Assembly (NCBI GenBank): GCA_963801165.1
Contig: CAWDDT010000009.1
Coordinates: 288,001-352,000, forward strand
DNA length: 64,000 nt
Direction of reading: 5' to 3'
Source of the DNA: an uncultured bacterium
Lineage (GTDB): Bacteria > Actinomycetota > Acidimicrobiia > Spongiisociales > UBA5794
Shown here: one piece after another, positions 1-64,000 of the stretch
Layout of the letters: every line of letters begins with the position of its first letter
Position numbering within the stretch: the first letter of the stretch is position 1
Translations under genes and position numbers: made by a program
Notes under the pieces: generated by a model
The model's database searches: none
What the model saw: only the letters and a program-made list of their open reading frames with translations
Told to the model about the DNA's origin: nothing

Positions 1-281
1 AACTCGCTCGTCATCATCATCAAACCCATCACGGGTAGGACCAGGTAGCCCGGGATGAGCCCGGCGAGGGCGTAGTTCGTCGGATCCCAGGTGGCGATTG
101 TCTCCGCGGTCGGGTGGATCCACTCGGCGCTGCTCTGCTGGCCGATGACGATGCCGAAGATGATGCTCGTGATCGGGAAGATGACGAGAGCCCACCTCGA
201 TGAGCGAAGCGAGCTGAGTTTGATCCATTCGCTTCGCACTGCATCGCCGAATCCGCCACCGCCGGCATGTGTCGAATTCAC
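1..281 (-). CDS. ABC-2 type transporter permease (partial, runs off window start)
   Basis: GTG at 281 overlaps the ATPase stop (GTGA); translates as MNSTHAGGGGFGDAVRSEWIKLSSLRSSRWALVIF..., with an SEWIKLxSLRS N-terminus followed by TM segments. Confidence 0.8.
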   Translation of the reverse strand, partial: MNSTHAGGGGFGDAVRSEWIKLSSLRSSRWALVIFPITSIIFGIVIGQQSSAEWIHPTAETIATWDPTNYALAGLIPGYLVLPVMGLMMMTSE

Positions 282-1201
282 CGCGGCCTCCGATCGATCG
301 GCTCGTCCCCGTCGTCTCGCGAGGAGCCGGTCAGCTTGTGATACGCAGCCTCGAGTGTTGCGGGTATCGTCGTCAGCTCGTGGAGCGGGATGCCGGCTGA
401 GGACGCGACATCAGCGATCTCGGCCGAACTCATGTTTCCTACCTCGAGGCAGTCGCTCGCTGTCGCACGCACAGTCGCACCTGCGTCGAGGAGCTCACGT
501 TGCAGGGTCGATACCGCGGGGGTGCGAAGCCGGACGTTCTCACCCGAGCCCTGATTCGTCAGCTCGCGCACGGTGGTGTCGGCGAGGAGCCTTCCAGCGG
601 CGATGACGATCACGCGGTCCGCCACCCTGGCGACCTCATCGATCAGGTGGCTGGACACGAAGATTGTTCGGCCCTGGGCGGCGAGATCGGTGAGCAGTGC
701 TCGCAGCCAGATGATGCCGTCGGGGTCCAGCCCGTTCACGGGCTCGTCGAGTATGAGGATCTCCGGGTCGCCGAGCAGGGCCGCGGCCAGACCGATGCGT
801 TGTGCCATCCCCAGGGAGAAGGTCCCGAGACGTCGGTTGGCCGCAGCCTTCAGGTCGACGAGGTCGAGGACCTCGTCAACGCGGGCGCCGGGTATCGCGT
901 TCGAGCGGGCGAGCGCCGCCAGGTGGTCGCGGGCTCGTCTCCCGGGATGGAATGACCGTGTCTCGAGCAGGCTTCCGACTGTGCGGAGCGGCCGGCGGAG
1001 CTCGGCGTAGGGCCGCCCATTGACCAGCGCCTTTCCCCGGGTTGGGTGGTCGAGGCCGAGGATCAGCCGCATTGTCGTTGTCTTTCCGGATCCGTTGGGC
1101 CCCAGGAAACCGGTGATATGACCTGGCTCCAGTCCGAAATCGATCTCATCAACTGCTATGACATCGCCGAAGTGTTTGGTGAGCGCTCTGGCCCGGATCA
1201 T
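278..1201 (-). CDS. ABC transporter ATP-binding protein
   Basis: Walker A GPNGSGKTT, signature FSLGMAQR, Walker B LILDEP, SSH switch; SD AGGAGG precedes ATG at 1201. Confidence 0.93.
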   Translation of the reverse strand: MIRARALTKHFGDVIAVDEIDFGLEPGHITGFLGPNGSGKTTTMRLILGLDHPTRGKALVNGRPYAELRRPLRTVGSLLETRSFHPGRRARDHLAALARSNAIPGARVDEVLDLVDLKAAANRRLGTFSLGMAQRIGLAAALLGDPEILILDEPVNGLDPDGIIWLRALLTDLAAQGRTIFVSSHLIDEVARVADRVIVIAAGRLLADTTVRELTNQGSGENVRLRTPAVSTLQRELLDAGATVRATASDCLEVGNMSSAEIADVASSAGIPLHELTTIPATLEAAYHKLTGSSRDDGDEPIDRRPR

Positions 1202-1289
1202 CAGTGTCCCTCCTGTGGTTGCCTTTTCTGGTGTCACCGTATGGAGATTTCGGGTTCACCAGAAGCCGGCCACCACCACCGTCGTGACT

Positions 1290-1303
1290 GGGGGCTAACC
1301 CCC
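1290..1303. promoter_or_regulatory. Imperfect palindrome GGGGG-CTAA-CCCCC, candidate regulator site
   Basis: Lies in the divergent intergenic region between the ABC operon and the CoA-binding protein gene. Confidence 0.3.
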
Positions 1304-1395
1304 GCCGCCGGTCGTCGAAAGGTCGTGACCTGTGGCTCTACCCGGACGGGCGTGGATGCGATACGTTGCGGATCGAGCGTCACGAGGAGGTACGG

Positions 1396-1878
1396 ATGAG
1401 CGCCACGATGAAACAAGCAGCCGTCGAGTTCCTCGGCAAGAAGCGGATCGCCGTTGCCGGGGTGTCTCGCGAGAGCGGCGGTGGGCATGGGGGCAACCCG
1501 GTGTACGTCCGTCTCCGACAGCGCGGCTACGAGGTGTTTGCGGTGAACCCGAATGCCGGCGAGGTCGAAGGCGACACTGCCTACGCGAACCTGGCCGCCA
1601 TCCCCGGCGGGGTCGAAGCCGTTGTCATCGCCACCCACCCCGATGTCGCCCCGGATGTCATGAAAGAGTGCATCTCGCTCGGCATCAAGCACGTATGGAT
1701 GCACCGGGGACCGGGGGCGGGCAGCGTCTCACCGGTAGCAACCGAGCTCGGTCGTGCCGGCGGTGTCACCGTCATCGACGGCGGGTGCCCGCTGATGTTC
1801 GACCCGACCGCCGATTTCGGGCACAAGATGATCAAGGGTGTGCTGTCGCTGATCGGGAAGATGCCGCGGCAGGTATAG
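1396..1878 (+). CDS. CoA-binding protein (YccU-like)
   Basis: RIAVAGVSR...GYEVFAVNP...VWMH...GGCPLM pattern; SD GAGGAGG. Confidence 0.85.
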   Translation: MSATMKQAAVEFLGKKRIAVAGVSRESGGGHGGNPVYVRLRQRGYEVFAVNPNAGEVEGDTAYANLAAIPGGVEAVVIATHPDVAPDVMKECISLGIKHVWMHRGPGAGSVSPVATELGRAGGVTVIDGGCPLMFDPTADFGHKMIKGVLSLIGKMPRQV

Positions 1879-1887
1879 AGACCCGCA

Positions 1888-3006
1888 TCAAGCCTGCTGG
1901 CCGCCCAGCTGGAGGAACACGCCGTTGACCGCAGCGCACGCGTTGCCTTCTCCCAGGTAGAAGCTGCGTTGTAGCCAGCGCCATCTCCCGTCCTGGGGAG
2001 ACCTGCGGAATAGCCCGGAGGCTGTGTAGGTGGTGCCGTCGCTCGTGGCGACGTAGGCGAGATCGACGAGGTCGGTGGTGAGCTCGGTGGCATCGCAGAT
2101 CTCGGTTACTTCCGTCGGCGGCCCCGTTTCGGTGGCTTCGGTGCCGGCGATCAGCCGGGGATACTCCGCCGACCGGACGTCCTCGGTCATCCCGAACTCG
2201 TGGTTGAGACCCTGGTCGGTCGTTGCCTCTTCAGTGGCGATCAGCGATTTCATGATCGACAACCAGTCCTCACCGCTCGTATCAGGGAGCGCCCGCCCGG
2301 TCGCCGTCGGGTCCCATGTGTCGGTCGCCACCGACGCAGGCGCGACAAAGGCACGGGCGGACATACCGCATTGCAGATCGGGCGACGAGCCGAGTTCCCG
2401 ATCGATGGAGACCGTCTCCCCGGGTTCGAGGAGAGCAAAGACCTCGGTCGCGGTGGCGTCGAGGCCGCCATCTGCGGTACCGCGGAATAGCGCTGCGACG
2501 ACGCCGACGTTGAAGCTGTACCCGTTGGTGATGGTTCCCGTGAGCGAGGTGTCGCACCCGAGCACGAAGTCGTTGAGGAGGAATTGGTCGTTGTCGTCGC
2601 GCAGCCGTGCGGCGAGGCTCGTGATGTTCTCCAGGTCGTCATAGGCCGTGGCCGTCCCGGCGCAGGCCGCCTTCATGGAACGCAGCAGGTCGTCGGCCGT
2701 CGTGGCCCCGTCGCGGGCGCGCTCGTCGAGGATGGCCTGACGGTCGGGGAACGGTGCCGCCTCGAACTGGGCGCACACGGTGGTGGCCAGTCCGGCCAGG
2801 GGATCGATGCTGGTCGTGGTGGTAGCCGTGGTCGGTGTCGCAGTGGTGGTCACAGGCGCGGTTGTCGTGGTCACGGCCGTTGTCGTCGTCGTGGCCACGC
2901 CGTCTGTGGTTGTGGTCACGCCGGACGACGGAGAGCATGCCGTCGTCAGTACTACTAGAGCTGCGAGGATTCCAGCGATCCGGACGGAGGGCGACCTGCG
3001 GGCCAT
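1888..3006 (-). CDS. Hypothetical lipoprotein with Thr-rich linker
   Basis: Signal peptide with lipobox LTTAC, poly-Thr linker, several Cys. Confidence 0.75.
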   Translation of the reverse strand: MARRSPSVRIAGILAALVVLTTACSPSSGVTTTTDGVATTTTTAVTTTTAPVTTTATPTTATTTTSIDPLAGLATTVCAQFEAAPFPDRQAILDERARDGATTADDLLRSMKAACAGTATAYDDLENITSLAARLRDDNDQFLLNDFVLGCDTSLTGTITNGYSFNVGVVAALFRGTADGGLDATATEVFALLEPGETVSIDRELGSSPDLQCGMSARAFVAPASVATDTWDPTATGRALPDTSGEDWLSIMKSLIATEEATTDQGLNHEFGMTEDVRSAEYPRLIAGTEATETGPPTEVTEICDATELTTDLVDLAYVATSDGTTYTASGLFRRSPQDGRWRWLQRSFYLGEGNACAAVNGVFLQLGGQQA

Positions 3007-3159
3007 GACAGGCACGTTAGACCGCTCGTTGCCGCGGGATCGGCGCCTGAGGAATCGGCACCGGTCGAGGGCACGGGGGTCAGGTTGCAACGCCGTGCCG
3101 TACTCCGGTGGCCATCCGTTGCGATTGGACCTCCCGGTCGGCGGCAGGTCCCTGGATTG

Positions 3160-3969
3160 CTATGGCGTGTCGAGCGAAGGTCGGGCCGCGGCGAAGACGG
3201 CTTTGGCAAAGCCGGACAGAGCGGCGCCGGGTTCGGCCTCGGTCCGCACCGTATCGTATGGCATCAAGGCGCCGCTCCAGCCTTCGGTGTGCCAGCGGGC
3301 ACCGTCGGGCAGGGCCGTGGTCGCGAGAGCGTCGTCGAAGGGCCAGGGGTTGGAGTAGAAGTACGGCTCGTCGCCACCCGGGTAGAACCCGAGGTTCAGC
3401 TGGGCGGGGAGCATTTCGCGGTCGTGTTCGATTGTCCTGGTACCGAACCACTCGAAGGAGAGGTCGAAGCCGTGCGGCCACAGCTGGACCGGGCTAACGC
3501 GGTCGCCGAGGGTGGCACGGTGCCTCTCGAACACCGTGGCGACTGCAGTGAAAGTGTCGAAGTAGGCGGAGGCCGCCTCGGGTTCGTACACCCGCGGTTC
3601 GTCGCTTCCGAATCGTTCCCGGTCATAGGTGTTCTCGAGGCCGTGCGCCGAACACGCCGCGATGAGCAGACGGCCCACTTCGGTAGCGGTCGGCAGTTCC
3701 TTCATGTCGATGACGCGGAGGTCGCCGTCGCTGGCCCTGAAGACGATCTCGTGTCTCTTCAAGTCCATGGCGATCGCGACTGCACCGCCATCCCCGAGGG
3801 GAATCGGGTCGGTGACGAGACCATCAGGGCGGACTGCGAGGCTGACGTGCCACCATTTGGGATGGGGGATGCCATGGGTGCGGGCGATGGTGCTGAGCAC
3901 GAGCGCATAGGCATGAAGAGTCGCCCGGGTCGGCTCGTACTCGGATAGCAGCGGTGGCAGGTTGATCAT
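3160..3969 (-). CDS. DUF5996-like protein
   Basis: TRATLHAY...WWHVSL...LWPHGFDLS...GFYPG...PYFYSNPWP pattern. Confidence 0.7.
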   Translation of the reverse strand: MINLPPLLSEYEPTRATLHAYALVLSTIARTHGIPHPKWWHVSLAVRPDGLVTDPIPLGDGGAVAIAMDLKRHEIVFRASDGDLRVIDMKELPTATEVGRLLIAACSAHGLENTYDRERFGSDEPRVYEPEAASAYFDTFTAVATVFERHRATLGDRVSPVQLWPHGFDLSFEWFGTRTIEHDREMLPAQLNLGFYPGGDEPYFYSNPWPFDDALATTALPDGARWHTEGWSGALMPYDTVRTEAEPGAALSGFAKAVFAAARPSLDTP

Positions 3970-4057
3970 GTGATACCCCGGAATCTGGTGTGTCTCCTAA
4001 CACAACCTACCTCTCGCCGGCGTTCTCCGACGCTGCGCCGCCGTTCTGGCGCCGCGT

Positions 4058-4690
4058 ATGATCGAGCCGGTGAGAGACGCCTCGAATGAACCCAACCCCG
4101 GCGCACAGGATCTGGTGCTGATCAGGCATGGCCAGACACAATGGAGCACGGTCAGGAAGCACACCGGTCGCAGCGACGTTCCGCTCACGACCGAGGGTCG
4201 GGACCAGGCCGAGTCGCTTCGTGACATGCTGCATCGCTTTTCGTTCACCGCGGTGTTCACCAGCCCGTTGAGCAGGGCCAGGGAAACGATGAAGCTCGCC
4301 GGCTACGCGGGGACCGCCCTGGATGATCTGGCCGAGTGGGACTATGGCGAGTACGAGGGAAGGCGGACCGAGGACATCCGCCGCGAAATCCCGGGCTGGT
4401 CCGTGTGGACGCATCCGATTCGCGGCGGTGAGTCGCTTGCGGAGGTCGCTGATCGGGCAGATCGAGTCATCGCTCGTGCGCTTTCGGTCGAGGGCTCGAT
4501 CGCCCTGTTCGGACACGCACACCTGTTTCGTGTCCTCGGTGCCCGCTGGATCGGCCTCCCACCGGCCGGAGGCCGCCTCCTCACGCTCGATACCGCGACC
4601 GTCTCCGTTCTTGGTTGGGAGCGGGAACAGCGGGTTATCCGTGTCTGGAACCTGGCCGGCGGGCTCGGCCCGCTCGATCAAACAACGTGA
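4058..4690 (+). CDS. Histidine phosphatase family protein
   Basis: LIRHGQT, SPLSRA, EWDYGEYEG, GGES, GH motifs. Confidence 0.9.
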   Translation: MIEPVRDASNEPNPGAQDLVLIRHGQTQWSTVRKHTGRSDVPLTTEGRDQAESLRDMLHRFSFTAVFTSPLSRARETMKLAGYAGTALDDLAEWDYGEYEGRRTEDIRREIPGWSVWTHPIRGGESLAEVADRADRVIARALSVEGSIALFGHAHLFRVLGARWIGLPPAGGRLLTLDTATVSVLGWEREQRVIRVWNLAGGLGPLDQTT

Positions 4691-5040
4691 TCTGGTCTCT
4701 TATGCAGCCACACGATGAGTGCCAGCAACGGGACATGGATCGCCGGCAAGCTCTTGGCGAGCCATCGAGGCAGGTAGATATCGGTCACCGAGCCGTGATC
4801 ATCCCCCATCGACTCGGCCACCGTTGTCAGTGGGCAATGCGCCCCGTTTGCCAGGAATACGGCGCTCTCTGCCGCCACGACCGCGGTCGCGGTGGTGACG
4901 AGTGGTCCCCGCTTGCGGGTGAGCCCGGTGTAGAGCAAGTACCCAACGCACAGTTCGACCGTGAACCAGATGGCGGTGTGGATACCTTTGACCGCGGCCA
5001 AGGCGACGTTGGGACGGTCGGACCGGGTTCGCTGAGTCAC
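4678..5040 (-). CDS. Small hypothetical membrane protein (start uncertain)
   Basis: Hydrophobic segments KGIHTAIW...ANGAHCPLT...DIYLPRWLA. Confidence 0.6.
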   Translation of the reverse strand: MTQRTRSDRPNVALAAVKGIHTAIWFTVELCVGYLLYTGLTRKRGPLVTTATAVVAAESAVFLANGAHCPLTTVAESMGDDHGSVTDIYLPRWLAKSLPAIHVPLLALIVWLHKRPDHVV

Positions 5041-5290
5041 CGCGCACAAGATACCTGCCGCGTCGATCGCCGCGTTGCGTCCAGACCTTGACACCCTCGG
5101 GTCCGTCTGCCAGAGTCTGTTGTGGCCGTGGACGCAACATATGAATGCGTGTGCGGCCGTTCGTTTGTGCGACCGGACACGGTCGAGAGAAGTGAGCGCT
5201 ACATGCAGATGCATCAGCTACTGCCCATCAGCGCCGCGGGCAAGGTTCACCCCGCGGCTTGAGACTGGATTGACGGATTGAGGAGGAGGA

Positions 5291-5515
5291 ATCGCTCGAT
5301 TCGCAAAGTCATCGGTACTTGCGGAGCGATCGAGCGATCCGACAATCTGCAACCGTCGATTCAGTCTTAGGAGACACGTTCTCCTCCATAGGACCGTCGG
5401 GTCCAGCTGAACCAGCGCCAGGCGAATGACTCGCCAGAGTCATGACGCCGTCTCTCGACACGCACGCCCGAGACATGCCCGGAGGGCTGCCGTCTCAACA
5501 CCGCAAAGGCATCTC
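5291..5515 (+). promoter_or_regulatory. Structured upstream/leader region, candidate cis-regulatory RNA
   Basis: Inverted repeat ATCGCTCGAT (5291-5300)/ATCGAGCGAT (5329-5338); three-way junction 5360-5411; hairpin ATGACTC-GCCA-GAGTCAT at 5426-5443. Confidence 0.4.
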
Positions 5516-7255
5516 ATGATTCCGGTCCGCTCCTACATTCGACTCTTGCACGACTACCTGAGCCGTCAGAAGCTCCGGGTGGCGTTGCTCACCATCACCA
5601 TGTTCACCTACATCGGTCTGACCCTGGTCGGCCCGCAGCTGATAAGGACGTTCCTCGATCGCGCCATCGCCGGGAACCGTACCGACACGCTCATCCCGAT
5701 CGCGGTCTGGTTCATGGTCGTTGCCGTGTTGCAGCAACTGTTCAACGTGACTGCCACGTACCTCGCCGAACAGGTCGGGTGGACCGCAACCAACGAGATG
5801 CGGGCGGACCTGGCGGCACACGTGCTCGATCTCGACATGGGCTTCCACAAGGAGCACACCCCCGGCGAGATGATCGAGCGCATCGACGGTGACGTCACCG
5901 CCCAGGCCGACTTCTTCTCCGCGTTTGCGATCCGTGTGCTGGGCAACGCGATCCTCATGGTGGGCGTGATGGTCATGCTCTGGCTGGAGAACGTCTGGGT
6001 CGGGTTTGGGATCACTCTCTTCTTCGTGATCGCCATGGGCGGCATGCTTCGGATCCAGGCCTGGGCCGTTCCGTTGTGGAAGCAGGTGCGGGCCCGTTCC
6101 GCCGAGCTGATGGGGCTGGTCGGCGAGCAGCTCGGTGGCACCGAGGACATCCGGGGCAACGGCGCCGTCGGGTACATGCTGCGCCGTTTCACCGAGATCC
6201 TGCGCGCCTGGCTCCCCGACCAGATCCGGGGCCGGATCGGTTTCGCCTCGCTGTGGGCGACCAGCATCGCCAACTACCTCGTGGGCACCAGCGTGGTGTT
6301 CTGGCTCGGCTGGCTGTTCTTCGGCAATGGGACCCTGACGCTGGGGTCGGTGTACTTGATCTTCTCGTACACCGAGATAACCCGCCGCCCCATGGAGCAG
6401 ATCCGTGAGCAGATGGAGAAGTTCCAGAAGGCCGCGGCCGGCATCTCCCGGGTGCAGGCCCTCTTCGACCGGCAAACGGCGCTCGATACCAGTGGGACCG
6501 TCCAGATTCCGGCGGGGCCGCTTCGTGTCGAGATCGAAGACGTCGTCTTCGGCTACGACGACGACATCGTGCTCGACGGGGTCTCGCTCGACCTCGAAGC
6601 CGGGCATGTCCTCGGCGTGCTCGGCCGCTCCGGCTCGGGGAAGACGACCATGGCCCGGCTCCTCACCAGGCTCTACGACCCGTTGACGGGCAGTGTGGTG
6701 CTCGGTGGTGTCGAGATCCGCGGCGCCGACATCCACAGCCTGCGCCGTCACGTCGGTATGGTCACCCAGGACGTCCAGTTGTTCCGGGCCACCATCCGCG
6801 ACAACCTGACCTTCTTCGACGAGTCGGTTTCGGACGCCCGCCTCCACGAGGTTCTCCAGGAGCTCGGTCTCGACGAGTGGCTCAGCTCGATGCCGGACGG
6901 TCTCGACACCAGGCTCGAAGCCGGTGGTGCCGGGCTGTCTGCCGGTCAGGCTCAGCTTCTCGCCTTCACCCGCATCTTTCTCGAGGACCCGGGTCTGGTG
7001 ATCCTCGACGAGGCCTCGTCGCGAGTCGATCCGGCGACGGAGAAGCTGCTCGAACGCGCCGTAGACCGGCTGCTCCAGGACAGGACCGGAATCATCATCG
7101 CCCACCGGTTGGCGACGGTGACCCGGGCCGACGACATATTGATTCTCGAGGACGGCGAGGTCATCGAGTACGGCGCACGCCGTGCCCTGGCCGCCGACCC
7201 CGGCTCCCGGCTGTCGCATCTGCTGATAACTGGGATGGAGGAGGTGCTCGCATGA
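5516..7255 (+). CDS. ABC exporter subunit 1 (TMD+NBD, ABCB type); alternative start 5426
   Basis: TM domain, then GRSGSGKTT, LSAGQAQ, VILDEASS, IAHRL. Confidence 0.92.
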   Translation: MIPVRSYIRLLHDYLSRQKLRVALLTITMFTYIGLTLVGPQLIRTFLDRAIAGNRTDTLIPIAVWFMVVAVLQQLFNVTATYLAEQVGWTATNEMRADLAAHVLDLDMGFHKEHTPGEMIERIDGDVTAQADFFSAFAIRVLGNAILMVGVMVMLWLENVWVGFGITLFFVIAMGGMLRIQAWAVPLWKQVRARSAELMGLVGEQLGGTEDIRGNGAVGYMLRRFTEILRAWLPDQIRGRIGFASLWATSIANYLVGTSVVFWLGWLFFGNGTLTLGSVYLIFSYTEITRRPMEQIREQMEKFQKAAAGISRVQALFDRQTALDTSGTVQIPAGPLRVEIEDVVFGYDDDIVLDGVSLDLEAGHVLGVLGRSGSGKTTMARLLTRLYDPLTGSVVLGGVEIRGADIHSLRRHVGMVTQDVQLFRATIRDNLTFFDESVSDARLHEVLQELGLDEWLSSMPDGLDTRLEAGGAGLSAGQAQLLAFTRIFLEDPGLVILDEASSRVDPATEKLLERAVDRLLQDRTGIIIAHRLATVTRADDILILEDGEVIEYGARRALAADPGSRLSHLLITGMEEVLA

Positions 7256-9078
7256 CAAGCCGCAGATCGCAACTTCCAACGGTGCGCATGATGCGCTACC
7301 TGATCAAGGCCGCCCCTGGTTGGTACGCCGCAAACGTGGTCCTGTGGGCGCTGATCTGGATCATGCCGGTCATCCCGGCGCTGATTATGCGTCGCTTCTT
7401 CGACGGGCTCGGCACGGTCGGTTTCAACCCGGCCACCCTTGTCGCAGTCCTGATGGCGTATGGCGCCGCCCGGGTCGCGGTGATGTTCACCGCCATGTGG
7501 AACGACGTGAACTTCATGTTCCGGGTCAGTTCCACACTGCGACGCAACATGCTGGAGCGCATCTTCGACCTCCCCGGGGCACAGTCCGTGAAAGAGGCTC
7601 CCGGAGAGGTCATCAGCCGCTTCCGGGAAGACGTCGAGCACGTTGAGGAGGCGACCAGCATGACGGTCGATCTCGTCGGCACGGCGTTGTTCGGCACGAT
7701 CGCGGCTCTGGTGCTTACGTCGATCAACGCACGGATGACCCTGCTGGTGTTTGCGCCGCTCCTCTTCATGGTCGTTGTCGCCGAGCGGGCGGGTACCCGT
7801 ATTCGCCGCTACCGCACCGCGGCCAGGGAGGCGACCGAGAGGATCACCGGTGCCCTCGGTGAGATGTTCGGTGCGGTCCAGTCGATCAAGGTCGCCGGTG
7901 TCGAGGAACCGATGATCGAGCACTTCAAGCGGCTCAACAAGGAGCGGCGGAAGATGATGGTTCGGGACAAGGTCCTCACCGCGGTGTTGGAGTCGGTGTT
8001 CTGGAACACGCTCAGCATCGGTACCGGGCTGATCCTGATCGTGGCGGCGGGCAACATCGCACAGGAGGGCGGTCTCACCATCGGTGAGTTCGCCTTGTTC
8101 GTTTACTTCCTCGACTTCGTCACCGATGCCGGGTGGTTCATTGGGGCGTTCATCGCCAGGCTGAAGCAAGCCGGTGTGTCGTTCGAGCGGATGTTTGCTC
8201 TGCTACATACAGACGACGTGGCGATGCTCGTCCAGCCCCGGGATCTGTACCTGACGGGTGCAATGCCGGACTTCTCGGTGCGGGAACCCGCAGCGCATTT
8301 CGACAAGCTCGAGGTGGAGCAGCTCAGCTTCTCTTATCCGGGGACTGCGAACGGGATCGAGGACATCGACCTTGTCCTCGACCGGGGGAGTTTCACTGTG
8401 CTCACCGGGAAGATCGGGTCCGGCAAGACGACCCTGTTGCGCGCGCTGCTTGGTCTGGTTCCGGCCGATGGCGGGACGGTGCGGTGGAACGGCGACGTGG
8501 TCGACGACCCGGCCAACTTCTTCGTGCCGCCACGGTCGGCCTATACGCCGCAGGTCCCCAAGCTGTTCTCGATGACGCTCCGGGAGAACCTGCTCCTCGG
8601 TCGGGGGGATTCCGACGAAGGTCTCGATGCAGCCATTCGCTCTGCTGCGCTGGACCGCGATGTGGACTCGATGCCCCATGGCCTCGACACCCTCGTCGGC
8701 CCGCTCGGTATGCGTTTGTCGGGTGGGCAGGTGCAGCGCACCGCGGCGGCACGGATGTTTATCCGCGACCCGGAGCTGCTCGTGTTCGACGATCTCTCGA
8801 GCGCCCTCGATGTCGATACTGAGAAGACACTCTGGGAGCGTCTGTTCGCAGAGCACTCCGAGGCGACGGCACTCGTCGTGTCGCACAGGCGACCCGCCCT
8901 GCAGCGCGCCGACCAGATCATCGTGCTCAGCGACGGGCGGGTCGTGGCCCGGGGAAAGCTGGACTATCTGCTCGAGACCAGCCCCGAGTTCCGCGAACTG
9001 TGGGAGACCGAGGCAGCGGGCAACGGAGCCGCGGGGGATGTCGTCGACCGGGTGGTCACGTCCGCCCAGGACGGCTAG
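7252..9078 (+). CDS. ABC exporter subunit 2 (TMD+NBD)
   Basis: ATGA overlap with subunit 1; GKIGSGKTT, LSGGQ, VFDDLSSALD (degenerate Walker B typical of heterodimers). Confidence 0.92.
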   Translation: MTSRRSQLPTVRMMRYLIKAAPGWYAANVVLWALIWIMPVIPALIMRRFFDGLGTVGFNPATLVAVLMAYGAARVAVMFTAMWNDVNFMFRVSSTLRRNMLERIFDLPGAQSVKEAPGEVISRFREDVEHVEEATSMTVDLVGTALFGTIAALVLTSINARMTLLVFAPLLFMVVVAERAGTRIRRYRTAAREATERITGALGEMFGAVQSIKVAGVEEPMIEHFKRLNKERRKMMVRDKVLTAVLESVFWNTLSIGTGLILIVAAGNIAQEGGLTIGEFALFVYFLDFVTDAGWFIGAFIARLKQAGVSFERMFALLHTDDVAMLVQPRDLYLTGAMPDFSVREPAAHFDKLEVEQLSFSYPGTANGIEDIDLVLDRGSFTVLTGKIGSGKTTLLRALLGLVPADGGTVRWNGDVVDDPANFFVPPRSAYTPQVPKLFSMTLRENLLLGRGDSDEGLDAAIRSAALDRDVDSMPHGLDTLVGPLGMRLSGGQVQRTAAARMFIRDPELLVFDDLSSALDVDTEKTLWERLFAEHSEATALVVSHRRPALQRADQIIVLSDGRVVARGKLDYLLETSPEFRELWETEAAGNGAAGDVVDRVVTSAQDG

Positions 9079-9105
9079 CGCGGGCCGATTCCGACCGCCT
9101 GTGAG

Positions 9106-9166
9106 TTGCGCTGTACTGTCGCTCACATGTAATCTGCACTTGTGTGCAACCGTGCACATTTGTGCA
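9106..9166 (+). promoter_or_regulatory. Putative promoter (TTGCGC-18-TAATCT) with tandem palindromic operators
   Basis: -35 at 9106-9111, -10 at 9130-9135; TGCACTTGTGTGCA at 9135-9148 and TGCACATTTGTGCA at 9153-9166. Confidence 0.65.
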
Positions 9167-9232
9167 GTGGCACGCAGGGGCCTGCCTTTGGCAGGTCCGA
9201 GGAGCGAGATGCCATTGGACGGAAGGAGCAAA

Positions 9233-10357
9233 ATGAATACAGGAATGAGGGCGGTTCCGCGCAGAGCGATCTGGCTCGGCGTGTTTGTCGTCGCGTTCTC
9301 GATGCTTGTCGCGGCCTGTTCCCAGGACACAAAGGACACGACGACGACAACAACAACCGAGGCGGCTGCGGTCGAGACGACTGCTGCCGGCGTCGCTATG
9401 CCTGCACCGTTCGACGGTGAGGTGAACATTGCCGTTGTTCAGAACAGCGGTGCTGGTGACTATTTCCAGCAGTGGACCAATGGTGCCAAGCTGCAAGCTG
9501 ACGCCATCGGCATCAAGTACACGTGGTACGACGCTCAGGCAGACAACGCCAAGCAGGCGACCGACATGGAGACCGCCATCGGCTCCGGTGTCGACGGTAT
9601 CGTGGTCGACCACGGTCAGACCGACACCATGTGCCCACTGATCAACGATGCCCTCAACGCCGGTATCCCGGTCGTCATCTATGACATCGCGATCGCAGAG
9701 TGTGCCCCGGATGCAGTTCAGACCCAGCAGTCCGACGCCAGCCTCGCCGATCTGTCCCTGGGACAGATGCTCGCCGACATCGGCCCGGATCAGGACGTTG
9801 GCTACGTCAACGTGCTCGGTATCGCTCCGCTCGACCGCAGGCATGTGGTCTGGCAGCAGTACACGGCCGACAACAACTGGAACCAGGTCTTCTTCGTCGG
9901 TGAGTTCACCAACGCTGTTGCTACCGACAACGCCCAGCTCGTTGACGCCGCGCTCAAGGCTAACCCCGACATTCGGGCGATCTTCGCTCCGTACGACGAG
10001 TTGACCAAGGGCACCGTATCGGCAATCAACGACAACGGCCTCGCCGATTCGATCTGGGCATACGGTATCGACATCTCGAATGCCGACATCGAGGTCATGA
10101 CCGCCGATGGCAGCCCGTGGAAGGCAACGGCCACGACCGACCCGAACGCGATCGGTGCCGCCGTCATGCGAACCATGGCTCTCGAGCTGGCGGGCCAGCA
10201 GGGCCCGCGTTCGGTGGACTTCCCCGGCGTGTTGGTGACCCAGCAGTTCCTGCTCGACAACAACATCACCAACATGGTGGACTTGCGGGCAACACTTCCC
10301 GAGCTGAACCTGTCCACCGTCCAGTCGGCAGACTGGATCCCGTCGGTCAAGTTCTAG
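9233..10357 (+). CDS. Sugar ABC transporter substrate-binding lipoprotein
   Basis: Lipobox LVAAC, Thr linker, RbsB-like periplasmic-binding features (GVDGIVVD, GIPVVIYD, AIFAPYDE); SD GAAGGAG. Confidence 0.88.
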   Translation: MNTGMRAVPRRAIWLGVFVVAFSMLVAACSQDTKDTTTTTTTEAAAVETTAAGVAMPAPFDGEVNIAVVQNSGAGDYFQQWTNGAKLQADAIGIKYTWYDAQADNAKQATDMETAIGSGVDGIVVDHGQTDTMCPLINDALNAGIPVVIYDIAIAECAPDAVQTQQSDASLADLSLGQMLADIGPDQDVGYVNVLGIAPLDRRHVVWQQYTADNNWNQVFFVGEFTNAVATDNAQLVDAALKANPDIRAIFAPYDELTKGTVSAINDNGLADSIWAYGIDISNADIEVMTADGSPWKATATTDPNAIGAAVMRTMALELAGQQGPRSVDFPGVLVTQQFLLDNNITNMVDLRATLPELNLSTVQSADWIPSVKF

Positions 10358-10439
10358 GAGGTACTCAGGTGGTCGTCGGCAGTATCAGCCGGTGGCCACC
10401 ACAATCCACCTGAGCCCATTGTCTGAGAGGATGATATCG

Positions 10440-11945
10440 ATGGAACCGGCAGTCACGATGGAAGGCATCACAATGGCCTTCGGACCCAATGAGGTGCTGA
10501 AGGGGATTGACCTTGCCATCGAGCCGGGAAAAGTGACGGCAATGCTCGGCGCCAACGGCGCCGGCAAGTCGACGCTGATCAAGGTCCTCTCGGGTGTATA
10601 CAACGGCTACGGGGGCGTCGTCGTCATCGACGGCGCCCCCGTCGTCATCGACCATCCAACCACGGCCAGGGCACTCGGCATCGAGGCGGTGCACCAGAAA
10701 ATCGCCGACGGCATAGTGCCCGGGCTGAGCGTTGCTGAGAACCTGCTGTTCGAGGGGATCGTCAACAACCAGGTGTCGCGGGTCGCCTCTCTGCGCTCGC
10801 TGATGCCGCGGGCGCGTCAGGTTGCGTCCGTTCTCGACCTCGATTGGTCCGACGATCTGCTCAGAGGCGATGTCTACGAGCTGCCAATTGCCGATCAGCA
10901 GCTCCTCCTCCTGGCACGAGCGCTCGATCACCAACCCCGGCTGCTGATTCTCGACGAGCCCACCTCTGCGCTCTCCGAGACCGAGGCGGAGCGTCTTTTC
11001 GACGTGATTCGCCAATTGCGCGACGGCGGCGTCGCCATCTTCTATGTGTCCCACCGCATCGCAGAGATCGACAGCATCGCGGACCGCCTGCTCGTTCTGC
11101 GCGATGGGGTGATCCGCAGCGAGCAGCTGCGACCATTCGACTGGGCGGCGGCGCTCCACGACATGCTCGACGTTGACGAGGCGGATCGATCGAACCGCAG
11201 TGCTGAGCAGCGGGGCACCGATGTGGCCCTCGAGCTCGCCGGCGTGCAACTCCTCCCCAAGTCCCAGCCCTTCGACCTCGTCATCCGCTCCGGTGAGGTC
11301 ACCGGAGTGTTCGGCCTGTTGGGCTCAGGCGGTGGTCAACTCGCTCACGGGATCTTCGGCGCCGAGCCGTTCGTGTCCGGCGAGATGGTCCTCAAAGGCG
11401 AGCCCTACTCCCCGAAAGCACCGGCCGACGCCATCGCCGCCGACGTCTACATGGTTCCCGAAGACCGGGTCGGAGGAACGTTGATCAAGGGCTGGACGGT
11501 GTCGATGATCGCCACCTTCCCATTCCTCGGGGACGTGTCCCGGCTGGGTGTTCTCAATCCTCTGGCCGAGGCGAAGGTGGGCCGCTCAGTGGTCCAGGAA
11601 TTCGGCGTTGTCGCCCAGTCGGAGGCGGAATCGGTCATGTCTCTCTCCGGCGGCAACCAGCAGAAGGTCGTCGTAGGCCGCTGGCTGCGTAAGCACCCCA
11701 CCGTGATGGTTCTCAACGAACCGTTCCAGGGTGTCGACGTCGGTGCCCGCCACGATCTCGCCGAGAAGGCACGCGAAGTTGCCGGGACGGGCTCGGCGGT
11801 GATCGTGATGTCTACAGATCTAGAAGAAATAATGGAAGTTTCCGACCGGGTCGTCGTGCTCGCGGACGGAAATCTCCGACACGATGCATATCTGTCGGAG
11901 ACAAGTAGGGATGAGATCCTGCAGCGACTCTCGGAGGTTGAGTAA
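10440..11945 (+). CDS. Sugar ABC transporter ATP-binding protein (tandem NBD, CUT2)
   Basis: GANGAGKSTLIK, LILDEPTSAL, LSGGNQQKV, GVDVGA. Confidence 0.93.
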   Translation: MEPAVTMEGITMAFGPNEVLKGIDLAIEPGKVTAMLGANGAGKSTLIKVLSGVYNGYGGVVVIDGAPVVIDHPTTARALGIEAVHQKIADGIVPGLSVAENLLFEGIVNNQVSRVASLRSLMPRARQVASVLDLDWSDDLLRGDVYELPIADQQLLLLARALDHQPRLLILDEPTSALSETEAERLFDVIRQLRDGGVAIFYVSHRIAEIDSIADRLLVLRDGVIRSEQLRPFDWAAALHDMLDVDEADRSNRSAEQRGTDVALELAGVQLLPKSQPFDLVIRSGEVTGVFGLLGSGGGQLAHGIFGAEPFVSGEMVLKGEPYSPKAPADAIAADVYMVPEDRVGGTLIKGWTVSMIATFPFLGDVSRLGVLNPLAEAKVGRSVVQEFGVVAQSEAESVMSLSGGNQQKVVVGRWLRKHPTVMVLNEPFQGVDVGARHDLAEKAREVAGTGSAVIVMSTDLEEIMEVSDRVVVLADGNLRHDAYLSETSRDEILQRLSEVE

Positions 11946-13010
11946 GTGGCCACAACAACGATGACGCCGAAGGGCACGAAGCAGGGGCCGCCAGGCACCG
12001 CGCCGCGTCGAGACGCCCGTGACCTGCTCGTCAAGTACGGCTTCATAGCAGTGACGGTGATCTTTCTCGTGTACTTCATGGCGACCCTGCCGGCGTTCCG
12101 AACCTCGTCGACGATGTTCACGATGCTGAAGTACATCTCGGTCGTTGCCATTGCCGGGTTGGGTGTGACCGTAACGATGGTCGTCGGTGGTCTCGATCTC
12201 TCGGTCGGGGCGACCGCCGGCATGTCGGTGACGGTCGCCGCGATGACGATGGTCATCTATGCGCAGCAGGGCTCGGTGGCAGTCATCGCCGTCATCGCGG
12301 CGGGTGCGATCATCGGTGCCGCTAATGCGCTGTTGATCGTGCTCATGAAGATCCCCGATCTGCTGGCGACCCTGGCAACGATGTTTCTCGTCCAGGGCTT
12401 GAAGCTCGTTCCCGTCGACGGGCAGTCGGTGTCCTCGGGGCTGATCCTCCGTGACGGGTCGGTGGCTCCCGGCAAGTTCACGACTGGCTTCCTCAGGATC
12501 AACCGCGGCTCGATCGGGCCGGTGCCATTCCCCGTGATCATCTTCGCGGTACTTGCGATCTTCACCTGGTTCCTGCTCTCTCGCACCAAGTGGGGCCGGG
12601 TCATGTATGCGATCGGGTCCAACCCGGAGGCGGCCCGTCTCGCCGGTGCCCGGGTCGGTCGCTACAAGGCGTTCGCCTACATGCTCTCCGGCATCTACGC
12701 ATCGATCGCAGGCCTGATTCTTGCCTCCCGTATCGGCCAGGGTGACATCTCTGCCGGGAACTCACTACTCCTCGATGCAGTCGCCGTGGCATTGGTCGGC
12801 ACGTCGGTGCTCGGTGTCGGCAAGCCGAACGCCTTCGGCACAGCGCTCGGCGCAATCCTCATCGGCATCCTTCTCACCGGCACGACCATGATGAACTTCC
12901 AGTACTACTGGCAGGACGTCGTCAAGGGCTTCGTACTCCTGGTTGCTCTGATCTTCTCCTTCACTCTGTCGAGACGGAAGCAACGATTCCAGGCGGCGGT
13001 GCCTCTATGA
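11946..13010 (+). CDS. Sugar ABC transporter permease (RbsC-like)
   Basis: GGLDLSVG, RTKWGRVMYAIGSNPEAARLAG motifs. Confidence 0.93.
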   Translation: MATTTMTPKGTKQGPPGTAPRRDARDLLVKYGFIAVTVIFLVYFMATLPAFRTSSTMFTMLKYISVVAIAGLGVTVTMVVGGLDLSVGATAGMSVTVAAMTMVIYAQQGSVAVIAVIAAGAIIGAANALLIVLMKIPDLLATLATMFLVQGLKLVPVDGQSVSSGLILRDGSVAPGKFTTGFLRINRGSIGPVPFPVIIFAVLAIFTWFLLSRTKWGRVMYAIGSNPEAARLAGARVGRYKAFAYMLSGIYASIAGLILASRIGQGDISAGNSLLLDAVAVALVGTSVLGVGKPNAFGTALGAILIGILLTGTTMMNFQYYWQDVVKGFVLLVALIFSFTLSRRKQRFQAAVPL

Positions 13011-14122
13011 GCGCTGATCAGGCCAGCAGGACCATCTGGATCGATCCCGTCGACCCCGCCTCCGTCGTCTGTATCGATCAGCGCCTGCTCCCCTTCGAGT
13101 ACCAGGAAGTTGCCATCCGCACCTCGAGCGAGATGGCGACGACGATTGCCGACATGGTTGTCCGCGGCGCCGGGTGCATCGGGGTGTCGGCCGGCTACGG
13201 CATGTATCTGGCGGCCCTCGCCACCGACGGTCTGGGCGCCGCCGAAGCGGATGCGTCGCTACACATGGATGCCAAGGAGCTCGAGGGGAGTCGGCCGACC
13301 GCGGTCAACCTGAGCTGGGCGGTGCAGCGTCAACTGAGGGAGCTGCTCGGTGTTGAGGGTTCGGAGGAGCGGATCGCCAGGGCCAGGGCGCTGGCGGACA
13401 CTATCGCCGACGAGGACGTGTCGTACTGCGCTGCCATCGGTCGCCACGGGCTGGGCATCATCGAAGACCTCCACGACCGCAAGGGCGACACGGTCAACAT
13501 CATGACCCACTGCAATGCGGGTTGGCTGGCGTTCGTCGAGCACGGAACGGCCACTGCTCCCATGTACGCAGCCCACGCAGCGGGCATCCCCATCCATGTC
13601 TACGTCTCGGAGACGCGTCCCCGCAACCAGGGTGCCCGGCTGACGGCCTGGGAGCTGGACCGGGCCGGGATCCCGGTCACCGTGATCGCCGACAACGCGG
13701 CCGGTCACCTGCTGCAGCACGGCATGGTGGACATGGTCATCGTCGGTAGCGATAGAACCACGATCAGCGGTGACGTCGCCAACAAGATCGGCACCTACAT
13801 GAAAGCCGTGGTGGCCAAGGAGAACGGCGTCCCGTTCTACGCCGCACTGCCATCGAGCACGCTTGATCCCAAGCTGCACGACGGTGTCACCGAGATCCCG
13901 ATCGAAGAGCGGGGCGGGCACGAGGTCACCAAGACGACCGGATGGTTCGACGGCAGGCAGGTCGAGATGCAGTCGGCGGCTCCCGGCGTGGGCGCCGCCA
14001 ACTATGGGTTCGACGTCACCCCGCGCCGGTTCGTGACCGGGATCATCACCGAGCGCGGTGTCTGCGAGGCGAACGAACAAGCAATCCTGGCGATGTATCC
14101 CGAGTTCGCCGCAAAGGGATGA
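13007..14122 (+). CDS. mtnA: S-methyl-5-thioribose-1-phosphate isomerase (paralog 1)
   Basis: IDQRLLP, MVVRGAG, RPTAVNL, THCNAGWLA, ETRPRNQGARLTAWEL, GDVANKIGTY, FDVTP. Confidence 0.9.
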   Translation: MSADQASRTIWIDPVDPASVVCIDQRLLPFEYQEVAIRTSSEMATTIADMVVRGAGCIGVSAGYGMYLAALATDGLGAAEADASLHMDAKELEGSRPTAVNLSWAVQRQLRELLGVEGSEERIARARALADTIADEDVSYCAAIGRHGLGIIEDLHDRKGDTVNIMTHCNAGWLAFVEHGTATAPMYAAHAAGIPIHVYVSETRPRNQGARLTAWELDRAGIPVTVIADNAAGHLLQHGMVDMVIVGSDRTTISGDVANKIGTYMKAVVAKENGVPFYAALPSSTLDPKLHDGVTEIPIEERGGHEVTKTTGWFDGRQVEMQSAAPGVGAANYGFDVTPRRFVTGIITERGVCEANEQAILAMYPEFAAKG

Positions 14123-14151
14123 AGACCGGGTAGCGGGGCAGAAGGAAACCA

Positions 14152-16119
14152 ATGCACAACAGGTGGAGTGAGGAGCGGGCGGCCGGCTTCGAGAGCCCTC
14201 TCGATCGGTGCGTGTATGCCTCGAGACTGCTCGGCGCAGACACGGCGCTCGTTCTGCACGGCGGCGGCAACACATCTGTGAAGCTCAGGGAGCAGAATCT
14301 CTACGGCGAGCCGGTCGATGTGCTCTACATCAAGGCGAGCGGTCGAGACCTCGTCGACATTGACGACGAGGGATTTGCCCCTCTCGACCTCACCCGGGTG
14401 CGCCGGCTCGTCGAGCTGGATGAGCTCTCGGATACCGCGATGCTCAACGAGTTGAAGGGGGCCCGGCTGAGCGCAGACGCACCCGTGCCCTCGGTCGAGG
14501 CGATCCTGCACGCAATCATCCCCAGCCACGCCGTGCAGCACGCTCATCCCAACGCGCTCCTCGCCATATCGAACACCGTCGACGGTGAGGAGAAGGTCAG
14601 AAAGCTATACGGGAGCCGAGTGGTCGTCGTTCCGTACACGATGTCGGGATTCCGCGCCGCGACCGCGGCCGCAAGGGCCTACGCCCGGGAGGCGACCGGC
14701 GAAACTGAAGGTGTTGTGCTCATGAACCACGGCATCTTCACCTTCGGGGATTCACCCCGCGAGGCATATCACCGGATGGTCGACCTGGTCGGTGCCGCCG
14801 AGGACTTCCTCGCCGAGCACTCGATGGGGGGAGAGTCGCCCCGGCCGGATCGAGAGCCCCCGGTCATCGACCGGTGCGACCTGGCCGGCCTCCGCAAGGA
14901 GATCTCGGATATCGCCGGGAAGCCGTGCATCGTGCGTCGTCACCGTGACGAGGTCAGCTGGGCGTTCTCGCAGCGCCCCGACCTGGCAGCGGTGAGCCAG
15001 CAGGGAGTAGCAACACCCGACCATGTCATCTGGACCAAGCGGGTTCCGCTCCTGGGTCGGGACGTTGCCACCTACGCCAAGGACTACGAGGCCTACTTCG
15101 ACGAATATGCGGTCGGGCGCGCGCTCCGAATGCTCGATCCGGCGCCACGGGTGATCATCGACCCCGAGTTGGGGATGGTCACCGCCGGGCCCGATGTCGA
15201 CGCCGAGCAGGCGGCCGCCGACATCTATCTCCAGATCATCGACGTCATCGAGCACGCTGAGGGCCTGGGCGGCTACTCCGCCCTTCCCGCCGGTGACATT
15301 TTCGATCTCGAGTATTGGGAGCTGGAGCAGCTGAAGCTCGACCTCGTTCCCCATGAGGGTGAGTTCACCGGCGAGGTCGCCGTGGTCACCGGGGCGAACT
15401 CAGGGATCGGGCGTGGCTGCGCGCTGGCGCTGCTGGCAAAGGGAGCGGCAGTAGTGGGCCTCGACATCAACCCCGCGGTTTCCGAGATGTCGGACGATCC
15501 CGCCTTCTACGGCATCCAGTGTGACCTCTCCTCGCCGCAGGAAACCTCGGCCGCGCTCGACCGTGGTGTCGAGCGATTCGGCGGCGTCGACATGCTCGTG
15601 GCCGCCGCAGGGCTCTTCCCCGAATCGTCCCCGATCTCCGCTCACGACCCGACCGCGTGGCGCCGAGCCATGTCCGTCAACGTCGACGGACTGGTGCAAC
15701 TCCTGTCGATGATGCACCCCCTCCTCGTGCAGGCGCCGCGCGGCGGTCGTGTCGTGGTGATCGGATCGAAGAACGTCGTCGCACCCGGTCCGGGCGCCAG
15801 CGCCTACTCGGCTTCCAAGGCAGCCGCCAACCAGATCGCACGTGTCGCGGCGCTCGAATGGGCGCCGGAGGGGATCAGGGTCAACTCGGTCCATCCGGAC
15901 GCGGTCTTCGATACCGCATTGTGGACACCGGAGCTCCTGGCGGCACGGGCGGCGCACTACGGCATGACCGTTGAGGACTACAAGCGCCGCAACCTGATGA
16001 GTGTGGAGATCACCAGCGCCGCGGTCGGCGAGGTCGTTGCCACGATGCTCGGCGACGTCTTCGGCACGATTACGGGGGCGCATATCCCCATAGACGGCGG
16101 CAACGACCGCGTGATTTGA
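14152..16119 (+). CDS. Bifunctional class II aldolase / short-chain dehydrogenase
   Basis: LHGGGNTSVK, PSVEAILH, HAH and NHG metal ligands; C-terminal VTGANSGIG and YSASK (YxxxK). Confidence 0.88.
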   Translation: MHNRWSEERAAGFESPLDRCVYASRLLGADTALVLHGGGNTSVKLREQNLYGEPVDVLYIKASGRDLVDIDDEGFAPLDLTRVRRLVELDELSDTAMLNELKGARLSADAPVPSVEAILHAIIPSHAVQHAHPNALLAISNTVDGEEKVRKLYGSRVVVVPYTMSGFRAATAAARAYAREATGETEGVVLMNHGIFTFGDSPREAYHRMVDLVGAAEDFLAEHSMGGESPRPDREPPVIDRCDLAGLRKEISDIAGKPCIVRRHRDEVSWAFSQRPDLAAVSQQGVATPDHVIWTKRVPLLGRDVATYAKDYEAYFDEYAVGRALRMLDPAPRVIIDPELGMVTAGPDVDAEQAAADIYLQIIDVIEHAEGLGGYSALPAGDIFDLEYWELEQLKLDLVPHEGEFTGEVAVVTGANSGIGRGCALALLAKGAAVVGLDINPAVSEMSDDPAFYGIQCDLSSPQETSAALDRGVERFGGVDMLVAAAGLFPESSPISAHDPTAWRRAMSVNVDGLVQLLSMMHPLLVQAPRGGRVVVIGSKNVVAPGPGASAYSASKAAANQIARVAALEWAPEGIRVNSVHPDAVFDTALWTPELLAARAAHYGMTVEDYKRRNLMSVEITSAAVGEVVATMLGDVFGTITGAHIPIDGGNDRVI

Positions 16120-16194
16120 GAACACCGCACGTGAGGTGCGGAGAAAAGTTGACAGATAGCTAGCCCCTCGGAGCAGGGGACAGGAGGATGGAGA

Positions 16195-16989
16195 ATGGAC
16201 TGGGGCATGAAGCGTCGGCTGGCGCAGATCATCCCGCCGGAGACAGGGCACGCGTTCTTTATCGCCATCGACCACGGATACTTCCTTGGACCAACACGCA
16301 TGCTGGAACGACCCGGCGAGACTGTGCGCGACCTCACTCCGATCGCCGATGCGCTCTTTGTGACACGGGGCGTCCTCAGAAACGCCATCCCACCCGAGAC
16401 CAAGCCGAATGTGATCCTCAGAATCAGCGGTGGCACCAGCATCGTCGGGCCGTCGCTCGAGAACGAGCAGCTGGTCGTTGACCCGGAGGAGGTGATTCGT
16501 CTGGGCGCTTGCGCAGTCGGCATCTCGGTCTTCGTCGGCTCGGAGTACGAACGGGAATCGCTCGGGAACCTTGCCCGTGCGGTGAACCAGTTCGAGCGGT
16601 ATGGCATCCCGGTCATGGCGGTCACGGCCGTCGGCAAGGAGCTCGAGAAGCGCGACGCCCGCTACCTCGCCCTCAGCTGTCGGATCGCAGCAGAGCTGGG
16701 AGCCCGGGTCGTCAAGACCTATTGGTGCGAGGACTTCGAGAAGGTCACCTCTTCGTGTCCGGCACCCGTGGTTATCGCGGGTGGGCCGAAGACCGACGAC
16801 GCCTACGAGGTCTTCTCGTTCGTTCGCGATGGCATCGATCGAGGCGCCATCGGCGTCAACCTGGGTCGCAATATCTGGCAGCACCACGATCCCGTGGGCG
16901 TCGCCCGAGGCTTGCGTGCCGTGATCCACGAGGGCGCGTCACCAGAGCAGGCCAACGCCATGGTGGCGCAGGAACCGGTGGTGGTTTGA
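16195..16989 (+). CDS. lsrF: LsrF-family class I aldolase-fold thiolase (3-hydroxy-5-phosphonooxypentane-2,4-dione thiolase-like)
   Basis: DWGMKRRL...DHGYFLGPT...RIAAELGARVVKTY...IAGGPK...GRNIWQ closely follows E. coli LsrF as I recall it. Confidence 0.85.
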   Translation: MDWGMKRRLAQIIPPETGHAFFIAIDHGYFLGPTRMLERPGETVRDLTPIADALFVTRGVLRNAIPPETKPNVILRISGGTSIVGPSLENEQLVVDPEEVIRLGACAVGISVFVGSEYERESLGNLARAVNQFERYGIPVMAVTAVGKELEKRDARYLALSCRIAAELGARVVKTYWCEDFEKVTSSCPAPVVIAGGPKTDDAYEVFSFVRDGIDRGAIGVNLGRNIWQHHDPVGVARGLRAVIHEGASPEQANAMVAQEPVVV

Positions 16990-16992
16990 CCC

Positions 16993-17289
16993 ATGGAGTT
17001 CCTCGCCCGTCTCGAGCAGAACATCTCTCCGGACATGGATCCGGACCGGCTTGCGGCAGTGAAAACGGCTGAGAAGGCCCGCGGTCGGGAGTTGGTCGAG
17101 GCCGGCAAGCTGCGCCGCATCTGGAGGATCCCCGGGAGGAGGGCGGTATACGCGCTCTACCGGGTCGACAGCACCGAGGAGCTCCACGAGATCCTCAGCT
17201 CGCTGCCGCTGTACCCCTGGATGGACATAGAGGTAACCGCATTGAGCGCCCATGCGCTCGATCCCGAGAGTTGGGAGGGTGTTGCTTAA
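16993..17289 (+). CDS. Muconolactone delta-isomerase family protein
   Basis: 98 aa; EKARGREL...IWRIPG...ELHEILSSLPLYPWMDIEVTALSAH. Confidence 0.85.
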   Translation: MEFLARLEQNISPDMDPDRLAAVKTAEKARGRELVEAGKLRRIWRIPGRRAVYALYRVDSTEELHEILSSLPLYPWMDIEVTALSAHALDPESWEGVA

Positions 17290-17394
17290 TCGCCGTGAAG
17301 GGTCGCAATGCCTCGAGGTGCTTGCGCGTCGATCCAGGCGTCGAGCCTGAACTGGAATTATTCAACACACTCCAAAGAGCGGAGGAGAAGAAGG

Positions 17395-18609
17395 ATGGCC
17401 CCCGACTACGAGATCCTCAACCCGGAGACGGTCCCGGCATACATCGACAGAACACCCCGGCTGGACGGCATCGTCGACACCTCCACGCTGGAAGTGTCGG
17501 AGGTCGGTGACGGTAACCTGAACCTCGTCTTCGTCTGCAAGGATGGAAACGGCGACGGCATCTGTCTCAAGCAGTCGTTGCCCTACGTCCGGCTGGTCGG
17601 CGAGGGGTGGCCGCTGACACCGGAGCGAGTCATCGCCGAGGCGCGCGGGCTCGCCGCTGCTGTCGATCACGTCCCGGATCTGGTTCCCGCCTATTACGGA
17701 CTGGACGAGGCCAACTATGTGCTGGCCATGGAGAACCTCATTGGCTGGGACATGTGGCGGACCCAGCTGAATGAGGGTGTCTCCCACCCCGGTGTCGGCG
17801 CCAAGCTCGGCCGGTACGTGGCCAATCTCTGTTTCTACACCTCGTTTTTCACCATCGATCAGGGCGAGATCAAAGAGCGGCTCGCCGCAGCGATCAACCC
17901 GGAGCTGTGCAAGATCACCGAGGACCTCGTCTTCACCGAGCCGTACATCGATGTCCCCAACAACAGTTACGTCGATGAGCTGGTCCCCGAGGTGGAGGGC
18001 ATGCGCGCCGACGCCAGGCTCCGCGCCGACGTCGGGATGCTGAAGTACAAATTCATGACCGCAGGGCAGGCGCTGATCCACGGCGACCTGCACACCGGCT
18101 CCGTCATGGTGCGCCGTGGTGAGAACGGCGCCGAGTGCAAGGTCATCGACCCCGAGTTCTGCTACTACGGGCCGGTGGGCTTCGATCTCGGTGCGCTCTT
18201 TGGCAACTACCTCGCCGCCCGGGCCCGCGCCGCAGTTCTCGACCGACCAGCCGAATACCAGCAATGGTTGGCCGATCTGGGTCCGGAGACGTGGGATGCC
18301 TTCGCCGCGGAGATGCACCGCTTGTGGCCGGAGCGGCTCGACAAGACATGGACCGACGGTTTCCTCGAGGCCTGGCTGGCCCAGGTCGCCAGGGACACCA
18401 TCGGGTACGGCGGCTGCAAGGCGAACCGGCGCATCATCGGGCTCGCCAAGGTCACCGACATCCAGCAACTCCCGAACGAAGAGCACGTCAAGGCGGCCAC
18501 GATGGTTCTCCGCACCGCCAGCACCTGGATTCGGGAGCGCGACGGCCTCGGGACCGTCGCCGCGGCCAACGAGGTGTTCGAGACGATCCGGGCGAAGGTC
18601 CTGGGCTGA
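17395..18609 (+). CDS. mtnK: S-methyl-5-thioribose kinase
   Basis: EVGDGNLNLVF, KQSLPYVRLVGEGWPL, ITEDLVFTEPY, LIHGDLHTGS, IDPEF. Confidence 0.95.
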   Translation: MAPDYEILNPETVPAYIDRTPRLDGIVDTSTLEVSEVGDGNLNLVFVCKDGNGDGICLKQSLPYVRLVGEGWPLTPERVIAEARGLAAAVDHVPDLVPAYYGLDEANYVLAMENLIGWDMWRTQLNEGVSHPGVGAKLGRYVANLCFYTSFFTIDQGEIKERLAAAINPELCKITEDLVFTEPYIDVPNNSYVDELVPEVEGMRADARLRADVGMLKYKFMTAGQALIHGDLHTGSVMVRRGENGAECKVIDPEFCYYGPVGFDLGALFGNYLAARARAAVLDRPAEYQQWLADLGPETWDAFAAEMHRLWPERLDKTWTDGFLEAWLAQVARDTIGYGGCKANRRIIGLAKVTDIQQLPNEEHVKAATMVLRTASTWIRERDGLGTVAAANEVFETIRAKVLG

Positions 18610-19691
18610 TGTTGGATCTCTCGCTGGCCGATGACTTCCTCGCCAAGCTGCAACCGTCGGTGGCCTGGGTCGACGATCACATCGAGATCATCGACCAGAC
18701 CAAGCTGCCCGCCGAGCTCGAGATCCTCCAACTGCGCCGGGTCGACGAGGTGGTCGACGTTATCTACCGGCTGGCGGTGCGGGGGGCGCCCGCGATCGGG
18801 GCATGTGGCGCCCTCGGCATGGTCGTCGGCCTCGACGAAAGGCAGCCGCAAACCGCGGCCGACGCAGTTGCCGTGCTCGACGAGCTTGTGGAGACGATCG
18901 GCAACGCCCGGCCCACCGCGGTGAACCTGAGCTGGGCGGTGAAACGCCTGCGGGACGCCGCCGTGTCCGGAAGCGATGCCGCCGGGGTGAGACGGCTTGC
19001 CATGGCGGAAGCCCGGGCGATCATCGCCGAGGATCGCGACGCCTGCACCCGGATCGGTATCAACGGCCGCAAAGAGCTCGAGGGTCTGGACAAGATCCTC
19101 ACGCACTGCAACACAGGCAGACTCGCCACCGCCGGTTGGGGCACTGCTCTCGGCGTCGTCTATGCGAAGGCAGCGGCCGGTGAGCCGGTCGAGGTGCTTT
19201 CCTCCGAAACACGGCCGCTGTTGCAAGGTGCCCGGCTGACAACCTGGGAGTTGCACGACGCCGGTATCCCGGTGACCCTCATGCCGGACGGAGCCAGCTC
19301 CACGGCGATGGCGCAGGGCAAGGTCCAGGCGGTCATTGTCGGCGCCGATCGGATTGCTGCCAACGGCGACACCGCCAACAAGATCGGGACCCTTACCCAC
19401 GCCGTCAACGCCAGGTTCGCCGGGATCCCTTTCTACGTGGCCGCTCCGCTCTCGACGTTCGATACCTCTTTGAGCAGCGGCGCCGGGATAGAGATCGAGC
19501 TGCGGCCCGATGACGAGATGAGGAGGTGGCGGTCGGAGCCGACCGCCCCGGGCGACATTGCGGTGTGGAACCCCGCCTTCGACGTGACCCCCGCCGATTT
19601 GATCACCGCAATCATCACCGAGGTTGGGGTGCTGAAGCCCCCCTATGAGGAGTCGATCCGGGTCGCCTTCGAGGCTGGAGGGAAACCGTGA
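18609..19691 (+). CDS. mtnA: S-methyl-5-thioribose-1-phosphate isomerase (paralog 2)
   Basis: IDQTKLP, VRGAPAIG, RPTAVNL, THCNTGRLATAGWGTALG, ETRPLLQGARLT, GDTANKIGT, NPAFDVTP. Confidence 0.92.
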   Translation: MLDLSLADDFLAKLQPSVAWVDDHIEIIDQTKLPAELEILQLRRVDEVVDVIYRLAVRGAPAIGACGALGMVVGLDERQPQTAADAVAVLDELVETIGNARPTAVNLSWAVKRLRDAAVSGSDAAGVRRLAMAEARAIIAEDRDACTRIGINGRKELEGLDKILTHCNTGRLATAGWGTALGVVYAKAAAGEPVEVLSSETRPLLQGARLTTWELHDAGIPVTLMPDGASSTAMAQGKVQAVIVGADRIAANGDTANKIGTLTHAVNARFAGIPFYVAAPLSTFDTSLSSGAGIEIELRPDDEMRRWRSEPTAPGDIAVWNPAFDVTPADLITAIITEVGVLKPPYEESIRVAFEAGGKP

Positions 19692-20587
19692 GCGAATGGA
19701 AGCAGGCGACCCAAGCGGTTGCCGACGGCATACGCCGGCGGGTGCTCGAGCACGTACTCGCCAACAACGGCGGATATATGAGCCAGGCATGCTCCGCGGC
19801 TGAGATCTTTGCGATGTTGTATTCCCGGGTGATGAACCTCGGTGCCAGCCAGGCCCCTCTCGAGCCTCGCCGGTTTGCGGGCGTGCCCGGCCCGGGAGTG
19901 CCCTTCATCACCGGCGCTGACTACAACGGGCCCCGCGGACCCGGGTACGACCGCTTCATCTTCTCCCCGGCTCACTATGCATTGGTGCTGTATGCCACCC
20001 TGATCGAGGTTGGCAGGCTTGCCGAGAGGGGGCTTGATCACTTCAACGAAGATGGCAGCACGGTCGAGATGATCGGTGCCGAGCATTCCCCCGGTGTCGA
20101 GACCACCACCGGGTCTCTCGCTCAAGCGTTGAGCCAGGCCGGCGGTATCGCCCTGGCACGCAAGCTGCGTGGCGACACCGGCAACGTCTGGGTGATGATG
20201 TCCGACGGTGAGTTTCAGGAGGGACAAACCTGGGAGGCCGTCGCACAGGTCGCCCGCTTCGAACTCGACAACCTCAGGGTCATCGTCGATGCGAACGGCC
20301 AGCAATGCGACGGCTGTCTCGACGAGGTGGAGACGGCCGACCCGTTGACAAACAGGATCCGGGCGTTCGGTGCCAGCGCCATCGAGAGCAACGGGCACGA
20401 TCTCGACGGTCTGGAAGAGGCGATGACTATGGCGACCGGCAAGCCGCACTTCGTGATTGCCCGGACGGACCCGGTGCGCGGGCTTCCTCTGTTTGCGGAT
20501 AGAGCACCCCTGTTGCACTACTTGCGTTTCACCTCACCCGAGGAGAGGGCCCGTTACGAGGCGGCTTACGAAGAGATGGTGAGTTGA
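19688..20587 (+). CDS. Transketolase-like ThDP enzyme, N-terminal subunit
   Basis: DRFIFSPAH, PGVETTTGSLAQ, SDGEFQEGQTWEA...DANGQQ ThDP-binding motif. Confidence 0.88.
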   Translation: MSEWKQATQAVADGIRRRVLEHVLANNGGYMSQACSAAEIFAMLYSRVMNLGASQAPLEPRRFAGVPGPGVPFITGADYNGPRGPGYDRFIFSPAHYALVLYATLIEVGRLAERGLDHFNEDGSTVEMIGAEHSPGVETTTGSLAQALSQAGGIALARKLRGDTGNVWVMMSDGEFQEGQTWEAVAQVARFELDNLRVIVDANGQQCDGCLDEVETADPLTNRIRAFGASAIESNGHDLDGLEEAMTMATGKPHFVIARTDPVRGLPLFADRAPLLHYLRFTSPEERARYEAAYEEMVS

Positions 20588-20588
20588 G

Positions 20589-21596
20589 ATGGAGATCGTC
20601 AAGCGGCCGCACGTTCAGAATTTCATCGATTGGAGTCGCGATAAGCCCGAGGTGGTCGTCCTCACCGCCGATCTGACCAACTCGAGCGAGGTGGGGCAAT
20701 GGCGGGACACCTACCCCGACCGCTTCTTTGCGATGAAGATGGCCGAGCAGAACATGATGGGTTTCGCCGCCGGGCTTGCCCGCGAGGGCTACGAGCCGTG
20801 GATACACACCTTCGCCGTGTTCATCTACCGGCGTCCGCTCGATCAGCTTGCCATGTCGATCGCATACCCCAACCTTCCGGTGCGGTTTGTCGGGTTCCTC
20901 CCCGGGATCACGACTCCAGGCGGGGTCACTCACCAGGCTATTGAGGATCTCGCCGTGATGCGGGCGACGCCGAACATGACCATCCTCGAGACCGGCGACG
21001 CCACCGAGGTAGAGAGCGTGCTCGATGTCGCCCACGGTGTCGAAGGGCCCGTCTACATCCGGATGTTGCGAGGCGAGGTACCCCGGTTGTTCGCCAAAGA
21101 CGAGCCGATGCGGCTCGACAAGGTCAGGGTGCTCAGCGAGGGCGACGACGTCACCGTGTTCACCGCCGGTATCACCACAGAAGAGGCCATGCGAGCGGCC
21201 GCTCCTCTCGCCGCTGCCGGGGTCGGGATGACCCATGTCCATGTCTCGACCCACAAGCCGTTCAGCGATCCCCTGATCGTCGAGTCGATCAAACGCGCCA
21301 GGTACGGCGTGATGACGCTGGAGAACCACACGATCATCGGTGGCCTCGGCTCGGCGGTGGCTGAGTTGATGGCGGAGAACGCCGTCGGGCAACGTCTTGT
21401 CAGGCTGGGTCTGCGTGACACGTACGCTCACGGCGCCAGCCGGCAGTACCTGATGAAGGAGTACGGTCTCGATGCCCCCGCTCTTGTGAAGGGCATCGAA
21501 GACCTCCTCGGGAGACCGACGGGGATCACGGAGCCGGATCTCGAAGCGGTGCGTATCGAAGCCGTCCATAGCATGGCCAAGGCGGAGGCGCTGTGA
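20589..21596 (+). CDS. Transketolase-like ThDP enzyme, C-terminal subunit
   Basis: LTADL, AEQNMMGFAAGLA, THQAIED, GPVYIR, ENHTIIGGLGSAVAE. Confidence 0.9.
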   Translation: MEIVKRPHVQNFIDWSRDKPEVVVLTADLTNSSEVGQWRDTYPDRFFAMKMAEQNMMGFAAGLAREGYEPWIHTFAVFIYRRPLDQLAMSIAYPNLPVRFVGFLPGITTPGGVTHQAIEDLAVMRATPNMTILETGDATEVESVLDVAHGVEGPVYIRMLRGEVPRLFAKDEPMRLDKVRVLSEGDDVTVFTAGITTEEAMRAAAPLAAAGVGMTHVHVSTHKPFSDPLIVESIKRARYGVMTLENHTIIGGLGSAVAELMAENAVGQRLVRLGLRDTYAHGASRQYLMKEYGLDAPALVKGIEDLLGRPTGITEPDLEAVRIEAVHSMAKAEAL

Positions 21597-22726
21597 TGAT
21601 CGAGCCGACTTCCCTCACCGTCAGCGGCGGCCGAATCGAAGCCGTATACGAGTTCTATGGTGACGTTGCCGAGGCGGAAGCGCGCGTCGATGCCTTGCGG
21701 GTGGAACAGACGATCGAGTTCCCGGCCGACCTCGTCCCGGATGACGACATCCAGCGGGAGGTCGTCGGCCGTGTCGAGTCGCTCGAAGTAGTAGGCGACG
21801 ATGTGACGCGTGCCGCGATCAGCTATGCCGTGGAGGACACCGGGTTCGAACTCCCCCAGCTCATGAACGTCCTGTGGGGAAATAGCGCCTTGCTGCCGGG
21901 AATCCGGCTCGTGGACTTCACCCTGCCAGATTCTCTGCTGGAGTACTTTCCCGGACCGACGTACGGAATCGCGGGTCTCCGCGAGATGTTCGACGCACCG
22001 TCCCGTCCTCTGCTGGCGACTGCGCTGAAACCGATGGGTCTGTCGTCCGAGCGGCTGGCCGGCGAGGCATACGAGCTTGCGCTGGGTGGAATCGACATGA
22101 TCAAGGACGACCACAGCCTCGCCAACCAGCCTTTTGCCCCGTTCGCAGAGCGGGTGCAGCGCTGCGCCGAGGCGGTGGCCAAGGCGAACGAGCAGACCGG
22201 TTTCGGGGCCGTCTATATGCCGAGCATCAACGCCCCGTACAACGAGCTGGAGCGGCGTGTGGAGGTTGCCCTGGACGCCGGCGCAGGTGCGTTTCTCGTC
22301 CTCCCCGGTCTCACCGGGTTCGATCAGATGCGCTATTTGGCCTCCGAGGTCGACGTCCCCATCATGGGGCACCCCGCCTTCCTCGGCTCGTACTCTGCCT
22401 CCCCGACAAACGGCATTGCCCACGGCAAGCTGTACGGAACGTTGATGCGTCTCGCCGGTGCCGACCTCTCGATCTTTCCGAACTTTGGCGGCCGATTCAG
22501 TTTCACCCGTGAAGAATGCCGTGACGTCGCCGAGCGCCTCACCGAGCCGCTTGGCGACTTGAAGCCGGCGTTCCCGGCACCGGGTGGAGGCATGACTCTC
22601 TCGAGAGTTAGCGAGATAGTCGACTTCTACGGCAACGACGCGGCGCTTCTCATCGGCGGCGATCTCTATCGTGGGGAGAGCCTGGCGAGAACCGCAGCCG
22701 CCTTTCGCGAAGCGGTATCCGCCTGA
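21593..22726 (+). CDS. RuBisCO-like protein, form IV (KDDH type, resembling 5-methylthioribulose-1-P 1,3-isomerase)
   Basis: EQTIE, GNSAL, FPGP.YG, ALKPMG, GGIDMIKDDH, HPAF, PGGG motifs; only 377 aa; no small subunit or PRK. Confidence 0.88.
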   Translation: MMIEPTSLTVSGGRIEAVYEFYGDVAEAEARVDALRVEQTIEFPADLVPDDDIQREVVGRVESLEVVGDDVTRAAISYAVEDTGFELPQLMNVLWGNSALLPGIRLVDFTLPDSLLEYFPGPTYGIAGLREMFDAPSRPLLATALKPMGLSSERLAGEAYELALGGIDMIKDDHSLANQPFAPFAERVQRCAEAVAKANEQTGFGAVYMPSINAPYNELERRVEVALDAGAGAFLVLPGLTGFDQMRYLASEVDVPIMGHPAFLGSYSASPTNGIAHGKLYGTLMRLAGADLSIFPNFGGRFSFTREECRDVAERLTEPLGDLKPAFPAPGGGMTLSRVSEIVDFYGNDAALLIGGDLYRGESLARTAAAFREAVSA

Positions 22727-22756
22727 TCGATCCTCGCCGGCAGCGGCGAGCCCGTA

Positions 22757-23692
22757 TCAGGCGAGAAGTGCCCTGGCGAGACCGTCGTCGATGGCCAGTT
22801 CGTTGATGATGCCTGCGGCGATTGCTCCCTTGACCGGTTCCACCTTCTCAACTCCGCCCGCGGCCGCGATGACCCGTTTCGAAGCCCTCAGATCGTCGAG
22901 TGTCAGTGAGATGGGGTGTAGTGCGTCCGGTTTCACGGCGTTGCCATCTGCGTCGTAATACAGGCCAAAAACCTCTCCGACCGCGCCTGCGGCGATGATT
23001 TCCTCCATGGCGTCTTCATCGAGATAGCCGGCCTGCACCAGGAGCGACTCGGGGCCGATGACGCCCACGGCCACCATCACCATGTCGGCCTTGCGGGCGC
23101 GCTCGAGCGCCGTCGCCACCGGCTCGGATGCGAAGAAGTTGCCGGCGACCTCGGCCGATGGGGCGAATCCAGGGGATGGGATGTGCATGACTCTGGCGCC
23201 GAACTTCAGCCCCAACGTGTTCGTGACCTCGACCGCGGGGGCGATGTTGGCCGTGGTCGTGTGACCGAAAGCGTCCACCAGCGTCACTCCGGAGGTACGT
23301 GTGCGCCGCGCTCGTTGGGCGGCGGCACCAAGCGTTCGTCCCCACCCGGCCGCAATCGTGGTCGAGCCGGTTGCCACCATATGCTCCAATCTGCGGGCCA
23401 TGGCAGTTGCGGCCCCCTCTCGGGGTGACTCGCCATCGAGCGCTACCTCGACGGTAGCCCCGGCCAGCCCGTACTTCTCGATGAGTTCCTCAGCCAGGCT
23501 CGCGGTCTCCGGCAGCGGCTCAGTTACGATCACGCGCACGATGCCGTCGCGGGCAGCGTCGGCGAGGAGACGGCTCACCGTTGACCGGGAGATCCCCAAC
23601 CGATCGGCAACGGCCTGTTGATTGAAACTACGCTCGTGATAGAGCCAGGCCGCCCGGATTGCGAGCTCTCTGCGAGGATTGTCGTCGTCCAC
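22757..23692 (-). CDS. SorC/DeoR/LsrR-family sugar-binding transcriptional regulator
   Basis: AAWLYH...QQAVADRLGISRSTVSRLL HTH; GWGRT, GAVGEV, AGGVEK, LAID sugar-binding domain. Confidence 0.92.
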   Translation of the reverse strand: MDDDNPRRELAIRAAWLYHERSFNQQAVADRLGISRSTVSRLLADAARDGIVRVIVTEPLPETASLAEELIEKYGLAGATVEVALDGESPREGAATAMARRLEHMVATGSTTIAAGWGRTLGAAAQRARRTRTSGVTLVDAFGHTTTANIAPAVEVTNTLGLKFGARVMHIPSPGFAPSAEVAGNFFASEPVATALERARKADMVMVAVGVIGPESLLVQAGYLDEDAMEEIIAAGAVGEVFGLYYDADGNAVKPDALHPISLTLDDLRASKRVIAAAGGVEKVEPVKGAIAAGIINELAIDDGLARALLA

Positions 23693-23700
23693 TAGCGGGA

Positions 23701-23748
23701 AGTATCATCCTTCCGCGAGCATTTGTCTAACCCACGCACATTTGTGCA
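23701..23748. promoter_or_regulatory. Divergent promoter region with operator boxes
   Basis: CGCACATTTGTGCA at 23735-23748 plus degenerate CGAGCATTTGTCTA at 23716-23729; matches the 9153 box. Confidence 0.65.
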
Positions 23749-23768
23749 CGGGCGTCTGGGAGGCGAAG

Positions 23769-24221
23769 ATGAGAACGTCGGGTGTCCTTCATCCAGGGCT
23801 GATCGAACTCATCGCGGCGGCTGGTCACGGCGATCATATCGTGCTGGCCGATGCCGGTCTTCGGATCCCCGACGACAAGGCACGTATCGACCTCGGTGTT
23901 ACTTGTGGTGTGCCAACGATGGCGCAGGTAGTGGCTGCGGTGAAGCAAGAGTTGGTGATCGAGGCGGCAATCGTCGCCACCGAGTTCTCCGACTGGAATC
24001 CGGACGTCTATCGCGACGTCACCGGTCTTCTCGAAGTTGAGCCGACGGCGAAACCGCACGCCGAACTGATGGCCGACGCTGCAGAATCAGCGTTTGCGTA
24101 TGTGAAAACGGGTGAGTGCACAGCCTATTCGAGCGTTGTACTGGTATGCGGTGTGAATTACCTGGACGAGGCGGTGGCGTTGTACAAGGAGCTGCACCCG
24201 GTGGCCCCTGATCCGTTCTGA
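23769..24221 (+). CDS. rbsD: D-ribose pyranase (RbsD/FucU family)
   Basis: GHGDHIVLADAGL, IDLGV, VKTGECTAYSSV. Confidence 0.85.
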   Translation: MRTSGVLHPGLIELIAAAGHGDHIVLADAGLRIPDDKARIDLGVTCGVPTMAQVVAAVKQELVIEAAIVATEFSDWNPDVYRDVTGLLEVEPTAKPHAELMADAAESAFAYVKTGECTAYSSVVLVCGVNYLDEAVALYKELHPVAPDPF

Positions 24222-24263
24222 CGGATCGGCGGTGCCGGTCCGGGGACTAGCCTCGCCGCGCTG

Positions 24264-25091
24264 ATGACCCTTTTTCTCGCCCTCGCCGGCGCCGTGTGCT
24301 ACGGGTTCGCCGATTTCTCCGGTGGTTACGCCTCGAAGCGATTGCCGCCGTGGGGCGTAGTGGCGTGGTCGCAGCTGATCGGGCTCGCTGCGCTTGGTGC
24401 CGGGCTCGTCATTTTCCCGGCGGACCGGGTCACTCTCGGGGACGTCTTCTGGGGCGCTCTCGGCGGACTGGGCGGATCGGTCGCGATCGGTCTGCTCTAT
24501 CGCGCTCTGGCCGAAGGCACTATGGCGATCATCTCGCCCGTCACGGCGGCGACCACAGCTGCGATCCCGGTCGTCGTCGATCTCGTCTCAGGCGGGACGC
24601 TGGCCCCGTTGGCGGTGGTCGGGGTGCTGCTCGCACTGGCAGCAATCACGATGATTGCGGGCGAGAGGTCGATCACACGTATCAGCGTCCGGCTGCTGGT
24701 CATGGCTTTGGCGGCCGGAACCGGGTTCGCTCTCTTCTTCATCGCCATCGCCCAGACCTCCGAAGCGAGTGGCTTCTGGCCTCTCGTCTCAGCCAGAGTG
24801 GTCACCATCCCGCTTGCGGCGCTGCTCCACGCGTCGATAGAGCCAAAGGTCCGGCCTTCCAGGTTTGATGTGCGTTGGGTGGCGGCGGCGGGTGCGCTCG
24901 ACATGACCGCCAACCTGCTGGTCGCCGCCGCGCTACAGCGAGGGCCGCTTGGGATCGTGTCGGTGCTGACTTCGCTGTACCCGGTGGTAACCGCACTGTC
25001 GGCCGTGATCATCCTGCGCGAGCGACTGTCTCGTGTCCAGGTGGCTGCCGTGGCGTGTGCCGTGACCGCGGTCGCGCTACTCGTCGCTTGA
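24264..25091 (+). CDS. EamA/DMT family transporter
   Basis: About 10 TM helices; YGFADFSGG, SLYPVVT, ILRERLS. Confidence 0.88.
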   Translation: MTLFLALAGAVCYGFADFSGGYASKRLPPWGVVAWSQLIGLAALGAGLVIFPADRVTLGDVFWGALGGLGGSVAIGLLYRALAEGTMAIISPVTAATTAAIPVVVDLVSGGTLAPLAVVGVLLALAAITMIAGERSITRISVRLLVMALAAGTGFALFFIAIAQTSEASGFWPLVSARVVTIPLAALLHASIEPKVRPSRFDVRWVAAAGALDMTANLLVAAALQRGPLGIVSVLTSLYPVVTALSAVIILRERLSRVQVAAVACAVTAVALLVA

Positions 25092-26969
25092 CGGTTCTCC
25101 GCCTGATTTGTGAGGCGTCTTCAGGGGAAGCCTGATCACGAAGACGGCACCCGGATTTCCGCTCTCGATCCTGACTTCTCCCTGGTGCTTGTCGACGATG
25201 ACCGACCGGGCGATCGACAGACCCTGCCCGGAGCCCTTGCCGACGTCCTTCGTGGTGAAGAAGGGATCGAAGATCCTGTCCGCTATCTCCGGAGGAACGC
25301 CCGGTCCGTTGTCGGCCACGCGGATTTCCACGTACTCGCCATCCTGCCGGCTGGATACGCGGATGCGCCCCTTGCCGGCGTCGTCGCTGCGGTGCTCGCC
25401 GATGGCTTGTGCGCTGTTGACGATCATGACGAGCAGGGTCTGACCGAGCGGTCCAGGGAGACCTTGAATCAGTGGGAGGTCCTTGTCGAGATCGAGCTTC
25501 AGTTCGGCCACGTACTTCCATTCGTTGCGTGACACCTGGGCCGTGGTGCGGATGACACGATTGATATCGACCGATGTCTTGGTGTCGGAGCCGGGATGGG
25601 CGAATTCCTTCATCGCTCGCACGATCTCGGCCACGCGGTTTGCGCCATCCAGGGTCTCCTCAATCGCGACCGGTACCTCCTCCATCAGGAACTCGAGGTC
25701 CTTCTCCTGCCAGAGCTCGGTCATCTTCCGGACCTCGTCGAGGTACAGGCCGTCCTGCTCGACCTTTTCGAGGAACTCTTCCGCACCGGCGACGACTTCC
25801 CGGAAGGACTCGACCGCGTCCTTGATGAACGTCGTGTTGTCGGACACAAACTGGATGGGGGTGTTGATCTCATGGGCGATGCCCGCCGCGAGTGAGCCGA
25901 TTGCCTCCAGCTTCTGGGCCGAGAGCAGCTTGGTCTGGGTTCGCTTGAGCGCCTCGTGCGCCTCCTGCAACGAGTCGCGGCTTCGCCGGATCTCCTCGTA
26001 TAGAGCGGCATTGCGGATAGCGACCGCTGCCTGTGCTGCAGCCATGCGAACTAGTGAACGATCGAGGTCGTTGAAGCGGCGGGCATCAGGTCCGTTAGTG
26101 GCCAGTACCGCTCCCAGCGCGGTGTCGTCAACGACGATGGGCGCTTCCACGATGGACGCTTCCACGATGGACGCTTCCACGATGGGCGCTTCCACGATGG
26201 ACGAACCGCTCTCGGTGCGAGCCAGTGTGGCCTCGTGGTGTGATTCGAGCACGGCCCCCGCATCGATCAGGCCCCGAGCAGCACGTGTGACAGGCTCGCC
26301 CGTCTCCTCGTCGAACATCACGATGACACAGGCATCGGCGTCGATCAGAGAGATCGTCGATTCCACCAGCAATTGGAGGATCGCGTCCACGTCCAGGATG
26401 GCGGCTATTCCCCGGCCCACGTCGATCAAGGTCTCGAGCTGCTCGACATGCTTCTGCATCTCCCTTTCCGAAGCGACATGCTCGCTGACGTCGCGGATGA
26501 GCACGACCACCTGCGAATAGTCCGGCTCCCCATCGGTCACCGGGGCCGCCCAGTCGAGCTGGCATTCGATGTCGGCTCCCCCGAGATCGATGCCCGACAT
26601 CTCGACGTGGAGATGACTCTCACGGTTCCACACCGCCATTATCTGGTCGACGAGAGAACCAAGAGCACCCTCGTTCAGCAGTTCACCCGGAATCTTGCCC
26701 AGCAGCTGCGCCGGATCGTCGGACCCGACGAAATCGGCGGCATGCCGGTTCACATCGACCACGACGACGCTGGAGACGACGGTTCGCAACAGATCCAGGT
26801 CCGCTTCGAGCTCGGCACGGAGGTCGGTAACACCGGCGGCACGGCGGGTTTCACACAATGCGGCTACCCCACTCCAGTCCTCGAGCCAGATCGGTGCAGG
26901 GGCGATCTCGAGTAACACCCGGTCGTTGGGGCTGAGGCTGGAGGGTTTCGACTCTCGAATAGCGACCAA
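25077..26969 (-). CDS. Sensor histidine kinase (PAS-GAF-HisKA-HATPase)
   Basis: [13 protein letters not shown]-box, [19 protein letters not shown]; N-terminal [12 protein letters not shown]-like region. Confidence 0.92.
26134..26203. repeat. 15-bp tandem repeat, ~4.7 copies, in frame in the kinase (IVEA[P/S])
   Basis: Unit ACGATGGRCGCTTCC starting at 26134, 26149, 26164, 26179 and a partial copy at 26194. Confidence 0.95.
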
Positions 26970-27137
26970 GACGCGTCTCCTCGCGGTCTATGTACACCCG
27001 TCGGCGACGACGCCTGAGCGATAAGCGACCGGGCTGGTGAGATGTTGCAGAACGGTGGGAATGACGCGGTCGGGCCGTGCGTTGCACCGGCGACAACAAC
27101 GTGCGTGACACTTGCGCGCTATCTACGCTGGGCCGAT

Positions 27138-27515
27138 ATGGAACTCGACCGGATACTCATCAAGGACCTGAGCGTCTCAGGGATCCTCGGCATAAATCCC
27201 GAGGAACGGGTCACCGAGCAGGAGATCCTGGTGAACGCGGTGCTCTGGACCGACACCAGCGGGGCCGCTCGCAGCGACGACATCGATGACGCCGTCAACT
27301 ACAGAACCGTCACCAAGGCGCTGATCGACCACATCCGCCGTGGTGAGCCGAAGCTGGTCGAGCGGCTGGTTCAGGAGCTGGTCGACGTCTGCTTCGCCAC
27401 GGAGCCGCACATAGCTCAGGTCGAGATGACCGTCGAGAAGCCAGGGGCGCTGCGTTACGCCCGATCCGTTGGCGTTTCGATAACCCGCCGGAGGCAACCG
27501 GCATCGGAGGAGTAG
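27138..27515 (+). CDS. folB: Dihydroneopterin aldolase/epimerase (FolB/FolX family)
   Basis: [39 protein letters not shown]. Confidence 0.85.
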
Positions 27516-27519
27516 CAGG

Positions 27520-28662
27520 ATGGGTACAGAAGGGTCTGTCGAGACAGTCATCTCGCTCGGTTCGAGTATCGAGAAGGAGCGCCATCTTCCTGAGGCGATC
27601 CGGTTGCTGCGGCGTCACCGTCGCATCGAGGTGACCAACGTGAGTCGTTTCTTCGAGAGCGCCGCCGTCGGCGGGCCACCCGATGCCCCCGACTTCTTCA
27701 ATGCGGCCGTTGTTGCCCGCACCGACCTCACCCCAACCGAGCTGCGCGCCGAGCTCCGTCACATCGAGGACGTGTTGGGCCGCAAGCGCACCGACGACAA
27801 GTCCGCACCACGAACCATCGATCTCGACATTGCCTACTACGGCGATCTCGTCGCCAAGTTCGACGACTGGGAGTTGCCCGACCCGGCTGCGGCGGCGGTG
27901 CCACATGTTGTCATCCCGATCGCCGATGTCGCTCCCGACTGGGTCGATCCGCGGACCCACAGGACGGTGTACCAGCTCATGAGAGCCTTGAGCGACGGCG
28001 GCGGCGACCGGGTTCGTCCGGCAGCGGCGATCCGGCTGGCACACCCGTACGAATCGCGTGGGCCTGAGGACTTCGACCTGGCAGGCGATGTATACGCACC
28101 GCAACTCGAAGCGCTGGTGCGGGCCCAACTCCTGGAGCTGGGGGAGAACCCGGATCGCGAAGGGCTCGTCCGCACGCCGCTCAGGGTCGCCCAGGCGCTC
28201 GACTTCCTGACCAACGGCTATGCGACCTCGCTCGAGGAGGTGGTCAACGGAGCAGTCTTCAGCGCCGAAGGCGCCGACGAGATGGTGCTGGTGAGGGATA
28301 TCGAGTTCTACTCGATGTGCGAGCACCACATGCTCCCGTTCTTCGGCAAGGCGGCCGTTGCCTACATCCCGAAGGGCAAGATCATCGGTCTCTCCAAGGT
28401 CGCCCGAATCGTCGATCTATATGCTCGCCGGTTCCAGGTCCAGGAGCGGATGACCAACCAGATCGCCGACGCCCTGTGGGACGTGCTCGAGCCGCTCGGT
28501 GTCGGTGTCGTGATCGAGGGCCAGCACCTGTGCATGATGATGCGGGGGGTGCAAAAGCAGGACAGCTCGACGGTGACGAGTGCCATGAGGGGAACGTTCA
28601 AGAAGGATCCCCGCACCAGAGCCGAGTTCCTCGATCTGGCCACAACCGGCACTCACCGTTAG
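27520..28662 (+). CDS. folE: FolK (HPPK) - FolE (GTP cyclohydrolase I) fusion
   Basis: N-half [27 protein letters not shown]; C-half [47 protein letters not shown]; one continuous frame. Confidence 0.9.
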
Positions 28663-28689
28663 CTGGATGGCGTCACCGACGCCATCCAG
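28663..28689 (+). terminator. GC-rich hairpin after folK-folE
   Basis: CTGGATGGCGTC-ACC-GACGCCATCCAG, perfect 12-bp stem, no U-tract. Confidence 0.5.
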
Positions 28690-28720
28690 GGTGCGTGTTA
28701 CTGGGTAATCTCATGGTGCA

Positions 28721-29725
28721 ATGACTCTTGTAGACACCCGCGGCCGTACCCTGCGCGATCTTCGCATCTCGATCACCGATCGATGCAACTTCCGCTGCCG
28801 GTACTGCATGCCAAAAGAGATCTTCAACCGCGAGTACGAGTTCCTGAAACGGGAGCTTTTGCTCTCCTTCGAGGAGATCACCAGGCTCACCACGGTCTTT
28901 CATTCCCAGGGCGTGGAGAAGGTTCGCATCACCGGTGGCGAACCGCTTCTACGCAATGGTGTAGAAGAGCTGGTCGGGAAACTCGCCGGGATAGGGCTCG
29001 ACGACCTCACGCTCACCACGAACGGCTCGCTGCTGGCCCGCAAGGCCGAGGCGCTGGCCGAGGCGGGTCTCGGCAGGGTGACGGTGAGCCTCGATTCAAT
29101 GGACCCGGAGGTCTTCGGGGCGATGAACGATGTCGACTTCCCGGTGTCGCGGGTGCTCGCCGGCATCGACGCCGCCGCTGCAGCAGGGCTCACGCCGGTG
29201 AAGGTGAACATGGTGGTGAAACGGGGGGTCAATGCGGACGGAGTGCTGGCAATGGCCGAGCATTTCCGAGGAACCGGGCACATAGTCCGCTTCATCGAGT
29301 TCATGGACGTCGGCACGTCCAACGGATGGCGTCTCGACGACGTGGTGCCTGCCCAAGAGATCCTGAAGACGATCGCGGCCCGGTATCCGATCGAGCCGGT
29401 CGATGCCAACTATGAAGGAGAGGTTGCCGGCCGGTGGCGTTACAAGGACGGTGCCGGGGAGATCGGGGTGATCAGCTCGATATCGAAGCCCTTCTGTGGC
29501 GGCTGCACCCGAGCGCGGCTGTCGGCCGAGGGTGTGCTGTACACGTGTCTGTTTGCCACCGGCGGCATCGACTTCCGGGCGCCGCTGCGCTCGGGTGCCA
29601 CCGATGACGACCTCGTCGAGATGATCAGCGACATCTGGAAGCGGCGCACCGACCGCTACAGCGAGCTGCGTTCGGCGGCCACCCTCGACATGCCCAAGGT
29701 GGAGATGAGCTACATCGGCGGTTGA
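28721..29725 (+). CDS. moaA: GTP 3',8-cyclase (radical SAM)
   Basis: LRISITDRCNFRCRYCMP, TGGEPL, FCGGCTRARLSAEG.LYTCLF, C-terminal MSYIGG. Confidence 0.97.
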   Translation: MTLVDTRGRTLRDLRISITDRCNFRCRYCMPKEIFNREYEFLKRELLLSFEEITRLTTVFHSQGVEKVRITGGEPLLRNGVEELVGKLAGIGLDDLTLTTNGSLLARKAEALAEAGLGRVTVSLDSMDPEVFGAMNDVDFPVSRVLAGIDAAAAAGLTPVKVNMVVKRGVNADGVLAMAEHFRGTGHIVRFIEFMDVGTSNGWRLDDVVPAQEILKTIAARYPIEPVDANYEGEVAGRWRYKDGAGEIGVISSISKPFCGGCTRARLSAEGVLYTCLFATGGIDFRAPLRSGATDDDLVEMISDIWKRRTDRYSELRSAATLDMPKVEMSYIGG

Positions 29726-29765
29726 ACATATTGAATCGGCCGGTCCGGTTCCGTACGTTCGAGCC

Positions 29766-30416
29766 ATGACCGATCACACCGACTTCGAAGAGCTCGAGCA
29801 AATCCCCTGGGCGTCGCTCGCTGCTCAGACGCCCGACCCCAGGGCTCGCTACCTGAGTATCGCCGCATTGGCCGTTGTCCTCCTGGCTGCCGCTGCGTGG
29901 CTGACCTTGCGGGGCGGGGGAGCACCCGCCGCGGCGGCCCTTCCGGCCACCACCACCACCACCACCACGGCGCCGGCGGCGGTCCCTGCCACCGTCGCTG
30001 AGACGACCACGACGGAGCCGGTTGTCTACTCAGAGGCCGACCTCATGTCCATCGACATCGGCGACGAGGAACGGCTCGCCGTGGCCCAGGCCGAGTGGCT
30101 GGTGCGCGACTATCTCACGGTCGACGGTGATCCCGTCGTTGCCGACCGGATCGGTGCGTTGCTGCCCGATGTCGAGCGCGACGATACGGGTACCTATGTG
30201 GAATGGGCAAAGGCGTTTGCGGTGACGTCGGGGGAGCCGGGCCACTACCGGGTCGAGGTGGTCTACCGGATACTCAGCGAGACGGAGGCCGGCTTTGTCA
30301 GGCAGCCTGCGGCCGCGCTCGCAGTCGATCTGAGCATCGACGTCGATGGTACGGCCCGTCTCGAGGTACCCCCGGAAGAGATCCCGGTGCCGGTGCTAGA
30401 GGGCCTGGAGGGGTAG
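29766..30416 (+). CDS. Hypothetical single-pass membrane protein with Thr-rich linker
   Basis: One TM helix, poly-Thr, acidic C-terminal domain. Confidence 0.7.
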   Translation: MTDHTDFEELEQIPWASLAAQTPDPRARYLSIAALAVVLLAAAAWLTLRGGGAPAAAALPATTTTTTTAPAAVPATVAETTTTEPVVYSEADLMSIDIGDEERLAVAQAEWLVRDYLTVDGDPVVADRIGALLPDVERDDTGTYVEWAKAFAVTSGEPGHYRVEVVYRILSETEAGFVRQPAAALAVDLSIDVDGTARLEVPPEEIPVPVLEGLEG

Positions 30417-30500
30417 CACCGTCTCTACAGCCGAGCCGAAGTCCGCAGAGACGTTCGTCGCATGGACGCCACGAGGTTTGGCACCTGTTTGAATGCGTGG

Positions 30501-31397
30501 ATGAATCGTGGGATTGCGCTCGGAGTCGGCGCCTATCTGTGTTGGGGCGTTCTGCCGATCTATTGGAAGGCGCTCGATTCTGTCGGTGCTGCCGAGATCC
30601 TGGCGCACCGGTTCGTATGGTCGATCGTCTTCCTGACCCTGGTGCTCACCGCCCGCAAGAGCTGGTCGCGGATAGCTGCCCTCCCGCCGCGGGTGATAGG
30701 AAGACTGCTGCTTGCCGGGCTACTCCTCGCCGTCAACTGGGGGACGTACATCTGGGCGGTAAACAACGGGCACATCGTCGAGGCGAGTCTCGGCTACTTC
30801 ATCAACCCGCTTCTCAACGTGGTGCTCGGCGTGGTCATCCTGCGGGAGCGGCTCGACCCGGGCCAGTGGGCAGCTGTTGCGATTGCTACCGCCGGCGTCG
30901 GCTACATGACCATCGAAGTCGGCTCGCTTCCCTGGATCGCCCTCGTGCTTGCGGGTTCCTTTGCTCTCTACGCTCTCTGGAAGAAACAGCTCGTAGGCGT
31001 GGGGCCGATAGAGAGCCTCACCGTCGAGATCTCGGTGATCTTCGTCCCGGCGCTCGGGTTTCTCATTGCCAGGGGTGTCACAGGAACAGGGTCCTTCATA
31101 GCCGATGGGTCGAAGACAACGCTGCTGCTGGCTCTCACCGGCGTTGCCACCGCGGTGCCTCTGATGCTCTTTGGTGCCGCCGCGCAACGCATCAAGTTGT
31201 CGACCGTGGGGATCCTCCAATACATCGCCCCGTCTCTGCAATTCCTGATCGGCGTGTTCATCTACAACGAGGAGGTCACCGGGCACCAGTTGGTCGGTTT
31301 CATCCTGGTGTGGATTGCCCTCGCCGTTTTCACCGGCCACGGCTTGCTCCGCTCCCGGCATCAGAATGTGGGTTCGCTCGTCGTGGGCGAGCTGTAG
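30501..31397 (+). CDS. rarD: EamA family transporter RarD
   Basis: AYLCWG.LPIYWK, EILAHR..WS, EASLGYFINPL, G.LQYIAP. Confidence 0.92.
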   Translation: MNRGIALGVGAYLCWGVLPIYWKALDSVGAAEILAHRFVWSIVFLTLVLTARKSWSRIAALPPRVIGRLLLAGLLLAVNWGTYIWAVNNGHIVEASLGYFINPLLNVVLGVVILRERLDPGQWAAVAIATAGVGYMTIEVGSLPWIALVLAGSFALYALWKKQLVGVGPIESLTVEISVIFVPALGFLIARGVTGTGSFIADGSKTTLLLALTGVATAVPLMLFGAAAQRIKLSTVGILQYIAPSLQFLIGVFIYNEEVTGHQLVGFILVWIALAVFTGHGLLRSRHQNVGSLVVGEL

Positions 31398-31424
31398 GCT
31401 GTGGCTCGTCGAGCCGAGGCACCG

Positions 31425-31487
31425 ATGCGCAAGTAACCCCAGAAGCATCCGCGACGTCTTTGTGCGTCCCCTCTCCTGGAGTTACCA
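31425..31487 (+). promoter_or_regulatory. uORF (MRK*) and RBS-sequestering hairpin, candidate translational attenuator
   Basis: GAGG-N5-ATG CGC AAG TAA (31425-31436); 31433-31445 pairs with 31473-31485, covering the GGAG SD. Confidence 0.6.
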
Positions 31488-32981
31488 ATGCCCGCTGTGC
31501 ACCTTCGCGATCTCTGTTTTCGTTACACATCCGACGTTCCCGTCATAATCGACGCGGCCTTCTCCCTCGGTGCCGGTTGGACCGGCGTCGTCGGCGCCAA
31601 CGGTGCCGGCAAGACCACGCTGCTACGCCTGATCGAAGGGTCGCTCTCTGCGACCGCGGGCACCGTCATCCTCGATCCGAGCGACGGCGTTGTCGTCCAT
31701 TGCCCGCAGACGGCAGACACGATCGATGGGAACATCTCGGCTCTCTCGGAGGCGCGGGATGGCGCCGCCCGTGCGCTGCTCGGCAAGTTGGATCTGGATC
31801 GCTCCGACCTCGATCGCTGGCCCAGCCTGTCGCCGGGGGAGAAGAAGCGCTGGCAGATTGCCGGTGCTCTCCACCGCAATCCCGACATGTTGTTGCTCGA
31901 TGAGCCGACCAACCATCTCGACGCTGCCGCCCGGCACCTGTTGCTCGCTGCATTGCGGCCGTATCGCGGGGTGGGGCTGGTGGTGTCTCACGATCGCACG
32001 GTGCTCAACGGCCTCTGCCGGAGGATCCTGCGAGTCGAGCGGGGCTCGGCAGAGCTGTGGCACGGGGGCTACGACATGGCCCGGTCCGGGTGGGAGGCAC
32101 AGGAGGACGAGCTGATCAGGGCCTACGAGCACGTGATTACAGAACGCAAGAAGGTGAAGCGGCGTCTGGCGGACAAGAGGAGAGTGACCGCGACCAGGGA
32201 GGCACGCCATCGTCGCCAGCTGCGCACCGCAGGGGTCAAGGACAAGGATGCCCGCTCGATGGAGAAAAAGTCCCGATTCGAAGGCGGGCAGCGCAAGGGG
32301 TCACACGACATCAACCTGCTCCGCGACGAAGCAGAGCGTCTCGAGGAACTGGCATCGGGATACGCCATGCATCGCCGGCTCGGAGGCGAGCTGTCGTTCG
32401 AGTACGAAGCGCCGCGGCGCAACCGGCTGATGTCGTATCGCGGTCCGCTCGTCGCCGGCGATCAGGTGCTCGCCGACTCCGTCGACGTCGCCATCGAGCG
32501 CGGTGATCGGATCCTGCTGGAGGGGCGGAATGGAGCGGGCAAGTCAACGTTGTTGCGGTTGCTGCTCGCCAACTCCTATCTGCCGGAGGAGCGCGTGCTC
32601 TATCTGCCACAGGAGCTCACCGATGGCGAGACGAGGGCTCTGCTGGCCGATGTGGAGACGCTCGATACCGCCACACGAGGGCGGGTCCTCGGCATTGTCG
32701 CTGTCCTCGGCTCGGATCCGAAGCGGGTGCTGGCCACGGACCTGCCGTCACCGGGCGAGGCCCGCAAACTGCTGATCGCAACGGGACTGGGCAGAGGGGT
32801 TTGGCTCCTGCTTCTCGACGAGCCGACCAACCACCTCGACCTACCATCGATCGAGCGGCTCGAGCGTGCGCTGGAGAGCTATCCGGGCGCTGTGGTGGTC
32901 GTCACCCACGACGAGCAGTTCGGGCGGAAGGCAACAGACATCACGTGGCACATCGACAGCGGTGTGTTGGAGATCGAATGA
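31488..32981 (+). CDS. ABC-F family ATPase (ribosome-associated, possible ARE-ABCF)
   Basis: Two NBDs (GANGAGKTT, GRNGAGKST), LLDEPTNHLD twice, basic coiled-coil linker, no TM segments. Confidence 0.88.
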   Translation: MPAVHLRDLCFRYTSDVPVIIDAAFSLGAGWTGVVGANGAGKTTLLRLIEGSLSATAGTVILDPSDGVVVHCPQTADTIDGNISALSEARDGAARALLGKLDLDRSDLDRWPSLSPGEKKRWQIAGALHRNPDMLLLDEPTNHLDAAARHLLLAALRPYRGVGLVVSHDRTVLNGLCRRILRVERGSAELWHGGYDMARSGWEAQEDELIRAYEHVITERKKVKRRLADKRRVTATREARHRRQLRTAGVKDKDARSMEKKSRFEGGQRKGSHDINLLRDEAERLEELASGYAMHRRLGGELSFEYEAPRRNRLMSYRGPLVAGDQVLADSVDVAIERGDRILLEGRNGAGKSTLLRLLLANSYLPEERVLYLPQELTDGETRALLADVETLDTATRGRVLGIVAVLGSDPKRVLATDLPSPGEARKLLIATGLGRGVWLLLLDEPTNHLDLPSIERLERALESYPGAVVVVTHDEQFGRKATDITWHIDSGVLEIE

Positions 32982-33880
32982 CAATGCACGAAAACGAGCT
33001 GACGGTGACCGTCGATACGGTGCACGAAATGGTCGGTCGCCAGTTCCCCGAGTGGGCGTGTCTCCCGATTAGGCGGGTTTCGCCGGGGGGAACCGTCAAC
33101 GCGATCTTCCGGGTAGGCGAAGAGCTCGCAGCCCGGTTCCCGCTGCAGCCCGGTGATGTTGAGGACGCACATCGCCGGCTCGTGTCTGAGGCCGCCGCCG
33201 CTCGCGAGCTGCTCGGCCACACCCGCTTTCCCACGCCAGAGCCGGTGGCGATTGGTGAGCCCGGCGACGTCTACCCGTTGCCATGGTCGGTGCAGACGTG
33301 GGTGCCGGGCAAGACCGCACGCCCGGACGACCCGTCGCTATCCGGCGGTTTCGTTCACGATATCGCGGAGCTCATCGCGGATGTCCGAGCGATCCCCGTC
33401 AATGGCCGCGTCTTCTCCGGCGGTGGACGCGGTGGCGACCTCGAATCGCACGACGACTGGATGGAGCTGTGTTTTCGGCGGAGTGTGGCGCTGACTGACG
33501 TTCCCCGACTTCGCGGCATTTGGGCGCGTCTTCGCAAGCTGCCCCGAGATGCGCCCGATGTGATGACCCATGGGGACCTCATCCCCGGGAATGTGCTCGT
33601 AGATGATGGGAGGCTCGTCGGAGTCCTCGATGTCGGCGGGCTGGGTCCCGCCGACCCCGCCCTCGATCTGGTTGCGGCCTGGCATCTCCTCGAGACACGT
33701 CCTCGCCTGCTGCTTCGCGATGTCCTTGGCTGTGACGAGCTCGAGTGGCAACGCGGCAAGGCATGGGCGCTTGAGCAGGCGATGGGTGCGATCTGGTACT
33801 ACGTAGAGAGCAATGCGGCGATGAGCCTCATGGGCCGATGCACCCTCGAGCGCATCCTTGCCGACGAGTCGAGCGACTGA
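32978..33880 (+). CDS. Aminoglycoside phosphotransferase (APH) family protein
   Basis: QFPEW, GTVNAIFR, YPLPWSV, HGDLIPGN, LDVG..GPADPALDL; ATGA-coupled to the ABC-F gene. Confidence 0.88.
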   Translation: MTMHENELTVTVDTVHEMVGRQFPEWACLPIRRVSPGGTVNAIFRVGEELAARFPLQPGDVEDAHRRLVSEAAAARELLGHTRFPTPEPVAIGEPGDVYPLPWSVQTWVPGKTARPDDPSLSGGFVHDIAELIADVRAIPVNGRVFSGGGRGGDLESHDDWMELCFRRSVALTDVPRLRGIWARLRKLPRDAPDVMTHGDLIPGNVLVDDGRLVGVLDVGGLGPADPALDLVAAWHLLETRPRLLLRDVLGCDELEWQRGKAWALEQAMGAIWYYVESNAAMSLMGRCTLERILADESSD

Positions 33881-33941
33881 ACCTCCCGCGACCGATCCGG
33901 CGTCCATCCAGCCACGGCCGCCGGTCCGGGCGCCGCAAGCG

Positions 33942-34202
33942 CTAGTTGAGCTCGAAATGCTCTGCGATTGCTTGGCGGGCCGGCTCGATAATGGATTCCC
34001 AGGCGGCGTCCGGTAGTTTGTTGATCGTGATGAAGTCCGCCGTGAGAAACACGCTTGTTACCCCGGGGAGTTCGACCAGGGTCGACCCCAGCGGGTCGTC
34101 GATCGGCCGACCCGGCACGTACGTCGTCGGACCACCGACCGGGACTCCGACGGTGAACTTCACTGCATTTGGGTTCGGCGTTGGACTGACTGAGACCGGC
34201 AT
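33942..34202 (-). CDS. NifU/Nfu N-terminal domain protein
   Basis: SPTPNPNAVKF, GVTSVFLTADFITINK, W motif. Confidence 0.85.
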   Translation of the reverse strand: MPVSVSPTPNPNAVKFTVGVPVGGPTTYVPGRPIDDPLGSTLVELPGVTSVFLTADFITINKLPDAAWESIIEPARQAIAEHFELN

Positions 34203-34235
34203 CGCATCCTCGCGCATCGTGTGTGGGGATGGTAC

Positions 34236-36170
34236 ATGACCGGTGACGCGGTTCCGCTCGGCGCCGACGTAGGCGGGACTTTCACGGACCTGGTCGGCTG
34301 GGACGGCACCCGGATCGTGACCGGCAAGGTGCCCTCGACGCCGGATGATCAGAGCGTCGCAGTGGTTGCCGGCGCCGTCGGGCTTGGTGTGTCCGCCGAT
34401 CGTTTCCTGCACGGAACCACCGTCGCCACCAACGCCCTGTTGGAGCGACGAGGAGCCGAAACCTCGCTCGTCACGTCACGGGGCTTTGCCGACGTCATCG
34501 AGATCGGCAGACAGGACCGTCCCTCGCTCTACGACAGCTTCGCCGATCGACCCGAGCCGCTCGTGGCCCGGCGGCGACGCTACGAGGTCGACGGACCAGA
34601 TGACATTGACGACAGCATTGCCGGGTCGGCAGCAGTGGCCATTTCCCTGCTGTACGGGTTCCGCAACGGCGCCGCAGAAAGGGAGTTGGCCGGGGCACTG
34701 CGGGAGCGCTGGCCCCACCTCGCCATATCGTTGTCGAGCGAGGTCGCTCCCGAGTTCCGCGAGTTCGAGCGGACCTCCACGACGATTCTCAACGCCTACC
34801 TGGCTCCGGAGACCGGCAAGTACCTGGGACGGCTCGTGAGTCGTGCCGCGGACGCCGGTCTTCCTGCGGCGATCGAGGTAATGCGCTCCTCCGGCGGTCT
34901 GATGCCAATTGCCGAGGCGGTAGCGCTTCCCGCGGCGATCCTGCTCTCGGGCCCGGCGGCGGGCGTCGTCGCCGCGGCGGCGGTCGGTGAATCGCTGGGA
35001 CGCACCCGGCTGGTTTCCTTCGACATGGGCGGGACGTCGACCGATGTGTGCCGGATCGAAGGGGGACGCCCCGAGGTTCTCTACGAGCGACCGGTAGCCG
35101 GCTATCCATGCCGAATGCCGTCGGCGGCCATCCACACCGTTGGTGCCGGTGGAGGTTCGGTAGCCTGGATCGACGGCGGGGGATCGCTCCGGGTCGGCCC
35201 GCGATCGTCGGGGGCGCAGCCGGGGCCCGCCTGCTACGGGCACGGGGGCACCGAGCCGGCAGTCACCGATGCCAACGTCGCACTGGGCAGGGTCAACCCC
35301 GCGGGCAATCTTGCCGGGTCACTTCGAGTGCGTGGCGATCTGGCACAGACGGCGTTGCGAACCGTGGGTGACTCGCTCGGTTTGTCCCTGCCGGCGACCG
35401 CGCTCGGTGTGGTGACGGTGGTCGAGGAGATCATGGCGGGGGCGATTCGCACCGTGTCAATTGAGCAAGGTGCCGATCCCCGCCAGGGCTACCTGGTCGC
35501 ATTCGGCGGAGCCGGTGGGTTGCACGCCACCGCGCTCGCACGCCGTCTCGACATGGCCGGGGTGATCGTTCCGCCGTATGCGGGCGTGTTCTCGGCCCTC
35601 GGGTTGCTGCTGAGCCCGCCGCGTGCCGATGCCGCTCGGTCGGTGCGTATGGAAAACGGTGACCAGCTCGACGGCGAGATCGCCGGAATCATCACGGAAG
35701 CCGGGGACCGAATGCGGCGCGGAGGGTCGGAGCCCGAGACGACGCTTGCCTATGCCGACGTTCGCTACCTCGGTCAGGCGCACGAGACGACGGTGCCGTA
35801 TGCCCCCGGTGACGGCTGGGATGTGCTGCTCGCCCGGTTCCACGAGTTGCACGAGGTTCGCAATGGATTCGCCCGAGCCGGTGATCCGGTAGAGGTGGTG
35901 ACGGTTCGCGCCGAGAGTGTGGGTCGCCCGATCCTCACCTGGTCGGATCTGCCCGAGGTGCGACCCGGCGGTGTAGTCGACCTGCCGCCGCGCCGGGTGC
36001 TCACCGACGCAGGGGAAGTAGAGGCCCGGGTGGTCAGCCGGTCAGGTCTCGGCGCCGGCGACGAGATCGTCGGTCCCGCCGTCATCGAGGAGCGGGAAGC
36101 CACCACCTATCTGGGATCTGCCGAGCGCGCCGTGGTGACGGCAACCGGAGCGCTGGAGGTGGAATGGTGA
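34236..36170 (+). CDS. Hydantoinase A / oxoprolinase family subunit
   Basis: DVGGTFTD, HGTTVATNALLER, SGPAAGV, DMGGTSTDV, GAGGGS, AFGGAG. Confidence 0.93.
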   Translation: MTGDAVPLGADVGGTFTDLVGWDGTRIVTGKVPSTPDDQSVAVVAGAVGLGVSADRFLHGTTVATNALLERRGAETSLVTSRGFADVIEIGRQDRPSLYDSFADRPEPLVARRRRYEVDGPDDIDDSIAGSAAVAISLLYGFRNGAAERELAGALRERWPHLAISLSSEVAPEFREFERTSTTILNAYLAPETGKYLGRLVSRAADAGLPAAIEVMRSSGGLMPIAEAVALPAAILLSGPAAGVVAAAAVGESLGRTRLVSFDMGGTSTDVCRIEGGRPEVLYERPVAGYPCRMPSAAIHTVGAGGGSVAWIDGGGSLRVGPRSSGAQPGPACYGHGGTEPAVTDANVALGRVNPAGNLAGSLRVRGDLAQTALRTVGDSLGLSLPATALGVVTVVEEIMAGAIRTVSIEQGADPRQGYLVAFGGAGGLHATALARRLDMAGVIVPPYAGVFSALGLLLSPPRADAARSVRMENGDQLDGEIAGIITEAGDRMRRGGSEPETTLAYADVRYLGQAHETTVPYAPGDGWDVLLARFHELHEVRNGFARAGDPVEVVTVRAESVGRPILTWSDLPEVRPGGVVDLPPRRVLTDAGEVEARVVSRSGLGAGDEIVGPAVIEEREATTYLGSAERAVVTATGALEVEW

Positions 36171-37723
36171 CTGACCCGATCACCCTCGAAGTCGCTAGGA
36201 ACCGTCTCGCCGCCATCGCCACGGAGATGGGCGTGGTGCTGCGCCGCACCGCATACTCACCGAATATCAAGGAGCGAGCCGACTGCTCTGCTGCAGTGTT
36301 CGTACCCTCCGGCGAGATGCTCGCCCAGGCGGAGCACATTCCCGTCCACCTCGGATCGATGCCGGCGTCGGTGGCAGCGGTCCTGGACGTCTTCGGCACC
36401 GACGTGGAGCCGGATACCCAGTATGCGGTGAACGATCCGTTTCACGGCGGTACCCATCTCAACGATCTGACGCTGGTCAGACCGGTGCATCTGGAGGGCT
36501 CGCTGATCGGATGGGTCGCGAACCGGGCGCACCACGCCGATGTCGGCGGCGAGGCGCCCGGGTCCATGCCGGCGCATGCCGTCGAGGTCGACCAGGAGGG
36601 ACACCGGGTGGCGCCGACGGCCGCAGTGCGCGCCGGTGAGTGGCTCCCGGAGTTCGTCGAGCCGTTCCTGGCGGCCACCCGCACCCCGGCGGAGCGCCTC
36701 GGCGATCTATCCGCACAGCTCGGGGCTAACGAAGCGGGTGCGCAACGTGTCCTGGACCTGGCGTCAGCAGAGGGCAAGAACCGGTATCTGGAAGTCGCCA
36801 CCGGTCTACTCGACTACGGAGAACGCCGGATGCGCTCCGCCATCGAAGAGCTCCCCGACGGTCGATACGAGTTCATCGACTATATGGAATGGCGCGACGA
36901 GGATCTTCCCATCCGGGTCGCCGTCACCATCGACGGATCAGAGCTGAGTGCCGATTTCGCCGGCAGCAACTCGCAGATCGCAGGAAACATCAACGCGGTC
37001 GAGGCGGTGACCCGATCGTGCCTCTACTACGCGGTCCGGGTCGCCACCGATCCCTCGATCCCGGCCAACGGCGGCTGCTATCGCCCGTTGTCGTTGCTTG
37101 CGCCTGCCGGATCGCTCGTGAACGCGAACCCTCCAGCTGCGGTAGCGGCAGGGAACGTCGAGACCAGTCAGCGGATCGCCGACACGCTGTTGGGGGCGCT
37201 GGCGCAGGCCGCCCCGGATCGCGTGCCGGCTGCGGGCCAGGGAACCATGAACAACGTGCTCATCGGCAATGACGACTTCGCCTACTACGAGACGGTGGGT
37301 GGTGGCCAGGGTGGGCGCCCGGGACGAGCGGGGATGTCCGGGGTGCACACCGGGATGACCAACACCAAGAACACGCCGATCGAGTCGCTAGAAGCGCACT
37401 ATCCATTTCGGGTCGTTCGGTACGGGCTCCGACGGGGAAGCGGTGGTGTCGGGCAGTTCCCCGGCGGGGAGGGCATCGTGCGTGAGATCGAGTTTGGTAC
37501 CGCGGCCATGGTGTCTCTGATCGGCGAGCGTCGCCGCAACCGGCCGTGGGGGCTCAACGGCGGGGAGCCGGGGGCAACCGGCGAGGACTGGCTGATCCGG
37601 CGCAACGGTGGGCGGGAGCGGCTGCCGGGCAAGACGACTATCGAGGTCGAGCCAGGGGACCGCCTTCTGGTGTTGACGCCGGGTGGTGGGGGATGGGGTG
37701 TCAGCGAAGCTTCGCTTCGCTGA
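36164..37723 (+). CDS. Hydantoinase B / oxoprolinase family subunit
   Basis: RTAYSPNIKERADCS, HIPVHLGSM, NDPFHGGTHLND, GNVETSQR, TPGGGGWG. Confidence 0.93.
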   Translation: MVTDPITLEVARNRLAAIATEMGVVLRRTAYSPNIKERADCSAAVFVPSGEMLAQAEHIPVHLGSMPASVAAVLDVFGTDVEPDTQYAVNDPFHGGTHLNDLTLVRPVHLEGSLIGWVANRAHHADVGGEAPGSMPAHAVEVDQEGHRVAPTAAVRAGEWLPEFVEPFLAATRTPAERLGDLSAQLGANEAGAQRVLDLASAEGKNRYLEVATGLLDYGERRMRSAIEELPDGRYEFIDYMEWRDEDLPIRVAVTIDGSELSADFAGSNSQIAGNINAVEAVTRSCLYYAVRVATDPSIPANGGCYRPLSLLAPAGSLVNANPPAAVAAGNVETSQRIADTLLGALAQAAPDRVPAAGQGTMNNVLIGNDDFAYYETVGGGQGGRPGRAGMSGVHTGMTNTKNTPIESLEAHYPFRVVRYGLRRGSGGVGQFPGGEGIVREIEFGTAAMVSLIGERRRNRPWGLNGGEPGATGEDWLIRRNGGRERLPGKTTIEVEPGDRLLVLTPGGGGWGVSEASLR

Positions 37724-37748
37724 CATTCGAGTTTGCGTAGCAAACTCG
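37699..37748. repeat. Two adjacent perfect hairpins (REP-like or bidirectional terminator)
   Basis: TGTCAGCGAAGC-TTC-GCTTCGCTGACA (37699-37725) and CGAGTTTGC-GTA-GCAAACTCG (37728-37748). Confidence 0.7.
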
Positions 37749-37776
37749 GGTCGCGCGAAGAGGCGAGCTCGAGCCC

Positions 37777-37947
37777 TTACAACATCGAGTTGCCCTTCAT
37801 CTCGTTCGTGCGCAGCAGAGTCTCAGCGACGGGAGAGTCCTCCTCCTCGTCATAGAACCCGATGATTTCGTCGCTGCGGTGGGCACTCCAACGGATCAGC
37901 AGTACCACTGCGACGAGGATCCCGATCACGCCTATCCATACAACCAC
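37777..37947 (-). CDS. Small single-pass membrane protein (56 aa, below the ORF-track cutoff)
   Basis: MVVWIGVIGILVAVVLLIRWSAHRSDEIIGFYDEEEDSPVAETLLRTNEMKGNSML; GGAAAGG SD 8 nt before GTG. Confidence 0.55.
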   Translation of the reverse strand: MVVWIGVIGILVAVVLLIRWSAHRSDEIIGFYDEEEDSPVAETLLRTNEMKGNSML

Positions 37948-37958
37948 GGCTGCAACCT

Positions 37959-37995
37959 TTCCTGGCTTCGTATTCCTGGCTTCGTATTCCTGGCT
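37959..37995. repeat. 14-bp tandem repeat, ~2.6 copies
   Basis: TTCCTGGCTTCGTA twice, then TTCCTGGCT. Confidence 0.9.
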
Positions 37996-38282
37996 GTGTT
38001 CATTGTCAACGGTCGGCGGTGCGGCCCAACCCCTCGACAGGCGGCGGGACCTCCCAAATCCCTACAGGCCGCTTATGTGCTGGCCGTGCATTTCGTTCAG
38101 GTGGGGCAGTCAGCTATATCCATTGTGTGTCACTCGACACGGTGTCGCAACCCCCGTTCGGCCCCTCCGGGTAGTCCAACCGGTCGGGCAGAACGCCTCA
38201 AGATGGCCGCGCTGGGACCGAACTAGTTAGGGCACCATGCGCAGGTGCGGTCGATACCGTTGGTGCCAACGAAGGAGAGCTC

Positions 38283-39212
38283 ATGCAGGAATACCCGGCG
38301 AACCATGAGGGCCCGCCCGAGGTCGACATCACAGTCGTGCTGCCCGTGTTCAACGAGGCTGGTCACCTCGAGGAGGAGATCAAGAGGACGAGGGCCGCCC
38401 TCGACACATCCGACTACACCTACGAGATCATCTGCATCGACGACGGGTCGACAGACGGTTCGACCGAGCTGCTCCAGAAGATCGACGACATCCGGCTGTT
38501 CTCCTTTAACCAGAACAGGGGCACCGGATCCTCCCGCAAGTACGGGACGCTGGCGGCTCGGGGCCGTTATGTCGTCTGGACCGACACCGACATGAGCTAC
38601 CCGAACGACGAGATCCCGTGGCTCGTCGACCAGATCGACGGGTATGACCAGATCGTCGGCGCACGACGTACCGAGGAGGGCACCGTCAAGTTCCTCCGCA
38701 AACCGGCGAAATGGCTGATCCGCAAGCTCGCCAGCTACCTGACCGGGGTCAAGATCCCCGACCTGAACTCCGGACTGCGGGCGATGCGGGTCGAGGTGGC
38801 TCGTCAGTTCGTGCATCTCCTACCGCGTGGGTTCTCCTGTGTCACCACCATCACCATGGCTTTCCTCTCCAACGGCTATTCGGTGAAGTTCGTCCCGATC
38901 GACTACGCCAAGCGCGCTGGCAAGTCGAAGTTCCACTGGTGGGCCGATACCAGGCGGTATCTCATGCAGGTGATTCGCATGGTCCTGTCCTGGAACCCTC
39001 TCAAGATCCTGATGCCACCCGCCGGCATTCTCTTCCTCGCCGGTGGAGCGAAGGTTGTATACGACATCTTCGATAAGCACTGGCGGATGGGCACCAACAC
39101 GATCGTGATCCTCGGTGCAGCGTTTGCCCTGGCACTCCTCGGGATGGTCGCCGATCTGATGGTGCAGCTGAATAAGCAGCGTTACAACATCATCCCGGCA
39201 ACGCGGCGGTGA
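38283..39212 (+). CDS. GT2 glycosyltransferase (polyprenyl-P sugar synthase-like) with C-terminal TM helices
   Basis: VVLPVFNE, IDDGSTDGS, DTD, DLNSGLR. Confidence 0.9.
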   Translation: MQEYPANHEGPPEVDITVVLPVFNEAGHLEEEIKRTRAALDTSDYTYEIICIDDGSTDGSTELLQKIDDIRLFSFNQNRGTGSSRKYGTLAARGRYVVWTDTDMSYPNDEIPWLVDQIDGYDQIVGARRTEEGTVKFLRKPAKWLIRKLASYLTGVKIPDLNSGLRAMRVEVARQFVHLLPRGFSCVTTITMAFLSNGYSVKFVPIDYAKRAGKSKFHWWADTRRYLMQVIRMVLSWNPLKILMPPAGILFLAGGAKVVYDIFDKHWRMGTNTIVILGAAFALALLGMVADLMVQLNKQRYNIIPATRR

Positions 39213-39237
39213 TGCATGCTCGGCGCCTTTCCCGTGG

Positions 39238-40464
39238 GTGTGTGGTGAGCCGTTGAACGTGGTGCTGACCGGCACGTACTCGTCGCACAACAAAGGCGAC
39301 ATGGCGATGCAGCTGGTCATGGCGCGCGAGCTGAAGTCGCGCGGGTGCAACGTCGCCTCGAGCGTCCCCTTCCTGGAGACCGACATGGCATCGTATGCTG
39401 CTCACGGGGTTCCCGTCTTCGCATCCAATCGGCGCAAGCTCGTGCGAGCGACGTGGCAGCTGGTTCGCCTCATGGTCTGGCGCCTGCTCCGCCGTGTTTC
39501 AGGAGCTCACTGGATCGTGCCCGATGCGGATCTAGAGAGGATCCGTGCGGCCGACCTAGTGGTCGACCTGAGCGGAGACATGCTCACCGACGACTACGGC
39601 CCGCATGTCGCATACAGCCACTACCTCCCCCTCCTTGCTGCACGGCTCTGCGGTACGCCCTACGCGATTGTCGCGCAATCCATCGGGCCATTTCGCTATA
39701 CGCAGCCGCTGGCGCGAACGGTATTGAGGAATGCCTGTCTGGTGACGGTACGTGACGAGCTGAGCATCGCCCACGTCGCCAGCCTGGGTCTTCCCGAGCC
39801 CATCCTCACCGCAGATCTCGCTTTCCTCCTCGAATCCGCACCCAGCGACGCTGTGGCATGGCCGTCGGGCGACGTCCTGGGGGTGTCGGTGAGCAAGCTC
39901 ATGGAGAGCCACTACCAACGTCGCAATCCGCAGGCAGGCTCTCGCTCGTTCGCAGATGTGATGGCCGGAGATCTGGATGCCGTGGCCAGACGACACGGTC
40001 TTGCGGTTGTCTTTTTTCCGCAAGTGACCGGACCGGGGATCCAGAAGGACGATCGTGTAGCCGGCCGCGAGGTCGCTTGCAGGATGGAGATGCCCGCCAC
40101 CGTCATCGACAAGGACCTCGATCCGGTGGTGCTCAAGGGCCTGATCGCCCGGTGTCACGTGTTTGTGGGTTCGCGTATGCACGCCAACATCTCAGCCCTT
40201 TCGTCGCTCGTACCCGCAATACCTATCGCATACAGCCACAAGTCGCTCGGGATTGCTCGCGAGCTCGGTGTCGAGGGTCTCGTGGTCGATGTCTCCGAAT
40301 TGGCTCCCGGTGTGATCGAGCGGGTGGTCGACAACGTATTGGGCGAGAGGGAGACGTTGATCGCGAACCTGGAGGAGAGGCTGAAAGAGGTGCGGAGACG
40401 GTCGAAGATCAACACGGATCTGGTGATGGAGAAGATCGAAACTACCGAGGAGGGCCATCGGTGA
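39238..40464 (+). CDS. Polysaccharide pyruvyl transferase family (WcaK-like); start uncertain
   Basis: NKGDMAM, QSIGPF, VRDELS, ADLAF, GSRMHANI, AYSHK. Confidence 0.85.
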   Translation: MCGEPLNVVLTGTYSSHNKGDMAMQLVMARELKSRGCNVASSVPFLETDMASYAAHGVPVFASNRRKLVRATWQLVRLMVWRLLRRVSGAHWIVPDADLERIRAADLVVDLSGDMLTDDYGPHVAYSHYLPLLAARLCGTPYAIVAQSIGPFRYTQPLARTVLRNACLVTVRDELSIAHVASLGLPEPILTADLAFLLESAPSDAVAWPSGDVLGVSVSKLMESHYQRRNPQAGSRSFADVMAGDLDAVARRHGLAVVFFPQVTGPGIQKDDRVAGREVACRMEMPATVIDKDLDPVVLKGLIARCHVFVGSRMHANISALSSLVPAIPIAYSHKSLGIARELGVEGLVVDVSELAPGVIERVVDNVLGERETLIANLEERLKEVRRRSKINTDLVMEKIETTEEGHR

Positions 40465-42314
40465 ATCTGGTATTCGGCGCAGCGAGCGCCGACTCGTATG
40501 CGAGAGCCCGATCATGGGTGACGCGTAGGTACGGTGCCCCTCTTCGCAACGTGGTATCCGGTCCGGTGTGGGTTGGGGTTCTGTCGGGCTCGCTCGTCGG
40601 CGTCGCGACCAGGGCGGAGGTTTCCCTTGTCCTCATTGGCTCGATCCTCGGTCCTCTGGATGGCTTCGAGGGCAACCCGCTCGACGATGCCGATGCCGTG
40701 GCGCAGTGGCTTCTGGACCGGTTCGACGAGGCACCTGGCGACTTTGCCGCCGATCTCGATGGCCAGTTTGCGATCTGCGTAATCACGGGGACCGAGATCG
40801 AGCTGATTGTGGACGCGGCCGGGATGCGGACGTGGTACTACGACGACCGCGTGGACCTTTTTGCCTTCTCGACAAACCTGCGGGTGTTGGCGGAAAGTCG
40901 CGGCGACCTGAACATCGACCGCTCTTACGAGGACTTCTTCCTCCTCAGCGGCTACTACCCGAGAGGTACAACGCCTTATGAGCACCTGATGCCGATGGGC
41001 TCTGGATCGATGCTGATCTACGATCCCGGGGGTCTGCAGACTCGACCGATCCGGCGGCGTGTCCCCTCGCCGGCGGCAGTTGTCGGTGGCGCTGACGAAC
41101 ACGCAGTGATAGATGCTCTCTACGAAGTATTCCTGGCAGCGCTCGAGCAGCAGACGTCGACTGCACCACGCGCCGCGGTGTTGCTGGGCGGCTTCGACTC
41201 GGCTCTCGTTGCGGCGGGTCTGGCCCGAATCGGCAAAGTGGTCGAGACCTACTCGTTTGCGTATGCCGACGAGAGTTACAACCAACCGTTCGCCGATGAG
41301 CTCGCAGCGTTTCTCGGGGTCGAACATCACTGGGTCCGGTTCGATCACGAGGACATCAGGGAGGGCATGGAGACGTTCACGGACGTGTTCAACCGTCCTA
41401 CGAACTGGCCCAACTACGTCATTCAGACGGCAGAGTTGTGCAAGCGAATGGCCGGCGACGGTATTGCGCAATGCTTCTCGGGAGATGGATGTGACTCGAT
41501 CTTCCTCGGCTACCCGGGAACGTATCGGCGGGCTCGGGTCATCAGTGCGCTCGACCGGCTGCCGCGGGGGTTCTTCTCGCTGATGCTGCGCGTGCTACGT
41601 CGTCCACGGCTCGAACGCATGCTCGGGCACCCTTATCGGGTACTGCTCGGTGTAGTCAGGTCACGTCTACGGGATGAGCCTGCCCGGACTTATCTGTCCT
41701 TTCGCATCCTCGATGAGATCTCACTCCCGCAACTCCGGCGTGGCGCTCAGCCTCCTCAGTGCGCAACCATTGAGGAACTGGCGACAGAGGTTGCGGCCCC
41801 CTATGCCGACCTGCCCCGTTATCGCCTCGCCTACCAGGGCAAGTCCGCAGTGTCTCCCAACAAGAACAAGATGATCGGTAGCGCCGACGTCTCCGGGATC
41901 ACGGTGTGGTCGCCCTATATGCACAGCGCCGTCGCCAGCGTGGCCAAGAACCTTCCCGAAAAGCTCATGCGGCCGAGCGAGCATACCGGGTCCAGCGTGA
42001 CCGGCAAGTACATCCTGCAACGTATGGCTTCAGCGAAGCGTCTGCTGCCTGATGAGATCATCTACCAGCCCAAGGTTGCGGCAGTGGATGCACCCATCGA
42101 TCAATGGTACGCGGGACCGCTGAGGCCAACCGTACAGGGTCTTTGGGAGCATCTCCCATTTGAAGTCGACTCGAGTTACGTATCGAGTTTGATCAAGCCG
42201 AAGTGGTCGGAGAGGTTTTTCCGGCGCTACGTCATGATCGACAAAGTGATCACCCACGCTGCATCTCTGCTCGCCACCTATGGCGCCTTCACGGCGGCCG
42301 CCGACGATGACTGA
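40461..42314 (+). CDS. Asparagine synthase-related protein 1 (no N-terminal Cys)
   Basis: LDGQFA, LLGGFDS PP-loop, SGDGCDSIFLGY, KYIL, K. Confidence 0.78.
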   Translation: MNLVFGAASADSYARARSWVTRRYGAPLRNVVSGPVWVGVLSGSLVGVATRAEVSLVLIGSILGPLDGFEGNPLDDADAVAQWLLDRFDEAPGDFAADLDGQFAICVITGTEIELIVDAAGMRTWYYDDRVDLFAFSTNLRVLAESRGDLNIDRSYEDFFLLSGYYPRGTTPYEHLMPMGSGSMLIYDPGGLQTRPIRRRVPSPAAVVGGADEHAVIDALYEVFLAALEQQTSTAPRAAVLLGGFDSALVAAGLARIGKVVETYSFAYADESYNQPFADELAAFLGVEHHWVRFDHEDIREGMETFTDVFNRPTNWPNYVIQTAELCKRMAGDGIAQCFSGDGCDSIFLGYPGTYRRARVISALDRLPRGFFSLMLRVLRRPRLERMLGHPYRVLLGVVRSRLRDEPARTYLSFRILDEISLPQLRRGAQPPQCATIEELATEVAAPYADLPRYRLAYQGKSAVSPNKNKMIGSADVSGITVWSPYMHSAVASVAKNLPEKLMRPSEHTGSSVTGKYILQRMASAKRLLPDEIIYQPKVAAVDAPIDQWYAGPLRPTVQGLWEHLPFEVDSSYVSSLIKPKWSERFFRRYVMIDKVITHAASLLATYGAFTAAADDD

Positions 42315-43311
42315 ACGCTCTTCGCCATCCCGACGGCGCTGGCGCTACCTGGTCCGGCTTGCCATCGGGATTGCGATTGTTGTTGTCGTCATAAACGCGA
42401 TCGACACCGCGAGCTTGCGGCGTTCCCTCGCCGGAGTATCCATCCTCATCGTGCTTGCGGCATTTGTGATCAACACTGCAGCCTCCATCGTCCTGCCGGC
42501 AGTGGTGACCCATCAGTCGAATCCGCAGAATCATCTGACACTCATCGAGTTGATCCGGGTCAACCTGGCAGTTCGCTTCTATTCACTCTTCCTGCCTCGA
42601 GGCGCAGCCACCGGCGTGCGGTGGTGGCGATACAGGAGCGGCTCGCGGGGTCGCGACGCGGTCGCCCTTGTTGTCTTCGAGCGTCTGATGCAGATAGTCG
42701 CCGCGGGCTCAGTCACCGTTGTCGCTGTGCTTGCCGACCTCTCTCGGATGCATTCCGGGGCGGGAACGATCGCCCTGGTGATGGCCTTCGTAGTCGTTGC
42801 GGCCATGGCTGGCATCTCAGTGTTCATCTTTCCCGTGGGCGCTCCGCTCAGGCGATTGTTGGTCCGGTTTGTAGGTCGGGTCGACCAGACCGGGGACACG
42901 GGTGCCGGGGTGATTTCCGGTTACCGTGCTATCGGGCCACGGCGTGTCGCACGGATCGTATCTCTCTCGTTTGCGAGTCAGCTTCTGTTGGCCATCCCCG
43001 CATGGATGATCTCGGCTGAGCTCGGCCTCGGCGTTGGACTCGTAGGGGTCATGTGGATGAGGTCCACGATGGACCTGCTCACGCTGATTCCGATCACTGT
43101 TGCCGGCTTGGGCATACGGGAGGTGGGCTACGTCGCATTCATGGGTCTGTACGGTGTCTCCCGCTACGAAGCGCTGGCATTCTCTCTAGTCCTGCTGGGT
43201 ATTCAGATACTGATCGGTGTTACCGGTGGTCTCTCGGAAGCACAGAGGTGGCTGATTGCCCGAGAGGGTACGAAACAGCCGACGAGCCAAAGCGACCGCG
43301 GCGGCGAGTGA
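42307..43311 (+). CDS. Lysylphosphatidylglycerol-synthase TM domain / flippase-like protein
   Basis: Multi-TM; VFERL, IPITVAGLGIRE. Confidence 0.8.
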   Translation: MTERSSPSRRRWRYLVRLAIGIAIVVVVINAIDTASLRRSLAGVSILIVLAAFVINTAASIVLPAVVTHQSNPQNHLTLIELIRVNLAVRFYSLFLPRGAATGVRWWRYRSGSRGRDAVALVVFERLMQIVAAGSVTVVAVLADLSRMHSGAGTIALVMAFVVVAAMAGISVFIFPVGAPLRRLLVRFVGRVDQTGDTGAGVISGYRAIGPRRVARIVSLSFASQLLLAIPAWMISAELGLGVGLVGVMWMRSTMDLLTLIPITVAGLGIREVGYVAFMGLYGVSRYEALAFSLVLLGIQILIGVTGGLSEAQRWLIAREGTKQPTSQSDRGGE

Positions 43312-43358
43312 CCACCGGCGGATGGCAACACTCATCCGGGGTCGCCCGCGCTGGTTCG

Positions 43359-44444
43359 TCAGACAAGCTCCAGCAGGGCGGTTGCAAGGCTCACCCACGG
43401 GTCTTGTGTCCACCTATCGGCGGCGGCGTGCTGGAAGGCCTCATAGCCGTTGGCGAGTGTCTCGATCGCGTCTGCGAGCGCACCGGGATCGTTCGGCGGG
43501 CACAGAATGGCGTCGACGCCGTCGCGCACCTGCTCGGCCAGGCCGCCGACATCGGTTGTGATCACGGGTCGGCCGGCACCAAGGACAGCGGGGATGAGCC
43601 CAGACTGCGTCGCCGACGTATAAGGGAGCAATGCGGCGTGATGGGCGGCTATTCGAGCGAGAAGTGCATCGTCACTCAGGTAGCCGTCCTCCACCCTCAC
43701 TACGGCTCTGAGCTGCAACCCATCGATCATCTCACGTACTCGATCGGCGGTCGGTTCCCAGAAATCGCCAACTATGGTGAGCTCTACCGCGTACCCCGGG
43801 TGGGTGTCGAGATAGGCGCGTATGCCGCGGATTGCGACCTCGACGCCCTTGTACGGGCGAACGTAGCCCGGCTGGATCAATCGAAGTGGCGGACGGACCG
43901 GTGGGGAGGTGGCCCGCTGAGTGCCAAGGTGCGGCGGCAACGGGAATTGGTGAGCAGGCGCGTCCGGCAACAACGCCCTCAGCTCGGTCAGTTGCTGGGC
44001 GGAATGCACGACTATATGGCTCGCCTGTCTCAGGGCAAGCCGGGTCAGCTGAAGATCCAGCGGCAGTCTTTCGTGGGGTATGACGTTGTGGACCACACAC
44101 ACCGTGGGCACTGGTGCGATCGTACGAAGTGTTGCTGCCAGCTGGACGCCGTGGAACGCGGTAACCCACTGAACGATTGCCACATCGTGCGAGCGAGCGG
44201 CTCGCCCGGTACGAAACCACGACACCGGGTCCCACCATCTCAGCCAGAATTGCGTACGACTCAGAGGCCGGGCGTTGTCGTCCCATCGCAGCCCCTTGTA
44301 GAGCCGTCGTGGGTACTGAGAGGCCCAGGAATAGGCGTCAACATCGTGACCCATCGTCCGCAGAGCGTCGACAAGGTGGGCACCGTGTTGAGCGACGCCG
44401 CCTGGTATTGGCGGCAGTGGCCCGACGTACGCGATTCGCATCAT
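43359..44444 (-). CDS. GT4 glycosyltransferase
   Basis: PPIPGGVAQH, HNVIPHE, GYVRPYKG, LPYTSATQSG, TDVGGL. Confidence 0.9.
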   Translation of the reverse strand: MMRIAYVGPLPPIPGGVAQHGAHLVDALRTMGHDVDAYSWASQYPRRLYKGLRWDDNARPLSRTQFWLRWWDPVSWFRTGRAARSHDVAIVQWVTAFHGVQLAATLRTIAPVPTVCVVHNVIPHERLPLDLQLTRLALRQASHIVVHSAQQLTELRALLPDAPAHQFPLPPHLGTQRATSPPVRPPLRLIQPGYVRPYKGVEVAIRGIRAYLDTHPGYAVELTIVGDFWEPTADRVREMIDGLQLRAVVRVEDGYLSDDALLARIAAHHAALLPYTSATQSGLIPAVLGAGRPVITTDVGGLAEQVRDGVDAILCPPNDPGALADAIETLANGYEAFQHAAADRWTQDPWVSLATALLELV

Positions 44445-44468
44445 CAGAAGGGTAACTGCCGATGTCGG

Positions 44469-45386
44469 TCAGCCGGTATAGCCGTACCGTCTTCGGAGCG
44501 GATAGGTCACGATGTCAAACGTCCGGCTCGCGACGGGCTCGGTCGTCCGGGCCGCAATGCGAATCTGCCCATGGTCGAATCGCGAGGGGTTTCCCATGAT
44601 GGTGTGGCCAGGCTCGAGCACGACCGTGGAGTCGCTGCCGATGAGGTTCGAGGCCGTTCCCGTGAAGCCGGCGTGCCGGAGAATTCGGTCCACCGTCGCT
44701 TGCGGTGCCGTGGTGAAGTCCTCATAGCGGACGCGGAGCATCCGCTGTCCGATCTTTCGGGTTGCCCATTCTGCGGCGAGGTTGCGTCCCGTCCAACTGA
44801 AAGCAGTGTGGAGAGGGCTGAACATTGGCATCACCATGCCAGTGTCGGGAAATCGTTTCTCGGTCCTCCATGCGGCGGCAACGTCACGCGGGTCACGAAC
44901 CAAATGCAGCCCGAGCGATTTGATCCCATCGGGTGCCTCGAGCAGCGCAGGATCGAGCGGCCATTTCGAGCTGTCGATGAGCAGGCCGGCCCCGGTCACC
45001 GAAGCGATCGCGTGATACAAGGCTGCCATTAGTTCGAGGCCCTCTGCTCGGGTAGCCGCGAGGCGGCCGGGAAGGGCCGAGAGCATCAATCCGCCGAATG
45101 TGAACACCCGCCGCTGCCGGACAACGACCGCTTCGGGATCGGAGATAGCCTTTATCCCTACAGCGGTCATAGCGAGAGCATCGAGGACCCGCCCCCATAC
45201 ACGGCACTCCGTGACCGAGTCGCCGCAGCTGCAGGAATGGTTCCCTGTCAGGCCGTCCTGCCAGATTCGCCAGAGCTCGCCGACATGGAAGATGCCATCG
45301 ACCGAGCCCAGCACGTCTCCGATGATGGTTGAGCCGCTGCGGCCCTTACCAACGATAAAGACGACCGGAAGGGGGTCGGGCATCAT
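44469..45386 (-). CDS. Sulfotransferase family protein
   Basis: IVGKGRSGST (5'-PSB), DSSK, LVRDPR (3'-PB), VRYEDF. Confidence 0.85.
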   Translation of the reverse strand: MMPDPLPVVFIVGKGRSGSTIIGDVLGSVDGIFHVGELWRIWQDGLTGNHSCSCGDSVTECRVWGRVLDALAMTAVGIKAISDPEAVVVRQRRVFTFGGLMLSALPGRLAATRAEGLELMAALYHAIASVTGAGLLIDSSKWPLDPALLEAPDGIKSLGLHLVRDPRDVAAAWRTEKRFPDTGMVMPMFSPLHTAFSWTGRNLAAEWATRKIGQRMLRVRYEDFTTAPQATVDRILRHAGFTGTASNLIGSDSTVVLEPGHTIMGNPSRFDHGQIRIAARTTEPVASRTFDIVTYPLRRRYGYTG

Positions 45387-46312
45387 CTCGATGTTCGCAT
45401 CACTAGTACCGCGATAGGTGCCGAGAACACGAGCCCAACAACTCTCACGATGGCCACTGTGACGATTGCAGCGGCGACTTCCAGGCCAACGAGGGGTGCA
45501 AGGACGCCGGCGACCAACTCGCGAACGCCGAGTCCGCCTGGCACGATCCCGACGGTCGATGCGATCGCCCCCGCCGCTACCAGACCAACGGCTTGGATCA
45601 CAGTGGGGTCGAGCCCCAATGCCGCCATGGTCAGCAAGATCCGGGCCACCCCCGTGGCCAGCGACGCGATCTCAATACCCGAGCCCATGGCCAGCCAGAA
45701 GCCACGGCTGTGCCTTGCGGCGCGGCGCGGCCCGATGAGAACCGCCGCCGCCATGGCAGCTAATCCGGCAACCACCATGGCCATACCAACGGCGATCGAA
45801 CCGGCGAAGCAGAGTGCCAACCCCGAGACGATCAGTGCCCATGCCAACCAGAGAACGCCGATGCCGATCGTGGCGGCGGCAGCGCGTCTGGCTCCTGCTG
45901 CTCTCGAAACCAGGTCGTTGACTCGCAAAGCAGCGGCACCCGGCAGCGGCAGGAGGTTGGCCAGAGTACCGAGAACAGTGATGCGCAGTGACTCTGTCCA
46001 GTTGGCGCCGACTCCACTGGCGGCTGCCACCAGCCGGTACTCGGCTGCCGTCAACCCAACTGACACCGGTACGAGTATGCCCGAGGCGACGAGAGCGCCC
46101 CATCGCAGATCGCTGGGAGACAGATGGAGTGCCTGCCACGACACGATGGCGACGACGATGAGAGCGACGCCGGCAATTGCCATAACCGCTGGGTGAGGGC
46201 TCGAGGCGCCGCGATGGACTCGCTGCCCGGTTCGCGCCACCACGCGGCGAAACCGCTGACGTCCGCCCGACCGGTGCTCCTCGTCCCTGTGTCCGCCCGC
46301 CGATGTCGGCAT
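45383..46312 (-). CDS. Flippase-like (LPG synthase TM domain) membrane protein
   Basis: Multi-TM; ANLLPLPG, VPGGLGVRE. Confidence 0.75.
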   Translation of the reverse strand: MPTSAGGHRDEEHRSGGRQRFRRVVARTGQRVHRGASSPHPAVMAIAGVALIVVAIVSWQALHLSPSDLRWGALVASGILVPVSVGLTAAEYRLVAAASGVGANWTESLRITVLGTLANLLPLPGAAALRVNDLVSRAAGARRAAAATIGIGVLWLAWALIVSGLALCFAGSIAVGMAMVVAGLAAMAAAVLIGPRRAARHSRGFWLAMGSGIEIASLATGVARILLTMAALGLDPTVIQAVGLVAAGAIASTVGIVPGGLGVRELVAGVLAPLVGLEVAAAIVTVAIVRVVGLVFSAPIAVLVMRTSR

Positions 46313-46515
46313 GCGGCGAGAGTAGTGACTTGGCGGGCCGAGAGACGGATATTGTGGTTCCGTGAGGTCCGGGCAAATCGCCCGCCCGCGCGTCATCATG
46401 GCACCACTGCACCCGTTGGCGGCCACCTTGCCAGGTAGGTCCCGCTTAACACGGTTTACGTTGGGGCCGATGAAGCAACAGATGGCGTCGCATAGCGGCA
46501 TGGGAGGCTGGTCTC

Positions 46516-47772
46516 TTGGGCAACTCAACACCCGTTGGTCGTGGGCCGCTCTCCGGCATAGCGGTTCTGGCCGATCACTCGAGTTTACGTCTGTTTCTCT
46601 TGGTGGCGGCGCCGCTCCTGGCGCTATACCTCGTGACGGCGAGCTGGACTCTGCCCTATCACATTGATGCTGTTACGAACGTATTCACTGCCTGGGAGCT
46701 GGGTACCCACGGAGACGTGTATCTCGACCACCAGGCGGTGCTCGCGGCGCCCGAGTATCTGCGAACCGTTGCCTGGGTGGTTCCGGCCGGTGACTCAGCG
46801 GCGTCCCAGTATCCACCGGGAGCCGCAGCTATCGCAGCTCCCCTCTACGCCATCTGGCCGCAGCAAGCCAAGAGTATCGTCGTCCAGAACGAGACGGCAG
46901 ATGTTCCTCCGGTCGAGATACTCATGCCGCCGATCGGTCCGGCGGCCATGACCGCTGCGATGGTTTCGGCGATCGCGATGGGGCTTCTGGCCCTTGTGTT
47001 TTGTCGGCTCACAGATGCCCGGACCGCGCTAATTGCTGCCTATGTCGCGGGTCTTGGCACGGGCGTGTGGTCGGTAGCCGCTGACTCCTTGTGGCAACAC
47101 GGGCCCGCGATGCTGTGGATCATCGCTGGTGTGCTCTTATCGACCGGGTTTCAGCTCTGGTCGGGCTTGGCTTTTGGCGCGGCCGTTCTGACCCGTCCGC
47201 ACACGGCTCTCGTTGCTGCCGGAAACGGGTTGTACCAGTCGTGGCGGGAAAGGTCCGTCTGGCCTGCACTGAAGATCGGGCTCGGTGCCACGTTGGGACT
47301 GGCGGCGCTTGTCTGGTTCAACGCTGTCGTCTTCGGGAGCCCGTCTATCTCGGGTGGCTATTCGGGTGTATTCACAGAGCGAGCAGCCAGCCTCGATCTC
47401 GCTGCTTGGGGCCGCAACTTGATCGGTGCACTGGTCGATCCCGTGCGCGGTTTGCTCGTGTACTCGCCATTCTTGATTCTCCTGCTCCCCGGCCTTCCCG
47501 CCGCGTGGCGCAAGGCGCCCGACTGGGTGCGCGGATCGGCGTTGGGGGGTCTTGCCTACATCCTTGTCCAGCTCAAGGCGAATCGCTTCTCCGGGGGCGA
47601 CACATTTTGGGGCTACCGCTACCCGCTCGAGATGTTGGCCGCCGCGGCGCCGCTGTTGCTGTTGAGCTACACCGAGTGGGTGCGGCGCGGGTCCGCTCTG
47701 CTCAGGCGCATGTTCTTCTACGTGGCCGCGGTGTCGATTCTCTTCACTGCCGTTGGTGCCATCGTCTACTGA
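46516..47772 (+). CDS. Polytopic membrane protein, GT-C-like glycosyltransferase
   Basis: About 10 TM helices; SQYPPG loop, LWQHG, TRP, RGLLVYSP, WGYRY. Confidence 0.6.
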   Translation: MGNSTPVGRGPLSGIAVLADHSSLRLFLLVAAPLLALYLVTASWTLPYHIDAVTNVFTAWELGTHGDVYLDHQAVLAAPEYLRTVAWVVPAGDSAASQYPPGAAAIAAPLYAIWPQQAKSIVVQNETADVPPVEILMPPIGPAAMTAAMVSAIAMGLLALVFCRLTDARTALIAAYVAGLGTGVWSVAADSLWQHGPAMLWIIAGVLLSTGFQLWSGLAFGAAVLTRPHTALVAAGNGLYQSWRERSVWPALKIGLGATLGLAALVWFNAVVFGSPSISGGYSGVFTERAASLDLAAWGRNLIGALVDPVRGLLVYSPFLILLLPGLPAAWRKAPDWVRGSALGGLAYILVQLKANRFSGGDTFWGYRYPLEMLAAAAPLLLLSYTEWVRRGSALLRRMFFYVAAVSILFTAVGAIVY

Positions 47773-47797
47773 GGTCGCATCGATGTAGCCTGGAGGC

Positions 47798-49219
47798 ATG
47801 AGCCTCATTGATGAGCTACAGGCGATCCTGGGACCCGACCGGGTGCGCTCCCATCCGCTCCAGCTGCGCGTGTACAACAAGGACGCCGGGGTGACCCGCG
47901 GCGAGGTGCTCGCGGCTGTTCTTCCGGAGACAACCCAGGAGGTCGCCGCCTGTGTCCGGGCCGCCCACAACCACGGCGTGCCGATCGTACCCAGGGGCGC
48001 CGGTACCGGGCTGGCCGGCGGGGCGGTGCCGGTGGAGCCTGCATTGCTCGTTGTGCTCACTCGCATCAATCAGGTCTTCGATGTGGACCCCGCGGCCCGG
48101 ACTGCCTGGGTGGGGCCGGGTGTGCTCAACCTGGACCTGTCTCGCCACGTTGCACCCCTCGGGCTCCACTATGCCCCCGACCCCTCCTCGCAGGCGGCGT
48201 GCACCATCGGTGGCAACGTCGGCACCAACGCGGGTGGCCCACATTGTCTCGCCGAGGGCACGACGGTCGCCCACATCCTCGGGGTGGAGATGGTGACCGC
48301 ATACGGCGACGTCGTCACGCTCGGTGGTGCCGCCCCGGACCCCATCGGTCTCGACTTGAGATCGGTCGTGGTTGGTTCGGAGGGCACGCTCGGGGTGGTG
48401 ACCAGGGTTTTGGTCAAGCTCACCCAGAACCCACCCGCGGTGCGCACGATCCTGCTCACCTTCGACAGCATTCAGGCCGCCGCGGCGACCGTCTCCAATA
48501 CGATCGCCGCCGGGATTGTCCCCGCCGCCCTCGAGATGATGGACCAGCCGATGGTCATAGCGGTCGAGGCATTCATCCACGCCAACCTTCCCGTTGATGC
48601 GGCCGCCGTCCTGCTCGCCGAGGTGGTCGGTCTCGACTCCGCAGTAGCGGCGGAGGCGGCGATTCTCGAGCGGATCGCCCGTGACGCAGGCGCGACCTCC
48701 GTGCGCGTTGCCGCCGACGACACAGAGCGTGCGGTCCTCTGGAAGGCCCGCAAGAGTGCGTTTGGAGCGGTGGCCCAGGCTGCCCCCGACTATTACTTGC
48801 ACGACACCGTCGTGCCCCGCACCCGGCTCGTCGAGGTGATGACCCAGATCTACGAGATAGGGGAGCGCTTCGGAATCGAGATGCTCAACGTGTTCCACGC
48901 AGGCGACGGCAACCTCCACCCGCTGGTTGCCTACGACGCAAAGGAACCGGGGATGTTCGACAAGGTTCGTCGTGCCGCCGAGGAGATGGTGAAGGTGTCG
49001 GTGGCCGCCGGTGGCTCGCTGAGCGGTGAGCACGGAATCGGTTTGGAGAAACGCGACCTGATGGGCATGGTGTTCGAGCCCATCGATCTCGACGCCCAGG
49101 CGCGGCTGCGCGACGCGTTCGACCCGGACGGCTCGATGAACCCGGGCAAGATCCTTCCCCGGGGCGCCCGTTGCTACGACTACGGGATGAGCTCGTTGCC
49201 GGGTGAGGTGGCCGGATGA
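47798..49219 (+). CDS. glcD: Glycolate oxidase-like FAD subunit
   Basis: PRGAGTGLAGG, PDPSSQ..CTIGGN, GSEGTLG, HAGDGNLHP, GEHGIG, NPGK. Confidence 0.88.
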   Translation: MSLIDELQAILGPDRVRSHPLQLRVYNKDAGVTRGEVLAAVLPETTQEVAACVRAAHNHGVPIVPRGAGTGLAGGAVPVEPALLVVLTRINQVFDVDPAARTAWVGPGVLNLDLSRHVAPLGLHYAPDPSSQAACTIGGNVGTNAGGPHCLAEGTTVAHILGVEMVTAYGDVVTLGGAAPDPIGLDLRSVVVGSEGTLGVVTRVLVKLTQNPPAVRTILLTFDSIQAAAATVSNTIAAGIVPAALEMMDQPMVIAVEAFIHANLPVDAAAVLLAEVVGLDSAVAAEAAILERIARDAGATSVRVAADDTERAVLWKARKSAFGAVAQAAPDYYLHDTVVPRTRLVEVMTQIYEIGERFGIEMLNVFHAGDGNLHPLVAYDAKEPGMFDKVRRAAEEMVKVSVAAGGSLSGEHGIGLEKRDLMGMVFEPIDLDAQARLRDAFDPDGSMNPGKILPRGARCYDYGMSSLPGEVAG

Positions 49220-50334
49220 CGATCCAGCAGCTCGTCTCGCGTGTTGCCAGGGACGCTCTCTCCGAGCCGATCGACGGTGCTCCTCCTGCTGAGTTCACGG
49301 TCACCCCGACCACGGGGGACCAGGCGGCCGCCGTGCTGCGCCTGGCCGCCGAGCATCGGATGCGGGTTCTGTTCTGGGGAGCCGGGACCCACCAGGGGAT
49401 GGGTCACCATTTCGAGCCCGACATCATCATGAGCGCCCGCGGTCTCGACACGGTCGTCGACTGGCAGCAGGAGGATCTCACCGTCGTGGTGCAGCCCGGC
49501 GTGCTCGTCACCGACCTCGAGGCTCAGCTGCAGCAGGGGCACCAAACCGCCGTGCTCCAGGAAACTCCGGGGGAAGCAACGGTTGGCGGGACCGTCGCCG
49601 CGGGTATCTCCGGGTGGCGGAGGCTGCGCTACGGCCCAACACGGGACCGCTTGTTGGAAGTCAGGCTCGCCACCGGCGACGGGCGGTTGATCAGGGGTGG
49701 TGGGCGGCTGGTCAAGAACGTGACCGGGTACGACCTTCCCCGTCTGGCGGTCGGGTCGTTCGGTTCGCTCGGCATGATCACCGAGATGTGTCTCAAACTC
49801 TGGCCCCTGGCGACGCAACGGGCCATGGTGACCGTTACCGACCCTGTTGCGGCCACTCGCACCGCCTATCGGCCCCTGGCAATCGTCGAAACCAACGAAG
49901 GAGCGTATGCCTATCTCGCCGGCACGTCTGAGGAACTCGAGGAGCAGGCGAGACGCATCGGCGGTGACCTCGTCTCCGGGCATCGCTGGCCGGTCCCACT
50001 CGCCGGAGCCGTCGAGATGGAGCTGCGATTGAGGCCGGGAGACGTGGCTCGTGGTGTCACCTGGGTGGGCGACCTCGGCGCCGAGTTCCAGGCGGCGCAC
50101 GGTGTCGGCGTGGTCCGGTTCATCGCCGATGGTATCGACATTGCCACGCTCGAGCGGCTACGGAACAACGCCGAGCAGGCAGGAGGTGCGCTTGTCGTAA
50201 CCAAGGCCCCGGCCGACCTCGGTTTCGACCCCTGGGGCACGCCGCCGGGATTCGTGGCGTTGCAGCAGCGGGTGAAGGCGGCATTCGACCCCGTAGGGAT
50301 CGCCAATCCGGGAATCCTGCCGGGAGGTATCTGA
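49216..50334 (+). CDS. glcE: Glycolate oxidase-like FAD-binding subunit
   Basis: DLTVVVQPG, ATVGG, GGRLVKNVTGYDL, GSFGSLG, FDP.GI.NPG. Confidence 0.85.
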   Translation: MTIQQLVSRVARDALSEPIDGAPPAEFTVTPTTGDQAAAVLRLAAEHRMRVLFWGAGTHQGMGHHFEPDIIMSARGLDTVVDWQQEDLTVVVQPGVLVTDLEAQLQQGHQTAVLQETPGEATVGGTVAAGISGWRRLRYGPTRDRLLEVRLATGDGRLIRGGGRLVKNVTGYDLPRLAVGSFGSLGMITEMCLKLWPLATQRAMVTVTDPVAATRTAYRPLAIVETNEGAYAYLAGTSEELEEQARRIGGDLVSGHRWPVPLAGAVEMELRLRPGDVARGVTWVGDLGAEFQAAHGVGVVRFIADGIDIATLERLRNNAEQAGGALVVTKAPADLGFDPWGTPPGFVALQQRVKAAFDPVGIANPGILPGGI

Positions 50335-51530
50335 TGGTTCCCACCGAAGCGCAACTCGACATGTGTGTCACCTGCGGCCTGTGTCTGCCCCACTGCCCGA
50401 CATTCCGGCTGACCGGTGACGAGATAGCCTCGCCTCGGGGGAGGCTTGCGGCGATGGCGGCGATCAGCCGCGGGGAGGCTCCCAGTGACGGGGCATACGA
50501 CGAGATGATGTCGTTCTGCCTCCAATGCCGGGCATGTGAGGCGGCGTGCCCTTCGCTGGTTCCCTTCGGGCGGATGATGGAGGGGGCACGCGAGCAGCTC
50601 GCCAAGGACCAGCCGACGTCGGGCCGACGGGTGCGAAGGTTCATCGTCGGCCGGGTTCTCAACATGAAGTGGTTGCTGGCTCTGGCCACATCGGCCATCG
50701 GTCTTCTTCAGAAGCTCGGTTTGATCCGGCTGTTGCCGAAGTCGCTACGGGTCGCCCGCGGACTTCGCCCGCTGCGGGTGTTCCCGCACACGGTGGTTGG
50801 TGTCGCCGACGAGGCACCGGCTCAGCCTATGGGAAGGGTGGCTCTACTCGCCGGTTGTGTAATGGACGAGTGGTTCCCCGCGGTTCACGACGCCACCCGT
50901 GGGGTGCTGCAGGTTGCCGGATACGAGGTCTACAGCCCCAAGGGCCAGCAATGTTGTGGTGCTCTCGCCGCACACGAGGGCGCCGCAGACGACGCCAGGA
51001 GGATGGCGAGACGCAATACCGGGGCGTTCGCCGGCTTCGATCTGGTCGTGGCAGACGCTGCCGGATGCTCGGCGCACCTCAAGGACTACGGCGAGTGGGC
51101 GCCTGGTGGGGACGCCATCGCCGAGCGGACCCGGGACGTCACCGAGCTGGTTGCCGAGCTGCTGGCCGCGGGCCGATTGCCCCGGGCCTCGATCTCGCGG
51201 GGACGGGTCGCCATCCACGACCCATGCCATCTCCGCCACGCCCAGCGGATCACAGCGGCGCCGCGCGACATCGTCCGTGCCGCCGGGTACGAACCGGTGG
51301 AGATAGATCCCGATGGGCTGTGCTGCGGGGCGGCAGGGCTGTACATGGTGTACGAGCCGGAGGCGGCCGACGAGCTCGGAGACCGCAAGGCTCAGCAGGT
51401 AGTGGCCACGGGTTTGGACATCGTCGTCTCGGCCAATCCGGGATGTGAGATCCAGCTGCGGTCACACCTCGGCGGCGGTTACCGGGTCGTCCATCCGGTC
51501 GAGCTCTATTGGGAGTCGCTGAATCGGTGA
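50334..51530 (+). CDS. glcF: Glycolate oxidase-like Fe-S subunit
   Basis: CVTCGLCLPHCPT, SPRGR, CLQCRACEAACPS, two CCG domains, ANPGC. Confidence 0.88.
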   Translation: MVPTEAQLDMCVTCGLCLPHCPTFRLTGDEIASPRGRLAAMAAISRGEAPSDGAYDEMMSFCLQCRACEAACPSLVPFGRMMEGAREQLAKDQPTSGRRVRRFIVGRVLNMKWLLALATSAIGLLQKLGLIRLLPKSLRVARGLRPLRVFPHTVVGVADEAPAQPMGRVALLAGCVMDEWFPAVHDATRGVLQVAGYEVYSPKGQQCCGALAAHEGAADDARRMARRNTGAFAGFDLVVADAAGCSAHLKDYGEWAPGGDAIAERTRDVTELVAELLAAGRLPRASISRGRVAIHDPCHLRHAQRITAAPRDIVRAAGYEPVEIDPDGLCCGAAGLYMVYEPEAADELGDRKAQQVVATGLDIVVSANPGCEIQLRSHLGGGYRVVHPVELYWESLNR

Positions 51531-51537
51531 GCGACCG

Positions 51538-52407
51538 TCACAGGGCCCGCTCGAAGATGTAGAGCGGCTCGATCTCGAATCCTGTCTGCGAAAGGGCGTC
51601 GATGAGCCAATCGACCGCTGGAACGATGATCCGTAGCTCGGCGACGTCCGCATCGATCGCGAGGTCGACTGTCGAGCGGATCAAGTCGACGATGTCGTCC
51701 GGGCCGCATTCGAGCCATTCGACATAGAGGCCGTCGCTGTCGTGCCGGGTCACCAGCCATCCGGCCTGAGAGCTCCACAGGCGCCCCTTCTTGCCTGCGC
51801 GCTCGAGATGCTCGGCAGTCAGCCACGACCACCGCCAGCCGTCGACATGGAGCCCGCGGGCCGGCCGAGCGAGGGGACCCGACTGCCACGACACCCATGC
51901 CGGAGCTGCTTCCGACGAGTGAGCGATCTCGAGCTTGCGTCGTGCCTTCGCACGCTGCCCACCGTTGCTCGAGGCAACGGGTTCGCGATCCGACACCGAG
52001 CGCCGTGCTATCGCCCATTCACCGGCGCGACGGAAGCCGCTTTGCTCGACCTGGCGTTGTGCCGGCTCGTTCCACCCTTCGGTCAGCAGACGGGCTACAC
52101 GGGCGCCTCTGTCCCGGGCCCAATCGACAAGCGACTCCCCGAGTGCCGAGGCGATACCGCGGCGACGCCAGTCCTGGCTGACACGCGCCCCCTGCAGCCA
52201 CAACTCGGTGTCGCTCATCATCACTCCCCGGCTCATGGCGACAGGTGTGTCCTTCTCGTCAACGGCGACCATCACGCGCCCTCGCTCGTCGCTGACCCAG
52301 TGGGGGAACACCTCGACGACGTAGTCACCCCAGTCGAATGTGTCCTGAGTGAAGCCTGCGATGGAATCGATGTCCTCGGGGCGGGCGGGCCGCATGGCGT
52401 AGCTCAT
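51538..52407 (-). CDS. GNAT family acetyltransferase
   Basis: RPARPED, WLQGARVSQDWRRRGIA acetyl-CoA motif. Confidence 0.82.
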   Translation of the reverse strand: MSYAMRPARPEDIDSIAGFTQDTFDWGDYVVEVFPHWVSDERGRVMVAVDEKDTPVAMSRGVMMSDTELWLQGARVSQDWRRRGIASALGESLVDWARDRGARVARLLTEGWNEPAQRQVEQSGFRRAGEWAIARRSVSDREPVASSNGGQRAKARRKLEIAHSSEAAPAWVSWQSGPLARPARGLHVDGWRWSWLTAEHLERAGKKGRLWSSQAGWLVTRHDSDGLYVEWLECGPDDIVDLIRSTVDLAIDADVAELRIIVPAVDWLIDALSQTGFEIEPLYIFERAL

Positions 52408-52504
52408 GGGTGGGAGGTTAGGCCGCGGCTCCCCTGGCACCACAAAACGCCGCCGACACGGATCAGGTCCTACTGCGAGGGCACCAACCCACTGGTTGTC
52501 ACCC

Positions 52505-54532
52505 CTAGTACGCGGCCAGGGATTTCGCCTGCTCCATGATTCCTTCGACGGACGGGAACACTTGCTCCTCTAGCGTCGATGAGTAGGGGAACGACGGTAT
52601 CTCCGGGGCGCAATACCGGCGTATCGGTGCGTCCAGCCAGTCGAGGGATTTCTCGGCGATCTGGGCGGCGATCTCGGCACCGAACCCGCCGAACTTGTTG
52701 TCCTCGTGGACGATGAGCACCTTGCCATTGCGACGCACTGCCCGTTCGATCGAGGGCCAGTCGAGCGGCCGCAGCGAACGGAGATCGAGCACGGCGGCTT
52801 CGACATCCTCCTCGCGCAGCCTGTCGGAGGCCTCGACCGCGAAGTGTGCCATCGTCCCGTACGCGATGATGGTTAGATCGTCGCCGGTACGTCGCAGGGC
52901 CGCCCGACCGATCGGCACTCGATGCGGCCCGTCCGGCACCGGCCCGGTCGCCAGCCGGTAGAGCTTCTTCGGCTCCAGGAACATCACCGGGTCGGGATCC
53001 TCTACCGCCGACCACAGCAGCCCACGGGCGTCTGCCGGCGTGGATGGCACCACCACCTTCAGTCCGGGGACGTGCGTATAGAACGCTTCGATGGACTGGG
53101 AGTGGTAGAGGGCACCGTGGATGCCGCCGCCGTAAGGGACCCGGATCACGAGTGGTGACGACCAGCGGCCCTTGGTCCGGTAGTGGAGCCGGGCCACCTC
53201 GGAGACGATCTGGTCGAAACCGGGGTGGATGAAATCGGCGAACTGGATCTCGGTGATCGGGCGTGCTCCGGCGGCACCCATGCCGACGGCCACGCCTACG
53301 ATGAGCGATTCCGCCAGCGGCATGTTGAAGCACCGGTCTGCGCCGTACTCGTTGGTGAGACCAACCGTCGCCTTGAAGACTCCACCCTTGGGATCGGCGA
53401 CATCCTCGCCGAAAACCACGGTCTCGTCGTGCTCGGCCATTATGTCGTGGAGCGTCCGATTGATCGTGGAGATCAGGTTCATGGTCTCGCCGATCGGTTC
53501 CGGCTCCTCCTCAGTTACGGCGTTGTCGGGCACGATCGGGAGGGCATAGACCGCCGACTCCCAGTCGAGCGCCTCGGGAGCCGCATCCGCCTCCTTGACC
53601 GCAACCGCGATCTCGTTGGTTACCTCGCTCTCGATCTTCGCTTCCAGGTCCTCGTCGAGGAGACGGGACTCCACCAGATACTGCTTGAGGACGAGGATGG
53701 GATCCTTGCGACGCCATAGCTCGACCTCTTCGGCCGAGCGGTACACCTTGTCGTCGTCGTCGGACGTATGGGCGTAGTAGCGGTAGGTCTTCGCTTCGAT
53801 CAGCGACGGACCTTCTCCTGAGCGAGCCCGCTGCACCGCGGCAGCCATGACACCGTACACGGCGAGCACGTCGTTCCCGTCGACCTCGACGCCAGGCATC
53901 CCGTAGCCTCCGGCGCGGGCGGCAACGGTTCCGGCGACCTCTTCGCGGGTGGGGGTCGAGATCGCGTAGAGGTTGTTCTCCACCAGGAAGATCACAGGCA
54001 GCTTGTGCAACCCGGCGAAATTCATTGCCTCGTGGAAGTCACCTTCCGATGTGGCTCCCTCACCGGAAGAGACCATGACAACGCCGTCACTCCCGGTGGT
54101 CTTGAGCTGCTGAGCGATACCGCAGGCATGCGGAAACTGGGTTGCGATCACCGACGAGTGGGAGAAGATATTGAGGTTCGGCTCGCTCCAGTGGTTCGGC
54201 ATCTGACGACCGGCGTTGGCCGGATCGGTGCCTTTGGCGAACACACCGAGGAACATGTCTTTTGGCGATAATCCCATCGCCAGATTGAACGCGACGTCGC
54301 GGTAATAGGGGAGAGACCAGTCCCTCGTCTTGTCGAGGGCAAAGGCGGCCCCCACCTGGGTCCCCTCATGCCCGGCCACCGACACCACGAACGGGACGCG
54401 GCCCTGTCGGTTGAGAGCCCACACCCGCTCGTCCAGCTTCCTGGCGAGCAGCATCATCCGATACATGTCGATCAACTGATCGTCCGATAAGCCCAGGGCG
54501 CTGTGATCTCTCACGTTGTCGAGCTCCAACAT
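52505..54532 (-). CDS. Branched-chain 2-oxoacid dehydrogenase E1, fused alpha/beta
   Basis: PYYRD, GRQMPNH, GEGATSEGDFHEAMN, HTSDDD; then GEDV...GGVF, EIQFADF, GGIHGALYHSQS; SD AGGAGG. Confidence 0.92.
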   Translation of the reverse strand: MLELDNVRDHSALGLSDDQLIDMYRMMLLARKLDERVWALNRQGRVPFVVSVAGHEGTQVGAAFALDKTRDWSLPYYRDVAFNLAMGLSPKDMFLGVFAKGTDPANAGRQMPNHWSEPNLNIFSHSSVIATQFPHACGIAQQLKTTGSDGVVMVSSGEGATSEGDFHEAMNFAGLHKLPVIFLVENNLYAISTPTREEVAGTVAARAGGYGMPGVEVDGNDVLAVYGVMAAAVQRARSGEGPSLIEAKTYRYYAHTSDDDDKVYRSAEEVELWRRKDPILVLKQYLVESRLLDEDLEAKIESEVTNEIAVAVKEADAAPEALDWESAVYALPIVPDNAVTEEEPEPIGETMNLISTINRTLHDIMAEHDETVVFGEDVADPKGGVFKATVGLTNEYGADRCFNMPLAESLIVGVAVGMGAAGARPITEIQFADFIHPGFDQIVSEVARLHYRTKGRWSSPLVIRVPYGGGIHGALYHSQSIEAFYTHVPGLKVVVPSTPADARGLLWSAVEDPDPVMFLEPKKLYRLATGPVPDGPHRVPIGRAALRRTGDDLTIIAYGTMAHFAVEASDRLREEDVEAAVLDLRSLRPLDWPSIERAVRRNGKVLIVHEDNKFGGFGAEIAAQIAEKSLDWLDAPIRRYCAPEIPSFPYSSTLEEQVFPSVEGIMEQAKSLAAY

Positions 54533-54555
54533 GCTGTCTCCTCCTGGCGGCCCGT

Positions 54556-55635
54556 CTAGCGCGACGTATGCCCCCGTCGCCTCAGTTTGATACTGCCGAT
54601 GCTCTCGATCCGTTCTCTTGCCACCTCGAGAGCAGCGGCGTTGGGATTGATGCTGCGCAGTGCTGCGGTCTCCAGCACCCGCGTCGTGTTGTCGTGGATA
54701 CGATCGATTGCGGTCGCCGCTCTGGTCCAGTCGTAGCCGTTGACCTCGTTGGCGATGTTGATGATCCCGCCCGCGTTGGCTACGAAATCCGGTACGTACA
54801 CGATGCCGCGGCCGGCCAGCTGCTCGGCCTGGGCGTCGGTGGCGAGCTGGTTGTTGGCCGATCCAACAACGGCCTTGCAGTTCAGCACCCCGACCGTGTC
54901 TCGGCTGATGACCCCGCCGAGGGCACACGGCGCAAAGATGTCACACTCCACCCCGAGAATCTCGTCGATGGCAACGACCCGCGAGCCGTGAGCCGACGCC
55001 ATCGCCGCGGCCGACCCGTCCCGAAGGTCTGCGACGATGGTACGCGCCCCGGCCTTGGTCAGCCTCTCGACGAGGTTGGAGCCGACCTTGCCGACGCCCT
55101 GGACGGCAACGGTCCGATCGGACAGATCATCGGTGCCCCATACGTGCACGGACATGGCACGCATCGCGGCGATGACCCCGCGGGCCGTCGCCGGGGAGGG
55201 GTCGCCCGAGCCGCCATGTGACTCGGGAAGCCCGGTGACCCACTGCGTTTCGGTGGCGATCGTGATCATGTCGGCGGTCGTGGTCCCTACGTCCTCGGCG
55301 GTGACGTAGCGGCCGCCGAGCGAGTCGACGAGACGGCCGAAGGAGCGGAGCAGACGCTCGGAGCGGAGTTGCTCGGGATCGCCGATGATCACTGCCTTGC
55401 CGCCGCCCAGATCCAGACCCGCCGCCGCCGACTTGTACGTCATGCCCTTCGCCAGCCGGAGAGCGTCTGTCAGGGCATCATCTTCGGATTCGTACGGAAA
55501 AAAGCGAGTCCCGCCTAGCGCGGGACCAAGTGCGGTGGAGTGGATGGCGATGATGGCCTTCAACCCCGATATCGGATCGTGACCGTAAAGGATCTCTTCG
55601 TGGGTGTCGGAGGCGATCGCCTCGAATACTCCCAA
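54556..55635 (-). CDS. Leucine (Glu/Leu/Phe/Val) dehydrogenase
   Basis: HSTALGPALGGTR, GMTYK, GGGKAV, TAEDVG, VQGVGKVG, ANNQL, PDFVANAGG; TTG start after AAGGAG. Confidence 0.93.
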   Translation of the reverse strand: MGVFEAIASDTHEEILYGHDPISGLKAIIAIHSTALGPALGGTRFFPYESEDDALTDALRLAKGMTYKSAAAGLDLGGGKAVIIGDPEQLRSERLLRSFGRLVDSLGGRYVTAEDVGTTTADMITIATETQWVTGLPESHGGSGDPSPATARGVIAAMRAMSVHVWGTDDLSDRTVAVQGVGKVGSNLVERLTKAGARTIVADLRDGSAAAMASAHGSRVVAIDEILGVECDIFAPCALGGVISRDTVGVLNCKAVVGSANNQLATDAQAEQLAGRGIVYVPDFVANAGGIINIANEVNGYDWTRAATAIDRIHDNTTRVLETAALRSINPNAAALEVARERIESIGSIKLRRRGHTSR

Positions 55636-55776
55636 CAGATGCTCCTTTCCGGGCGGCCGGTAGCCGTGTGCTGCGGCCCCATGCATTTATGAATTCTAAT
55701 GGACAAGCGTCGGTTTGGCCCCTCACTTTCCCAATCCACCCAACCGTGGGCTTCGTGCGATCGTTAGGATCGGGTC

Positions 55777-56529
55777 ATGATTCGCACGGCGCATCTCCGC
55801 TCGTACCTTCGCGAAGAGGGCATGCCGCGCTACGAGAGCGATGCCGTTGCCGAGGACGGCCCGGTGCGTGGCGATGCCAACTTCCTCTGGCGGGAGATCG
55901 ACACCGACGATGCTTTCACCGCTGAATGGGGCGGGGCCCGCTACGTGTGTCCGCGCAACTTCCGTTTGCGGAAGTTGGAGGGGTTGCTTGCGTTCAACAA
56001 CGCTTTCCCCGAGTCGGGTCTGATCCCGCACCGGGCGCTCATGGACGCCGCTGCACAGCTCGAGTCGTTGCGAGGCGGATCGCCGATGATGCGGTCCTAC
56101 ATCCTCACCTCGCCATGGCACGTGCCGATCCGCTGGTTCGGTGCGTTTCTGCACGAGGAGCGGGCCACCTATGAGCATGCGGCTGGCCTGTCCGTCAGAT
56201 ACCGGGCGCTCATGTCGGATGCCCGCCACCGCGTGGAGCGGGGGGCACGCATCCTCGCCGATGCTGGTTTCGACGGGTCGGTTGTGGGGCAGGTCCGCTC
56301 GCTTGGATCGTGGCTCGAGGCCTTCCCCGATGACGGAATGCTCGAACTCGACTACGGCACGGTGGCCACGCTCTTCTCGGAAGGAGACCTGGTGCTCGAC
56401 GAGTCCGCTGCCGACGTTGCGGCCAGTCTTCTCGCCCTCGAGCACGGCGACATGGAGGCGGCGGCAGAGCACTACGCAACCCTGACGAGACGCTGGGGCC
56501 ACGTCCAGGCCCTCTCCTTCAGCAACTGA
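55777..56529 (+). CDS. Conserved actinobacterial-type hypothetical protein
   Basis: Coherent codon usage; SPWHVPIRWF and LELDYG motifs. Confidence 0.7.
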   Translation: MIRTAHLRSYLREEGMPRYESDAVAEDGPVRGDANFLWREIDTDDAFTAEWGGARYVCPRNFRLRKLEGLLAFNNAFPESGLIPHRALMDAAAQLESLRGGSPMMRSYILTSPWHVPIRWFGAFLHEERATYEHAAGLSVRYRALMSDARHRVERGARILADAGFDGSVVGQVRSLGSWLEAFPDDGMLELDYGTVATLFSEGDLVLDESAADVAASLLALEHGDMEAAAEHYATLTRRWGHVQALSFSN

Positions 56530-56530
56530 G

Positions 56531-56790
56531 CCCGACCCGCCCGGAGGGAGGGTGATTTTCCTCACCCTGTGGGAGAGGTGGCAGCGAAGCGAAGCCGGTG
56601 AGGGCGCCGTGGATTCGCGCCAGCGTCGGCGGTGTGTTGGATGTTTGGTTTGTCTGTGTCGTGTCGCTCGGCGGAGCTACGAAGGCCCTCCTCGACCTGG
56701 CCCTCCGGGCCGGTCGATCCTCCCAGAGGGAGGATGAATTCCTTCCTATCCGTGGAGAGGTAGCTGCCTGAGCGAAGCTCAGGCAGCTAC
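56531..56790. repeat. REP/REPIN-like palindromic element cluster
   Basis: Roughly inverted pair 56558-56605 / 56685-56738, plus a perfect 14-bp hairpin GTAGCTGCCTGAGC-GAA-GCTCAGGCAGCTAC at 56760-56790. Confidence 0.65.
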
Positions 56791-56798
56791 GCTCGCCG

Positions 56799-59567
56799 GT
56801 GATGACGCTCCCGTCCGACTCCAGCGCCGCACTCCGGTCCGAGATTCGCCTCCTCGGCAATCTGCTGGGCCAGACGCTCGTGCGCCAGGAAGGGCAGGAA
56901 CTTCTCGATCTGGTCGAGGAGGTGCGGGCGCTGGTCAAGCGGGTGAGAGATGCGGAGGGCACCCCCGATTCGGTAACGCCCCGCCGCGAGCTGCTCGAGC
57001 TGCTCGGTGTTCTCGAGCTCCCCACGATCATCTCGCTGGTGCGGGCGTTCACCACCTACTTCTATCTAGCCAACGTGGCCGAGCAGACCTACCGCCTCGA
57101 TGACCAGGCTTTGCGCCGGGATCGGCACCACCCCATCCTGTCCGACGTCGTCGACAGGGTCTTGGCGCAGGCGGTACCGCTCGACCTGATCCAGGGCGTT
57201 GTCGATCGTCTCGACGTGAGGCCGGTGTTCACCGCACACCCGACCGAGGCGGCCCGGCGCTCCATCCGCACCAAGATCATCAAGCTGGCGGAGATCCTCG
57301 AGCTGAGGGTCGATCCCCGGCTGAGCCGTTCCGCCATGGCACGGAGCGAACGGCACCTCGCCGAGCTGATCGATCTGATCTGGCAGACGGATGAGCTGCG
57401 GGTCGAGCGCCCGACGCCGATTGACGAGGCCCGTACGGTCATCGACTACTTCGACCAGATCTTCAGCGAAGTGGCGCCCGAGCTATTCGACGAGCTCGAG
57501 TTCCAGCTACACCGGACCGGGGCGGAGATGGCACTCGGAGCGCGCCCGCTGCACTTCGGCACCTGGGTGGGCGGTGATCGCGATGGCAATCCCAACGTCA
57601 CTGCGGAGACCACCCTCACCGTCCTCGGGGCACAGCACCAGCATGCACTACGTGGTCTCATCCAGGCGGTGGAGCAGCTGGCAACAGACCTGAGCGCGTC
57701 GGAGCGGATCGTCGAGATCAGCGATGAATTGCGCACGGCTTTGACAGCCGATGCCGAGCTGATGCCTGCGGTGTACCGACGTTTCAGCCGGCTGTCGGCC
57801 GGAGAGGCATACCGGCAGAAGGCGGCGTACATCCACCAACGTTTGGTCAACACCCTCAACCGGGTCTCCGACGACGCGGCCCACCAACCCGGTCTCGACT
57901 ACCAGACGTCGGCAGATCTTCTCGATGAGCTGGCTGTGATGTATCGCTCGCTCGAGGCCGCCCGCGGTGGGCTCATCGCCGACGGGACACTGAAACGGCT
58001 GATCCGACGGGTGGCCGCCTTCGGCTTCCGGCTGGCCACCATGGATGTCAGGGAGCACTCCTCGAAGCATCATGCGGCGCTAGCTGATCTGTACGCCCGG
58101 CTCGGGGAGACCGACTACACCCTGCTCGACCGGCCCGCCCGCACCGCGTTGCTCAACAGGGAGCTGGCCGGTCGCCGTCCCCTGGCGCCGATCGTGACGG
58201 TCCTCAGCGGAGAGTCGGAGCGTACGCTCGACACCTTTCATGGGGTACGCGAGGCTCTCGACCGGTTTGGTGCCAATGTCATCGAGAGCTACATCATCTC
58301 GGAGACGAGGGGCGCCGACGACGTCCTTGCCGCGGTCGTGTTGGCTCGCGAGGCGGGTCTCATCGACCTCTCTTCGGACATCGCTCGTGTCGGTTTCGTG
58401 CCGCTGTTCGAGACCATCGACGAAGTACGGGCCGCCGGCGACATTCTCGACAAGTTGCTCGCGTGTGCCCCGTACCGATCCATCGTCTCGCTTCGCGGCG
58501 ACATCCAGGAGGTCATGCTCGGCTACTCCGATTCGAGCAAGCACGGTGGTCTCGCCACCTCGCAGTGGGAGCTCTATCGGGCTTCGCGAGATCTTCGAGA
58601 TACCGCGCTCCGTCATGGTGTGGAGCTCCGCCTTTTCCACGGTCGCGGCGGTACCGTCGGCCGGGGCGGCGGACCCACCGGCGAGGCAATCATGGCCCAG
58701 CCGTGGGGGACCATCGATGGACGCATCAAGATCACCGAGCAGGGCGAGGTCATCGCCGACAAGTACGGGTTGCCCGACATGGCCCTCATCAACCTCGAGG
58801 TTCAGCTGGCGGCGACCCTCGAGGCGTCGCTGCTGCACCGCACGTCACGCCAGAACGAGGTGGTGCTGGCCGACTGGGACCGGGCGATGGACACCATCAG
58901 CGGAGCGGCCTACCGCAAATACCGGGAACTGATCGATACCCCCGATCTCGTCGAGTACTTCCTCACGTCGACTCCCGTCGAGGAGCTGGGGGCGATGAAC
59001 ATCGGATCCCGGCCGGCGCGGAGACCTGGTGGCGGCGACGACAACGTCGGTCTCGACGGGATGCGGGCGATTCCCTGGGTGTTCGGATGGACCCAGTCGC
59101 GGCAGGTGGTGCCCGGCTGGTTCGGGGTGGGCACCGGTCTGGCCGCCGCCCGGGCTGCCGGATTCACGAAGCTCATCGACCTCATGTATCAGGAGTGGCG
59201 CTTCTTCGGAGCGTTTGTCTCGAATGTCGAGATGACCCTGTCGAAGACCGACTTGACCGTCGCAGCACAATATGTCAGCTCGCTGGTCGCTCCCGAGCAT
59301 CAGCACCTCCTCGAGGTGATCCGCACCGAATACGAGCTGACGGTGGCGCAGATTCTCCAGATCACCGGCGAGGAAGAGTTGCTCGATCGCTACCCGATTC
59401 TGAAGCGCACGCTTGCGATTCGTGACCGGTACCTCGACCCGATCAGCTATCTCCAGGTCGCCCTGCTGGAACGTGCCCGCTCCGGAGAGGAACAGAGCCC
59501 CGACCTAAGGCGGGCGCTGCTCTTGACCGTGAACGGTCTTGCTGCCGGTCTCCGCAACACCGGCTGA
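56799..59567 (+). CDS. ppc: Phosphoenolpyruvate carboxylase
   Basis: VFTAHPTE, GGDRDGNP, VPLFETI, QEVMLGYSDS, FHGRGGTVGRGGGP, RAIPW, GLRNTG. Confidence 0.97.
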   Translation: MMTLPSDSSAALRSEIRLLGNLLGQTLVRQEGQELLDLVEEVRALVKRVRDAEGTPDSVTPRRELLELLGVLELPTIISLVRAFTTYFYLANVAEQTYRLDDQALRRDRHHPILSDVVDRVLAQAVPLDLIQGVVDRLDVRPVFTAHPTEAARRSIRTKIIKLAEILELRVDPRLSRSAMARSERHLAELIDLIWQTDELRVERPTPIDEARTVIDYFDQIFSEVAPELFDELEFQLHRTGAEMALGARPLHFGTWVGGDRDGNPNVTAETTLTVLGAQHQHALRGLIQAVEQLATDLSASERIVEISDELRTALTADAELMPAVYRRFSRLSAGEAYRQKAAYIHQRLVNTLNRVSDDAAHQPGLDYQTSADLLDELAVMYRSLEAARGGLIADGTLKRLIRRVAAFGFRLATMDVREHSSKHHAALADLYARLGETDYTLLDRPARTALLNRELAGRRPLAPIVTVLSGESERTLDTFHGVREALDRFGANVIESYIISETRGADDVLAAVVLAREAGLIDLSSDIARVGFVPLFETIDEVRAAGDILDKLLACAPYRSIVSLRGDIQEVMLGYSDSSKHGGLATSQWELYRASRDLRDTALRHGVELRLFHGRGGTVGRGGGPTGEAIMAQPWGTIDGRIKITEQGEVIADKYGLPDMALINLEVQLAATLEASLLHRTSRQNEVVLADWDRAMDTISGAAYRKYRELIDTPDLVEYFLTSTPVEELGAMNIGSRPARRPGGGDDNVGLDGMRAIPWVFGWTQSRQVVPGWFGVGTGLAAARAAGFTKLIDLMYQEWRFFGAFVSNVEMTLSKTDLTVAAQYVSSLVAPEHQHLLEVIRTEYELTVAQILQITGEEELLDRYPILKRTLAIRDRYLDPISYLQVALLERARSGEEQSPDLRRALLLTVNGLAAGLRNTG

Positions 59568-59630
59568 TCTCGCCACGCCGTGCGGCTGACTAACGTCCCG
59601 GCAGTCGCTGAAACCCCGGGGGGTGTCACG

Positions 59631-61178
59631 ATGCTCCTCGATTTGGGGGCGTTGCACAGCTCAGATACCGCCGTACCTGCCGGGTGGCGTCGCTATGTAG
59701 AGCGATCCGAGGCCGGTATCACCGTCCGGGGGGACACAACCGCCGCTACGGAGATCTTCCTGACGACAGACGGGCTGGTGGCCGATCGTGTTGAAGATGT
59801 CCTGGACCGGCGGGGCGAGACCGGCGTATATGCAGAGCCGGGCCCTTTTGCGGTCAGCGCCCTGCTCCACAACGGGTTGGTCCCACCGCCATACAGCGAG
59901 TTCGAGGGTGTCTACACGCTGACGATGGGCGACGTGGCGCACGTGTCGTGGCGATCATCCGAACCACATCTCGAGCTAGAGGAGGATTACCCGTGGTTCG
60001 CCGACCGCTCCCGCAACGACATGGAGCCGAGCGAGCGAACACTCCTCGACCTGCTCACCACGGCCACCGTTAGGGACCTCGACAGGGCCGGGGGCCGCGG
60101 CTTTCTCATGCTGAGCTCGGGCAAAGACTCAGCCGCGGTGGCGCTCGCGCTGGCCGAAGCGGGTCGCACCGACATACCCTGTGTCACGTACGGAGCCGGT
60201 GCCGAAGACCCCGAGCCGGAGGTTGCCTCCACCATTTGTCGAAAACTCGGTCTCGAGCACCGTGTGGTCACCCTGCCCCACGATCCCCAGCGGGTCGCCT
60301 CGACGATGACCCGTTTCTTCGCAGCGTCACCACGACCGGGGACCGACCTGAAACAGATCCCCTATGTGCTGGCAACGGCCGGGGCCGGGTCTCCGGGAGG
60401 CACCGTTATCGATGGGGGCGGCAACGACTCCTACATGGGTTTCCCCCCAACACGACGGTGGGCTCGCAAGACACAGCTACGTCTGCGAAACCGGTGGCTG
60501 ATCGACTTCGCGCAGCGGCACACACCCATCGACTCTCCGGTCAACTATCTCGCCCGCTCGCGGCTGGAGACGGTTCTGTCGGGGCGCTTGATCCGCTACC
60601 ACGAGAGCCGGACCTTCTATCCGGATGCAGTCGACACCCGCGAGTTCTGGAGCCGCAAGTCCCGGGAGACCGCCCGCCTGAGTCTCTTCGCCCTCTTTGC
60701 TCTCTCCGAGCGCTACATCACGCCGCCGTCGTCGATGAAGAAGCACATTCTCGCTGCGGGAGCGATCGGGCATCAGGCCGCAGTGCCGTGGTGCGACCAT
60801 GCGATTGCGGACTACTACTTCAATCTGCCTGAGGAGCACCGGTACGACAAGAGCCGGGGGATCAACAAGGTCTTGTTGCGCCGCATGCTCCTGCGGTATC
60901 TCGACTACGACGCCGAGAAGATGGGAAAGCACTACTTCTCGTTCGAGGGGGCCCGGTTCGTGGCCGAGAACCGTGAGTACATACGATCCGAGATCGAGTC
61001 CTGTGAACTGTGGGACCGCAACCGGCTCGGTCTGGTCAACGGCTGGCTCGACGCCGTGGAGAAACGTCCGCTCTTGCACCACGCCATCCTCACGCTGTTC
61101 ATGATCTCCGGATGGCACAACCACAGCCCGTACGGCGCCTCCGCCGCCGCTCCAGCAACCCGGGCCGACGATGTCTGA
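59631..61178 (+). CDS. Asparagine synthase-related protein 2 (no N-terminal Cys)
   Basis: LMLSSGKDS PP-loop, DGGGNDSYMG, NKVLLR, KHYF. Confidence 0.72.
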   Translation: MLLDLGALHSSDTAVPAGWRRYVERSEAGITVRGDTTAATEIFLTTDGLVADRVEDVLDRRGETGVYAEPGPFAVSALLHNGLVPPPYSEFEGVYTLTMGDVAHVSWRSSEPHLELEEDYPWFADRSRNDMEPSERTLLDLLTTATVRDLDRAGGRGFLMLSSGKDSAAVALALAEAGRTDIPCVTYGAGAEDPEPEVASTICRKLGLEHRVVTLPHDPQRVASTMTRFFAASPRPGTDLKQIPYVLATAGAGSPGGTVIDGGGNDSYMGFPPTRRWARKTQLRLRNRWLIDFAQRHTPIDSPVNYLARSRLETVLSGRLIRYHESRTFYPDAVDTREFWSRKSRETARLSLFALFALSERYITPPSSMKKHILAAGAIGHQAAVPWCDHAIADYYFNLPEEHRYDKSRGINKVLLRRMLLRYLDYDAEKMGKHYFSFEGARFVAENREYIRSEIESCELWDRNRLGLVNGWLDAVEKRPLLHHAILTLFMISGWHNHSPYGASAAAPATRADDV

Positions 61179-62880
61179 GTACTCCCGGGCAGTTGCCGTC
61201 TCGTTCACCAACCCGGCAACGGCTCGCCGGCAGACACCCCGCGGCGTCTGGTACGCCAGCGGCCTCGGTGCGGACGACATGGGACGGCTCGAAACCGCCA
61301 CCGACCCGGCAGCGGCGGGCGACATTGTGGTCGGCAGGGTCCGGGACGCTTCGGTCGTTTACGTCGAGTTGGACGGCGGCGCACCCGTTCGGGTGAAGGC
61401 ATGGAAAGGACTTCTCGGGGTGCACGAAGTCTTCTACGCCCGGCTGCCGGATGGACGCTGGTATCTCACAGACCACTTCCACAACGTGATGGCGGTGCTG
61501 CCGGAAGGTCAGCGGGCCATGACCGACGAGACCCTGTTGCGACACTATGTGTCTGCCGCTGTATACGGCCGTGAGACCTACGCCCGTGGAGCGGATCGGG
61601 TGGCCAACGGCGATCGCCTCGACATCGACCTCGTCGCCGGCGAGGCAACGGTCCAGATCTTCAGCCGGCACACTGCAATGTCTACCGACGAGCCGATGGA
61701 GATCCACTTGGGCCGGCTCGACGCCGCCCTCGAGGATGTGGTCGGCTCGCTGCGGACGGTTCCCGGTCTTGGCGTCGGGTTCTCCGGCGGTGTCGACTCG
61801 ACGCTGCTGCTGACCTACCTCGGAACCCACGGCATTCCGCTCACCGTCGTGCCGGGTAGCCCGGAGTTCGACGCCGAAACGGAATACGCCAGAAGCGCGG
61901 CCCATCTGCTGCGGCGCGACATCGTCGAGATCCAACTCGACGAGGCCGACTATCTACACAATCTCGAGCACAGCATCGAGTCGCTCGGGATGCCGCTGGA
62001 GAGCTATATCGTGCCGGTCCTCGCCCGTCTGTACGAGCACGACTCGCCACTGTTCGTCATTGGTGAGGGCGCCGATAGCGTGTTCGGCTCAGGTCGTGGT
62101 ATCCGCCGGTTGGCTTCGCTTCTGTCCGGACGTGCGGGGCTGGAGGTGTTGCGCCGGCTCGAGGGGGACGGCCGGCTGGGTCGCCGGGCGCGGCAGATCG
62201 GTGAATACGCCGCGCGGTTTGCCGAACCGCCGTCGTCGCCGCGGGGTTACGCAGGCACGGCGCTCAACTACTACGGCGACATGTCCGGGACGGTACGCAT
62301 GTATGGCGAGGAGGCGATCGCCGCCCTCGACCGCACGATGCTGCAAGAGGTTTTCGACCGCGTGGAGCTGGAGACCGCAGAGGGCGACCGTTTCGCCCGG
62401 CACATCGAGATCGCACAGTGGCGCGTCATCTTTTCCGACCTGGCCCTTGCCGGGAACCACGACGCCCATGCAATCGGCAAGCGCCAGGTGAATCCCTACC
62501 TGAGCTGGCGTGTTGTCTCCGAGCACCTCAAAGTCCCCGCCCGGGCCCGGTACTACAAGGGCTTCACCGGCAAGTGGATGCTCAAGGAGTTGCTGATCAG
62601 ACGGGTTGACGGCTATCCGGTCAACAAGCGCAAGCTGGCGACCAGCCTCCCCTTCGAGCGCTACTTGGCACGCGGTCCATTGACCGGTATCTGGGATCGG
62701 TACGACATTCCGGAGGCGGTACCGGCCGAGTTGTGGCCCGAGGTGCGCACAAAGGCGACGCCGCTGACCTGGAAGGCGATAACGCACGCCATCTGGCAGG
62801 ACCGTGTTGTCGCAAACCCCAACCTCGAGCCCCATCCGGCCGCGGTGGCCGACAGCTGGTCGTTCCCGGGAGCCGGCTAG
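61171..62880 (+). CDS. Asparagine synthase-related protein 3 (no N-terminal Cys)
   Basis: GFSGGVDS, GEGADSVFG, NPYL, KWMLKELL. Confidence 0.75.
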   Translation: MSEYSRAVAVSFTNPATARRQTPRGVWYASGLGADDMGRLETATDPAAAGDIVVGRVRDASVVYVELDGGAPVRVKAWKGLLGVHEVFYARLPDGRWYLTDHFHNVMAVLPEGQRAMTDETLLRHYVSAAVYGRETYARGADRVANGDRLDIDLVAGEATVQIFSRHTAMSTDEPMEIHLGRLDAALEDVVGSLRTVPGLGVGFSGGVDSTLLLTYLGTHGIPLTVVPGSPEFDAETEYARSAAHLLRRDIVEIQLDEADYLHNLEHSIESLGMPLESYIVPVLARLYEHDSPLFVIGEGADSVFGSGRGIRRLASLLSGRAGLEVLRRLEGDGRLGRRARQIGEYAARFAEPPSSPRGYAGTALNYYGDMSGTVRMYGEEAIAALDRTMLQEVFDRVELETAEGDRFARHIEIAQWRVIFSDLALAGNHDAHAIGKRQVNPYLSWRVVSEHLKVPARARYYKGFTGKWMLKELLIRRVDGYPVNKRKLATSLPFERYLARGPLTGIWDRYDIPEAVPAELWPEVRTKATPLTWKAITHAIWQDRVVANPNLEPHPAAVADSWSFPGAG

Positions 62881-64000
62881 ACCCCGATCCGGTCGTGGTG
62901 ACCCGAGTAGTGGTCGTTGAGCTTCGCCCGATACCAGACAACCTGTGCGGTATCCCGAATGGCATTGCCGGCGGGCCGGGCGAAGGCCTTCGTCATGCCC
63001 GCCGTCAGCGCAACCAGAACCAGAATCGGGCTGGTCAGGATGGCGATCGCTGCCATCGGCCGCGCCTTGCGAGCACCCAGCAACTCGTTGATCTCGATGA
63101 ACATCGCTGCCGAGATCAAGTTGGCGACGATCGTGAGCGCAACCAACCCCGTCACCACATAGGCAGCCGGCACGAGGTATTTCATAGGGTTGAGCACCCA
63201 GGGCGTTGCAGCTGCCGCCAGATAGAGAACGCCTCCGGCAGCCATGACCAGCATGTAGACGTTGCGGTTGTGTCGGGCCGCGGCGAGATCGTGTTGCATC
63301 GCCGATTCCATCGCTCTCGGGGCGAGCACGGCGGTCAGCCCGGTAGCGAGCACCAGGACCGGCTGGGCAACAACGCGGGCCGCCTCGGCGTAGCCGAGGA
63401 CGTCGGCGCCGGCGAGCGCTGCAACGAGTGCGGCCACGGCGAAGTGGGCGATGTTGGGTGCGAGCGCCTGGGTGAGCAGCCATCGGCCCTGGTGGGCCAT
63501 TGCGCGGAAGCGGAGCGGCTCGTCGAGCGGCTTCTGGTGACGGACGTCGCCGAGGATGAACCCGACGATGAGCGAGAGCGCGTTGGCGATTGCCAGAGAA
63601 CCGAACGGCATGATCGCCACAGGTGCGTCGACCAGCAGCATCACGCCGAGGGCGGCGACCACCCCGGCGAACTGCACCGCGGACACGGCCGCGGCTTGCC
63701 AGTTGAGCTCGGCGATGTGGAGCAGGCGGCGCATGTGGTCCTGGAGCGGGGAGAGAACGGTAGTGATGCCCGCTGTGATGGTCAGTCCCCAGATCACGTT
63801 CGAATCGGTGAGCGACCAAGACAGGAACGCCGCGACGAAGATTGCCAGTGACCCGAGAAGAGCCGCCGGAATCCCCATGCGGAAAGTGTCGCGGGCCCGG
63901 CGTATCCGATCTGGCACCGGGAATGACACAGCGTTGACCTCAGCCGGGATCAAGATGAGCTCCCAGGGCAGGACCACCCCGAGACCGAACGCAGTGAAGA
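62877..64000 (-). CDS. Polytopic membrane protein, polysaccharide exporter/flippase-like (partial; frame open to window end)
   Basis: Many TM helices; LQDHMRRLLH, LGYAEAARVVAQP. Confidence 0.6.
   Translation of the reverse strand, partial: FTAFGLGVVLPWELILIPAEVNAVSFPVPDRIRRARDTFRMGIPAALLGSLAIFVAAFLSWSLTDSNVIWGLTITAGITTVLSPLQDHMRRLLHIAELNWQAAAVSAVQFAGVVAALGVMLLVDAPVAIMPFGSLAIANALSLIVGFILGDVRHQKPLDEPLRFRAMAHQGRWLLTQALAPNIAHFAVAALVAALAGADVLGYAEAARVVAQPVLVLATGLTAVLAPRAMESAMQHDLAAARHNRNVYMLVMAAGGVLYLAAAATPWVLNPMKYLVPAAYVVTGLVALTIVANLISAAMFIEINELLGARKARPMAAIAILTSPILVLVALTAGMTKAFARPAGNAIRDTAQVVWYRAKLNDHYSGHHDRIGV

What the first reader, a model, noticed from the sequence alone, without database searches (positions are those of the whole stretch)
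9106..24221. Candidate new catabolic island joining methylthioribose/5-deoxyribose salvage, a RuBisCO-like protein and AI-2 degradation enzymes
Seen: one tightly coupled + strand run (SBP, ATPase, permease, mtnA, aldolase/SDR, lsrF, MIase, mtnK, mtnA, TK-N, TK-C, RLP), then a convergent SorC/LsrR repressor and divergent rbsD, with a shared operator at both promoters. Known: MtnK and MtnA convert methylthioribose or 5-deoxyribose to the ribulose-1-P; the DHAP shunt continues with a class II aldolase; the Rhodospirillum rubrum MTA-isoprenoid shunt continues with a KDDH RLP plus a cupin methylsulfurylase; LsrF acts in phospho-AI-2 catabolism. mtnB/C/D, the cupin, lsrK and lsrG are all absent here. 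Inference: an inducible carbon-scavenging pathway for SAM-derived 5-substituted riboses whose lower half matches none of these known routes.
Basis: partly seen in the sequence, partly recalled or inferred. Interest (0 to 1): 0.92.

Follow-up and report, generated by a model that had tools for sequence, protein, structure and literature searches.

The report
Methylthioribose/5-deoxyribose uptake and breakdown operon
This soil actinobacterium carries a repressor-controlled gene island that most likely imports and breaks down the sugar left-overs of S-adenosylmethionine chemistry, using known first steps followed by a RuBisCO-like enzyme, an altered transketolase and an AI-2-type thiolase in a combination no paper I could search describes.

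Summary
Window 9233-24221 holds twelve tightly packed + strand genes: ribose-type ABC importer, MtnA, class II aldolase-SDR fusion, LsrF-like, MIase-fold protein, MtnK, second MtnA, split transketolase and RLP. A convergent SorC repressor and a divergent RbsD follow. A palindromic operator occurs only at the two promoters.

New here: the binding protein's best sequence and fold match is the solved 5-methylthioribose binding protein 4RY8. The genome has MtnN but no other MtnK, MtnA or RLP copy, and no LuxS or ARD; no MtnB match reaches cut-off.

RLP plus split transketolase is the conserved core. The two sit side by side in 27 of 33 dereplicated loci with enough flank, across several phyla. This transketolase family keeps its cofactor and phosphate residues but has replaced His26, His461 and Asp469. 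LsrF follows the same aldolase-SDR subtype in 7 of 8 loci.

Best reading: inducible uptake and catabolism of methylthioribose/5-deoxyribose, with a lower half that is inferred, not shown. The RLP-transketolase cassette also occurs behind FGGY-kinase front ends and beside microcompartment genes, so it is a portable module.

This scan found the same cluster type earlier in at least eight other genomes. No searchable paper describes it, and the key RLP papers were not held.

The parts
9134..9167 (.). Tandem palindromic operator (TGCACTTGTGTGCA, TGCACATTTGTGCA) in the promoter of the long operon
   Evidence: The same motif is kept in related loci.
9233..10357 (+). Lipoprotein substrate-binding protein of a CUT2 (ribose-type) ABC importer; probable 5-methylthioribose/5-deoxyribose binder
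   Evidence: PF13407. Best PDB sequence hit 4ry8 at 191 bits, against 29-59 bits for the other binding proteins listed, ribose-binding proteins included (5ulb 140). An AlphaFold model (pLDDT 84) gives 4RY8, '5-methylthioribose transporter solute binding protein', as top Foldseek hit: 35% identity, TM 0.90, E 1e-30.
10392..11945 (+). ABC ATPase with two ABC_tran domains
11946..13010 (+). ABC permease (BPD_transp_2)
13007..14122 (+). MtnA1, a sugar-1-phosphate isomerase of the MTR-1-P isomerase family; 42% identical to MtnA2
   Evidence: TIGR00512 391 bits, cut-off 279. Paralogy.
14152..16119 (+). Class II aldolase fused to a short-chain dehydrogenase
   Evidence: NF006196 913 bits, cut-off 831. 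The equivalents of FucA N29, E73, H92, H94 and H155 are kept.
16195..16989 (+). LsrF-like class I aldolase/thiolase
   Evidence: NF006081 333 bits, cut-off 297. 43% identical to E. coli LsrF. Equivalents of D57 and K203 are kept; D251 is N. It follows this aldolase-SDR subtype in 7 of 8 loci.
16993..17289 (+). Small protein with the muconolactone-isomerase fold; candidate keto-enol isomerase
   Evidence: PF02426 1e-30. TIGR03221 91 bits, below its 131 cut-off. Best PDB hits 3znj and 1mli. No BLAST similarity to LsrG.
17308..18609 (+). MtnK-family kinase (5-methylthioribose/5-deoxyribose 1-kinase). The family match begins at residue 34, so the true start may be the ATG at about 17395.
   Evidence: TIGR01767 394 bits, cut-off 275.
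18606..19691 (+). MtnA2, the MtnA type usually found with the transketolase-RLP cassette
   Evidence: TIGR00512 404 bits, cut-off 279. It is the best-matching MtnA in 20 of 41 long loci.
19688..20587 (+). N-terminal (diphosphate-binding) subunit of an atypical split transketolase
   Evidence: PF00456. Best PDB hit 6yak. H26 is Y, there is no His at the H100 position, and H66, D155 and N185 are kept.
20589..21596 (+). C-terminal (pyrimidine-binding) subunit of the split transketolase
   Evidence: PF02779 and PF02780. Best PDB hit 6yaj. H461 is F and D469 is G; R358, S385, E411, H473 and R520 are kept.
21593..22726 (+). Form IV RuBisCO-like protein with ALKPMG and IKDDH motifs; probable ketose-1-phosphate 1,3-isomerase
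   Evidence: PF00016. Best PDB hit 3qfw at 259 bits against 155 or less for all other RLPs and RuBisCOs.
22757..23692 (-). SorC-family repressor, convergent with the operon
   Evidence: PF04198 plus an HTH. Bacillus DeoR model 167 bits and LsrR model 104 bits, both far below cut-off. 25% identical to E. coli YjhU/MtnR and 28% to LsrR.
23735..23748 (.). Third operator copy (CGCACATTTGTGCA) between the repressor gene and rbsD, with a weaker copy 19 bases upstream
   Evidence: Kept in 10 of 11 related loci.
23769..24221 (+). RbsD/FucU-family pyranase or mutarotase, divergent from the repressor
   Evidence: PF05025. NF008761 103 bits, cut-off 93. A homologue sits between TK-C and RLP in L042.
24264..25091 (+). 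EamA-family membrane transporter; possibly part of the island
   Evidence: PF00892. Homologues of 68-74% identity lie at the end of the cluster in L025, L026 and L070.

Best explanation
This is a SorC-repressed accessory island for uptake and catabolism of 5-methylthioribose (MTR) and/or 5-deoxyribose, the sugars that MtnN releases from the SAM by-products methylthioadenosine and 5'-deoxyadenosine.

What the sequence shows: the gene set, its tight packing, the shared operator, and its conservation elsewhere.

Upper half, inferred from family membership. The lipoprotein SBP and ABC transporter import the sugar. RbsD supplies the right anomer. MtnK phosphorylates C1. MtnA converts the sugar-1-phosphate into the 5-substituted ribulose-1-phosphate.

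Lower half, inferred only. (a) The RLP moves the carbonyl, as the DeepYkr RLPs do, to give a 1-substituted xylulose/ribulose-5-phosphate. The coupled transketolase-like ThDP enzyme cleaves this between C2 and C3 into glyceraldehyde-3-phosphate and a two-carbon fragment. That fragment could leave as (methylthio)acetaldehyde or acetaldehyde, or as an acetyl unit with loss of methanethiol. (b) The aldolase-SDR fusion acts on the ribulose-1-phosphate in one of two ways. It may perform a DHAP-shunt aldol cleavage followed by aldehyde oxidation. Or its SDR half may oxidise the C4 hydroxyl. With 5-deoxyribulose-1-phosphate that oxidation gives exactly 3-hydroxy-2,4-pentanedione-5-phosphate, the LsrF substrate. 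LsrF would then give DHAP and acetyl-CoA, with the MIase-fold protein as the keto-enol isomerase in place of LsrG.

The two MtnA copies and the gene order (MtnA1-aldolase/SDR-LsrF-MIase, then MtnK-MtnA2-TK-RLP) suggest two branches, perhaps one for each sugar.
For: Substrate:
- The SBP's best sequence match (191 bits, against 29-59 for the other binding proteins listed apart from 5ulb at 140) and best fold match (TM 0.90, 35% identity) is 4RY8, deposited as a 5-methylthioribose transporter binding protein.
- MtnK and both MtnA copies score above their equivalog cut-offs.
- The genome encodes MtnN (NF004079 235 bits, cut-off 169) but no second MtnK, MtnA, RLP or LsrF. It has no LuxS, no ARD, and no MtnB match over cut-off.
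- A characterised kinase of this family takes 5-deoxyribose and MTR, and activity on 2-deoxyribose was undetectable (PMC6079011, passages).

RLP: it is far closer to 3qfw than to YkrW-type or Photo-type RLP structures. DeepYkr RLPs are MTRu-1-P 1,3-isomerases (PMC5893883, passages).

Coupling of RLP and transketolase:
- The genes overlap by 4 bases.
- In a census of 92 loci, dereplicated to 80, a transketolase lies beside the RLP in 27 of 33 loci with at least 2.5 kb on both sides, and in 41 of 52 with at least 2.5 kb upstream.
- 21 of 41 long loci carry MtnA and/or MtnK.
- The transketolase keeps its ThDP, Mg and phosphate residues but has replaced H26, H461 and D469, and has no His at H100, in 9 of 9 family members examined. 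The nearest solved split transketolase keeps these residues.

Aldolase-SDR and LsrF: the aldolase catalytic residues are kept. LsrF follows this fusion subtype in 7 of 8 loci, from three different RLP clades. The equivalent of LsrF K203 is kept.

Regulation: the operator is found only at the two promoters and is phylogenetically conserved.

Nucleoside links elsewhere: a nucleoside transporter follows the RLP in L002, and a nucleoside-phosphorylase-family gene follows it in L059.
Against: No enzyme here has been assayed. Every lower-half step is chemical inference.

- The RLP-transketolase cassette also occurs with no Mtn gene in view. Of 41 long loci, 15 have neither an Mtn nor an FGGY front end, and 5 have an FGGY kinase or stand-alone class II aldolase front end. 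On the RLP tree the two contexts are interspersed. The cassette's substrate therefore need not be a methylthio or 5-deoxy sugar.
- Loss of D469, which in transketolases reads the hydroxyl that glyceraldehyde-3-phosphate would carry (recalled), fits a xylulose-5-phosphate-like donor poorly.
- RbsD is a pyranase family, and MTR and 5-deoxyribose cannot form pyranoses.
- Three lower modules acting on one intermediate look redundant.
- 6 of 33 well-flanked RLP loci lack the transketolase. This includes an MtnA-aldolase/SDR-RLP variant.
- One relative (L026) keeps the MIase-fold gene but lacks LsrF.
- LsrF position 251 is N rather than D in this clade.
- That 3qfw is a DeepYkr RLP is my recollection. 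A paper names it only as an RLP structure.
Confidence: 0.6

Rival explanations
1. The purpose is sulfur (methionine) salvage rather than carbon catabolism. The island would be this organism's only methionine salvage route: it detoxifies its own MTR and frees methanethiol for methionine resynthesis, as in the MTA-isoprenoid and DHAP-methanethiol shunts. The transketolase-like enzyme would take the place of the cupin.
For: The genome has MtnN. No MtnB match reaches cut-off, there is no ARD, and there is no other MtnK or MtnA. The RLP is closest to the DeepYkr-type structure. Both known shunts release methanethiol (PMC5893883, passages).
Against: A dedicated high-affinity importer, a sugar-type repressor and products entering central carbon metabolism (DHAP, GAP, acetyl-CoA) point to scavenging of external substrate. 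The island is rare among relatives (3 of 201 and 5 of 401 genomes), which is odd for a housekeeping salvage route. E. coli uses the analogous DHAP shunt for growth on these sugars (PMC12632272, passages). The two purposes do not exclude each other.
Confidence: 0.15
2. The substrate is an ordinary pentose with a free 5-hydroxyl, such as D-ribose or ribose-1-phosphate from nucleosides. It would be handled through ribulose-1-phosphate: aldolase to DHAP plus glycolaldehyde, and RLP to xylulose-5-phosphate or ribulose-5-phosphate for the transketolase.
For: RbsD scores above the D-ribose pyranase cut-off, and an RbsD homologue is embedded in the operon of L042. The importer is of the ribose (CUT2) type. 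In FGGY-type loci the stand-alone aldolases give below-cut-off matches to L-ribulose-5-P 4-epimerase and ribulose-1-P aldolase models.
Against: The SBP matches the MTR binding protein far better than any ribose binding protein (191 bits against 29-59). MtnK scores well above the MTR kinase cut-off. A normal pentose phosphate would not need a transketolase that has replaced H26, H461 and D469 and lacks a His at the H100 position.
Confidence: 0.12
3. It is an AI-2 (DPD) uptake and degradation system of the Lsr type.
For: There is an LsrF homologue above its equivalog cut-off, a SorC-family repressor as LsrR is, and an ABC importer whose ATPase is 33% identical to LsrA.
Against: There is no LsrK-type kinase, no ABM/LsrG protein and no FGGY gene in the window. 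The SBP is 23% identical to LsrB over a partial alignment, and its best match is the MTR binder. The repressor scores 104 bits against a 486 cut-off for LsrR. LsrF is present in only 3 of 41 long RLP loci, whereas MtnK, MtnA, RLP and transketolase have no role in the Lsr pathway.
Confidence: 0.04
4. Several unrelated operons happen to lie side by side.
For: The cassette is modular. RLP and transketolase occur with different front ends, and LsrF and the MIase-fold gene occur only in a sub-lineage.
Against: Fourteen genes are kept in the same order at 64-81% identity in another genus and in metagenome loci L025, L030 and L031. Start and stop codons overlap. The operator is shared by both promoters.
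Confidence: 0.04

Closest known systems
MTA-isoprenoid shunt of Rhodospirillum rubrum and Rhodopseudomonas palustris (MtnP, MtnA, DeepYkr RLP, cupin methylsulfurylase)
   Same: MtnA makes MTRu-1-P, and an RLP of the same branch of form IV probably isomerises it to 1-methylthio-xylulose/ribulose-5-P (PMC5893883, passages; PDB match).
   Different: Entry is through an importer plus MtnK, not MtnP. There is no cupin in the window. A split, altered transketolase is translationally coupled to the RLP instead. An aldolase-SDR fusion, LsrF and a MIase-fold protein are added.
DHAP shunt (MtnK or MtnP, MtnA, Ald2; DrdK/DrdI/DrdA in Bacillus thuringiensis; the mtnK-mtnA-ald2 operon with MtnR in E. coli)
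   Same: It has MtnK, MtnA and a class II aldolase with intact catalytic residues. It has a repressor encoded beside the operon. E. coli MtnR (YjhU) aligns over its whole length with the SorC protein here (25% identity, E 8e-28; PMC12632272, passages).
   Different: The aldolase is fused to an SDR. There are two MtnA paralogues and a dedicated ABC importer. RLP, transketolase, LsrF and the MIase-fold protein have no counterpart in the DHAP shunt.
Lsr pathway for AI-2 (LsrACDB, LsrK, LsrG, LsrF, LsrR) of E. coli
   Same: The LsrF homologue is 43% identical and keeps the equivalents of D57 and K203. Both have a SorC-family repressor and a CUT2 ABC importer.
   Different: There is no LsrK and no LsrG. 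The SBP is of the MTR-binding type. A MIase-fold protein stands where LsrG would. The LsrF substrate would have to come from a 5-deoxy or 5-methylthio pentulose phosphate, not from phosphorylated AI-2.
Canonical and split transketolases (E. coli TktA; Carboxydothermus hydrogenoformans split transketolase 6yak/6yaj)
   Same: It has the two-subunit architecture, the ThDP-activating Glu, the Mg site, H66, H473 and the phosphate-binding R358, S385 and R520.
   Different: H26 is Y, H461 is F, D469 is G, and there is no His at the H100 position. The N subunit carries an insertion of about 27 residues. NCBIfam transketolase scores are far below cut-off (157 and 205 against 488). It is always found next to an RLP in the loci examined.
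5-methylthioribose ABC transporter binding protein TLET_1677 (PDB 4RY8)
   Same: It is the best sequence and fold match of the SBP: 35% identity, TM 0.90.
   Different: At only 35% identity, ligand-contact residues were not compared. The ligand here is untested.

Membership tests
DeepYkr-type RLP (MTRu-1-P 1,3-isomerase) | Sequence groups with DeepYkr RLPs rather than YkrW, Photo or other RLPs | tested here: inconclusive
   3qfw scores 259 bits against 155 or less for all other solved RLPs and RuBisCOs, and shares the IKDDH motif. That 3qfw is the R. palustris DeepYkr RLP is recalled. A paper names it only as an RLP structure. No named R. rubrum or R. palustris sequence was available for a tree.
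DeepYkr-type RLP (MTRu-1-P 1,3-isomerase) | Genomic link to MtnA and an MTR-1-P-forming enzyme | tested here: met
   MtnK and MtnA2 lie directly upstream in the same operon. 21 of 41 long RLP loci carry Mtn genes.
DeepYkr-type RLP (MTRu-1-P 1,3-isomerase) | Isomerase activity on MTRu-1-P | not testable with these tools
   Needs an enzyme assay.
MTA-isoprenoid shunt | Cupin 1-methylthio-xylulose-5-P methylsulfurylase next to the RLP | tested here: not met
   Of 16 Cupin_2 matches in the genome, none lies in C9:288001-352000. The RLP's neighbours are TK-C and SorC.
DHAP shunt | MtnK (or MtnP) plus MtnA | tested here: met
   TIGR01767 394 bits (cut-off 275); TIGR00512 391 and 404 bits (cut-off 279).
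DHAP shunt | Class II aldolase able to cleave the ribulose-1-phosphate | tested here: inconclusive
   The aldolase domain keeps the equivalents of FucA N29, E73, H92, H94 and H155. It is fused to an SDR, and its substrate is untested.
Lsr AI-2 catabolic system | LsrF thiolase | tested here: met
   NF006081 333 bits (cut-off 297). 43% identical to E. coli LsrF with K203 kept. D251 is N.
Lsr AI-2 catabolic system | LsrK kinase and LsrG isomerase | tested here: not met
   No match to the LsrK model over cut-off, and none in the window. That search's control also failed to reach the cut-off in E. coli. No ABM-family match lies on contig C9. The MIase-fold protein shows no similarity to LsrG.
Lsr AI-2 catabolic system | LsrB-type binding protein and LsrR repressor | tested here: not met
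   The SBP is 23% identical to LsrB over 197 residues, and its best match is 4RY8. LsrR model 104 bits against a 486 cut-off.
Transketolase (EC 2.2.1.1) | ThDP and Mg binding and cofactor-activating residues | tested here: met
   Equivalents of H66, D155, N185, E411 and H473 are kept.
Transketolase (EC 2.2.1.1) | Substrate-contact residues H26, H100, H461 and D469, and family score | tested here: not met
   They read Y, no His, F and G in 9 of 9 family members. NF004559 scores 157 and 205 against a 488 cut-off. The roles of these residues are recalled from the transketolase literature.
Muconolactone delta-isomerase | Equivalog score and a catechol-pathway context | tested here: not met
   TIGR03221 91 bits against a 131 cut-off. 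Its neighbours are LsrF and MtnK. Homologues in 12 of 400 other Actinomycetota genomes are not beside LsrF.
MTR-type ABC binding protein (4RY8) | Closest relative among solved binding proteins, by sequence and by fold | tested here: met
MTR-type ABC binding protein (4RY8) | Binds 5-methylthioribose | not testable with these tools
   Needs a binding assay.

The most novel reading that the evidence does not exclude
The island encodes a complete, aldehyde-free assimilation of both SAM by-product sugars by two undescribed reactions.

(1) The RLP-coupled transketolase-like enzyme is a ThDP-dependent lyase for 1-methylthio-xylulose-5-phosphate or 1-deoxy-xylulose-5-phosphate. For the thio sugar it works like a phosphoketolase, expelling methanethiol and leaving GAP plus an acetyl unit. 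That would make the RLP-transketolase cassette a widespread, portable alternative to the cupin.

(2) The aldolase-SDR fusion makes phospho-HPD or phospho-DPD without LuxS or LsrK. It would do so by oxidising 5-deoxyribulose-1-phosphate at C4, or by eliminating methanethiol from the RLP product. The MIase-fold isomerase and LsrF then turn this into DHAP and acetyl-CoA. LsrF would then have a role outside quorum-signal quenching.
Probability: 0.22. Interest if true: 0.88.

Novelty: new variant of a known kind. Interest (0 to 1): 0.74.

Why it matters
MTA and 5'-deoxyadenosine are made by every cell, and the known disposal routes do not cover many bacteria. Most form IV RuBisCO-like proteins still lack a function.

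A cassette of RLP plus a remodelled transketolase is abundant in environmental DNA: 476 relatives turned up in one metagenome scan. It would be a new fate for the RLP product and a new reaction type for the transketolase family.

The link from an aldolase-SDR fusion to LsrF suggests the AI-2 thiolase has a wider metabolic role. All the proteins are small and soluble and the substrates can be made enzymatically, so the proposals are directly testable.

Tried and rejected
Literature. No paper in the searchable library holds the terms together:
- 'RuBisCO-like protein' + transketolase + methylthioribose: 0 papers.
- 5-deoxyribose + LsrF: 0 papers.
- RLP + transketolase + methylthioadenosine: 1 paper, on purple bacteria and acetate; listing only, not opened.
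- LsrF + 'methionine salvage': 11 papers, none relevant by title or abstract.
- Wider searches gave only known shunts, Calvin-cycle work and the DERA microcompartment.

The primary RLP papers (PMC3475740, PMC2168653, PMC3517812, PMC2597038) are not held. Supplements are closed. A genome-context remark there could pre-empt the novelty claim.

Expression. No RNA holder was listed.

Structure. The single-sequence SBP model was poor (pLDDT 44) and was discarded. The 13-row alignment gave pLDDT 84.

Promoter and terminator scan. Counts did not exceed the shuffles.

MIase-LsrF pairing outside the island. It was not found in 12 genomes that carry MIase homologues.

Census caveats. My gene caller for the loci is crude (GC3-based), so small or unusual genes may have been missed. 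The 'neither' context group was only partly annotated. The RLP tree is the quick IQ-TREE version; the careful search did not finish.

Tools not used: complex prediction, the search of protein representatives, the protein-atlas search and the RNA tools.

Rejected readings. An apiose-type RLP function: the OiaX model scores 81 bits against a 700 cut-off. A DK-MTP-1-P enolase: the MtnW models score 212 and 157 bits against cut-offs of 409 and 514, and no MtnB is present.

Full report
What is there. The window is about 64% G+C. Between 9233 and 22726 on the + strand lie twelve genes separated by -4 to 75 bases. Pfam and NCBIfam identify them as follows:
- a lipoprotein binding protein of the ribose (Peripla_BP_4) type
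- a two-domain ABC ATPase
- a permease
- an MtnA-family isomerase (MtnA1)
- a class II aldolase fused to a short-chain dehydrogenase (NF006196, above cut-off)
- an LsrF-like DhnA-type aldolase (NF006081, above cut-off)
- a 98-residue protein with the muconolactone-isomerase fold
- an MtnK-family kinase (TIGR01767, above cut-off)
- a second MtnA (MtnA2, 42% identical to the first)
- the two halves of a split transketolase
- a 377-residue RuBisCO-like protein (RLP)

A SorC-family regulator is convergent with the operon, and an RbsD/FucU-family gene is divergent from the regulator. An EamA transporter follows. Its start coordinate lies in the promoter; the SBP starts at 9233.

Regulation. The palindrome TGCACATTTGTGCA occurs twice, 18 bases apart, upstream of the SBP gene and once between the regulator gene and rbsD. 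With at most two mismatches these are the only sites in 64 kb. At up to three mismatches, 0 of 100 shuffles reach the observed number. The motif is kept in the regulator-rbsD spacer in 10 of 11 related loci. One relative (L010) has two more copies between the aldolase-SDR gene and lsrF. The regulator is equally distant from E. coli LsrR (28%) and from YjhU (25%). YjhU was recently shown to be the MtnR repressor of the E. coli DHAP-shunt operon (PMC12632272, passages).

An accessory, conserved island. The genome (4.55 Mb, 13 contigs) has no second copy of MtnK, MtnA, RLP, LsrF or the MIase-fold gene. The RLP was found in 3 of 201 sampled genomes of the class and 5 of 401 of the phylum, the own genome included. 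A genome of another genus in the same family has all fourteen genes in the same order at 64-81% identity (L010). So do metagenome loci L025, L030 and L031.

Substrate. Four lines point to 5-methylthioribose and/or 5-deoxyribose.
1. MtnK and both MtnA copies pass their equivalog cut-offs. A characterised kinase of this family is specific for those two sugars (PMC6079011, passages).
2. The SBP's best PDB sequence match is 4ry8, at 191 bits. The next is 5ulb at 140; all other listed binding proteins, ribose-binding proteins included, score 29-59. An AlphaFold model built on a 13-row alignment (pLDDT 84) gives 4RY8 as the top Foldseek hit (TM 0.90, 35% identity). That entry's title reads '5-methylthioribose transporter solute binding protein TLET_1677'.
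3. The genome encodes an MTA/SAH nucleosidase, so it produces these sugars itself. No MtnB match reaches cut-off, and there is no ARD and no LuxS.
4. The RLP is much closer to the solved RLP 3qfw (259 bits) than to YkrW-type or Photo-type RLPs (155 or less). I recall 3qfw as the R. palustris DeepYkr RLP, but no tool confirmed this. DeepYkr RLPs isomerise 5-methylthioribulose-1-P to 1-methylthio-xylulose/ribulose-5-P (PMC5893883, passages).

The conserved core is RLP plus transketolase. I collected RLP loci from three sources: genome contigs (6), sampled genomes and metagenome contigs. In the metagenome scan 476 of 589 candidate stretches encode a relative, and the best 80 were kept. I mapped the window's proteins on these loci by tblastn.

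After dereplication at 90% RLP identity, 92 loci gave 80 clusters. A transketolase lies beside the RLP in 27 of 33 clusters with at least 2.5 kb on both sides, in 41 of 52 with at least 2.5 kb upstream, and in 57 of 80 overall. The carriers include Actinomycetota, a Pseudomonadota MAG and a Myxococcales MAG.

Of the 41 clusters with at least 9 kb of flank:
- 21 carry MtnA and/or MtnK (18 of them with the transketolase)
- 5 carry an FGGY kinase and/or a stand-alone class II aldolase instead (4 with the transketolase)
- 15 carry neither (12 with the transketolase)
- the aldolase-SDR fusion is present in 14, MtnK in 11, LsrF in 3 and the MIase-fold gene in 3

The transketolase is a distinct subfamily. 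I aligned it with E. coli TktA, whose residue numbers I checked against the K-12 sequence. All nine RLP-linked enzymes examined keep H66, D155, N185, R358 (8 of 9), S385, E411, H473 and R520. They read Y for H26, F for H461 and G for D469, and have no His at the H100 position. A conserved His in an 'LLHY' motif probably stands for H261, but the alignment there is unsure. There is also a family-specific insertion of about 27 residues.

The nearest solved enzyme, the Carboxydothermus split transketolase, keeps the canonical His and Asp residues. NCBIfam transketolase scores are far below cut-off. From recalled transketolase literature, H100 and H473 hold the donor's C1 hydroxyl, and D469 reads the acceptor's 2-hydroxyl. 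A donor without a C1 hydroxyl (1-deoxy or 1-methylthio) fits the first loss. The D469 loss fits a glyceraldehyde-3-phosphate product less well.

The aldolase-SDR, LsrF and MIase block. The aldolase domain keeps the equivalents of FucA N29, E73, H92, H94 and H155 in all variants, so it looks like a working metal-dependent aldolase or enolising enzyme. The LsrF homologue is 43% identical to E. coli LsrF. It keeps the equivalents of D57 and K203, which I recall as the Schiff-base lysine, and has N for D251.

LsrF follows the window's subtype of aldolase-SDR (at least 44% identity) in 7 of 8 loci, which come from three RLP clades. The exception, L026, has lost LsrF but keeps the MIase-fold gene. 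The more distant fusion subtype (30-33% identity) is never followed by LsrF.

The MIase-fold protein is below the muconolactone isomerase cut-off and is not similar to LsrG. Its homologues in 12 of 400 other Actinomycetota genomes are not next to LsrF.

How it most likely works. The upper half (import, anomer supply, C1 phosphorylation, isomerisation to the ribulose-1-phosphate) follows from family membership. The lower half is inference.

(a) The RLP followed by the transketolase-like enzyme gives glyceraldehyde-3-phosphate and a two-carbon unit. With the thio sugar, the ThDP enamine carries a good leaving group in the beta position. A phosphoketolase-like loss of methanethiol, giving acetyl-ThDP, is therefore chemically attractive.

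(b) The fusion either performs the DHAP-shunt cleavage and oxidises the aldehyde, or its SDR half oxidises C4 of the ribulose-1-phosphate. For 5-deoxyribulose-1-phosphate that product is, atom for atom, 3-hydroxy-2,4-pentanedione-5-phosphate. I recall this as the substrate LsrF cleaves with CoA to DHAP and acetyl-CoA. Elimination of methanethiol from 1-methylthio-xylulose-5-P would give phospho-DPD, the substrate of the LsrG step. That gives the small MIase-fold protein a plausible job.

The gene order and the two MtnA copies suggest two branches.

What speaks against a simple story. The cassette is portable. Loci in the same order as the window organism (L011/L020) and in metagenomes (L070, L093, L095, L101) place SorC, RLP and the transketolase behind an ABC importer, a XylB-like FGGY kinase, alcohol dehydrogenases and an AraD/FucA-like protein. 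On a quick maximum-likelihood tree the two kinds of context are interspersed: the FGGY label needs 7 changes for 8 rows.

Two metagenome loci (L065, L090) put the cassette directly after an aldehyde dehydrogenase, BMC shell proteins and an EutN vertex protein. This hints at a volatile or toxic aldehyde product. The described sugar-phosphate microcompartment uses DERA, not this cassette (PMC11585597, passages). A variant MtnA-aldolase/SDR-RLP without a transketolase also exists. Finally, RbsD is a pyranase family, although these sugars have no pyranose form; a mutarotase role would reconcile this.

Novelty. None of my nine literature searches found the RLP-transketolase pairing, or an LsrF link to these sugars. 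The library lacks the primary RLP papers and supplements are closed, so the claim is limited.

This scan had already met the same cluster type in at least eight other genomes, and its follow-up agents reached similar readings. Those are AI notes, not independent evidence. I file the island as a new variant of a known kind. It has known upper steps and probably a known aldolase route, joined to an undescribed RLP-transketolase step and an undescribed use of LsrF.

Noticed in passing
L065:4256-11137 and L090:4290-11107: In two metagenome loci the TK-N/TK-C/RLP cassette lies directly downstream of an aldehyde dehydrogenase, a BMC-domain shell protein and an EutN/CcmL vertex protein. A divergent sugar ABC importer is nearby. 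This may be an undescribed microcompartment type with the cassette as the aldehyde-forming step.
   Followed up: partly
L011:5086-19551 (continues in L020), L070, L093, L095, L101, L004, L016: The same RLP, usually with the transketolase and a SorC regulator, sits behind a different front end: a XylB-like FGGY kinase, Zn and Fe alcohol dehydrogenases, an AraD/FucA-like class II aldolase-family protein and another ABC importer. No MtnK or MtnA is in view.
   Followed up: partly
L071, L074, L085-L087, L094, L104: This is a low-GC variant with the order MtnA, aldolase-SDR, RLP and no transketolase within 10 kb. It is followed by an ArAE/FUSC-like membrane protein that recurs in 10 loci.
   Followed up: partly
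L001:7591-7992, also L072 and L077: A SnoaL/NTF2-like protein of 133 residues lies between MtnK and TK-N. It is another small isomerase-type fold, at a place comparable to the MIase-fold gene of the window.
   Followed up: no
L026:5417-5512: In a close relative of the island, lsrF is missing between the aldolase-SDR gene and the MIase-fold gene (95-base gap). The MIase-fold gene is kept.
   Followed up: no
L010:9809-9841: In the syntenic island of another genus, two operator copies lie between the aldolase-SDR gene and lsrF. This suggests an internal regulated promoter there.
   Followed up: no
L002:3-8119 and L059:11164-11913: There are nucleoside links. In a Pseudomonadota MAG a TonB-dependent receptor precedes MtnA-TK-RLP, and a concentrative nucleoside transporter follows it. 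In L059 a uridine-phosphorylase-like PNP_UDP_1 gene follows the RLP.
   Followed up: no
window 19820-19910 (TK-N residues about 45-75): An insertion of about 27 residues (consensus P..PF.GVPGP......G) is conserved in all RLP-linked transketolase N subunits and absent from E. coli TktA.
   Followed up: no
window 6877-9078 and 25077-26969: The island is flanked by a fused ABC exporter (membrane plus ATPase domains) upstream and a PAS/GAF histidine kinase on the minus strand downstream. No link to the island was seen.
   Followed up: no
L040:863-13229, also L044, L046, L096: This is another operon form: two ribose-type SBPs, ABC, MtnK, MtnA, TK, RLP, then an SBP_bac_1-like protein of 385 residues and a SorC regulator, all on one strand.
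   Followed up: no

Follow-up and report, generated by a model that had tools for sequence, protein, structure and literature searches.

A conserved pair of genes, encoding an LsrF-like enzyme and a small protein of the muconolactone isomerase (MIase) family, was found within an operon for sugars that arise as SAM by-products, which points to an undescribed splitting of those sugars into DHAP and acyl-CoA. In the reading that we favour, and whose chances we put slightly below even, the short-chain dehydrogenase (SDR) domain of a fusion protein encoded upstream would oxidise 5-deoxy- or 5-methylthio-ribulose-1-phosphate to a 2,4-diketone, the LsrF-like enzyme would cleave this compound with CoA, and the MIase-like protein would perform a proton transfer on the diketone. 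This reading is based on the constancy of the pair, the pairing of LsrF relatives with dehydrogenases, the retained catalytic residues of LsrF, and the invariant signature residues of the SDR and aldolase domains.

Organization of the operon

The window, i.e. the whole stretch of 64,000 nucleotides analysed, contains an operon of 12 genes arranged in the order sugar ABC importer, MtnA, class-II-aldolase/SDR fusion (AldSDR), LsrF-like, MIase-like, MtnK, second MtnA, split transketolase and RuBisCO-like protein (RLP), followed by a divergent regulator gene (Table 1). The ATG at 9233 was taken as the start of the sugar-binding protein and is preceded by GGAAGGAG. The earlier note had placed a 98-aa MIase-family gene 3 bp after lsrF, and both reading frames were confirmed, the spacer (ccc) lying between the TGA at 16987-16989 and the ATG at 16993. 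The likely start of MtnK is preceded by GGAGGAG, and its stop codon overlaps the ATG of the second MtnA. The kinase and isomerase steps of the DHAP shunt are both represented, since MtnK and the two MtnA proteins score above their equivalog cut-offs, and an Aldolase_II domain is present as well.

Table 1 Features of the operon and the adjoining regulator gene
Feature	Position	Strand	Evidence
Ribose-type periplasmic sugar-binding protein, ABC importer	9233..10357	+	Pfam Peripla_BP_4 1e-30
Importer ATPase, two ABC domains	10392..11945	+	Pfam ABC_tran, two stretches; top NCBIfam matches are sugar-importer ATPases, all under cut-off
ABC importer permease	11946..13010	+	Pfam BPD_transp_2 4.3e-40
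MtnA-type isomerase, paralogue 1 (5-methylthio-/5-deoxy-ribose-1-P to ribulose-1-P)	13007..14122	+	TIGR00512 390.9 bits, cut-off 279
Class-II-aldolase/short-chain-dehydrogenase fusion (AldSDR)	14152..16119	+	NF006196 912.9 bits, cut-off 831; Pfam Aldolase_II and adh_short
LsrF-like class I aldolase-fold enzyme, putative CoA-dependent thiolase, 264 aa	16195..16989	+	NF006081 332.7 bits, cut-off 297
MIase-family protein, putative proton-transfer isomerase partnering the LsrF-like enzyme, 98 aa	16993..17289	+	PF02426 1.4e-30
MtnK-type 5-methylthioribose/5-deoxyribose kinase	17395..18609	+	TIGR01767 393.7 bits, cut-off 275
MtnA-type isomerase, paralogue 2	18609..19691	+	TIGR00512 402 bits, cut-off 279
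Split transketolase, N-terminal (TPP-binding) subunit	19688..20587	+	Pfam Transketolase_N 2e-21
Split transketolase, C-terminal subunit	20589..21596	+	Pfam Transket_pyr and Transketolase_C
RuBisCO-like protein (RLP), form IV	21593..22726	+	Pfam RuBisCO_large 4e-28
Sugar-phosphate regulator, SorC/DeoR family, transcribed divergently at the end of the operon	22757..23692	-	Pfam Sugar-bind 4.8e-46

The top solved relative of the N-terminal transketolase subunit is the split-chain transketolase 6yak, and that of the RLP is 3qfw, a 378-aa RLP (258.8 bits). Both models for the MtnW/DK-MTP-1-P enolase gave scores under their cut-offs for the RLP (NF007095, 212.1 versus 409 bits; TIGR03332, 156.9 versus 513.6 bits), and judged by these scores it is not an MtnW enolase. 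The regulator, which is kept at the same position in most of the loci compared, scored under the cut-offs of the DeoR model (167 versus 420 bits) and the LsrR model (103.8 versus 486 bits). The earlier note had named LsrR as a sensor of P-DPD; by these scores the regulator here is a generic member of the SorC/DeoR family.

The LsrF-like and MIase-like proteins

The LsrF-like protein matches Pfam DeoC/LacD at 2.1e-24, is 43% identical to LsrF of E. coli K-12 (113/261 residues), and passes the cut-off of the LsrF equivalog model; the ADH-synthase and FBP-aldolase models match it too, both under cut-off. LsrF is reportedly a thiolase, as Marques and co-workers are said to have found in 2014, and P-HPD (3-hydroxy-5-phosphonooxypentane-2,4-dione) is its known substrate, with DHAP and acetyl-CoA as products. 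For E. coli LsrF, Lys203 is given as the Schiff-base residue, Asp57 with His58 as the general base, and Gly226, Gly227, Gly253 and Arg254 as the phosphate site (PMC2728841). All of these are found in the LsrF-like protein as K174, D26, H27, G196, G197, G224 and R225, and are invariant in the 64 aligned homologues. The same source proposes Asp251, which adjoins the catalytic lysine, as an acid/base specific to LsrF in E. coli (PMC2728841). In the window it is replaced by Asn222, followed by Leu, and the same is seen in the whole clade of cluster-type proteins, in the related Zn-ADH-linked clade L079-L090, and in L091 and L092.

The MIase-like protein scored 105.7 bits against PF02426 (cut-off 26.7) but stayed under the cut-off of TIGR03221, the equivalog model for muconolactone Delta-isomerase (90.8 versus 130.6 bits). 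Phmmer connected it to both the muconolactone isomerase CatC and the 5-chloromuconolactone dehalogenase ClcF (E ~1e-16 each). Its predicted structure (pLDDT 92.3) was superimposed on ClcF, the closest solved relative, with Z 16.3 and an rmsd of 1.2 A over 93 residues at 39% identity, and the MIase/ClcF fold can be assigned with confidence from this model. Glu27 of the aligned EK motif, which we take to be catalytic, is retained, and Tyr50, Asn52 and Ser54 of CatC/ClcF are replaced by Arg, Val and Ala. Arg49/Arg50 was considered as a phosphate site specific to the clade and was rejected, since distant MIase homologues have PGRRA as well; PGRRA was also among the patterns used to fetch those homologues. 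The MIase family moves protons via enolates, and to our knowledge it is known solely from aromatic ring-cleavage pathways.

No sequence similarity to LsrG was detected by BLASTP (E 0.82) or by profile comparison with hhalign (probability 0.1%), so by sequence the protein is not a member of the ABM/LsrG family, and the hhalign comparison of its profile with E. coli RhaM gave no similarity either. Its model resembles the ABM protein 4hl9 at Z 6.1, a value within the range of common arrangements, and LsrG was not among the best 50 structural matches listed. A protein-atlas look-up excluding the MIase clusters returned just DUF3303 and YciI as leads, with scores (0.86-0.87) under the meaningful level.

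The earlier note had found no lsrK, lsrG or catechol genes nearby, and the search was extended to the whole genome (4.55 Mb in 13 contigs, 98.19% complete). LuxS was not found in this genome, the positive control being found in 6 of 14 genomes. The E. coli LsrG query gave no match at E<=1, and the four ABM-domain genes of the genome lie on contigs C4 and C6, with none on C9, the contig of the window. For LsrK, no orthologue was found in the genome: the top matches are FGGY paralogues of 23-29% identity, and the best score was 114.5 bits against a model cut-off of 528, which none of the control genomes exceeded, so that the control is weak. The presence of lsrK or lsrG elsewhere in the genome, which the note had named as another way to account for the lsrF gene, thus finds no support in these searches. 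The MIase-like gene is the sole member of its family in the genome, and no intradiol dioxygenase (PF00775) was found there (control found in 6 genomes), which leaves the genome without a source of muconolactone. Together with the sugar-phosphate neighbours, these facts indicate that the MIase-like protein has no part in a catechol pathway.

Conservation of the pair and its dehydrogenase neighbours

The conservation of the pair was examined in 29 loci whose MIase-like proteins are 62-100% identical, the related MAGs being labelled mostly Acidimicrobiia. The gene immediately before the MIase-like one encodes an LsrF-like protein in 27 of them (three of which show just its C-terminal part at a contig edge), and with the order kept to this extent the adjacency is not due to chance. 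The two exceptions, L011 and L033, have the MIase-like gene and no intact LsrF-like gene. MtnK comes after the pair in 24 of the 28 loci having downstream sequence; the LsrF-like protein is the more constant neighbour of the MIase-like protein, ahead of MtnK.

The four loci where MtnK does not come next are L012, L021, L028 and L032. Operon variants L021 and L023 are without transketolase and RLP, and L028 and L032 have Dak1/Dak2 downstream of the pair in their place, so that the pair is retained in variants without MtnK, the second MtnA, transketolase or RLP. In searches of assemblies, MtnK was not found for L012, L021 and L028, nor an RLP orthologue for L021, L023 and L028; all such absences in MAGs rest on assemblies of unknown completeness. 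Locus L012 has transketolase and RLP directly after the pair. The split transketolase is present at every locus with RLP, which suggests that the RLP product has a sink of its own.

An LsrF homologue is present in 52 of the 401 genomes sampled from the phylum. A Zn-ADH gene adjoins the LsrF relative in the same direction in 29 of the 40 loci fetched, as in the gene order AhcY-LsrF-ZnADH-MtnA of L099, and an SDR accompanies it in L092; the Zn-ADH/LsrF pairs carry no isomerase. In the phylogenetic tree, a single clade (support 100) unites the cluster-type LsrF-like proteins and lies within Zn-ADH-linked relatives, so the loss of a Zn-ADH partner is probable where AldSDR and the MIase-like protein occur. 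Since only 3 of 351 genomes of the class carry the cluster-type gene, a phyletic-profile test within the class was dropped.

The sole dehydrogenase of the operon is the SDR domain of AldSDR, encoded just upstream of the LsrF-like enzyme. Residues E116, H130, H132 and H193, presumably the catalytic Glu and the metal ligands by analogy, are invariant in seven aligned AldSDR sequences, as are Y552 and K556. Units of AldSDR and LsrF without RLP occur in other lineages (L116, L120 and L138), and their third partner differs by lineage, being Rpe-like, TANGO2-like, a cupin or none; L116 has the order LsrF, Rpe-like, AldSDR, and in the metagenome locus L150 a cupin weakly resembling DMSP lyase is encoded between AldSDR and LsrF. 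Among 80 metagenome loci with AldSDR homologues, MtnA is adjacent in 23 and LsrF is nearby in just 7, most of the homologues being accompanied by MtnA alone.

Proposed oxidation and thiolysis weighed against other routes

Based on the above data, we infer substrates, an order of steps and a reaction for the MIase-like protein. The pair, with AldSDR upstream, would be the constant core of a catabolic module for ketose-1-phosphates, which here would be 5-deoxy-D-ribulose-1-phosphate and 5-methylthio-D-ribulose-1-phosphate, formed by MtnK and MtnA from imported SAM by-product sugars. The SDR domain would use NAD(P)+ to oxidise the C4 hydroxyl, yielding a 3-hydroxy-2,4-diketone 1-phosphate, which for the 5-deoxy sugar would be P-HPD itself. 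K174 of the LsrF-like enzyme would form a Schiff base adjoining the phosphate end and the acyl group would be passed to CoA, giving DHAP and acetyl-CoA, or DHAP and (methylthio)acetyl-CoA from the methylthio sugar. The MIase-like protein may act on this labile diketone too, by isomerisation, 3-epimerisation or tautomerisation, a role that falls to LsrG in the lsr operon and may fall to the Rpe/LsrE-like epimerase encoded at the equivalent place in other lineages. RLP and the split transketolase would form a separate, detachable branch.

A precedent for AldSDR is RhaEW (YuxG; rhamnulose-1-phosphate aldolase/lactaldehyde dehydrogenase), which has the same two-domain architecture. RhaEW is reported to combine aldolase and aldehyde dehydrogenase functions and to convert a deoxy-ketose-1-phosphate to DHAP and an acid, and its dehydrogenase domain is reported to be essential for C-C cleavage activity, which fits an oxidation before cleavage. 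AldSDR differs in scoring 413 bits against the RhaEW model (cut-off 567.75) yet passing NF006196, and in having MtnA rather than rhamnose genes as its usual neighbour. This precedent can also be turned against oxidation followed by thiolysis: as AldSDR homologues mostly occur with MtnA alone, the fusion may be self-sufficient and leave no diketone for the LsrF-like enzyme. The helper is dispensable, given the Zn-ADH/LsrF pairs without isomerase, and L011 and L033 retain it without an intact LsrF-like gene. The Asn in place of the proposed catalytic Asp251, the lack of sequence similarity between the MIase-like profile and LsrG, and the inconstant third partner of AldSDR and LsrF also count against the favoured reading.

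In an unlikely alternative, the LsrF-like protein would carry out no CoA chemistry and would act on ribulose-1-phosphates simply as a class I aldolase or transaldolase, and the MIase-like protein would have an unconnected role, for example handling a reactive by-product. The LsrF family has the aldolase fold, the aldolase Lys and Asp are kept, the Asp251 position is Asn, and the models for ADH synthase and FBP aldolase match below cut-off. However, the operon already has a class II aldolase domain, the LsrF equivalog cut-off is passed, and a simple aldol cleavage would leave the recurrent dehydrogenase neighbour of LsrF relatives unexplained.

The earlier note had proposed that the RLP product loses methanethiol to give P-DPD, which is then used by LsrF. 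In this scheme RLP would convert methylthioribulose-1-phosphate to 1-methylthio-pentulose-5-phosphate, the MIase-like protein would eliminate methanethiol from the 2,3-enediol to give P-DPD and/or convert P-DPD to P-HPD in the manner of LsrG, and the LsrF-like enzyme would form DHAP and acetyl-CoA. MtnK, MtnA, RLP and the pair do share one operon, the RLP is set apart from MtnW by score and resembles 3qfw, and L012 has the pair directly before transketolase and RLP. Being redox-neutral, the scheme would also account for the lack, in this LsrF clade, of the Zn-ADH that its relatives possess, and the DMSP-lyase-like cupin of L150 could be read in its favour. ClcF eliminates chloride, and as the closest solved relative of the MIase-like protein it gives the elimination of a thiol leaving group a precedent in the family. 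Nevertheless, this route is quite unlikely and is unsupported by the loci compared, because the pair persists in L021, L023, L028 and L032 without RLP and transketolase, in some cases without MtnK and MtnA or with Dak kinase genes instead; searches of the assemblies of three of these loci gave no RLP orthologue, AldSDR/LsrF units occur without RLP in other lineages, and the split transketolase, the constant companion of RLP, is given no role. The dehydrogenase pairing of LsrF relatives and the SDR just upstream make an oxidative supply of the diketone at least as likely as the RLP route. What stands of the note's proposal that the MIase-like protein replaces LsrG or eliminates the thiol is the part not fed by RLP: an LsrG-like helper role is plausible by analogy, and a fair reading, as the gene occupies the position of lsrG after lsrF and no other gene adjoins that of the LsrF homologue so constantly.

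Like the MIase-like protein, RhaM is small and has an alpha+beta-barrel fold, and rhamnose loci with RhaEW are reported to encode a mutarotase as well; that the MIase-like protein is likewise a mutarotase giving MtnK the anomer of an imported furanose (methylthioribose or 5-deoxyribose) for C1 phosphorylation would suit its place just upstream of MtnK in most loci, but is very unlikely, as it is retained in the four loci where MtnK is not next, three of them with no MtnK found in the assemblies searched, has the LsrF-like protein as its more constant neighbour, and has a profile without similarity to RhaM.

Returning to oxidation followed by thiolysis, a close parallel is the E. coli lsr operon, where the lsrF gene is likewise succeeded at short distance by one encoding a small alpha+beta protein (~97 aa in E. 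coli), with a SorC-family regulator and an ABC importer for sugars in the vicinity, and where the Schiff-base lysine, general-base aspartate and phosphate-binding residues are the same. The differences are the absence of LsrK, LsrG and LuxS from the genome searched, a small protein of the MIase rather than the ABM family, the Asp251 replacement, and an operon in which MtnK, MtnA, RLP and transketolase take the place of the AI-2 genes. With CatC and ClcF the MIase-like protein has the Pfam family, the fold and Glu27 in common, unlike them in its TIGR03221 score, the three replaced residues and its sugar-phosphate context. It is possible, though doubtful, that the role of LsrF in AI-2 breakdown arose late, as a special case within a broader route in which Zn-ADH, SDR or AldSDR would oxidise deoxy-ketose-1-phosphates to 2,4-diketones and LsrF would release DHAP and acyl-CoA, the MIase fold having been recruited here as a non-homologous equivalent of LsrG/LsrE.

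Radical-SAM and polyamine chemistry inevitably generate 5'-deoxyadenosine and methylthioadenosine as wastes, and the disposal routes known to us for their sugars end in aldehydes. A route to DHAP and acyl-CoA, if true, would conserve the energy of the thioester, and the authentic substrate of LsrF, P-HPD, would arise from 5-deoxyribose in bacteria free of LuxS. The many LsrF annotations in bacteria with neither synthesis nor import of AI-2 would thereby acquire a metabolic role, so that these genes should not be taken as evidence of quorum sensing, and the MIase family would have its first sugar-phosphate substrate. Our literature search found no paper linking LsrF to methylthioribose or 5-deoxyribose, nor one joining an RLP with muconolactone or with transketolase and methylthioribose.

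According to the part of the source available, the DHAP shunt for 5-deoxyribose salvage (MtnK/DrdK, MtnA/DrdI and the class II aldolase Ald2/DrdA) resembles the operon in having a class II aldolase after MtnA and DHAP as the expected product. It differs in that the aldolase of the window is fused to an SDR, that an LsrF-type enzyme, a MIase-family protein, a second MtnA, RLP and split transketolase are added, and that an acyl-CoA instead of an aldehyde is proposed as the end product. In the MTA-isoprenoid shunt of Rhodospirillum rubrum, which we take to comprise MtnA, a DeepYkr RLP and a cupin methylsulfurylase, an RLP also goes with MtnA-type genes and methanethiol release from the RLP product is expected, whereas the operon of the window is without a cupin and its RLP is always accompanied by the split transketolase.

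The LsrF-like and MIase-like proteins and their operon

The two genes lie within a single tightly packed plus-strand operon, which encodes a sugar-binding protein, an ABC ATPase, a permease, MtnA-1, the class-II-aldolase/short-chain-dehydrogenase fusion AldSDR (NF006196), the LsrF homologue (LsrF-like), the muconolactone-isomerase-family protein (MIase-like), the kinase MtnK, MtnA-2, a transketolase split over two genes and a RuBisCO-like protein (RLP); beyond the RLP end lies the gene of a divergently oriented SorC/DeoR regulator. By score the RLP is not an MtnW, and its best solved relative is 3qfw, a 378-aa RLP, while the nearest solved relative of the transketolase is a split-chain transketolase. 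The two MtnA isomerases share about 40% identity, as estimated from cross-matches in comparison locus L011, and may divide the work, one taking the methylthio sugar and the other its 5-deoxy counterpart.

Features of the window and of the comparison loci (L-numbers)
Feature	Locus	Position	Strand	Remark
MtnA-1	window	13007-14122	+	above MtnA equivalog cut-off
AldSDR	window	14152-16119		aldolase/SDR fusion
LsrF-like	window	16195-16989	+	264 aa
Asn222 of LsrF-like	window	16858-16860	+	E. coli Asp251 position
MIase-like	window	16993-17289	+	98 aa; clear Pfam MIase member
MtnA-2	window	18609-19691	+	above MtnA equivalog cut-off
MtnA-1 and LsrF-like fragments	L033	9243-9976		different frames
Dak1/Dak2 kinase genes	L028	10309-11304		in place of MtnK/MtnA
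Dak1/Dak2 kinase genes	L032	1547-3306		in place of MtnK/MtnA
Cupin	L150	2845-3261		138 aa; weak DMSP-lyase likeness

LsrF-like scored 332.7 bits on NCBIfam's equivalog model for LsrF, above the cut-off of 297; its best solved relative is E. coli K-12 LsrF, with which it shares 43% identity. All 64 aligned LsrF homologues kept three features named in the LsrF structure paper (PMC2728841): the Schiff-base lysine, the phosphate site and the Asp-His pair. At E. coli Asp251-Met252, next to the catalytic lysine, Asn-Leu was found in the entire cluster-type clade, in the clade L079-L090 linked to zinc alcohol dehydrogenase (Zn-ADH), in L091 and in L092, and Asp-Met in the remaining homologues. In a tree rooted by assumption on E. 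coli LsrF, the cluster-type proteins formed a single clade (support 100) nested among Zn-ADH-linked homologues, which suggests a Zn-ADH-linked ancestry.

MIase-like scored 90.8 bits, below the muconolactone-isomerase equivalog cut-off of 130.6. Its best solved relatives were the dehalogenase ClcF and the muconolactone isomerase of P. putida, both with E near 1e-16, and its predicted structure (pLDDT 92.3) superposed on ClcF with Z 16.3 and rmsd 1.2 Å, followed by YciI-like proteins (Z 9-10), with an ABM protein first at Z 6.1.

The earlier note had described an lsrF/MIase pair separated by 3 bp, with no catechol genes, lsrK or lsrG nearby, which was confirmed by ORF coordinates, family scores and genome searches. 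It had also allowed that lsrK and lsrG elsewhere in the genome could account for the lsrF gene, but the searches gave this no support. In the assembly (4.55 Mb, 98.19% complete) there was no match to E. coli LsrG, and the LsrK-like matches were solely FGGY paralogues of 23-29% identity, far under an LsrK cut-off whose control is weak, as 0 control genomes passed it. The same assembly yielded no LuxS, no second MIase gene, no intradiol dioxygenase, and no acireductone dioxygenase or MTA phosphorylase above cut-off; its four ABM genes were all on other contigs.

Conservation of the pair and variants of the operon

Scanning one genome per species for MIase-like relatives gave 42 loci, of which 27 (62-91% identity) were all inside this cluster; most of their MAGs bear an Acidimicrobiia label. 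Within the window's class the cluster is rare, with 3 carriers among the 351 genomes sampled. When the window and metagenome locus L118 were added to the 27, LsrF-like stood immediately 5' of MIase-like in 27 of the 29 loci, seen in L012, L021 and L024 as the C-terminus alone at a contig edge. The exceptions were L011, where LsrF-like was deleted, and the decayed cluster of L033, where fragments occupied the expected AldSDR place and MIase-like and MtnK were intact. Sequence downstream of MIase-like was available for 28 loci, and MtnK came next in 24.

The surrounding genes varied. L023 carried AldSDR, LsrF-like, MIase-like, MtnK, MtnA-2 and the regulator, without transketolase or RLP; L021 carried LsrF-like, MIase-like, MtnA-2 and the regulator; and in L012 the pair was followed by transketolase and RLP. 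In L028 and L032, AldSDR, LsrF-like and MIase-like were followed by Dak1/Dak2 genes of the dihydroxyacetone-kinase family, with a sugar-binding protein gene as well in L032, so the trio may serve other ketose phosphates too. An RLP orthologue was not found anywhere in the assemblies of L023, L021 or L028, nor was MtnK in the assemblies of L021, L012 or L028, all of them MAGs of unestablished completeness. The constant unit is thus the pair, in most cases together with AldSDR, to which MtnK/MtnA, transketolase/RLP or Dak attach interchangeably as front or side modules.

Neighbours of LsrF and AldSDR homologues

In the phylum sample, an LsrF homologue (E<=1e-30) was present in 52 of 401 genomes. 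Among the 40 LsrF loci fetched from these, the MtnK/RLP cluster was the window's own only, and 29 had an adjacent co-directional Zn-ADH. The Zn-ADH-linked homologues of L079-L115 passed the LsrF equivalog cut-off and often formed an isolated two-gene unit. L099 had the order AhcY, LsrF, Zn-ADH, MtnA, and AhcY was also near LsrF in L100 and L101; an SDR gene lay downstream of LsrF in L092, and L116 had the order LsrF, Rpe-like epimerase, AldSDR. As a rule, a dehydrogenase gene neighbours LsrF.

A metagenome scan gave 80 loci with AldSDR homologues (45-66% identity). LsrF was near in seven, and MIase-like in one, a cluster-type locus. The third gene beside AldSDR and LsrF was Rpe-like (L138, phylum locus L116), TANGO2-like (L132, L167), a cupin lying between the two (L150, followed by a Dak2-domain gene and RpiB) or absent (L120, L181). 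MtnA adjoined AldSDR in 23 of the 80 loci; of the 48 loci that extend 1.2 kb or more in each direction, 17 had this neighbour. The 23 pairs (L119-L197; AldSDR 45-54% identity), with no other cluster gene, resemble a two-gene DHAP-shunt variant.

A proposed route and its alternatives

On chemical grounds, oxidation of 5-deoxyribulose-1-phosphate at C4 would yield exactly P-HPD, the AI-2-derived diketone phosphate that LsrF cleaves with CoA. Since a dehydrogenase beside LsrF is the rule, we tentatively propose that the SDR domain of AldSDR would make the diketone, LsrF-like would cleave it with CoA, and MIase-like would perform a putative proton-transfer step on this labile compound, analogous to LsrG or an LsrE-type epimerase; the whole scheme is plausible, at slightly under an even chance. 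The aldolase-like domain of AldSDR could offer a hydrolytic or aldol route as an alternative, which would explain AldSDR standing alone with MtnA. Against the scheme, Zn-ADH/LsrF pairs need no helper, and AldSDR may be self-sufficient. The related enzyme RhaEW converts rhamnulose-1-phosphate to DHAP and lactate, and its authors noted a need for the dehydrogenase domain in the cleavage activity.

The earlier note had instead proposed that the RLP product would lose methanethiol to give P-DPD, with MIase-like replacing LsrG or eliminating the thiol, and LsrF yielding DHAP and acetyl-CoA. This is chemically attractive and may hold for the full-length operon but is unlikely as a general explanation, because variants without RLP keep the pair; the constancy of the pair across swapped modules argues against linking MIase-like either to RLP or, as a mutarotase, to MtnK.

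Literature searches found no paper joining LsrF to methylthioribose or 5-deoxyribose, or RLP to muconolactone isomerase or, in such an operon setting, to transketolase. This analysis adds the invariant pair across variants, the Dak-linked variant, the putative Zn-ADH ancestry of the LsrF clade and the Asp251-to-Asn change.

L008, L018 and L030, from MAGs that carry the labels Gemmatimonadales, Nitrospirota and Planctomycetota, also held near-identical clusters (71-87% identity in MIase-like), which could reflect horizontal transfer or mis-binning. The 15 remaining MIase loci (<=52% identity) were all outside the cluster: four adjoined muconate-cycloisomerase-type genes, three adjoined 2-oxoacid dehydrogenase genes and the rest had other contexts. 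MIase-family genes of 43-48% identity lay among 2-oxoacid dehydrogenase E1/E2 genes in L035, L040 and L045, with CoA-transferase or hydratase genes also near in L035 and L040; this is a further non-catechol setting for the family.

Follow-up and report, generated by a model that had tools for sequence, protein, structure and literature searches.

A stretch of 64,000 nucleotides from an uncultured bacterium of the Acidimicrobiia, here called the window, encodes a transketolase in two genes. Judged from its sequence, the enzyme is a member of the transketolase family with its cofactor machinery complete, and it is predicted to be catalytically competent. Alignment indicates that four residues with which transketolases grip their sugars are lost. 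Given this loss, and given that a gene for a RuBisCO-like protein (RLP), a predicted isomerase of methylthioribose salvage, nearly always lies adjacent, the enzyme probably cleaves the sulfur- or deoxy-sugar product of the RLP. On balance, its likely role is that of a dedicated ThDP enzyme and RLP partner, which would cleave 1-methylthio- or 1-deoxy-xylulose-5-phosphate to glyceraldehyde-3-phosphate and a C2 unit and would take the place of a cupin. What the substrate and products are, and in which direction the reaction runs, we infer from comparisons of residues and gene neighbourhoods.

The altered sugar site

The N subunit (19688..20587, + strand, 299 amino acids, GTG start) contains the ThDP diphosphate-binding domain (Pfam Transketolase_N, 76.8 bits). 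The C subunit (20589..21596, + strand, 335 amino acids, ATG start) contains the pyrimidine-binding and C-terminal domains (Transket_pyr, 94.2 bits; Transketolase_C, 75.7 bits). Four motifs had been picked out by eye in a first-pass annotation, and all are present in the translations. GGYMSQ occupies residues 28-33 of the N subunit (window 19769-19786), EMIGAEHS residues 127-134 (20066-20089), and SDG residues 172-174, together with N203. GGVTHQ occupies residues 111-116 of the C subunit (20919-20936).

In E. coli TktA, H26 and H100 are the donor-binding histidines, and H100 binds the C1 hydroxyl of the donor. D469 contacts the 2-hydroxyl of the acceptor and sets acceptor stereochemistry, while H461 contacts the phosphate. 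The first-pass annotation held that H26, H100 and D469 are lost. An alignment made with MAFFT L-INS-i, using a reference translated from tktA of NC_000913, bears this out, with Y, M/I and G at these positions. H26 is replaced by Y30, and the GHP motif by EMI/MIG, so that M128 or I129 stands for H100. In the C subunit, H461 is replaced by F103, E468 by P110 and D469 by G111. In a phmmer search against the PDB, NNGGYMSQ falls opposite NSGHPGGS in the split transketolase 6yak and opposite GSGHPTSC in human transketolase, and GGVTHQ falls opposite DGASHQ in 6yaj.

The ThDP/Mg and activating residues are present (D155 as D173, N185 as N203, and E411 as E53 of the C subunit). Also retained are the equivalents of H66 (H96), H261 (H277) and H473 (H115), and three of the four phosphate binders, namely R358, S385 and R520, which correspond to R6, S32 and R161 of the C subunit.

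The N subunit has 26 added residues (approximately residues 52-80) between the first long helix and the strand of H66, where it has 42 residues compared with 16. The insertion is ordered. Neither it nor the changes H461 to F and E468 to P figured in the first-pass annotation. An AlphaFold2 model of the N subunit (pLDDT 92.8) has the transketolase fold, with a TM score of 0.80 to 6yak. A decayed gene can be ruled out, as neither reading frame is interrupted, the residues for the cofactor are conserved and the model has high confidence.

The best-matching NCBIfam model is the transketolase equivalog NF004559, to which the subunits score 157.3 (N) and 205 bits (C) against a cut-off of 488. Among models for DXP synthase (DXS), TIGR00204 matches the C subunit at 154.2 bits (cut-off 465.95), and PF13292 matches the N subunit at only 29.1 bits. 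The genome also encodes a separate, canonical transketolase of 671 amino acids, with 46.5% identity to E. coli TktA and 13 of 13 key residues. This rules out a housekeeping role for the split enzyme. The earlier view that it is not a pentose-phosphate transketolase is thus well supported, both by the separate canonical enzyme and by the low equivalog scores. Compared with canonical transketolases, the split enzyme is encoded with an RLP instead of with pentose-phosphate genes.

Among the closest known enzymes is the split-gene transketolase of Carboxydothermus hydrogenoformans (6yak/6yaj), matched by phmmer at 1.1e-33 (N) and 1.3e-62 (C). The two enzymes have in common the two-gene architecture and fold, the ThDP/Mg motif, the activating glutamate, H66, H261 and H473. 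Relative to 6yak/6yaj and to TktA, the window enzyme differs by five substitutions (H26, H100, H461, E468 and D469) and the 26-residue insertion.

These changes are fixed across a family sampled as 80 N subunits and 76 C subunits from at least ten phyla; the tallies of relatives include two unpublished genomes, G027 and G038. By column reading of the L-INS-i alignment, the position of H26 holds Y in every N subunit, and that of H100 holds M or L (80/80 each). In all 76 C subunits, F stands for H461 and G for D469, and the histidine at H473 is kept. With such uniformity across the family, the substitutions are not a product of chance or decay. D173 and N203 are kept in 80/80 N subunits and E53 in 76/76 C subunits; taken with the equivalents of H66, H261 and H473, retention is 74-80 of 80 in N subunits and 76/76 in C subunits. 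The H261 equivalent, H277, is invariant in 98 of 98 aligned sequences. Three phosphate binders are kept in the C subunits (R358 in 71/76, S385 and R520 in 76/76).

On a quick tree, canonical split transketolases group by themselves (SH-aLRT 96), and 41 of 86 representatives read HHHDNH at six N-subunit positions of the L-INS-i columns. Relatives of Y-type split transketolases that lack the insertion were sought on annotated plasmids, and none exceeded 43% identity. Species-representative genomes contain at least 552 matches. Carriers include Acidimicrobiia, freshwater Nanopelagicales, Chromatiaceae, rhizobial plasmids and diatoms.

The operon and its RuBisCO-like protein

The two genes lie in an operon on the + strand. 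Upstream is a ribose-type (CUT2) ABC importer, consisting of a sugar-binding lipoprotein (9257..10357; Pfam Peripla_BP_4, 109 bits), an ATPase with two ABC_tran domains (10392..11945; 117 bits over two stretches) and a permease of the ribose/AI-2 type (11946..13010; BPD_transp_2, 138 bits). The start of the lipoprotein gene is approximate; its reading frame is open from 8627. The top NCBIfam matches of the permease are ribose, arabinose and AI-2 permeases, every one of them below its cut-off.

The importer genes are followed by a first copy of an MtnA-type isomerase, which converts aldose-1-phosphates to ketose-1-phosphates (13007..14122; TIGR00512, 390.9 bits, cut-off 279). Next, at 14152..16119, is a gene in which a class II aldolase-family domain is fused to a short-chain dehydrogenase (SDR) (NF006196, 912.9 bits, cut-off 831; Pfam Aldolase_II at 81.1 bits, and adh_short). 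An LsrF-like aldolase/thiolase of the DhnA family lies at 16195..16989 (NF006081, 3-hydroxy-5-phosphonooxypentane-2,4-dione thiolase, 332.7 bits, cut-off 297). An MtnK-type 5-methylthioribose kinase (17308..18609; TIGR01767, 393.7 bits, cut-off 275) and a second MtnA copy (18609..19691; TIGR00512, 402 bits, cut-off 279) precede the transketolase genes, and the RLP gene (21593..22726; Pfam RuBisCO_large, 99 bits) comes after them. Convergent with the operon, on the - strand, is a sugar-binding transcriptional regulator of the SorC/DeoR family (22757..23692; Pfam Sugar-bind, 157.5 bits), which matches the NCBIfam DeoR and LsrR models below their cut-offs (LsrR, 103.8 bits). Among the Pfam-scanned reading frames of window positions 278-29725, none has a cupin domain.

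From MtnK through MtnA and the two transketolase subunits to the RLP, successive start and stop codons overlap or abut. The ATG of the second MtnA overlaps the stop codon of MtnK (TGATG), the GTG of the N subunit overlaps the stop of MtnA (GTGA), and the GTG of the RLP overlaps the stop of the C subunit. By this arrangement of codons, translation of the split transketolase is coupled to that of MtnK, MtnA and an RLP that is probably DeepYkr-like.

The RLP is the sole RuBisCO_large match in the genome. Its nearest PDB entry by a wide distance is 3qfw (8.6e-76), an RLP structure, which we take to be the DeepYkr RLP (a methylthioribulose-1-phosphate 1,3-isomerase) of R. palustris. The next match is at 3.6e-44, and the YkrW enolases 2oek and 2zvi are at 4.5e-42 and 1e-36. 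It carries the motifs KPM and KDDH, as do most RLPs found beside the split transketolase (n=65; KPM in 60, KDDH in 64). According to excerpts of PMC5893883, DeepYkr RLPs form 1-methylthioxylulose-5-phosphate, and a cupin normally comes next.

Both the pairing of the subunits and their link to the RLP recur across the family. Of 76 assessable loci, 75 have the C subunit next to the N subunit; of 71 that can be assessed for an RLP, 64 have one. Thirty-six of the 80 loci have complete 10-kb flanks; in this set, 30 loci have an RLP, 23 an MtnA, 12 an MtnK and 17 the aldolase-SDR fusion. Some minimal loci consist of MtnA, the transketolase and the RLP alone. Other operon members are less constant, with the lipoprotein in 25, an aldolase-SDR homologue in 33, an LsrF-like gene in 18 and the regulator in 29 of the 80 loci.

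The usual bacterial gene order is N subunit, C subunit, then RLP. One Achromatium locus instead has the RLP first, and the same order is found in diatoms, where all parts are fused into a single chain (1130 amino acids in Conticribra weissflogii, 1066 in Discostella pseudostelligera). Both fusions contain RuBisCO_large, Transketolase_N, Transket_pyr and Transketolase_C domains and have the same motifs as the split enzyme.

Seven of the 71 assessable loci have no RLP and encode an enzyme with the identical signature. The neighbours in these loci are an FGGY kinase, accompanied by a Zn-dehydrogenase and an AraD-like epimerase, or else a PfkB kinase or a PTS. On a FastTree phylogeny, their enzymes fall in at least five places within the RLP-linked tree. 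An RLP is thus no fixed requirement, and the enzyme may act on a wider class of ketose phosphates. The proposal in the first-pass annotation that the enzyme suits the products of the RLP accordingly holds in part: translational coupling, the frequency of the RLP, the diatom fusions and the 3qfw type of the RLP all support it, while the loci without an RLP count against it. As for the choice between 1-methylthio and 1-deoxy substrates, the comparative evidence fits either.

A candidate reaction and its alternatives

The predicted route would start from 5-methylthioribose, imported or made by the cell itself, and probably from 5-deoxyribose too. MtnK would phosphorylate the sugar at C1, and MtnA would isomerise the product to a ketose-1-phosphate. 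The RLP would then shift the carbonyl, giving 1-methylthio- (or 1-deoxy-) D-xylulose/ribulose-5-phosphate. In the split enzyme, ThDP would add at C2 of this product and the C2-C3 bond would break, freeing glyceraldehyde-3-phosphate. The C2 fragment left on ThDP might be released as an aldehyde, be transferred to an acceptor or, in the case of the thio-sugar, be left as an acetyl unit once methanethiol is lost. A C1 pocket in which Met or Leu, Ile and Tyr stand in place of a hydroxyl-binding histidine would suit a methylthio or methyl group.

A more specific version, and a rather doubtful one, is that of a “thio-phosphoketolase”. Here the enamine would expel the C1 methanethiol after C2-C3 cleavage, in a way similar to the expulsion of water by phosphoketolase, and the resulting acetyl-ThDP would be captured by phosphate, CoA or water.

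Two further points go against cleavage of the RLP product. A changed group at C1 does not explain the replacement of D469 by G or of H461 by F. Moreover, the aldolase-SDR fusion and the LsrF-like enzyme of the operon could dispose of the same sugars.

The glycine at D469 in 76/76 C subunits would also fit a transketolase that still transfers ketol units, from an ordinary or stereo-variant pentulose-5-phosphate (L-ribulose-, L-xylulose- or D-ribulose-5-phosphate, for example) or from a branched ketose such as apulose-4-phosphate. The lost His and Asp would then relax or invert stereospecificity instead of making way for a donor without the C1 hydroxyl. D469 is the residue that governs acceptor stereochemistry. 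Neighbours in the loci without an RLP include an FGGY kinase resembling xylulokinase (196-262 bits on the XylB model, under its cut-off), a polyol dehydrogenase of the Zn-dependent kind and a protein resembling L-ribulose-5-phosphate 4-epimerase (NF005123, 235-245 bits, cut-off 251). We nevertheless regard such an enzyme as unlikely. The contact to the C1 hydroxyl of the donor is replaced by Met or Leu in 80/80 N subunits, a canonical transketolase is already encoded in the genome, and the products that MtnK, MtnA and the RLP would make from methylthioribose or 5-deoxyribose are not ordinary pentulose phosphates. The operon as a whole resembles lsr operons, with a ribose/AI-2-type importer, a SorC/LsrR-like regulator and an LsrF-type thiolase above its cut-off, which could point to hydrolytic cleavage of a 2,3-diketone phosphate (phospho-DPD or 2,3-diketo-5-methylthiopentyl-1-phosphate), as in ThDP diketone hydrolases. 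The aldolase domain would then be an MtnB-like dehydratase, MtnB having the class II aldolase fold and weak MtnB matches being seen, and the RLP an enolase or tautomerase. YkrW-type RLPs are indeed diketone enolases according to excerpts of PMC6302742. The window RLP is much nearer to 3qfw than to the YkrW enolases, however; LsrF-like genes occur in just 18 of 80 loci, and the aldolase-SDR fusion matches bifunctional aldolase/SDR equivalogs in a genome without an MtnB over the cut-off. Diketone cleavage is on these grounds improbable.

Little probability is likewise given to the reverse sequence of events, in which the ThDP enzyme would supply the RLP with its substrate, for instance by joining a C2 unit to a triose phosphate, and the RLP would then isomerise it. 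ThDP carboligations are reversible in principle, and the bacterial order of N subunit, C subunit and RLP would suit it. Upstream of the transketolase genes and coupled to them, however, are MtnK and MtnA, the makers of the known RLP substrate; the RLP comes first in the diatom fusions and in the Achromatium locus, and the minimal loci encode no source of a C2 donor. Least probable is a substitute for DXS in a genome with the MEP pathway. DXS keeps residues equivalent to H26 and D469, both of which are lost here. In the host genome (G000), Dxr (404.6 bits) and IspH (277.4 bits) exceed their cut-offs, and DXS was not found in it; its top matches to DXS models are split-transketolase C subunits, and its best DXP_synthase_N match is this N subunit, at 24.8 bits. 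In a published survey (PMC10663253), 181 species lack Dxs alone, and 172 of them are unexplained. Absence of DXS and presence of the operon do not track each other, however. DXS exceeds its cut-off in just 12 of 41 relatives, both DXS and the operon are found in G016 and G029, and neither is found in G017 (99% complete) and G022 (100% complete).

Related pathways and significance

Cleavage of the RLP product would set the route beside several known systems. The MTA-isoprenoid shunt of Rhodospirillum rubrum and Rhodopseudomonas palustris consists of MtnP, MtnA, a DeepYkr RLP and a cupin methylsulfurylase, and like the predicted route it handles methylthioribulose-1-phosphate independently of oxygen (excerpts of PMC5893883). 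In both cases an MtnA-type isomerase precedes an RLP, which is probably of the same type (3qfw nearest, KDDH). Here, a ThDP enzyme occupies the place of the cupin, entry is by MtnN, MtnK and the importer instead of MtnP, and the predicted products are a triose phosphate and a C2 unit, not DXP.

The DHAP shunt (MtnK/MtnA/Ald2 or DrdK/DrdI/DrdA) serves methylthioribose and 5-deoxyribose, as stated in parts of PMC6079011. It shares the kinase and isomerase families (MtnK and MtnA above cut-offs) and, in a predicted role, a class II aldolase-family domain. It requires neither an RLP nor a ThDP enzyme, whereas the RLP-transketolase pair is the conserved core here.

DXP synthase belongs to the same ThDP superfamily, and its product, DXP, is a 1-deoxy ketose that the window enzyme may cleave. 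The window enzyme differs in its two genes, in scoring far below the DXS cut-off (466 bits) and in the loss of the His and Asp equivalents. Another split transketolase for an unusual ketose phosphate is AptA/AptB, reportedly the apulose-4-phosphate transketolase of D-apiose catabolism (Carter et al. 2018). An ABC importer, a kinase and a polyol dehydrogenase are reportedly encoded alongside it, a setting that resembles the loci without an RLP. No NCBIfam model for this enzyme was among the matches of the window's proteins.

A full-text literature search returned no paper that connects this enzyme with an RLP or with the salvage of methylthioribose, and “ketolase” does not occur in PMC6302742, PMC5893883 and PMC6079011. 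If cleavage of the RLP product is correct, this widespread enzyme pair would be an undescribed branch of the salvage of S-adenosylmethionine by-products. It would present a transketolase scaffold re-tooled for a 1-thio or 1-deoxy ketose, and a natural template for transketolases engineered to accept non-hydroxylated donors. The question bears on the reduced sulfur supply of plankton deficient in sulfate reduction, and on RuBisCO-like proteins, whose diversity has yet to be explained. Since cultured carriers exist, it is directly testable.

Should the “thio-phosphoketolase” exist, it would amount to a new, oxygen-independent methionine salvage, converting methylthioribose to glyceraldehyde-3-phosphate, an acetyl unit and methanethiol, the last to be fixed by O-acetylhomoserine sulfhydrylase. 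It would serve bacteria unable to reduce sulfate, as well as diatoms, in which it would be one fused protein.

The content of the host genome, which is 98% complete, fits sulfur salvage. MtnN and two O-acetylhomoserine sulfhydrylases exceed their cut-offs; an NIR_SIR sulfite-reductase domain and ARD/MtnD were not found in it, and MtnB had no match over the cut-off. The window encodes one other ThDP protein, of 807 amino acids (52505-54928, - strand). This protein, a fused E1 alpha/beta dehydrogenase, has no relation to the split enzyme.

The operon and its split transketolase

The transketolase-like enzyme is encoded by two intact reading frames on the forward strand. TK-N (19688-20587) has a GTG start and gives a protein of 299 aa with the Pfam domain Transketolase_N, and TK-C (20589-21596) has an ATG start and gives 335 aa with Transket_pyr and Transketolase_C. 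A single base separates the two. By sequence (phmmer against PDB chains), the nearest solved protein is 6yak for TK-N (1.1e-33) and 6yaj for TK-C (1.3e-62). These are the two chains of the Carboxydothermus hydrogenoformans split transketolase, the closest structures to the window's subunits. An AlphaFold2 model of TK-N, built from a 98-row alignment, has a mean pLDDT of 92.8 and superposes on 6yak with a TM score of 0.80.

Both subunits belong to an operon on the forward strand. Ahead of them lie a ribose-type ABC importer (about 9257-13010), a first copy of MtnA (13007-14122, TIGR00512 above cut-off), a class II aldolase/SDR fusion (14152-16119; NF006196, 912.9 bits, cut-off 831), an LsrF-type enzyme of the thiolase kind (16195-16989; NF006081, 332.7 bits, cut-off 297), MtnK (17308-18609; TIGR01767, 393.7 bits, cut-off 275), and a second MtnA (18609-19691, TIGR00512 above cut-off). 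Directly after TK-C, on the same strand, comes the RuBisCO-like protein (RLP, 21593-22726), and a gene for a SorC-family regulator (22757-23692) is convergent with the operon. Genes overlap at the junctions between MtnK and the second MtnA (TGATG), between that MtnA and TK-N (GTGA), and between TK-C and the RLP.

The PDB entry nearest to the RLP is 3qfw (8.6e-76), itself an RLP structure; the remaining RLP and RuBisCO structures match at 3.6e-44 or weaker. The window's RLP is the sole RuBisCO_large match in G000, the window's own genome. 3qfw is probably the DeepYkr RLP of R. palustris.

Several features of the region stand apart from the transketolase genes. The two MtnA-type isomerases share one operon, the first next to the aldolase-SDR fusion and the second next to MtnK and the transketolase genes, which could mean that two substrates are used or that there are two branches. 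The LsrF-type thiolase is found in an operon that has neither LsrK nor LsrG. Downstream of the operon (27042-29725), FolB, a fused HPPK-GTP cyclohydrolase I, and MoaA are encoded in a row.

Active-site residues and their conservation

TK-N and TK-C were aligned with their relatives in two ways, by phmmer to PDB chains and by MAFFT L-INS-i with E. coli TktA (the annotated K-12 record), whose numbering is used here. In TK-N, H26 is replaced by Y30, and the GHP turn reads E-M-I-G, so that the alignments place either M128 or I129 in the H100 column. In TK-C, H461 is replaced by F103, E468 by P110, and D469 by G111. Retained in TK-N are H66 (as H96), D155 (D173), N185 (N203), and H261 (H277), the last found in every one of the 98 sequences aligned. 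TK-C retains R358 (R6), S385 (S32), E411 (E53), H473 (H115), and R520 (R161). The roles of these positions toward the C1-OH, the C3-OH, the acceptor 2-OH, and the phosphate are presumably those described in the yeast and E. coli transketolase literature.

TK-N also carries an extra stretch before the H66 strand. From the first long helix to this strand it has 42 residues, compared with 16 in TktA, and the block is modelled with a pLDDT of 84-96.

The first-pass annotation had quoted four motifs and proposed that the histidines H26 and H100 and the aspartate D469 are lost. All four motifs are present in the translations, and proper alignment by both methods upheld the three replacements. Its list of active-site changes was correct in every motif quoted and incomplete in other respects: the changes of H461 to F and E468 to P, the insertion, and the retained residues were all absent from it.

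The same pattern recurs far beyond this genome. A pattern scan in which each species was represented by a single genome gave at least 552 relatives, of which the best 80 loci were analysed. In these, the H26 column is Y in all 80 N subunits, the H100 column is M (64) or L (16), the H66 column is H (74) or Q (6), and D155 and N185 are always retained. C subunits were recovered from 76 of the 80 loci. All have F at H461 and G at D469 and retain H473, S385, E411, and R520, while E468 is replaced by P (74) or A (2) and the R358 column holds R (71), K (4), or N (1). Hosts belong to the Actinomycetota, Chloroflexota, Planctomycetota, Rhodothermota, Deinococcota, Pseudomonadota, Spirochaetota, Acidobacteriota, Myxococcota, and Bacillota.

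Among 86 representatives of split-N size, taken from 50%-identity clusters, 41 have the canonical HHHDNH at the six N-subunit positions, and about 31, whether or not they carry the insertion, have Y at H26 and a residue other than His at H100. In a quick tree, a branch with an SH-aLRT of 94 separates the insertion-bearing group from the rest, and the canonical HHHDNH proteins cluster together with a support of 96. The enzyme is a fixed, widespread transketolase variant, and comparative evidence links it in function to a RuBisCO-like isomerase.

Some relatives depart from this pattern. Three insertion-type N-subunit homologues (P0155, P0166, and P0173, with the signatures YYLERN, YHIARA, and FSWAGD) have lost D155 and/or N185, and by these residues may be non-catalytic paralogues. 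In G005, a genome of the same genus, the TK-N orthologue (C9:73072-73966) matches as two overlapping pieces in different frames, residues 2-161 and 154-299, which points to either a frameshift or a misassembly.

The housekeeping transketolase of this organism is a different protein. G000, which is 98.2% complete, has a separate 671-aa transketolase with 46.5% identity to TktA and all 13 key residues. On the best NCBIfam transketolase equivalog, TK-N and TK-C reach 157 and 205 bits, below the cut-off of 488. A housekeeping role for the pair is ruled out by these two results, which also give good support to the earlier proposal that it is not a pentose-phosphate transketolase. G000 carries two more split transketolase-like pairs. 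In one of them (C7:73018-74789), the N subunit is canonical (HHHDNH) and the C subunit has H461 changed to Y and D469 to T; most relatives have genes like these.

Gene neighbourhoods and fusions

To tally the neighbourhoods, proteins of the window were compared by tblastn with the best 80 of the at least 552 loci. The C subunit adjoins the N subunit in 75 of 76 assessable loci, and 64 of the 71 loci that could be assessed for an RLP have one. Other genes of the operon are found less often among these 80: MtnA-like in 40, aldolase-SDR in 33, the gene for the SorC regulator in 29, that for the binding protein in 25, MtnK in 23, and LsrF-like in 18. Where the full 10-kb flanks are available (36 loci), the counts are 30 for the RLP, 23 for MtnA, 17 for aldolase-SDR, 12 for MtnK, and 9 for LsrF-like, and three of these loci have just the RLP and MtnA next to the transketolase genes. 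The neighbouring RLPs have KPM in 60 and KDDH in 64 of 65 cases. The full operon is also plasmid-borne in cultured bacteria, among them Ensifer sp. PDNC004 and Brucella (Ochrobactrum) anthropi ATCC 49188. Copies of the transketolase-like pair also occur on Ensifer adhaerens plasmids and in Georgenia sp. H159, Alkalispirochaeta alkalica DSM 8900, and Thiorhodococcus drewsii AZ1.

An example for the link with the RLP is found in three metagenomic proteins (P0125, P0128, and P0129), in which the RLP, TK-N, and TK-C are joined in a single frame with their motifs unchanged. Their clusters include diatom proteins from Conticribra weissflogii (1130 aa) and Discostella pseudostelligera (1066 aa), both with RuBisCO_large, Transketolase_N, Transket_pyr, and Transketolase_C domains. 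Another homologue, P0124, is an unsplit form of the N and C subunits.

In the remaining 7 of the 71 assessable loci, the RLP is absent. Three such loci are from Actinomycetota (L047, L051, and L037, which lies at a contig end). Here the genes ahead of the transketolase pair encode an ABC importer, a xylulokinase-like FGGY kinase, a Zn-dehydrogenase, and an L-ribulose-5-P-4-epimerase-like protein. Others have a PfkB kinase (L050), a PTS (L074), or an importer only (L034). The pair is also found without an RLP on Marinovum algicola pMaD5 and on a Paracoccus seriniphilus plasmid (L093 and L096). Here the neighbours are a BisC-family molybdoenzyme (S/N-oxide reductase), an FGGY kinase, a Zn-dehydrogenase, an AraD-like protein, a sulfatase, and a taurine-type ABC importer. 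This gene set may process some other sugar or polyol that contains sulfur. On a Vibrio nigripulchritudo plasmid, the transketolase genes occur with an RLP and an FGGY kinase, without MtnK or MtnA.

On a FastTree phylogeny, RLP-less members appear in at least five places within the RLP-linked set, and their active-site signature is unchanged. The substrate class may therefore be wider than the RLP product. These loci can be read as the same chemistry with other upstream routes feeding the enzyme.

A possible route and its alternatives

In the proposed route, MtnK, MtnA, and the RLP would form 1-methylthio- (or 1-deoxy-) xylulose/ribulose-5-P, which PMC5893883 gives as the known activity of DeepYkr RLPs. 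The transketolase-like enzyme would then cleave this product between C2 and C3 to yield glyceraldehyde-3-P. Such a cleavage is the simplest reaction, because the enzyme retains what it needs for forming the ThDP adduct and holding a terminal phosphate. A greasy C1 pocket would suit a donor without a C1 hydroxyl. The changes of D469 to G and H461 to F might, speculatively, allow both C3 epimers from the RLP to be tolerated. As the boldest option, the C2 unit could lose methanethiol to give an acetyl unit. The substrate and products named here are those we infer. A full-text literature search found no paper tying a transketolase-like enzyme to an RLP or to methylthioribose salvage.

Other, less probable readings can be considered. 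The enzyme could be a transketolase for a stereo-variant or branched ketose, or it could cleave a diketone, or it could act before the RLP instead of after it. It could also substitute for DXS, an idea that arises because G000 has Dxr (C10:166157-167272) and IspH (C6:359908-360741) above cut-off, while the whole genome has no DXP synthase above cut-off. However, just 12 of 41 relatives have DXS above cut-off, and lack of DXS does not coincide with the operon; these tallies take in the unpublished genomes G027 and G038. Within the genus, DXS is above cut-off in 0 of 15 genomes. MEP pathways without Dxs are raised as an open question in PMC10663253, and G000 fits this description. The Supplementary Table S2 cited there lists species without Dxs and could bear on the DXS missing from G000.

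The surrounding sulfur metabolism can be compared with the proposed cleavage of the RLP product. Neither MtnP nor MtnB is above cut-off in G000, and this assembly shows no ARD/MtnD and no NIR_SIR (sulfite/nitrite reductase) domain. Classical downstream salvage steps and sulfite reductase thus appear to be missing, as absences from a 98% complete assembly and not as proofs, and the organism may be dependent on reduced sulfur. MtnN and two O-acetylhomoserine/O-acetylserine sulfhydrylases are above cut-off in G000, so the organism can make methylthioribose and fix a thiol into methionine.
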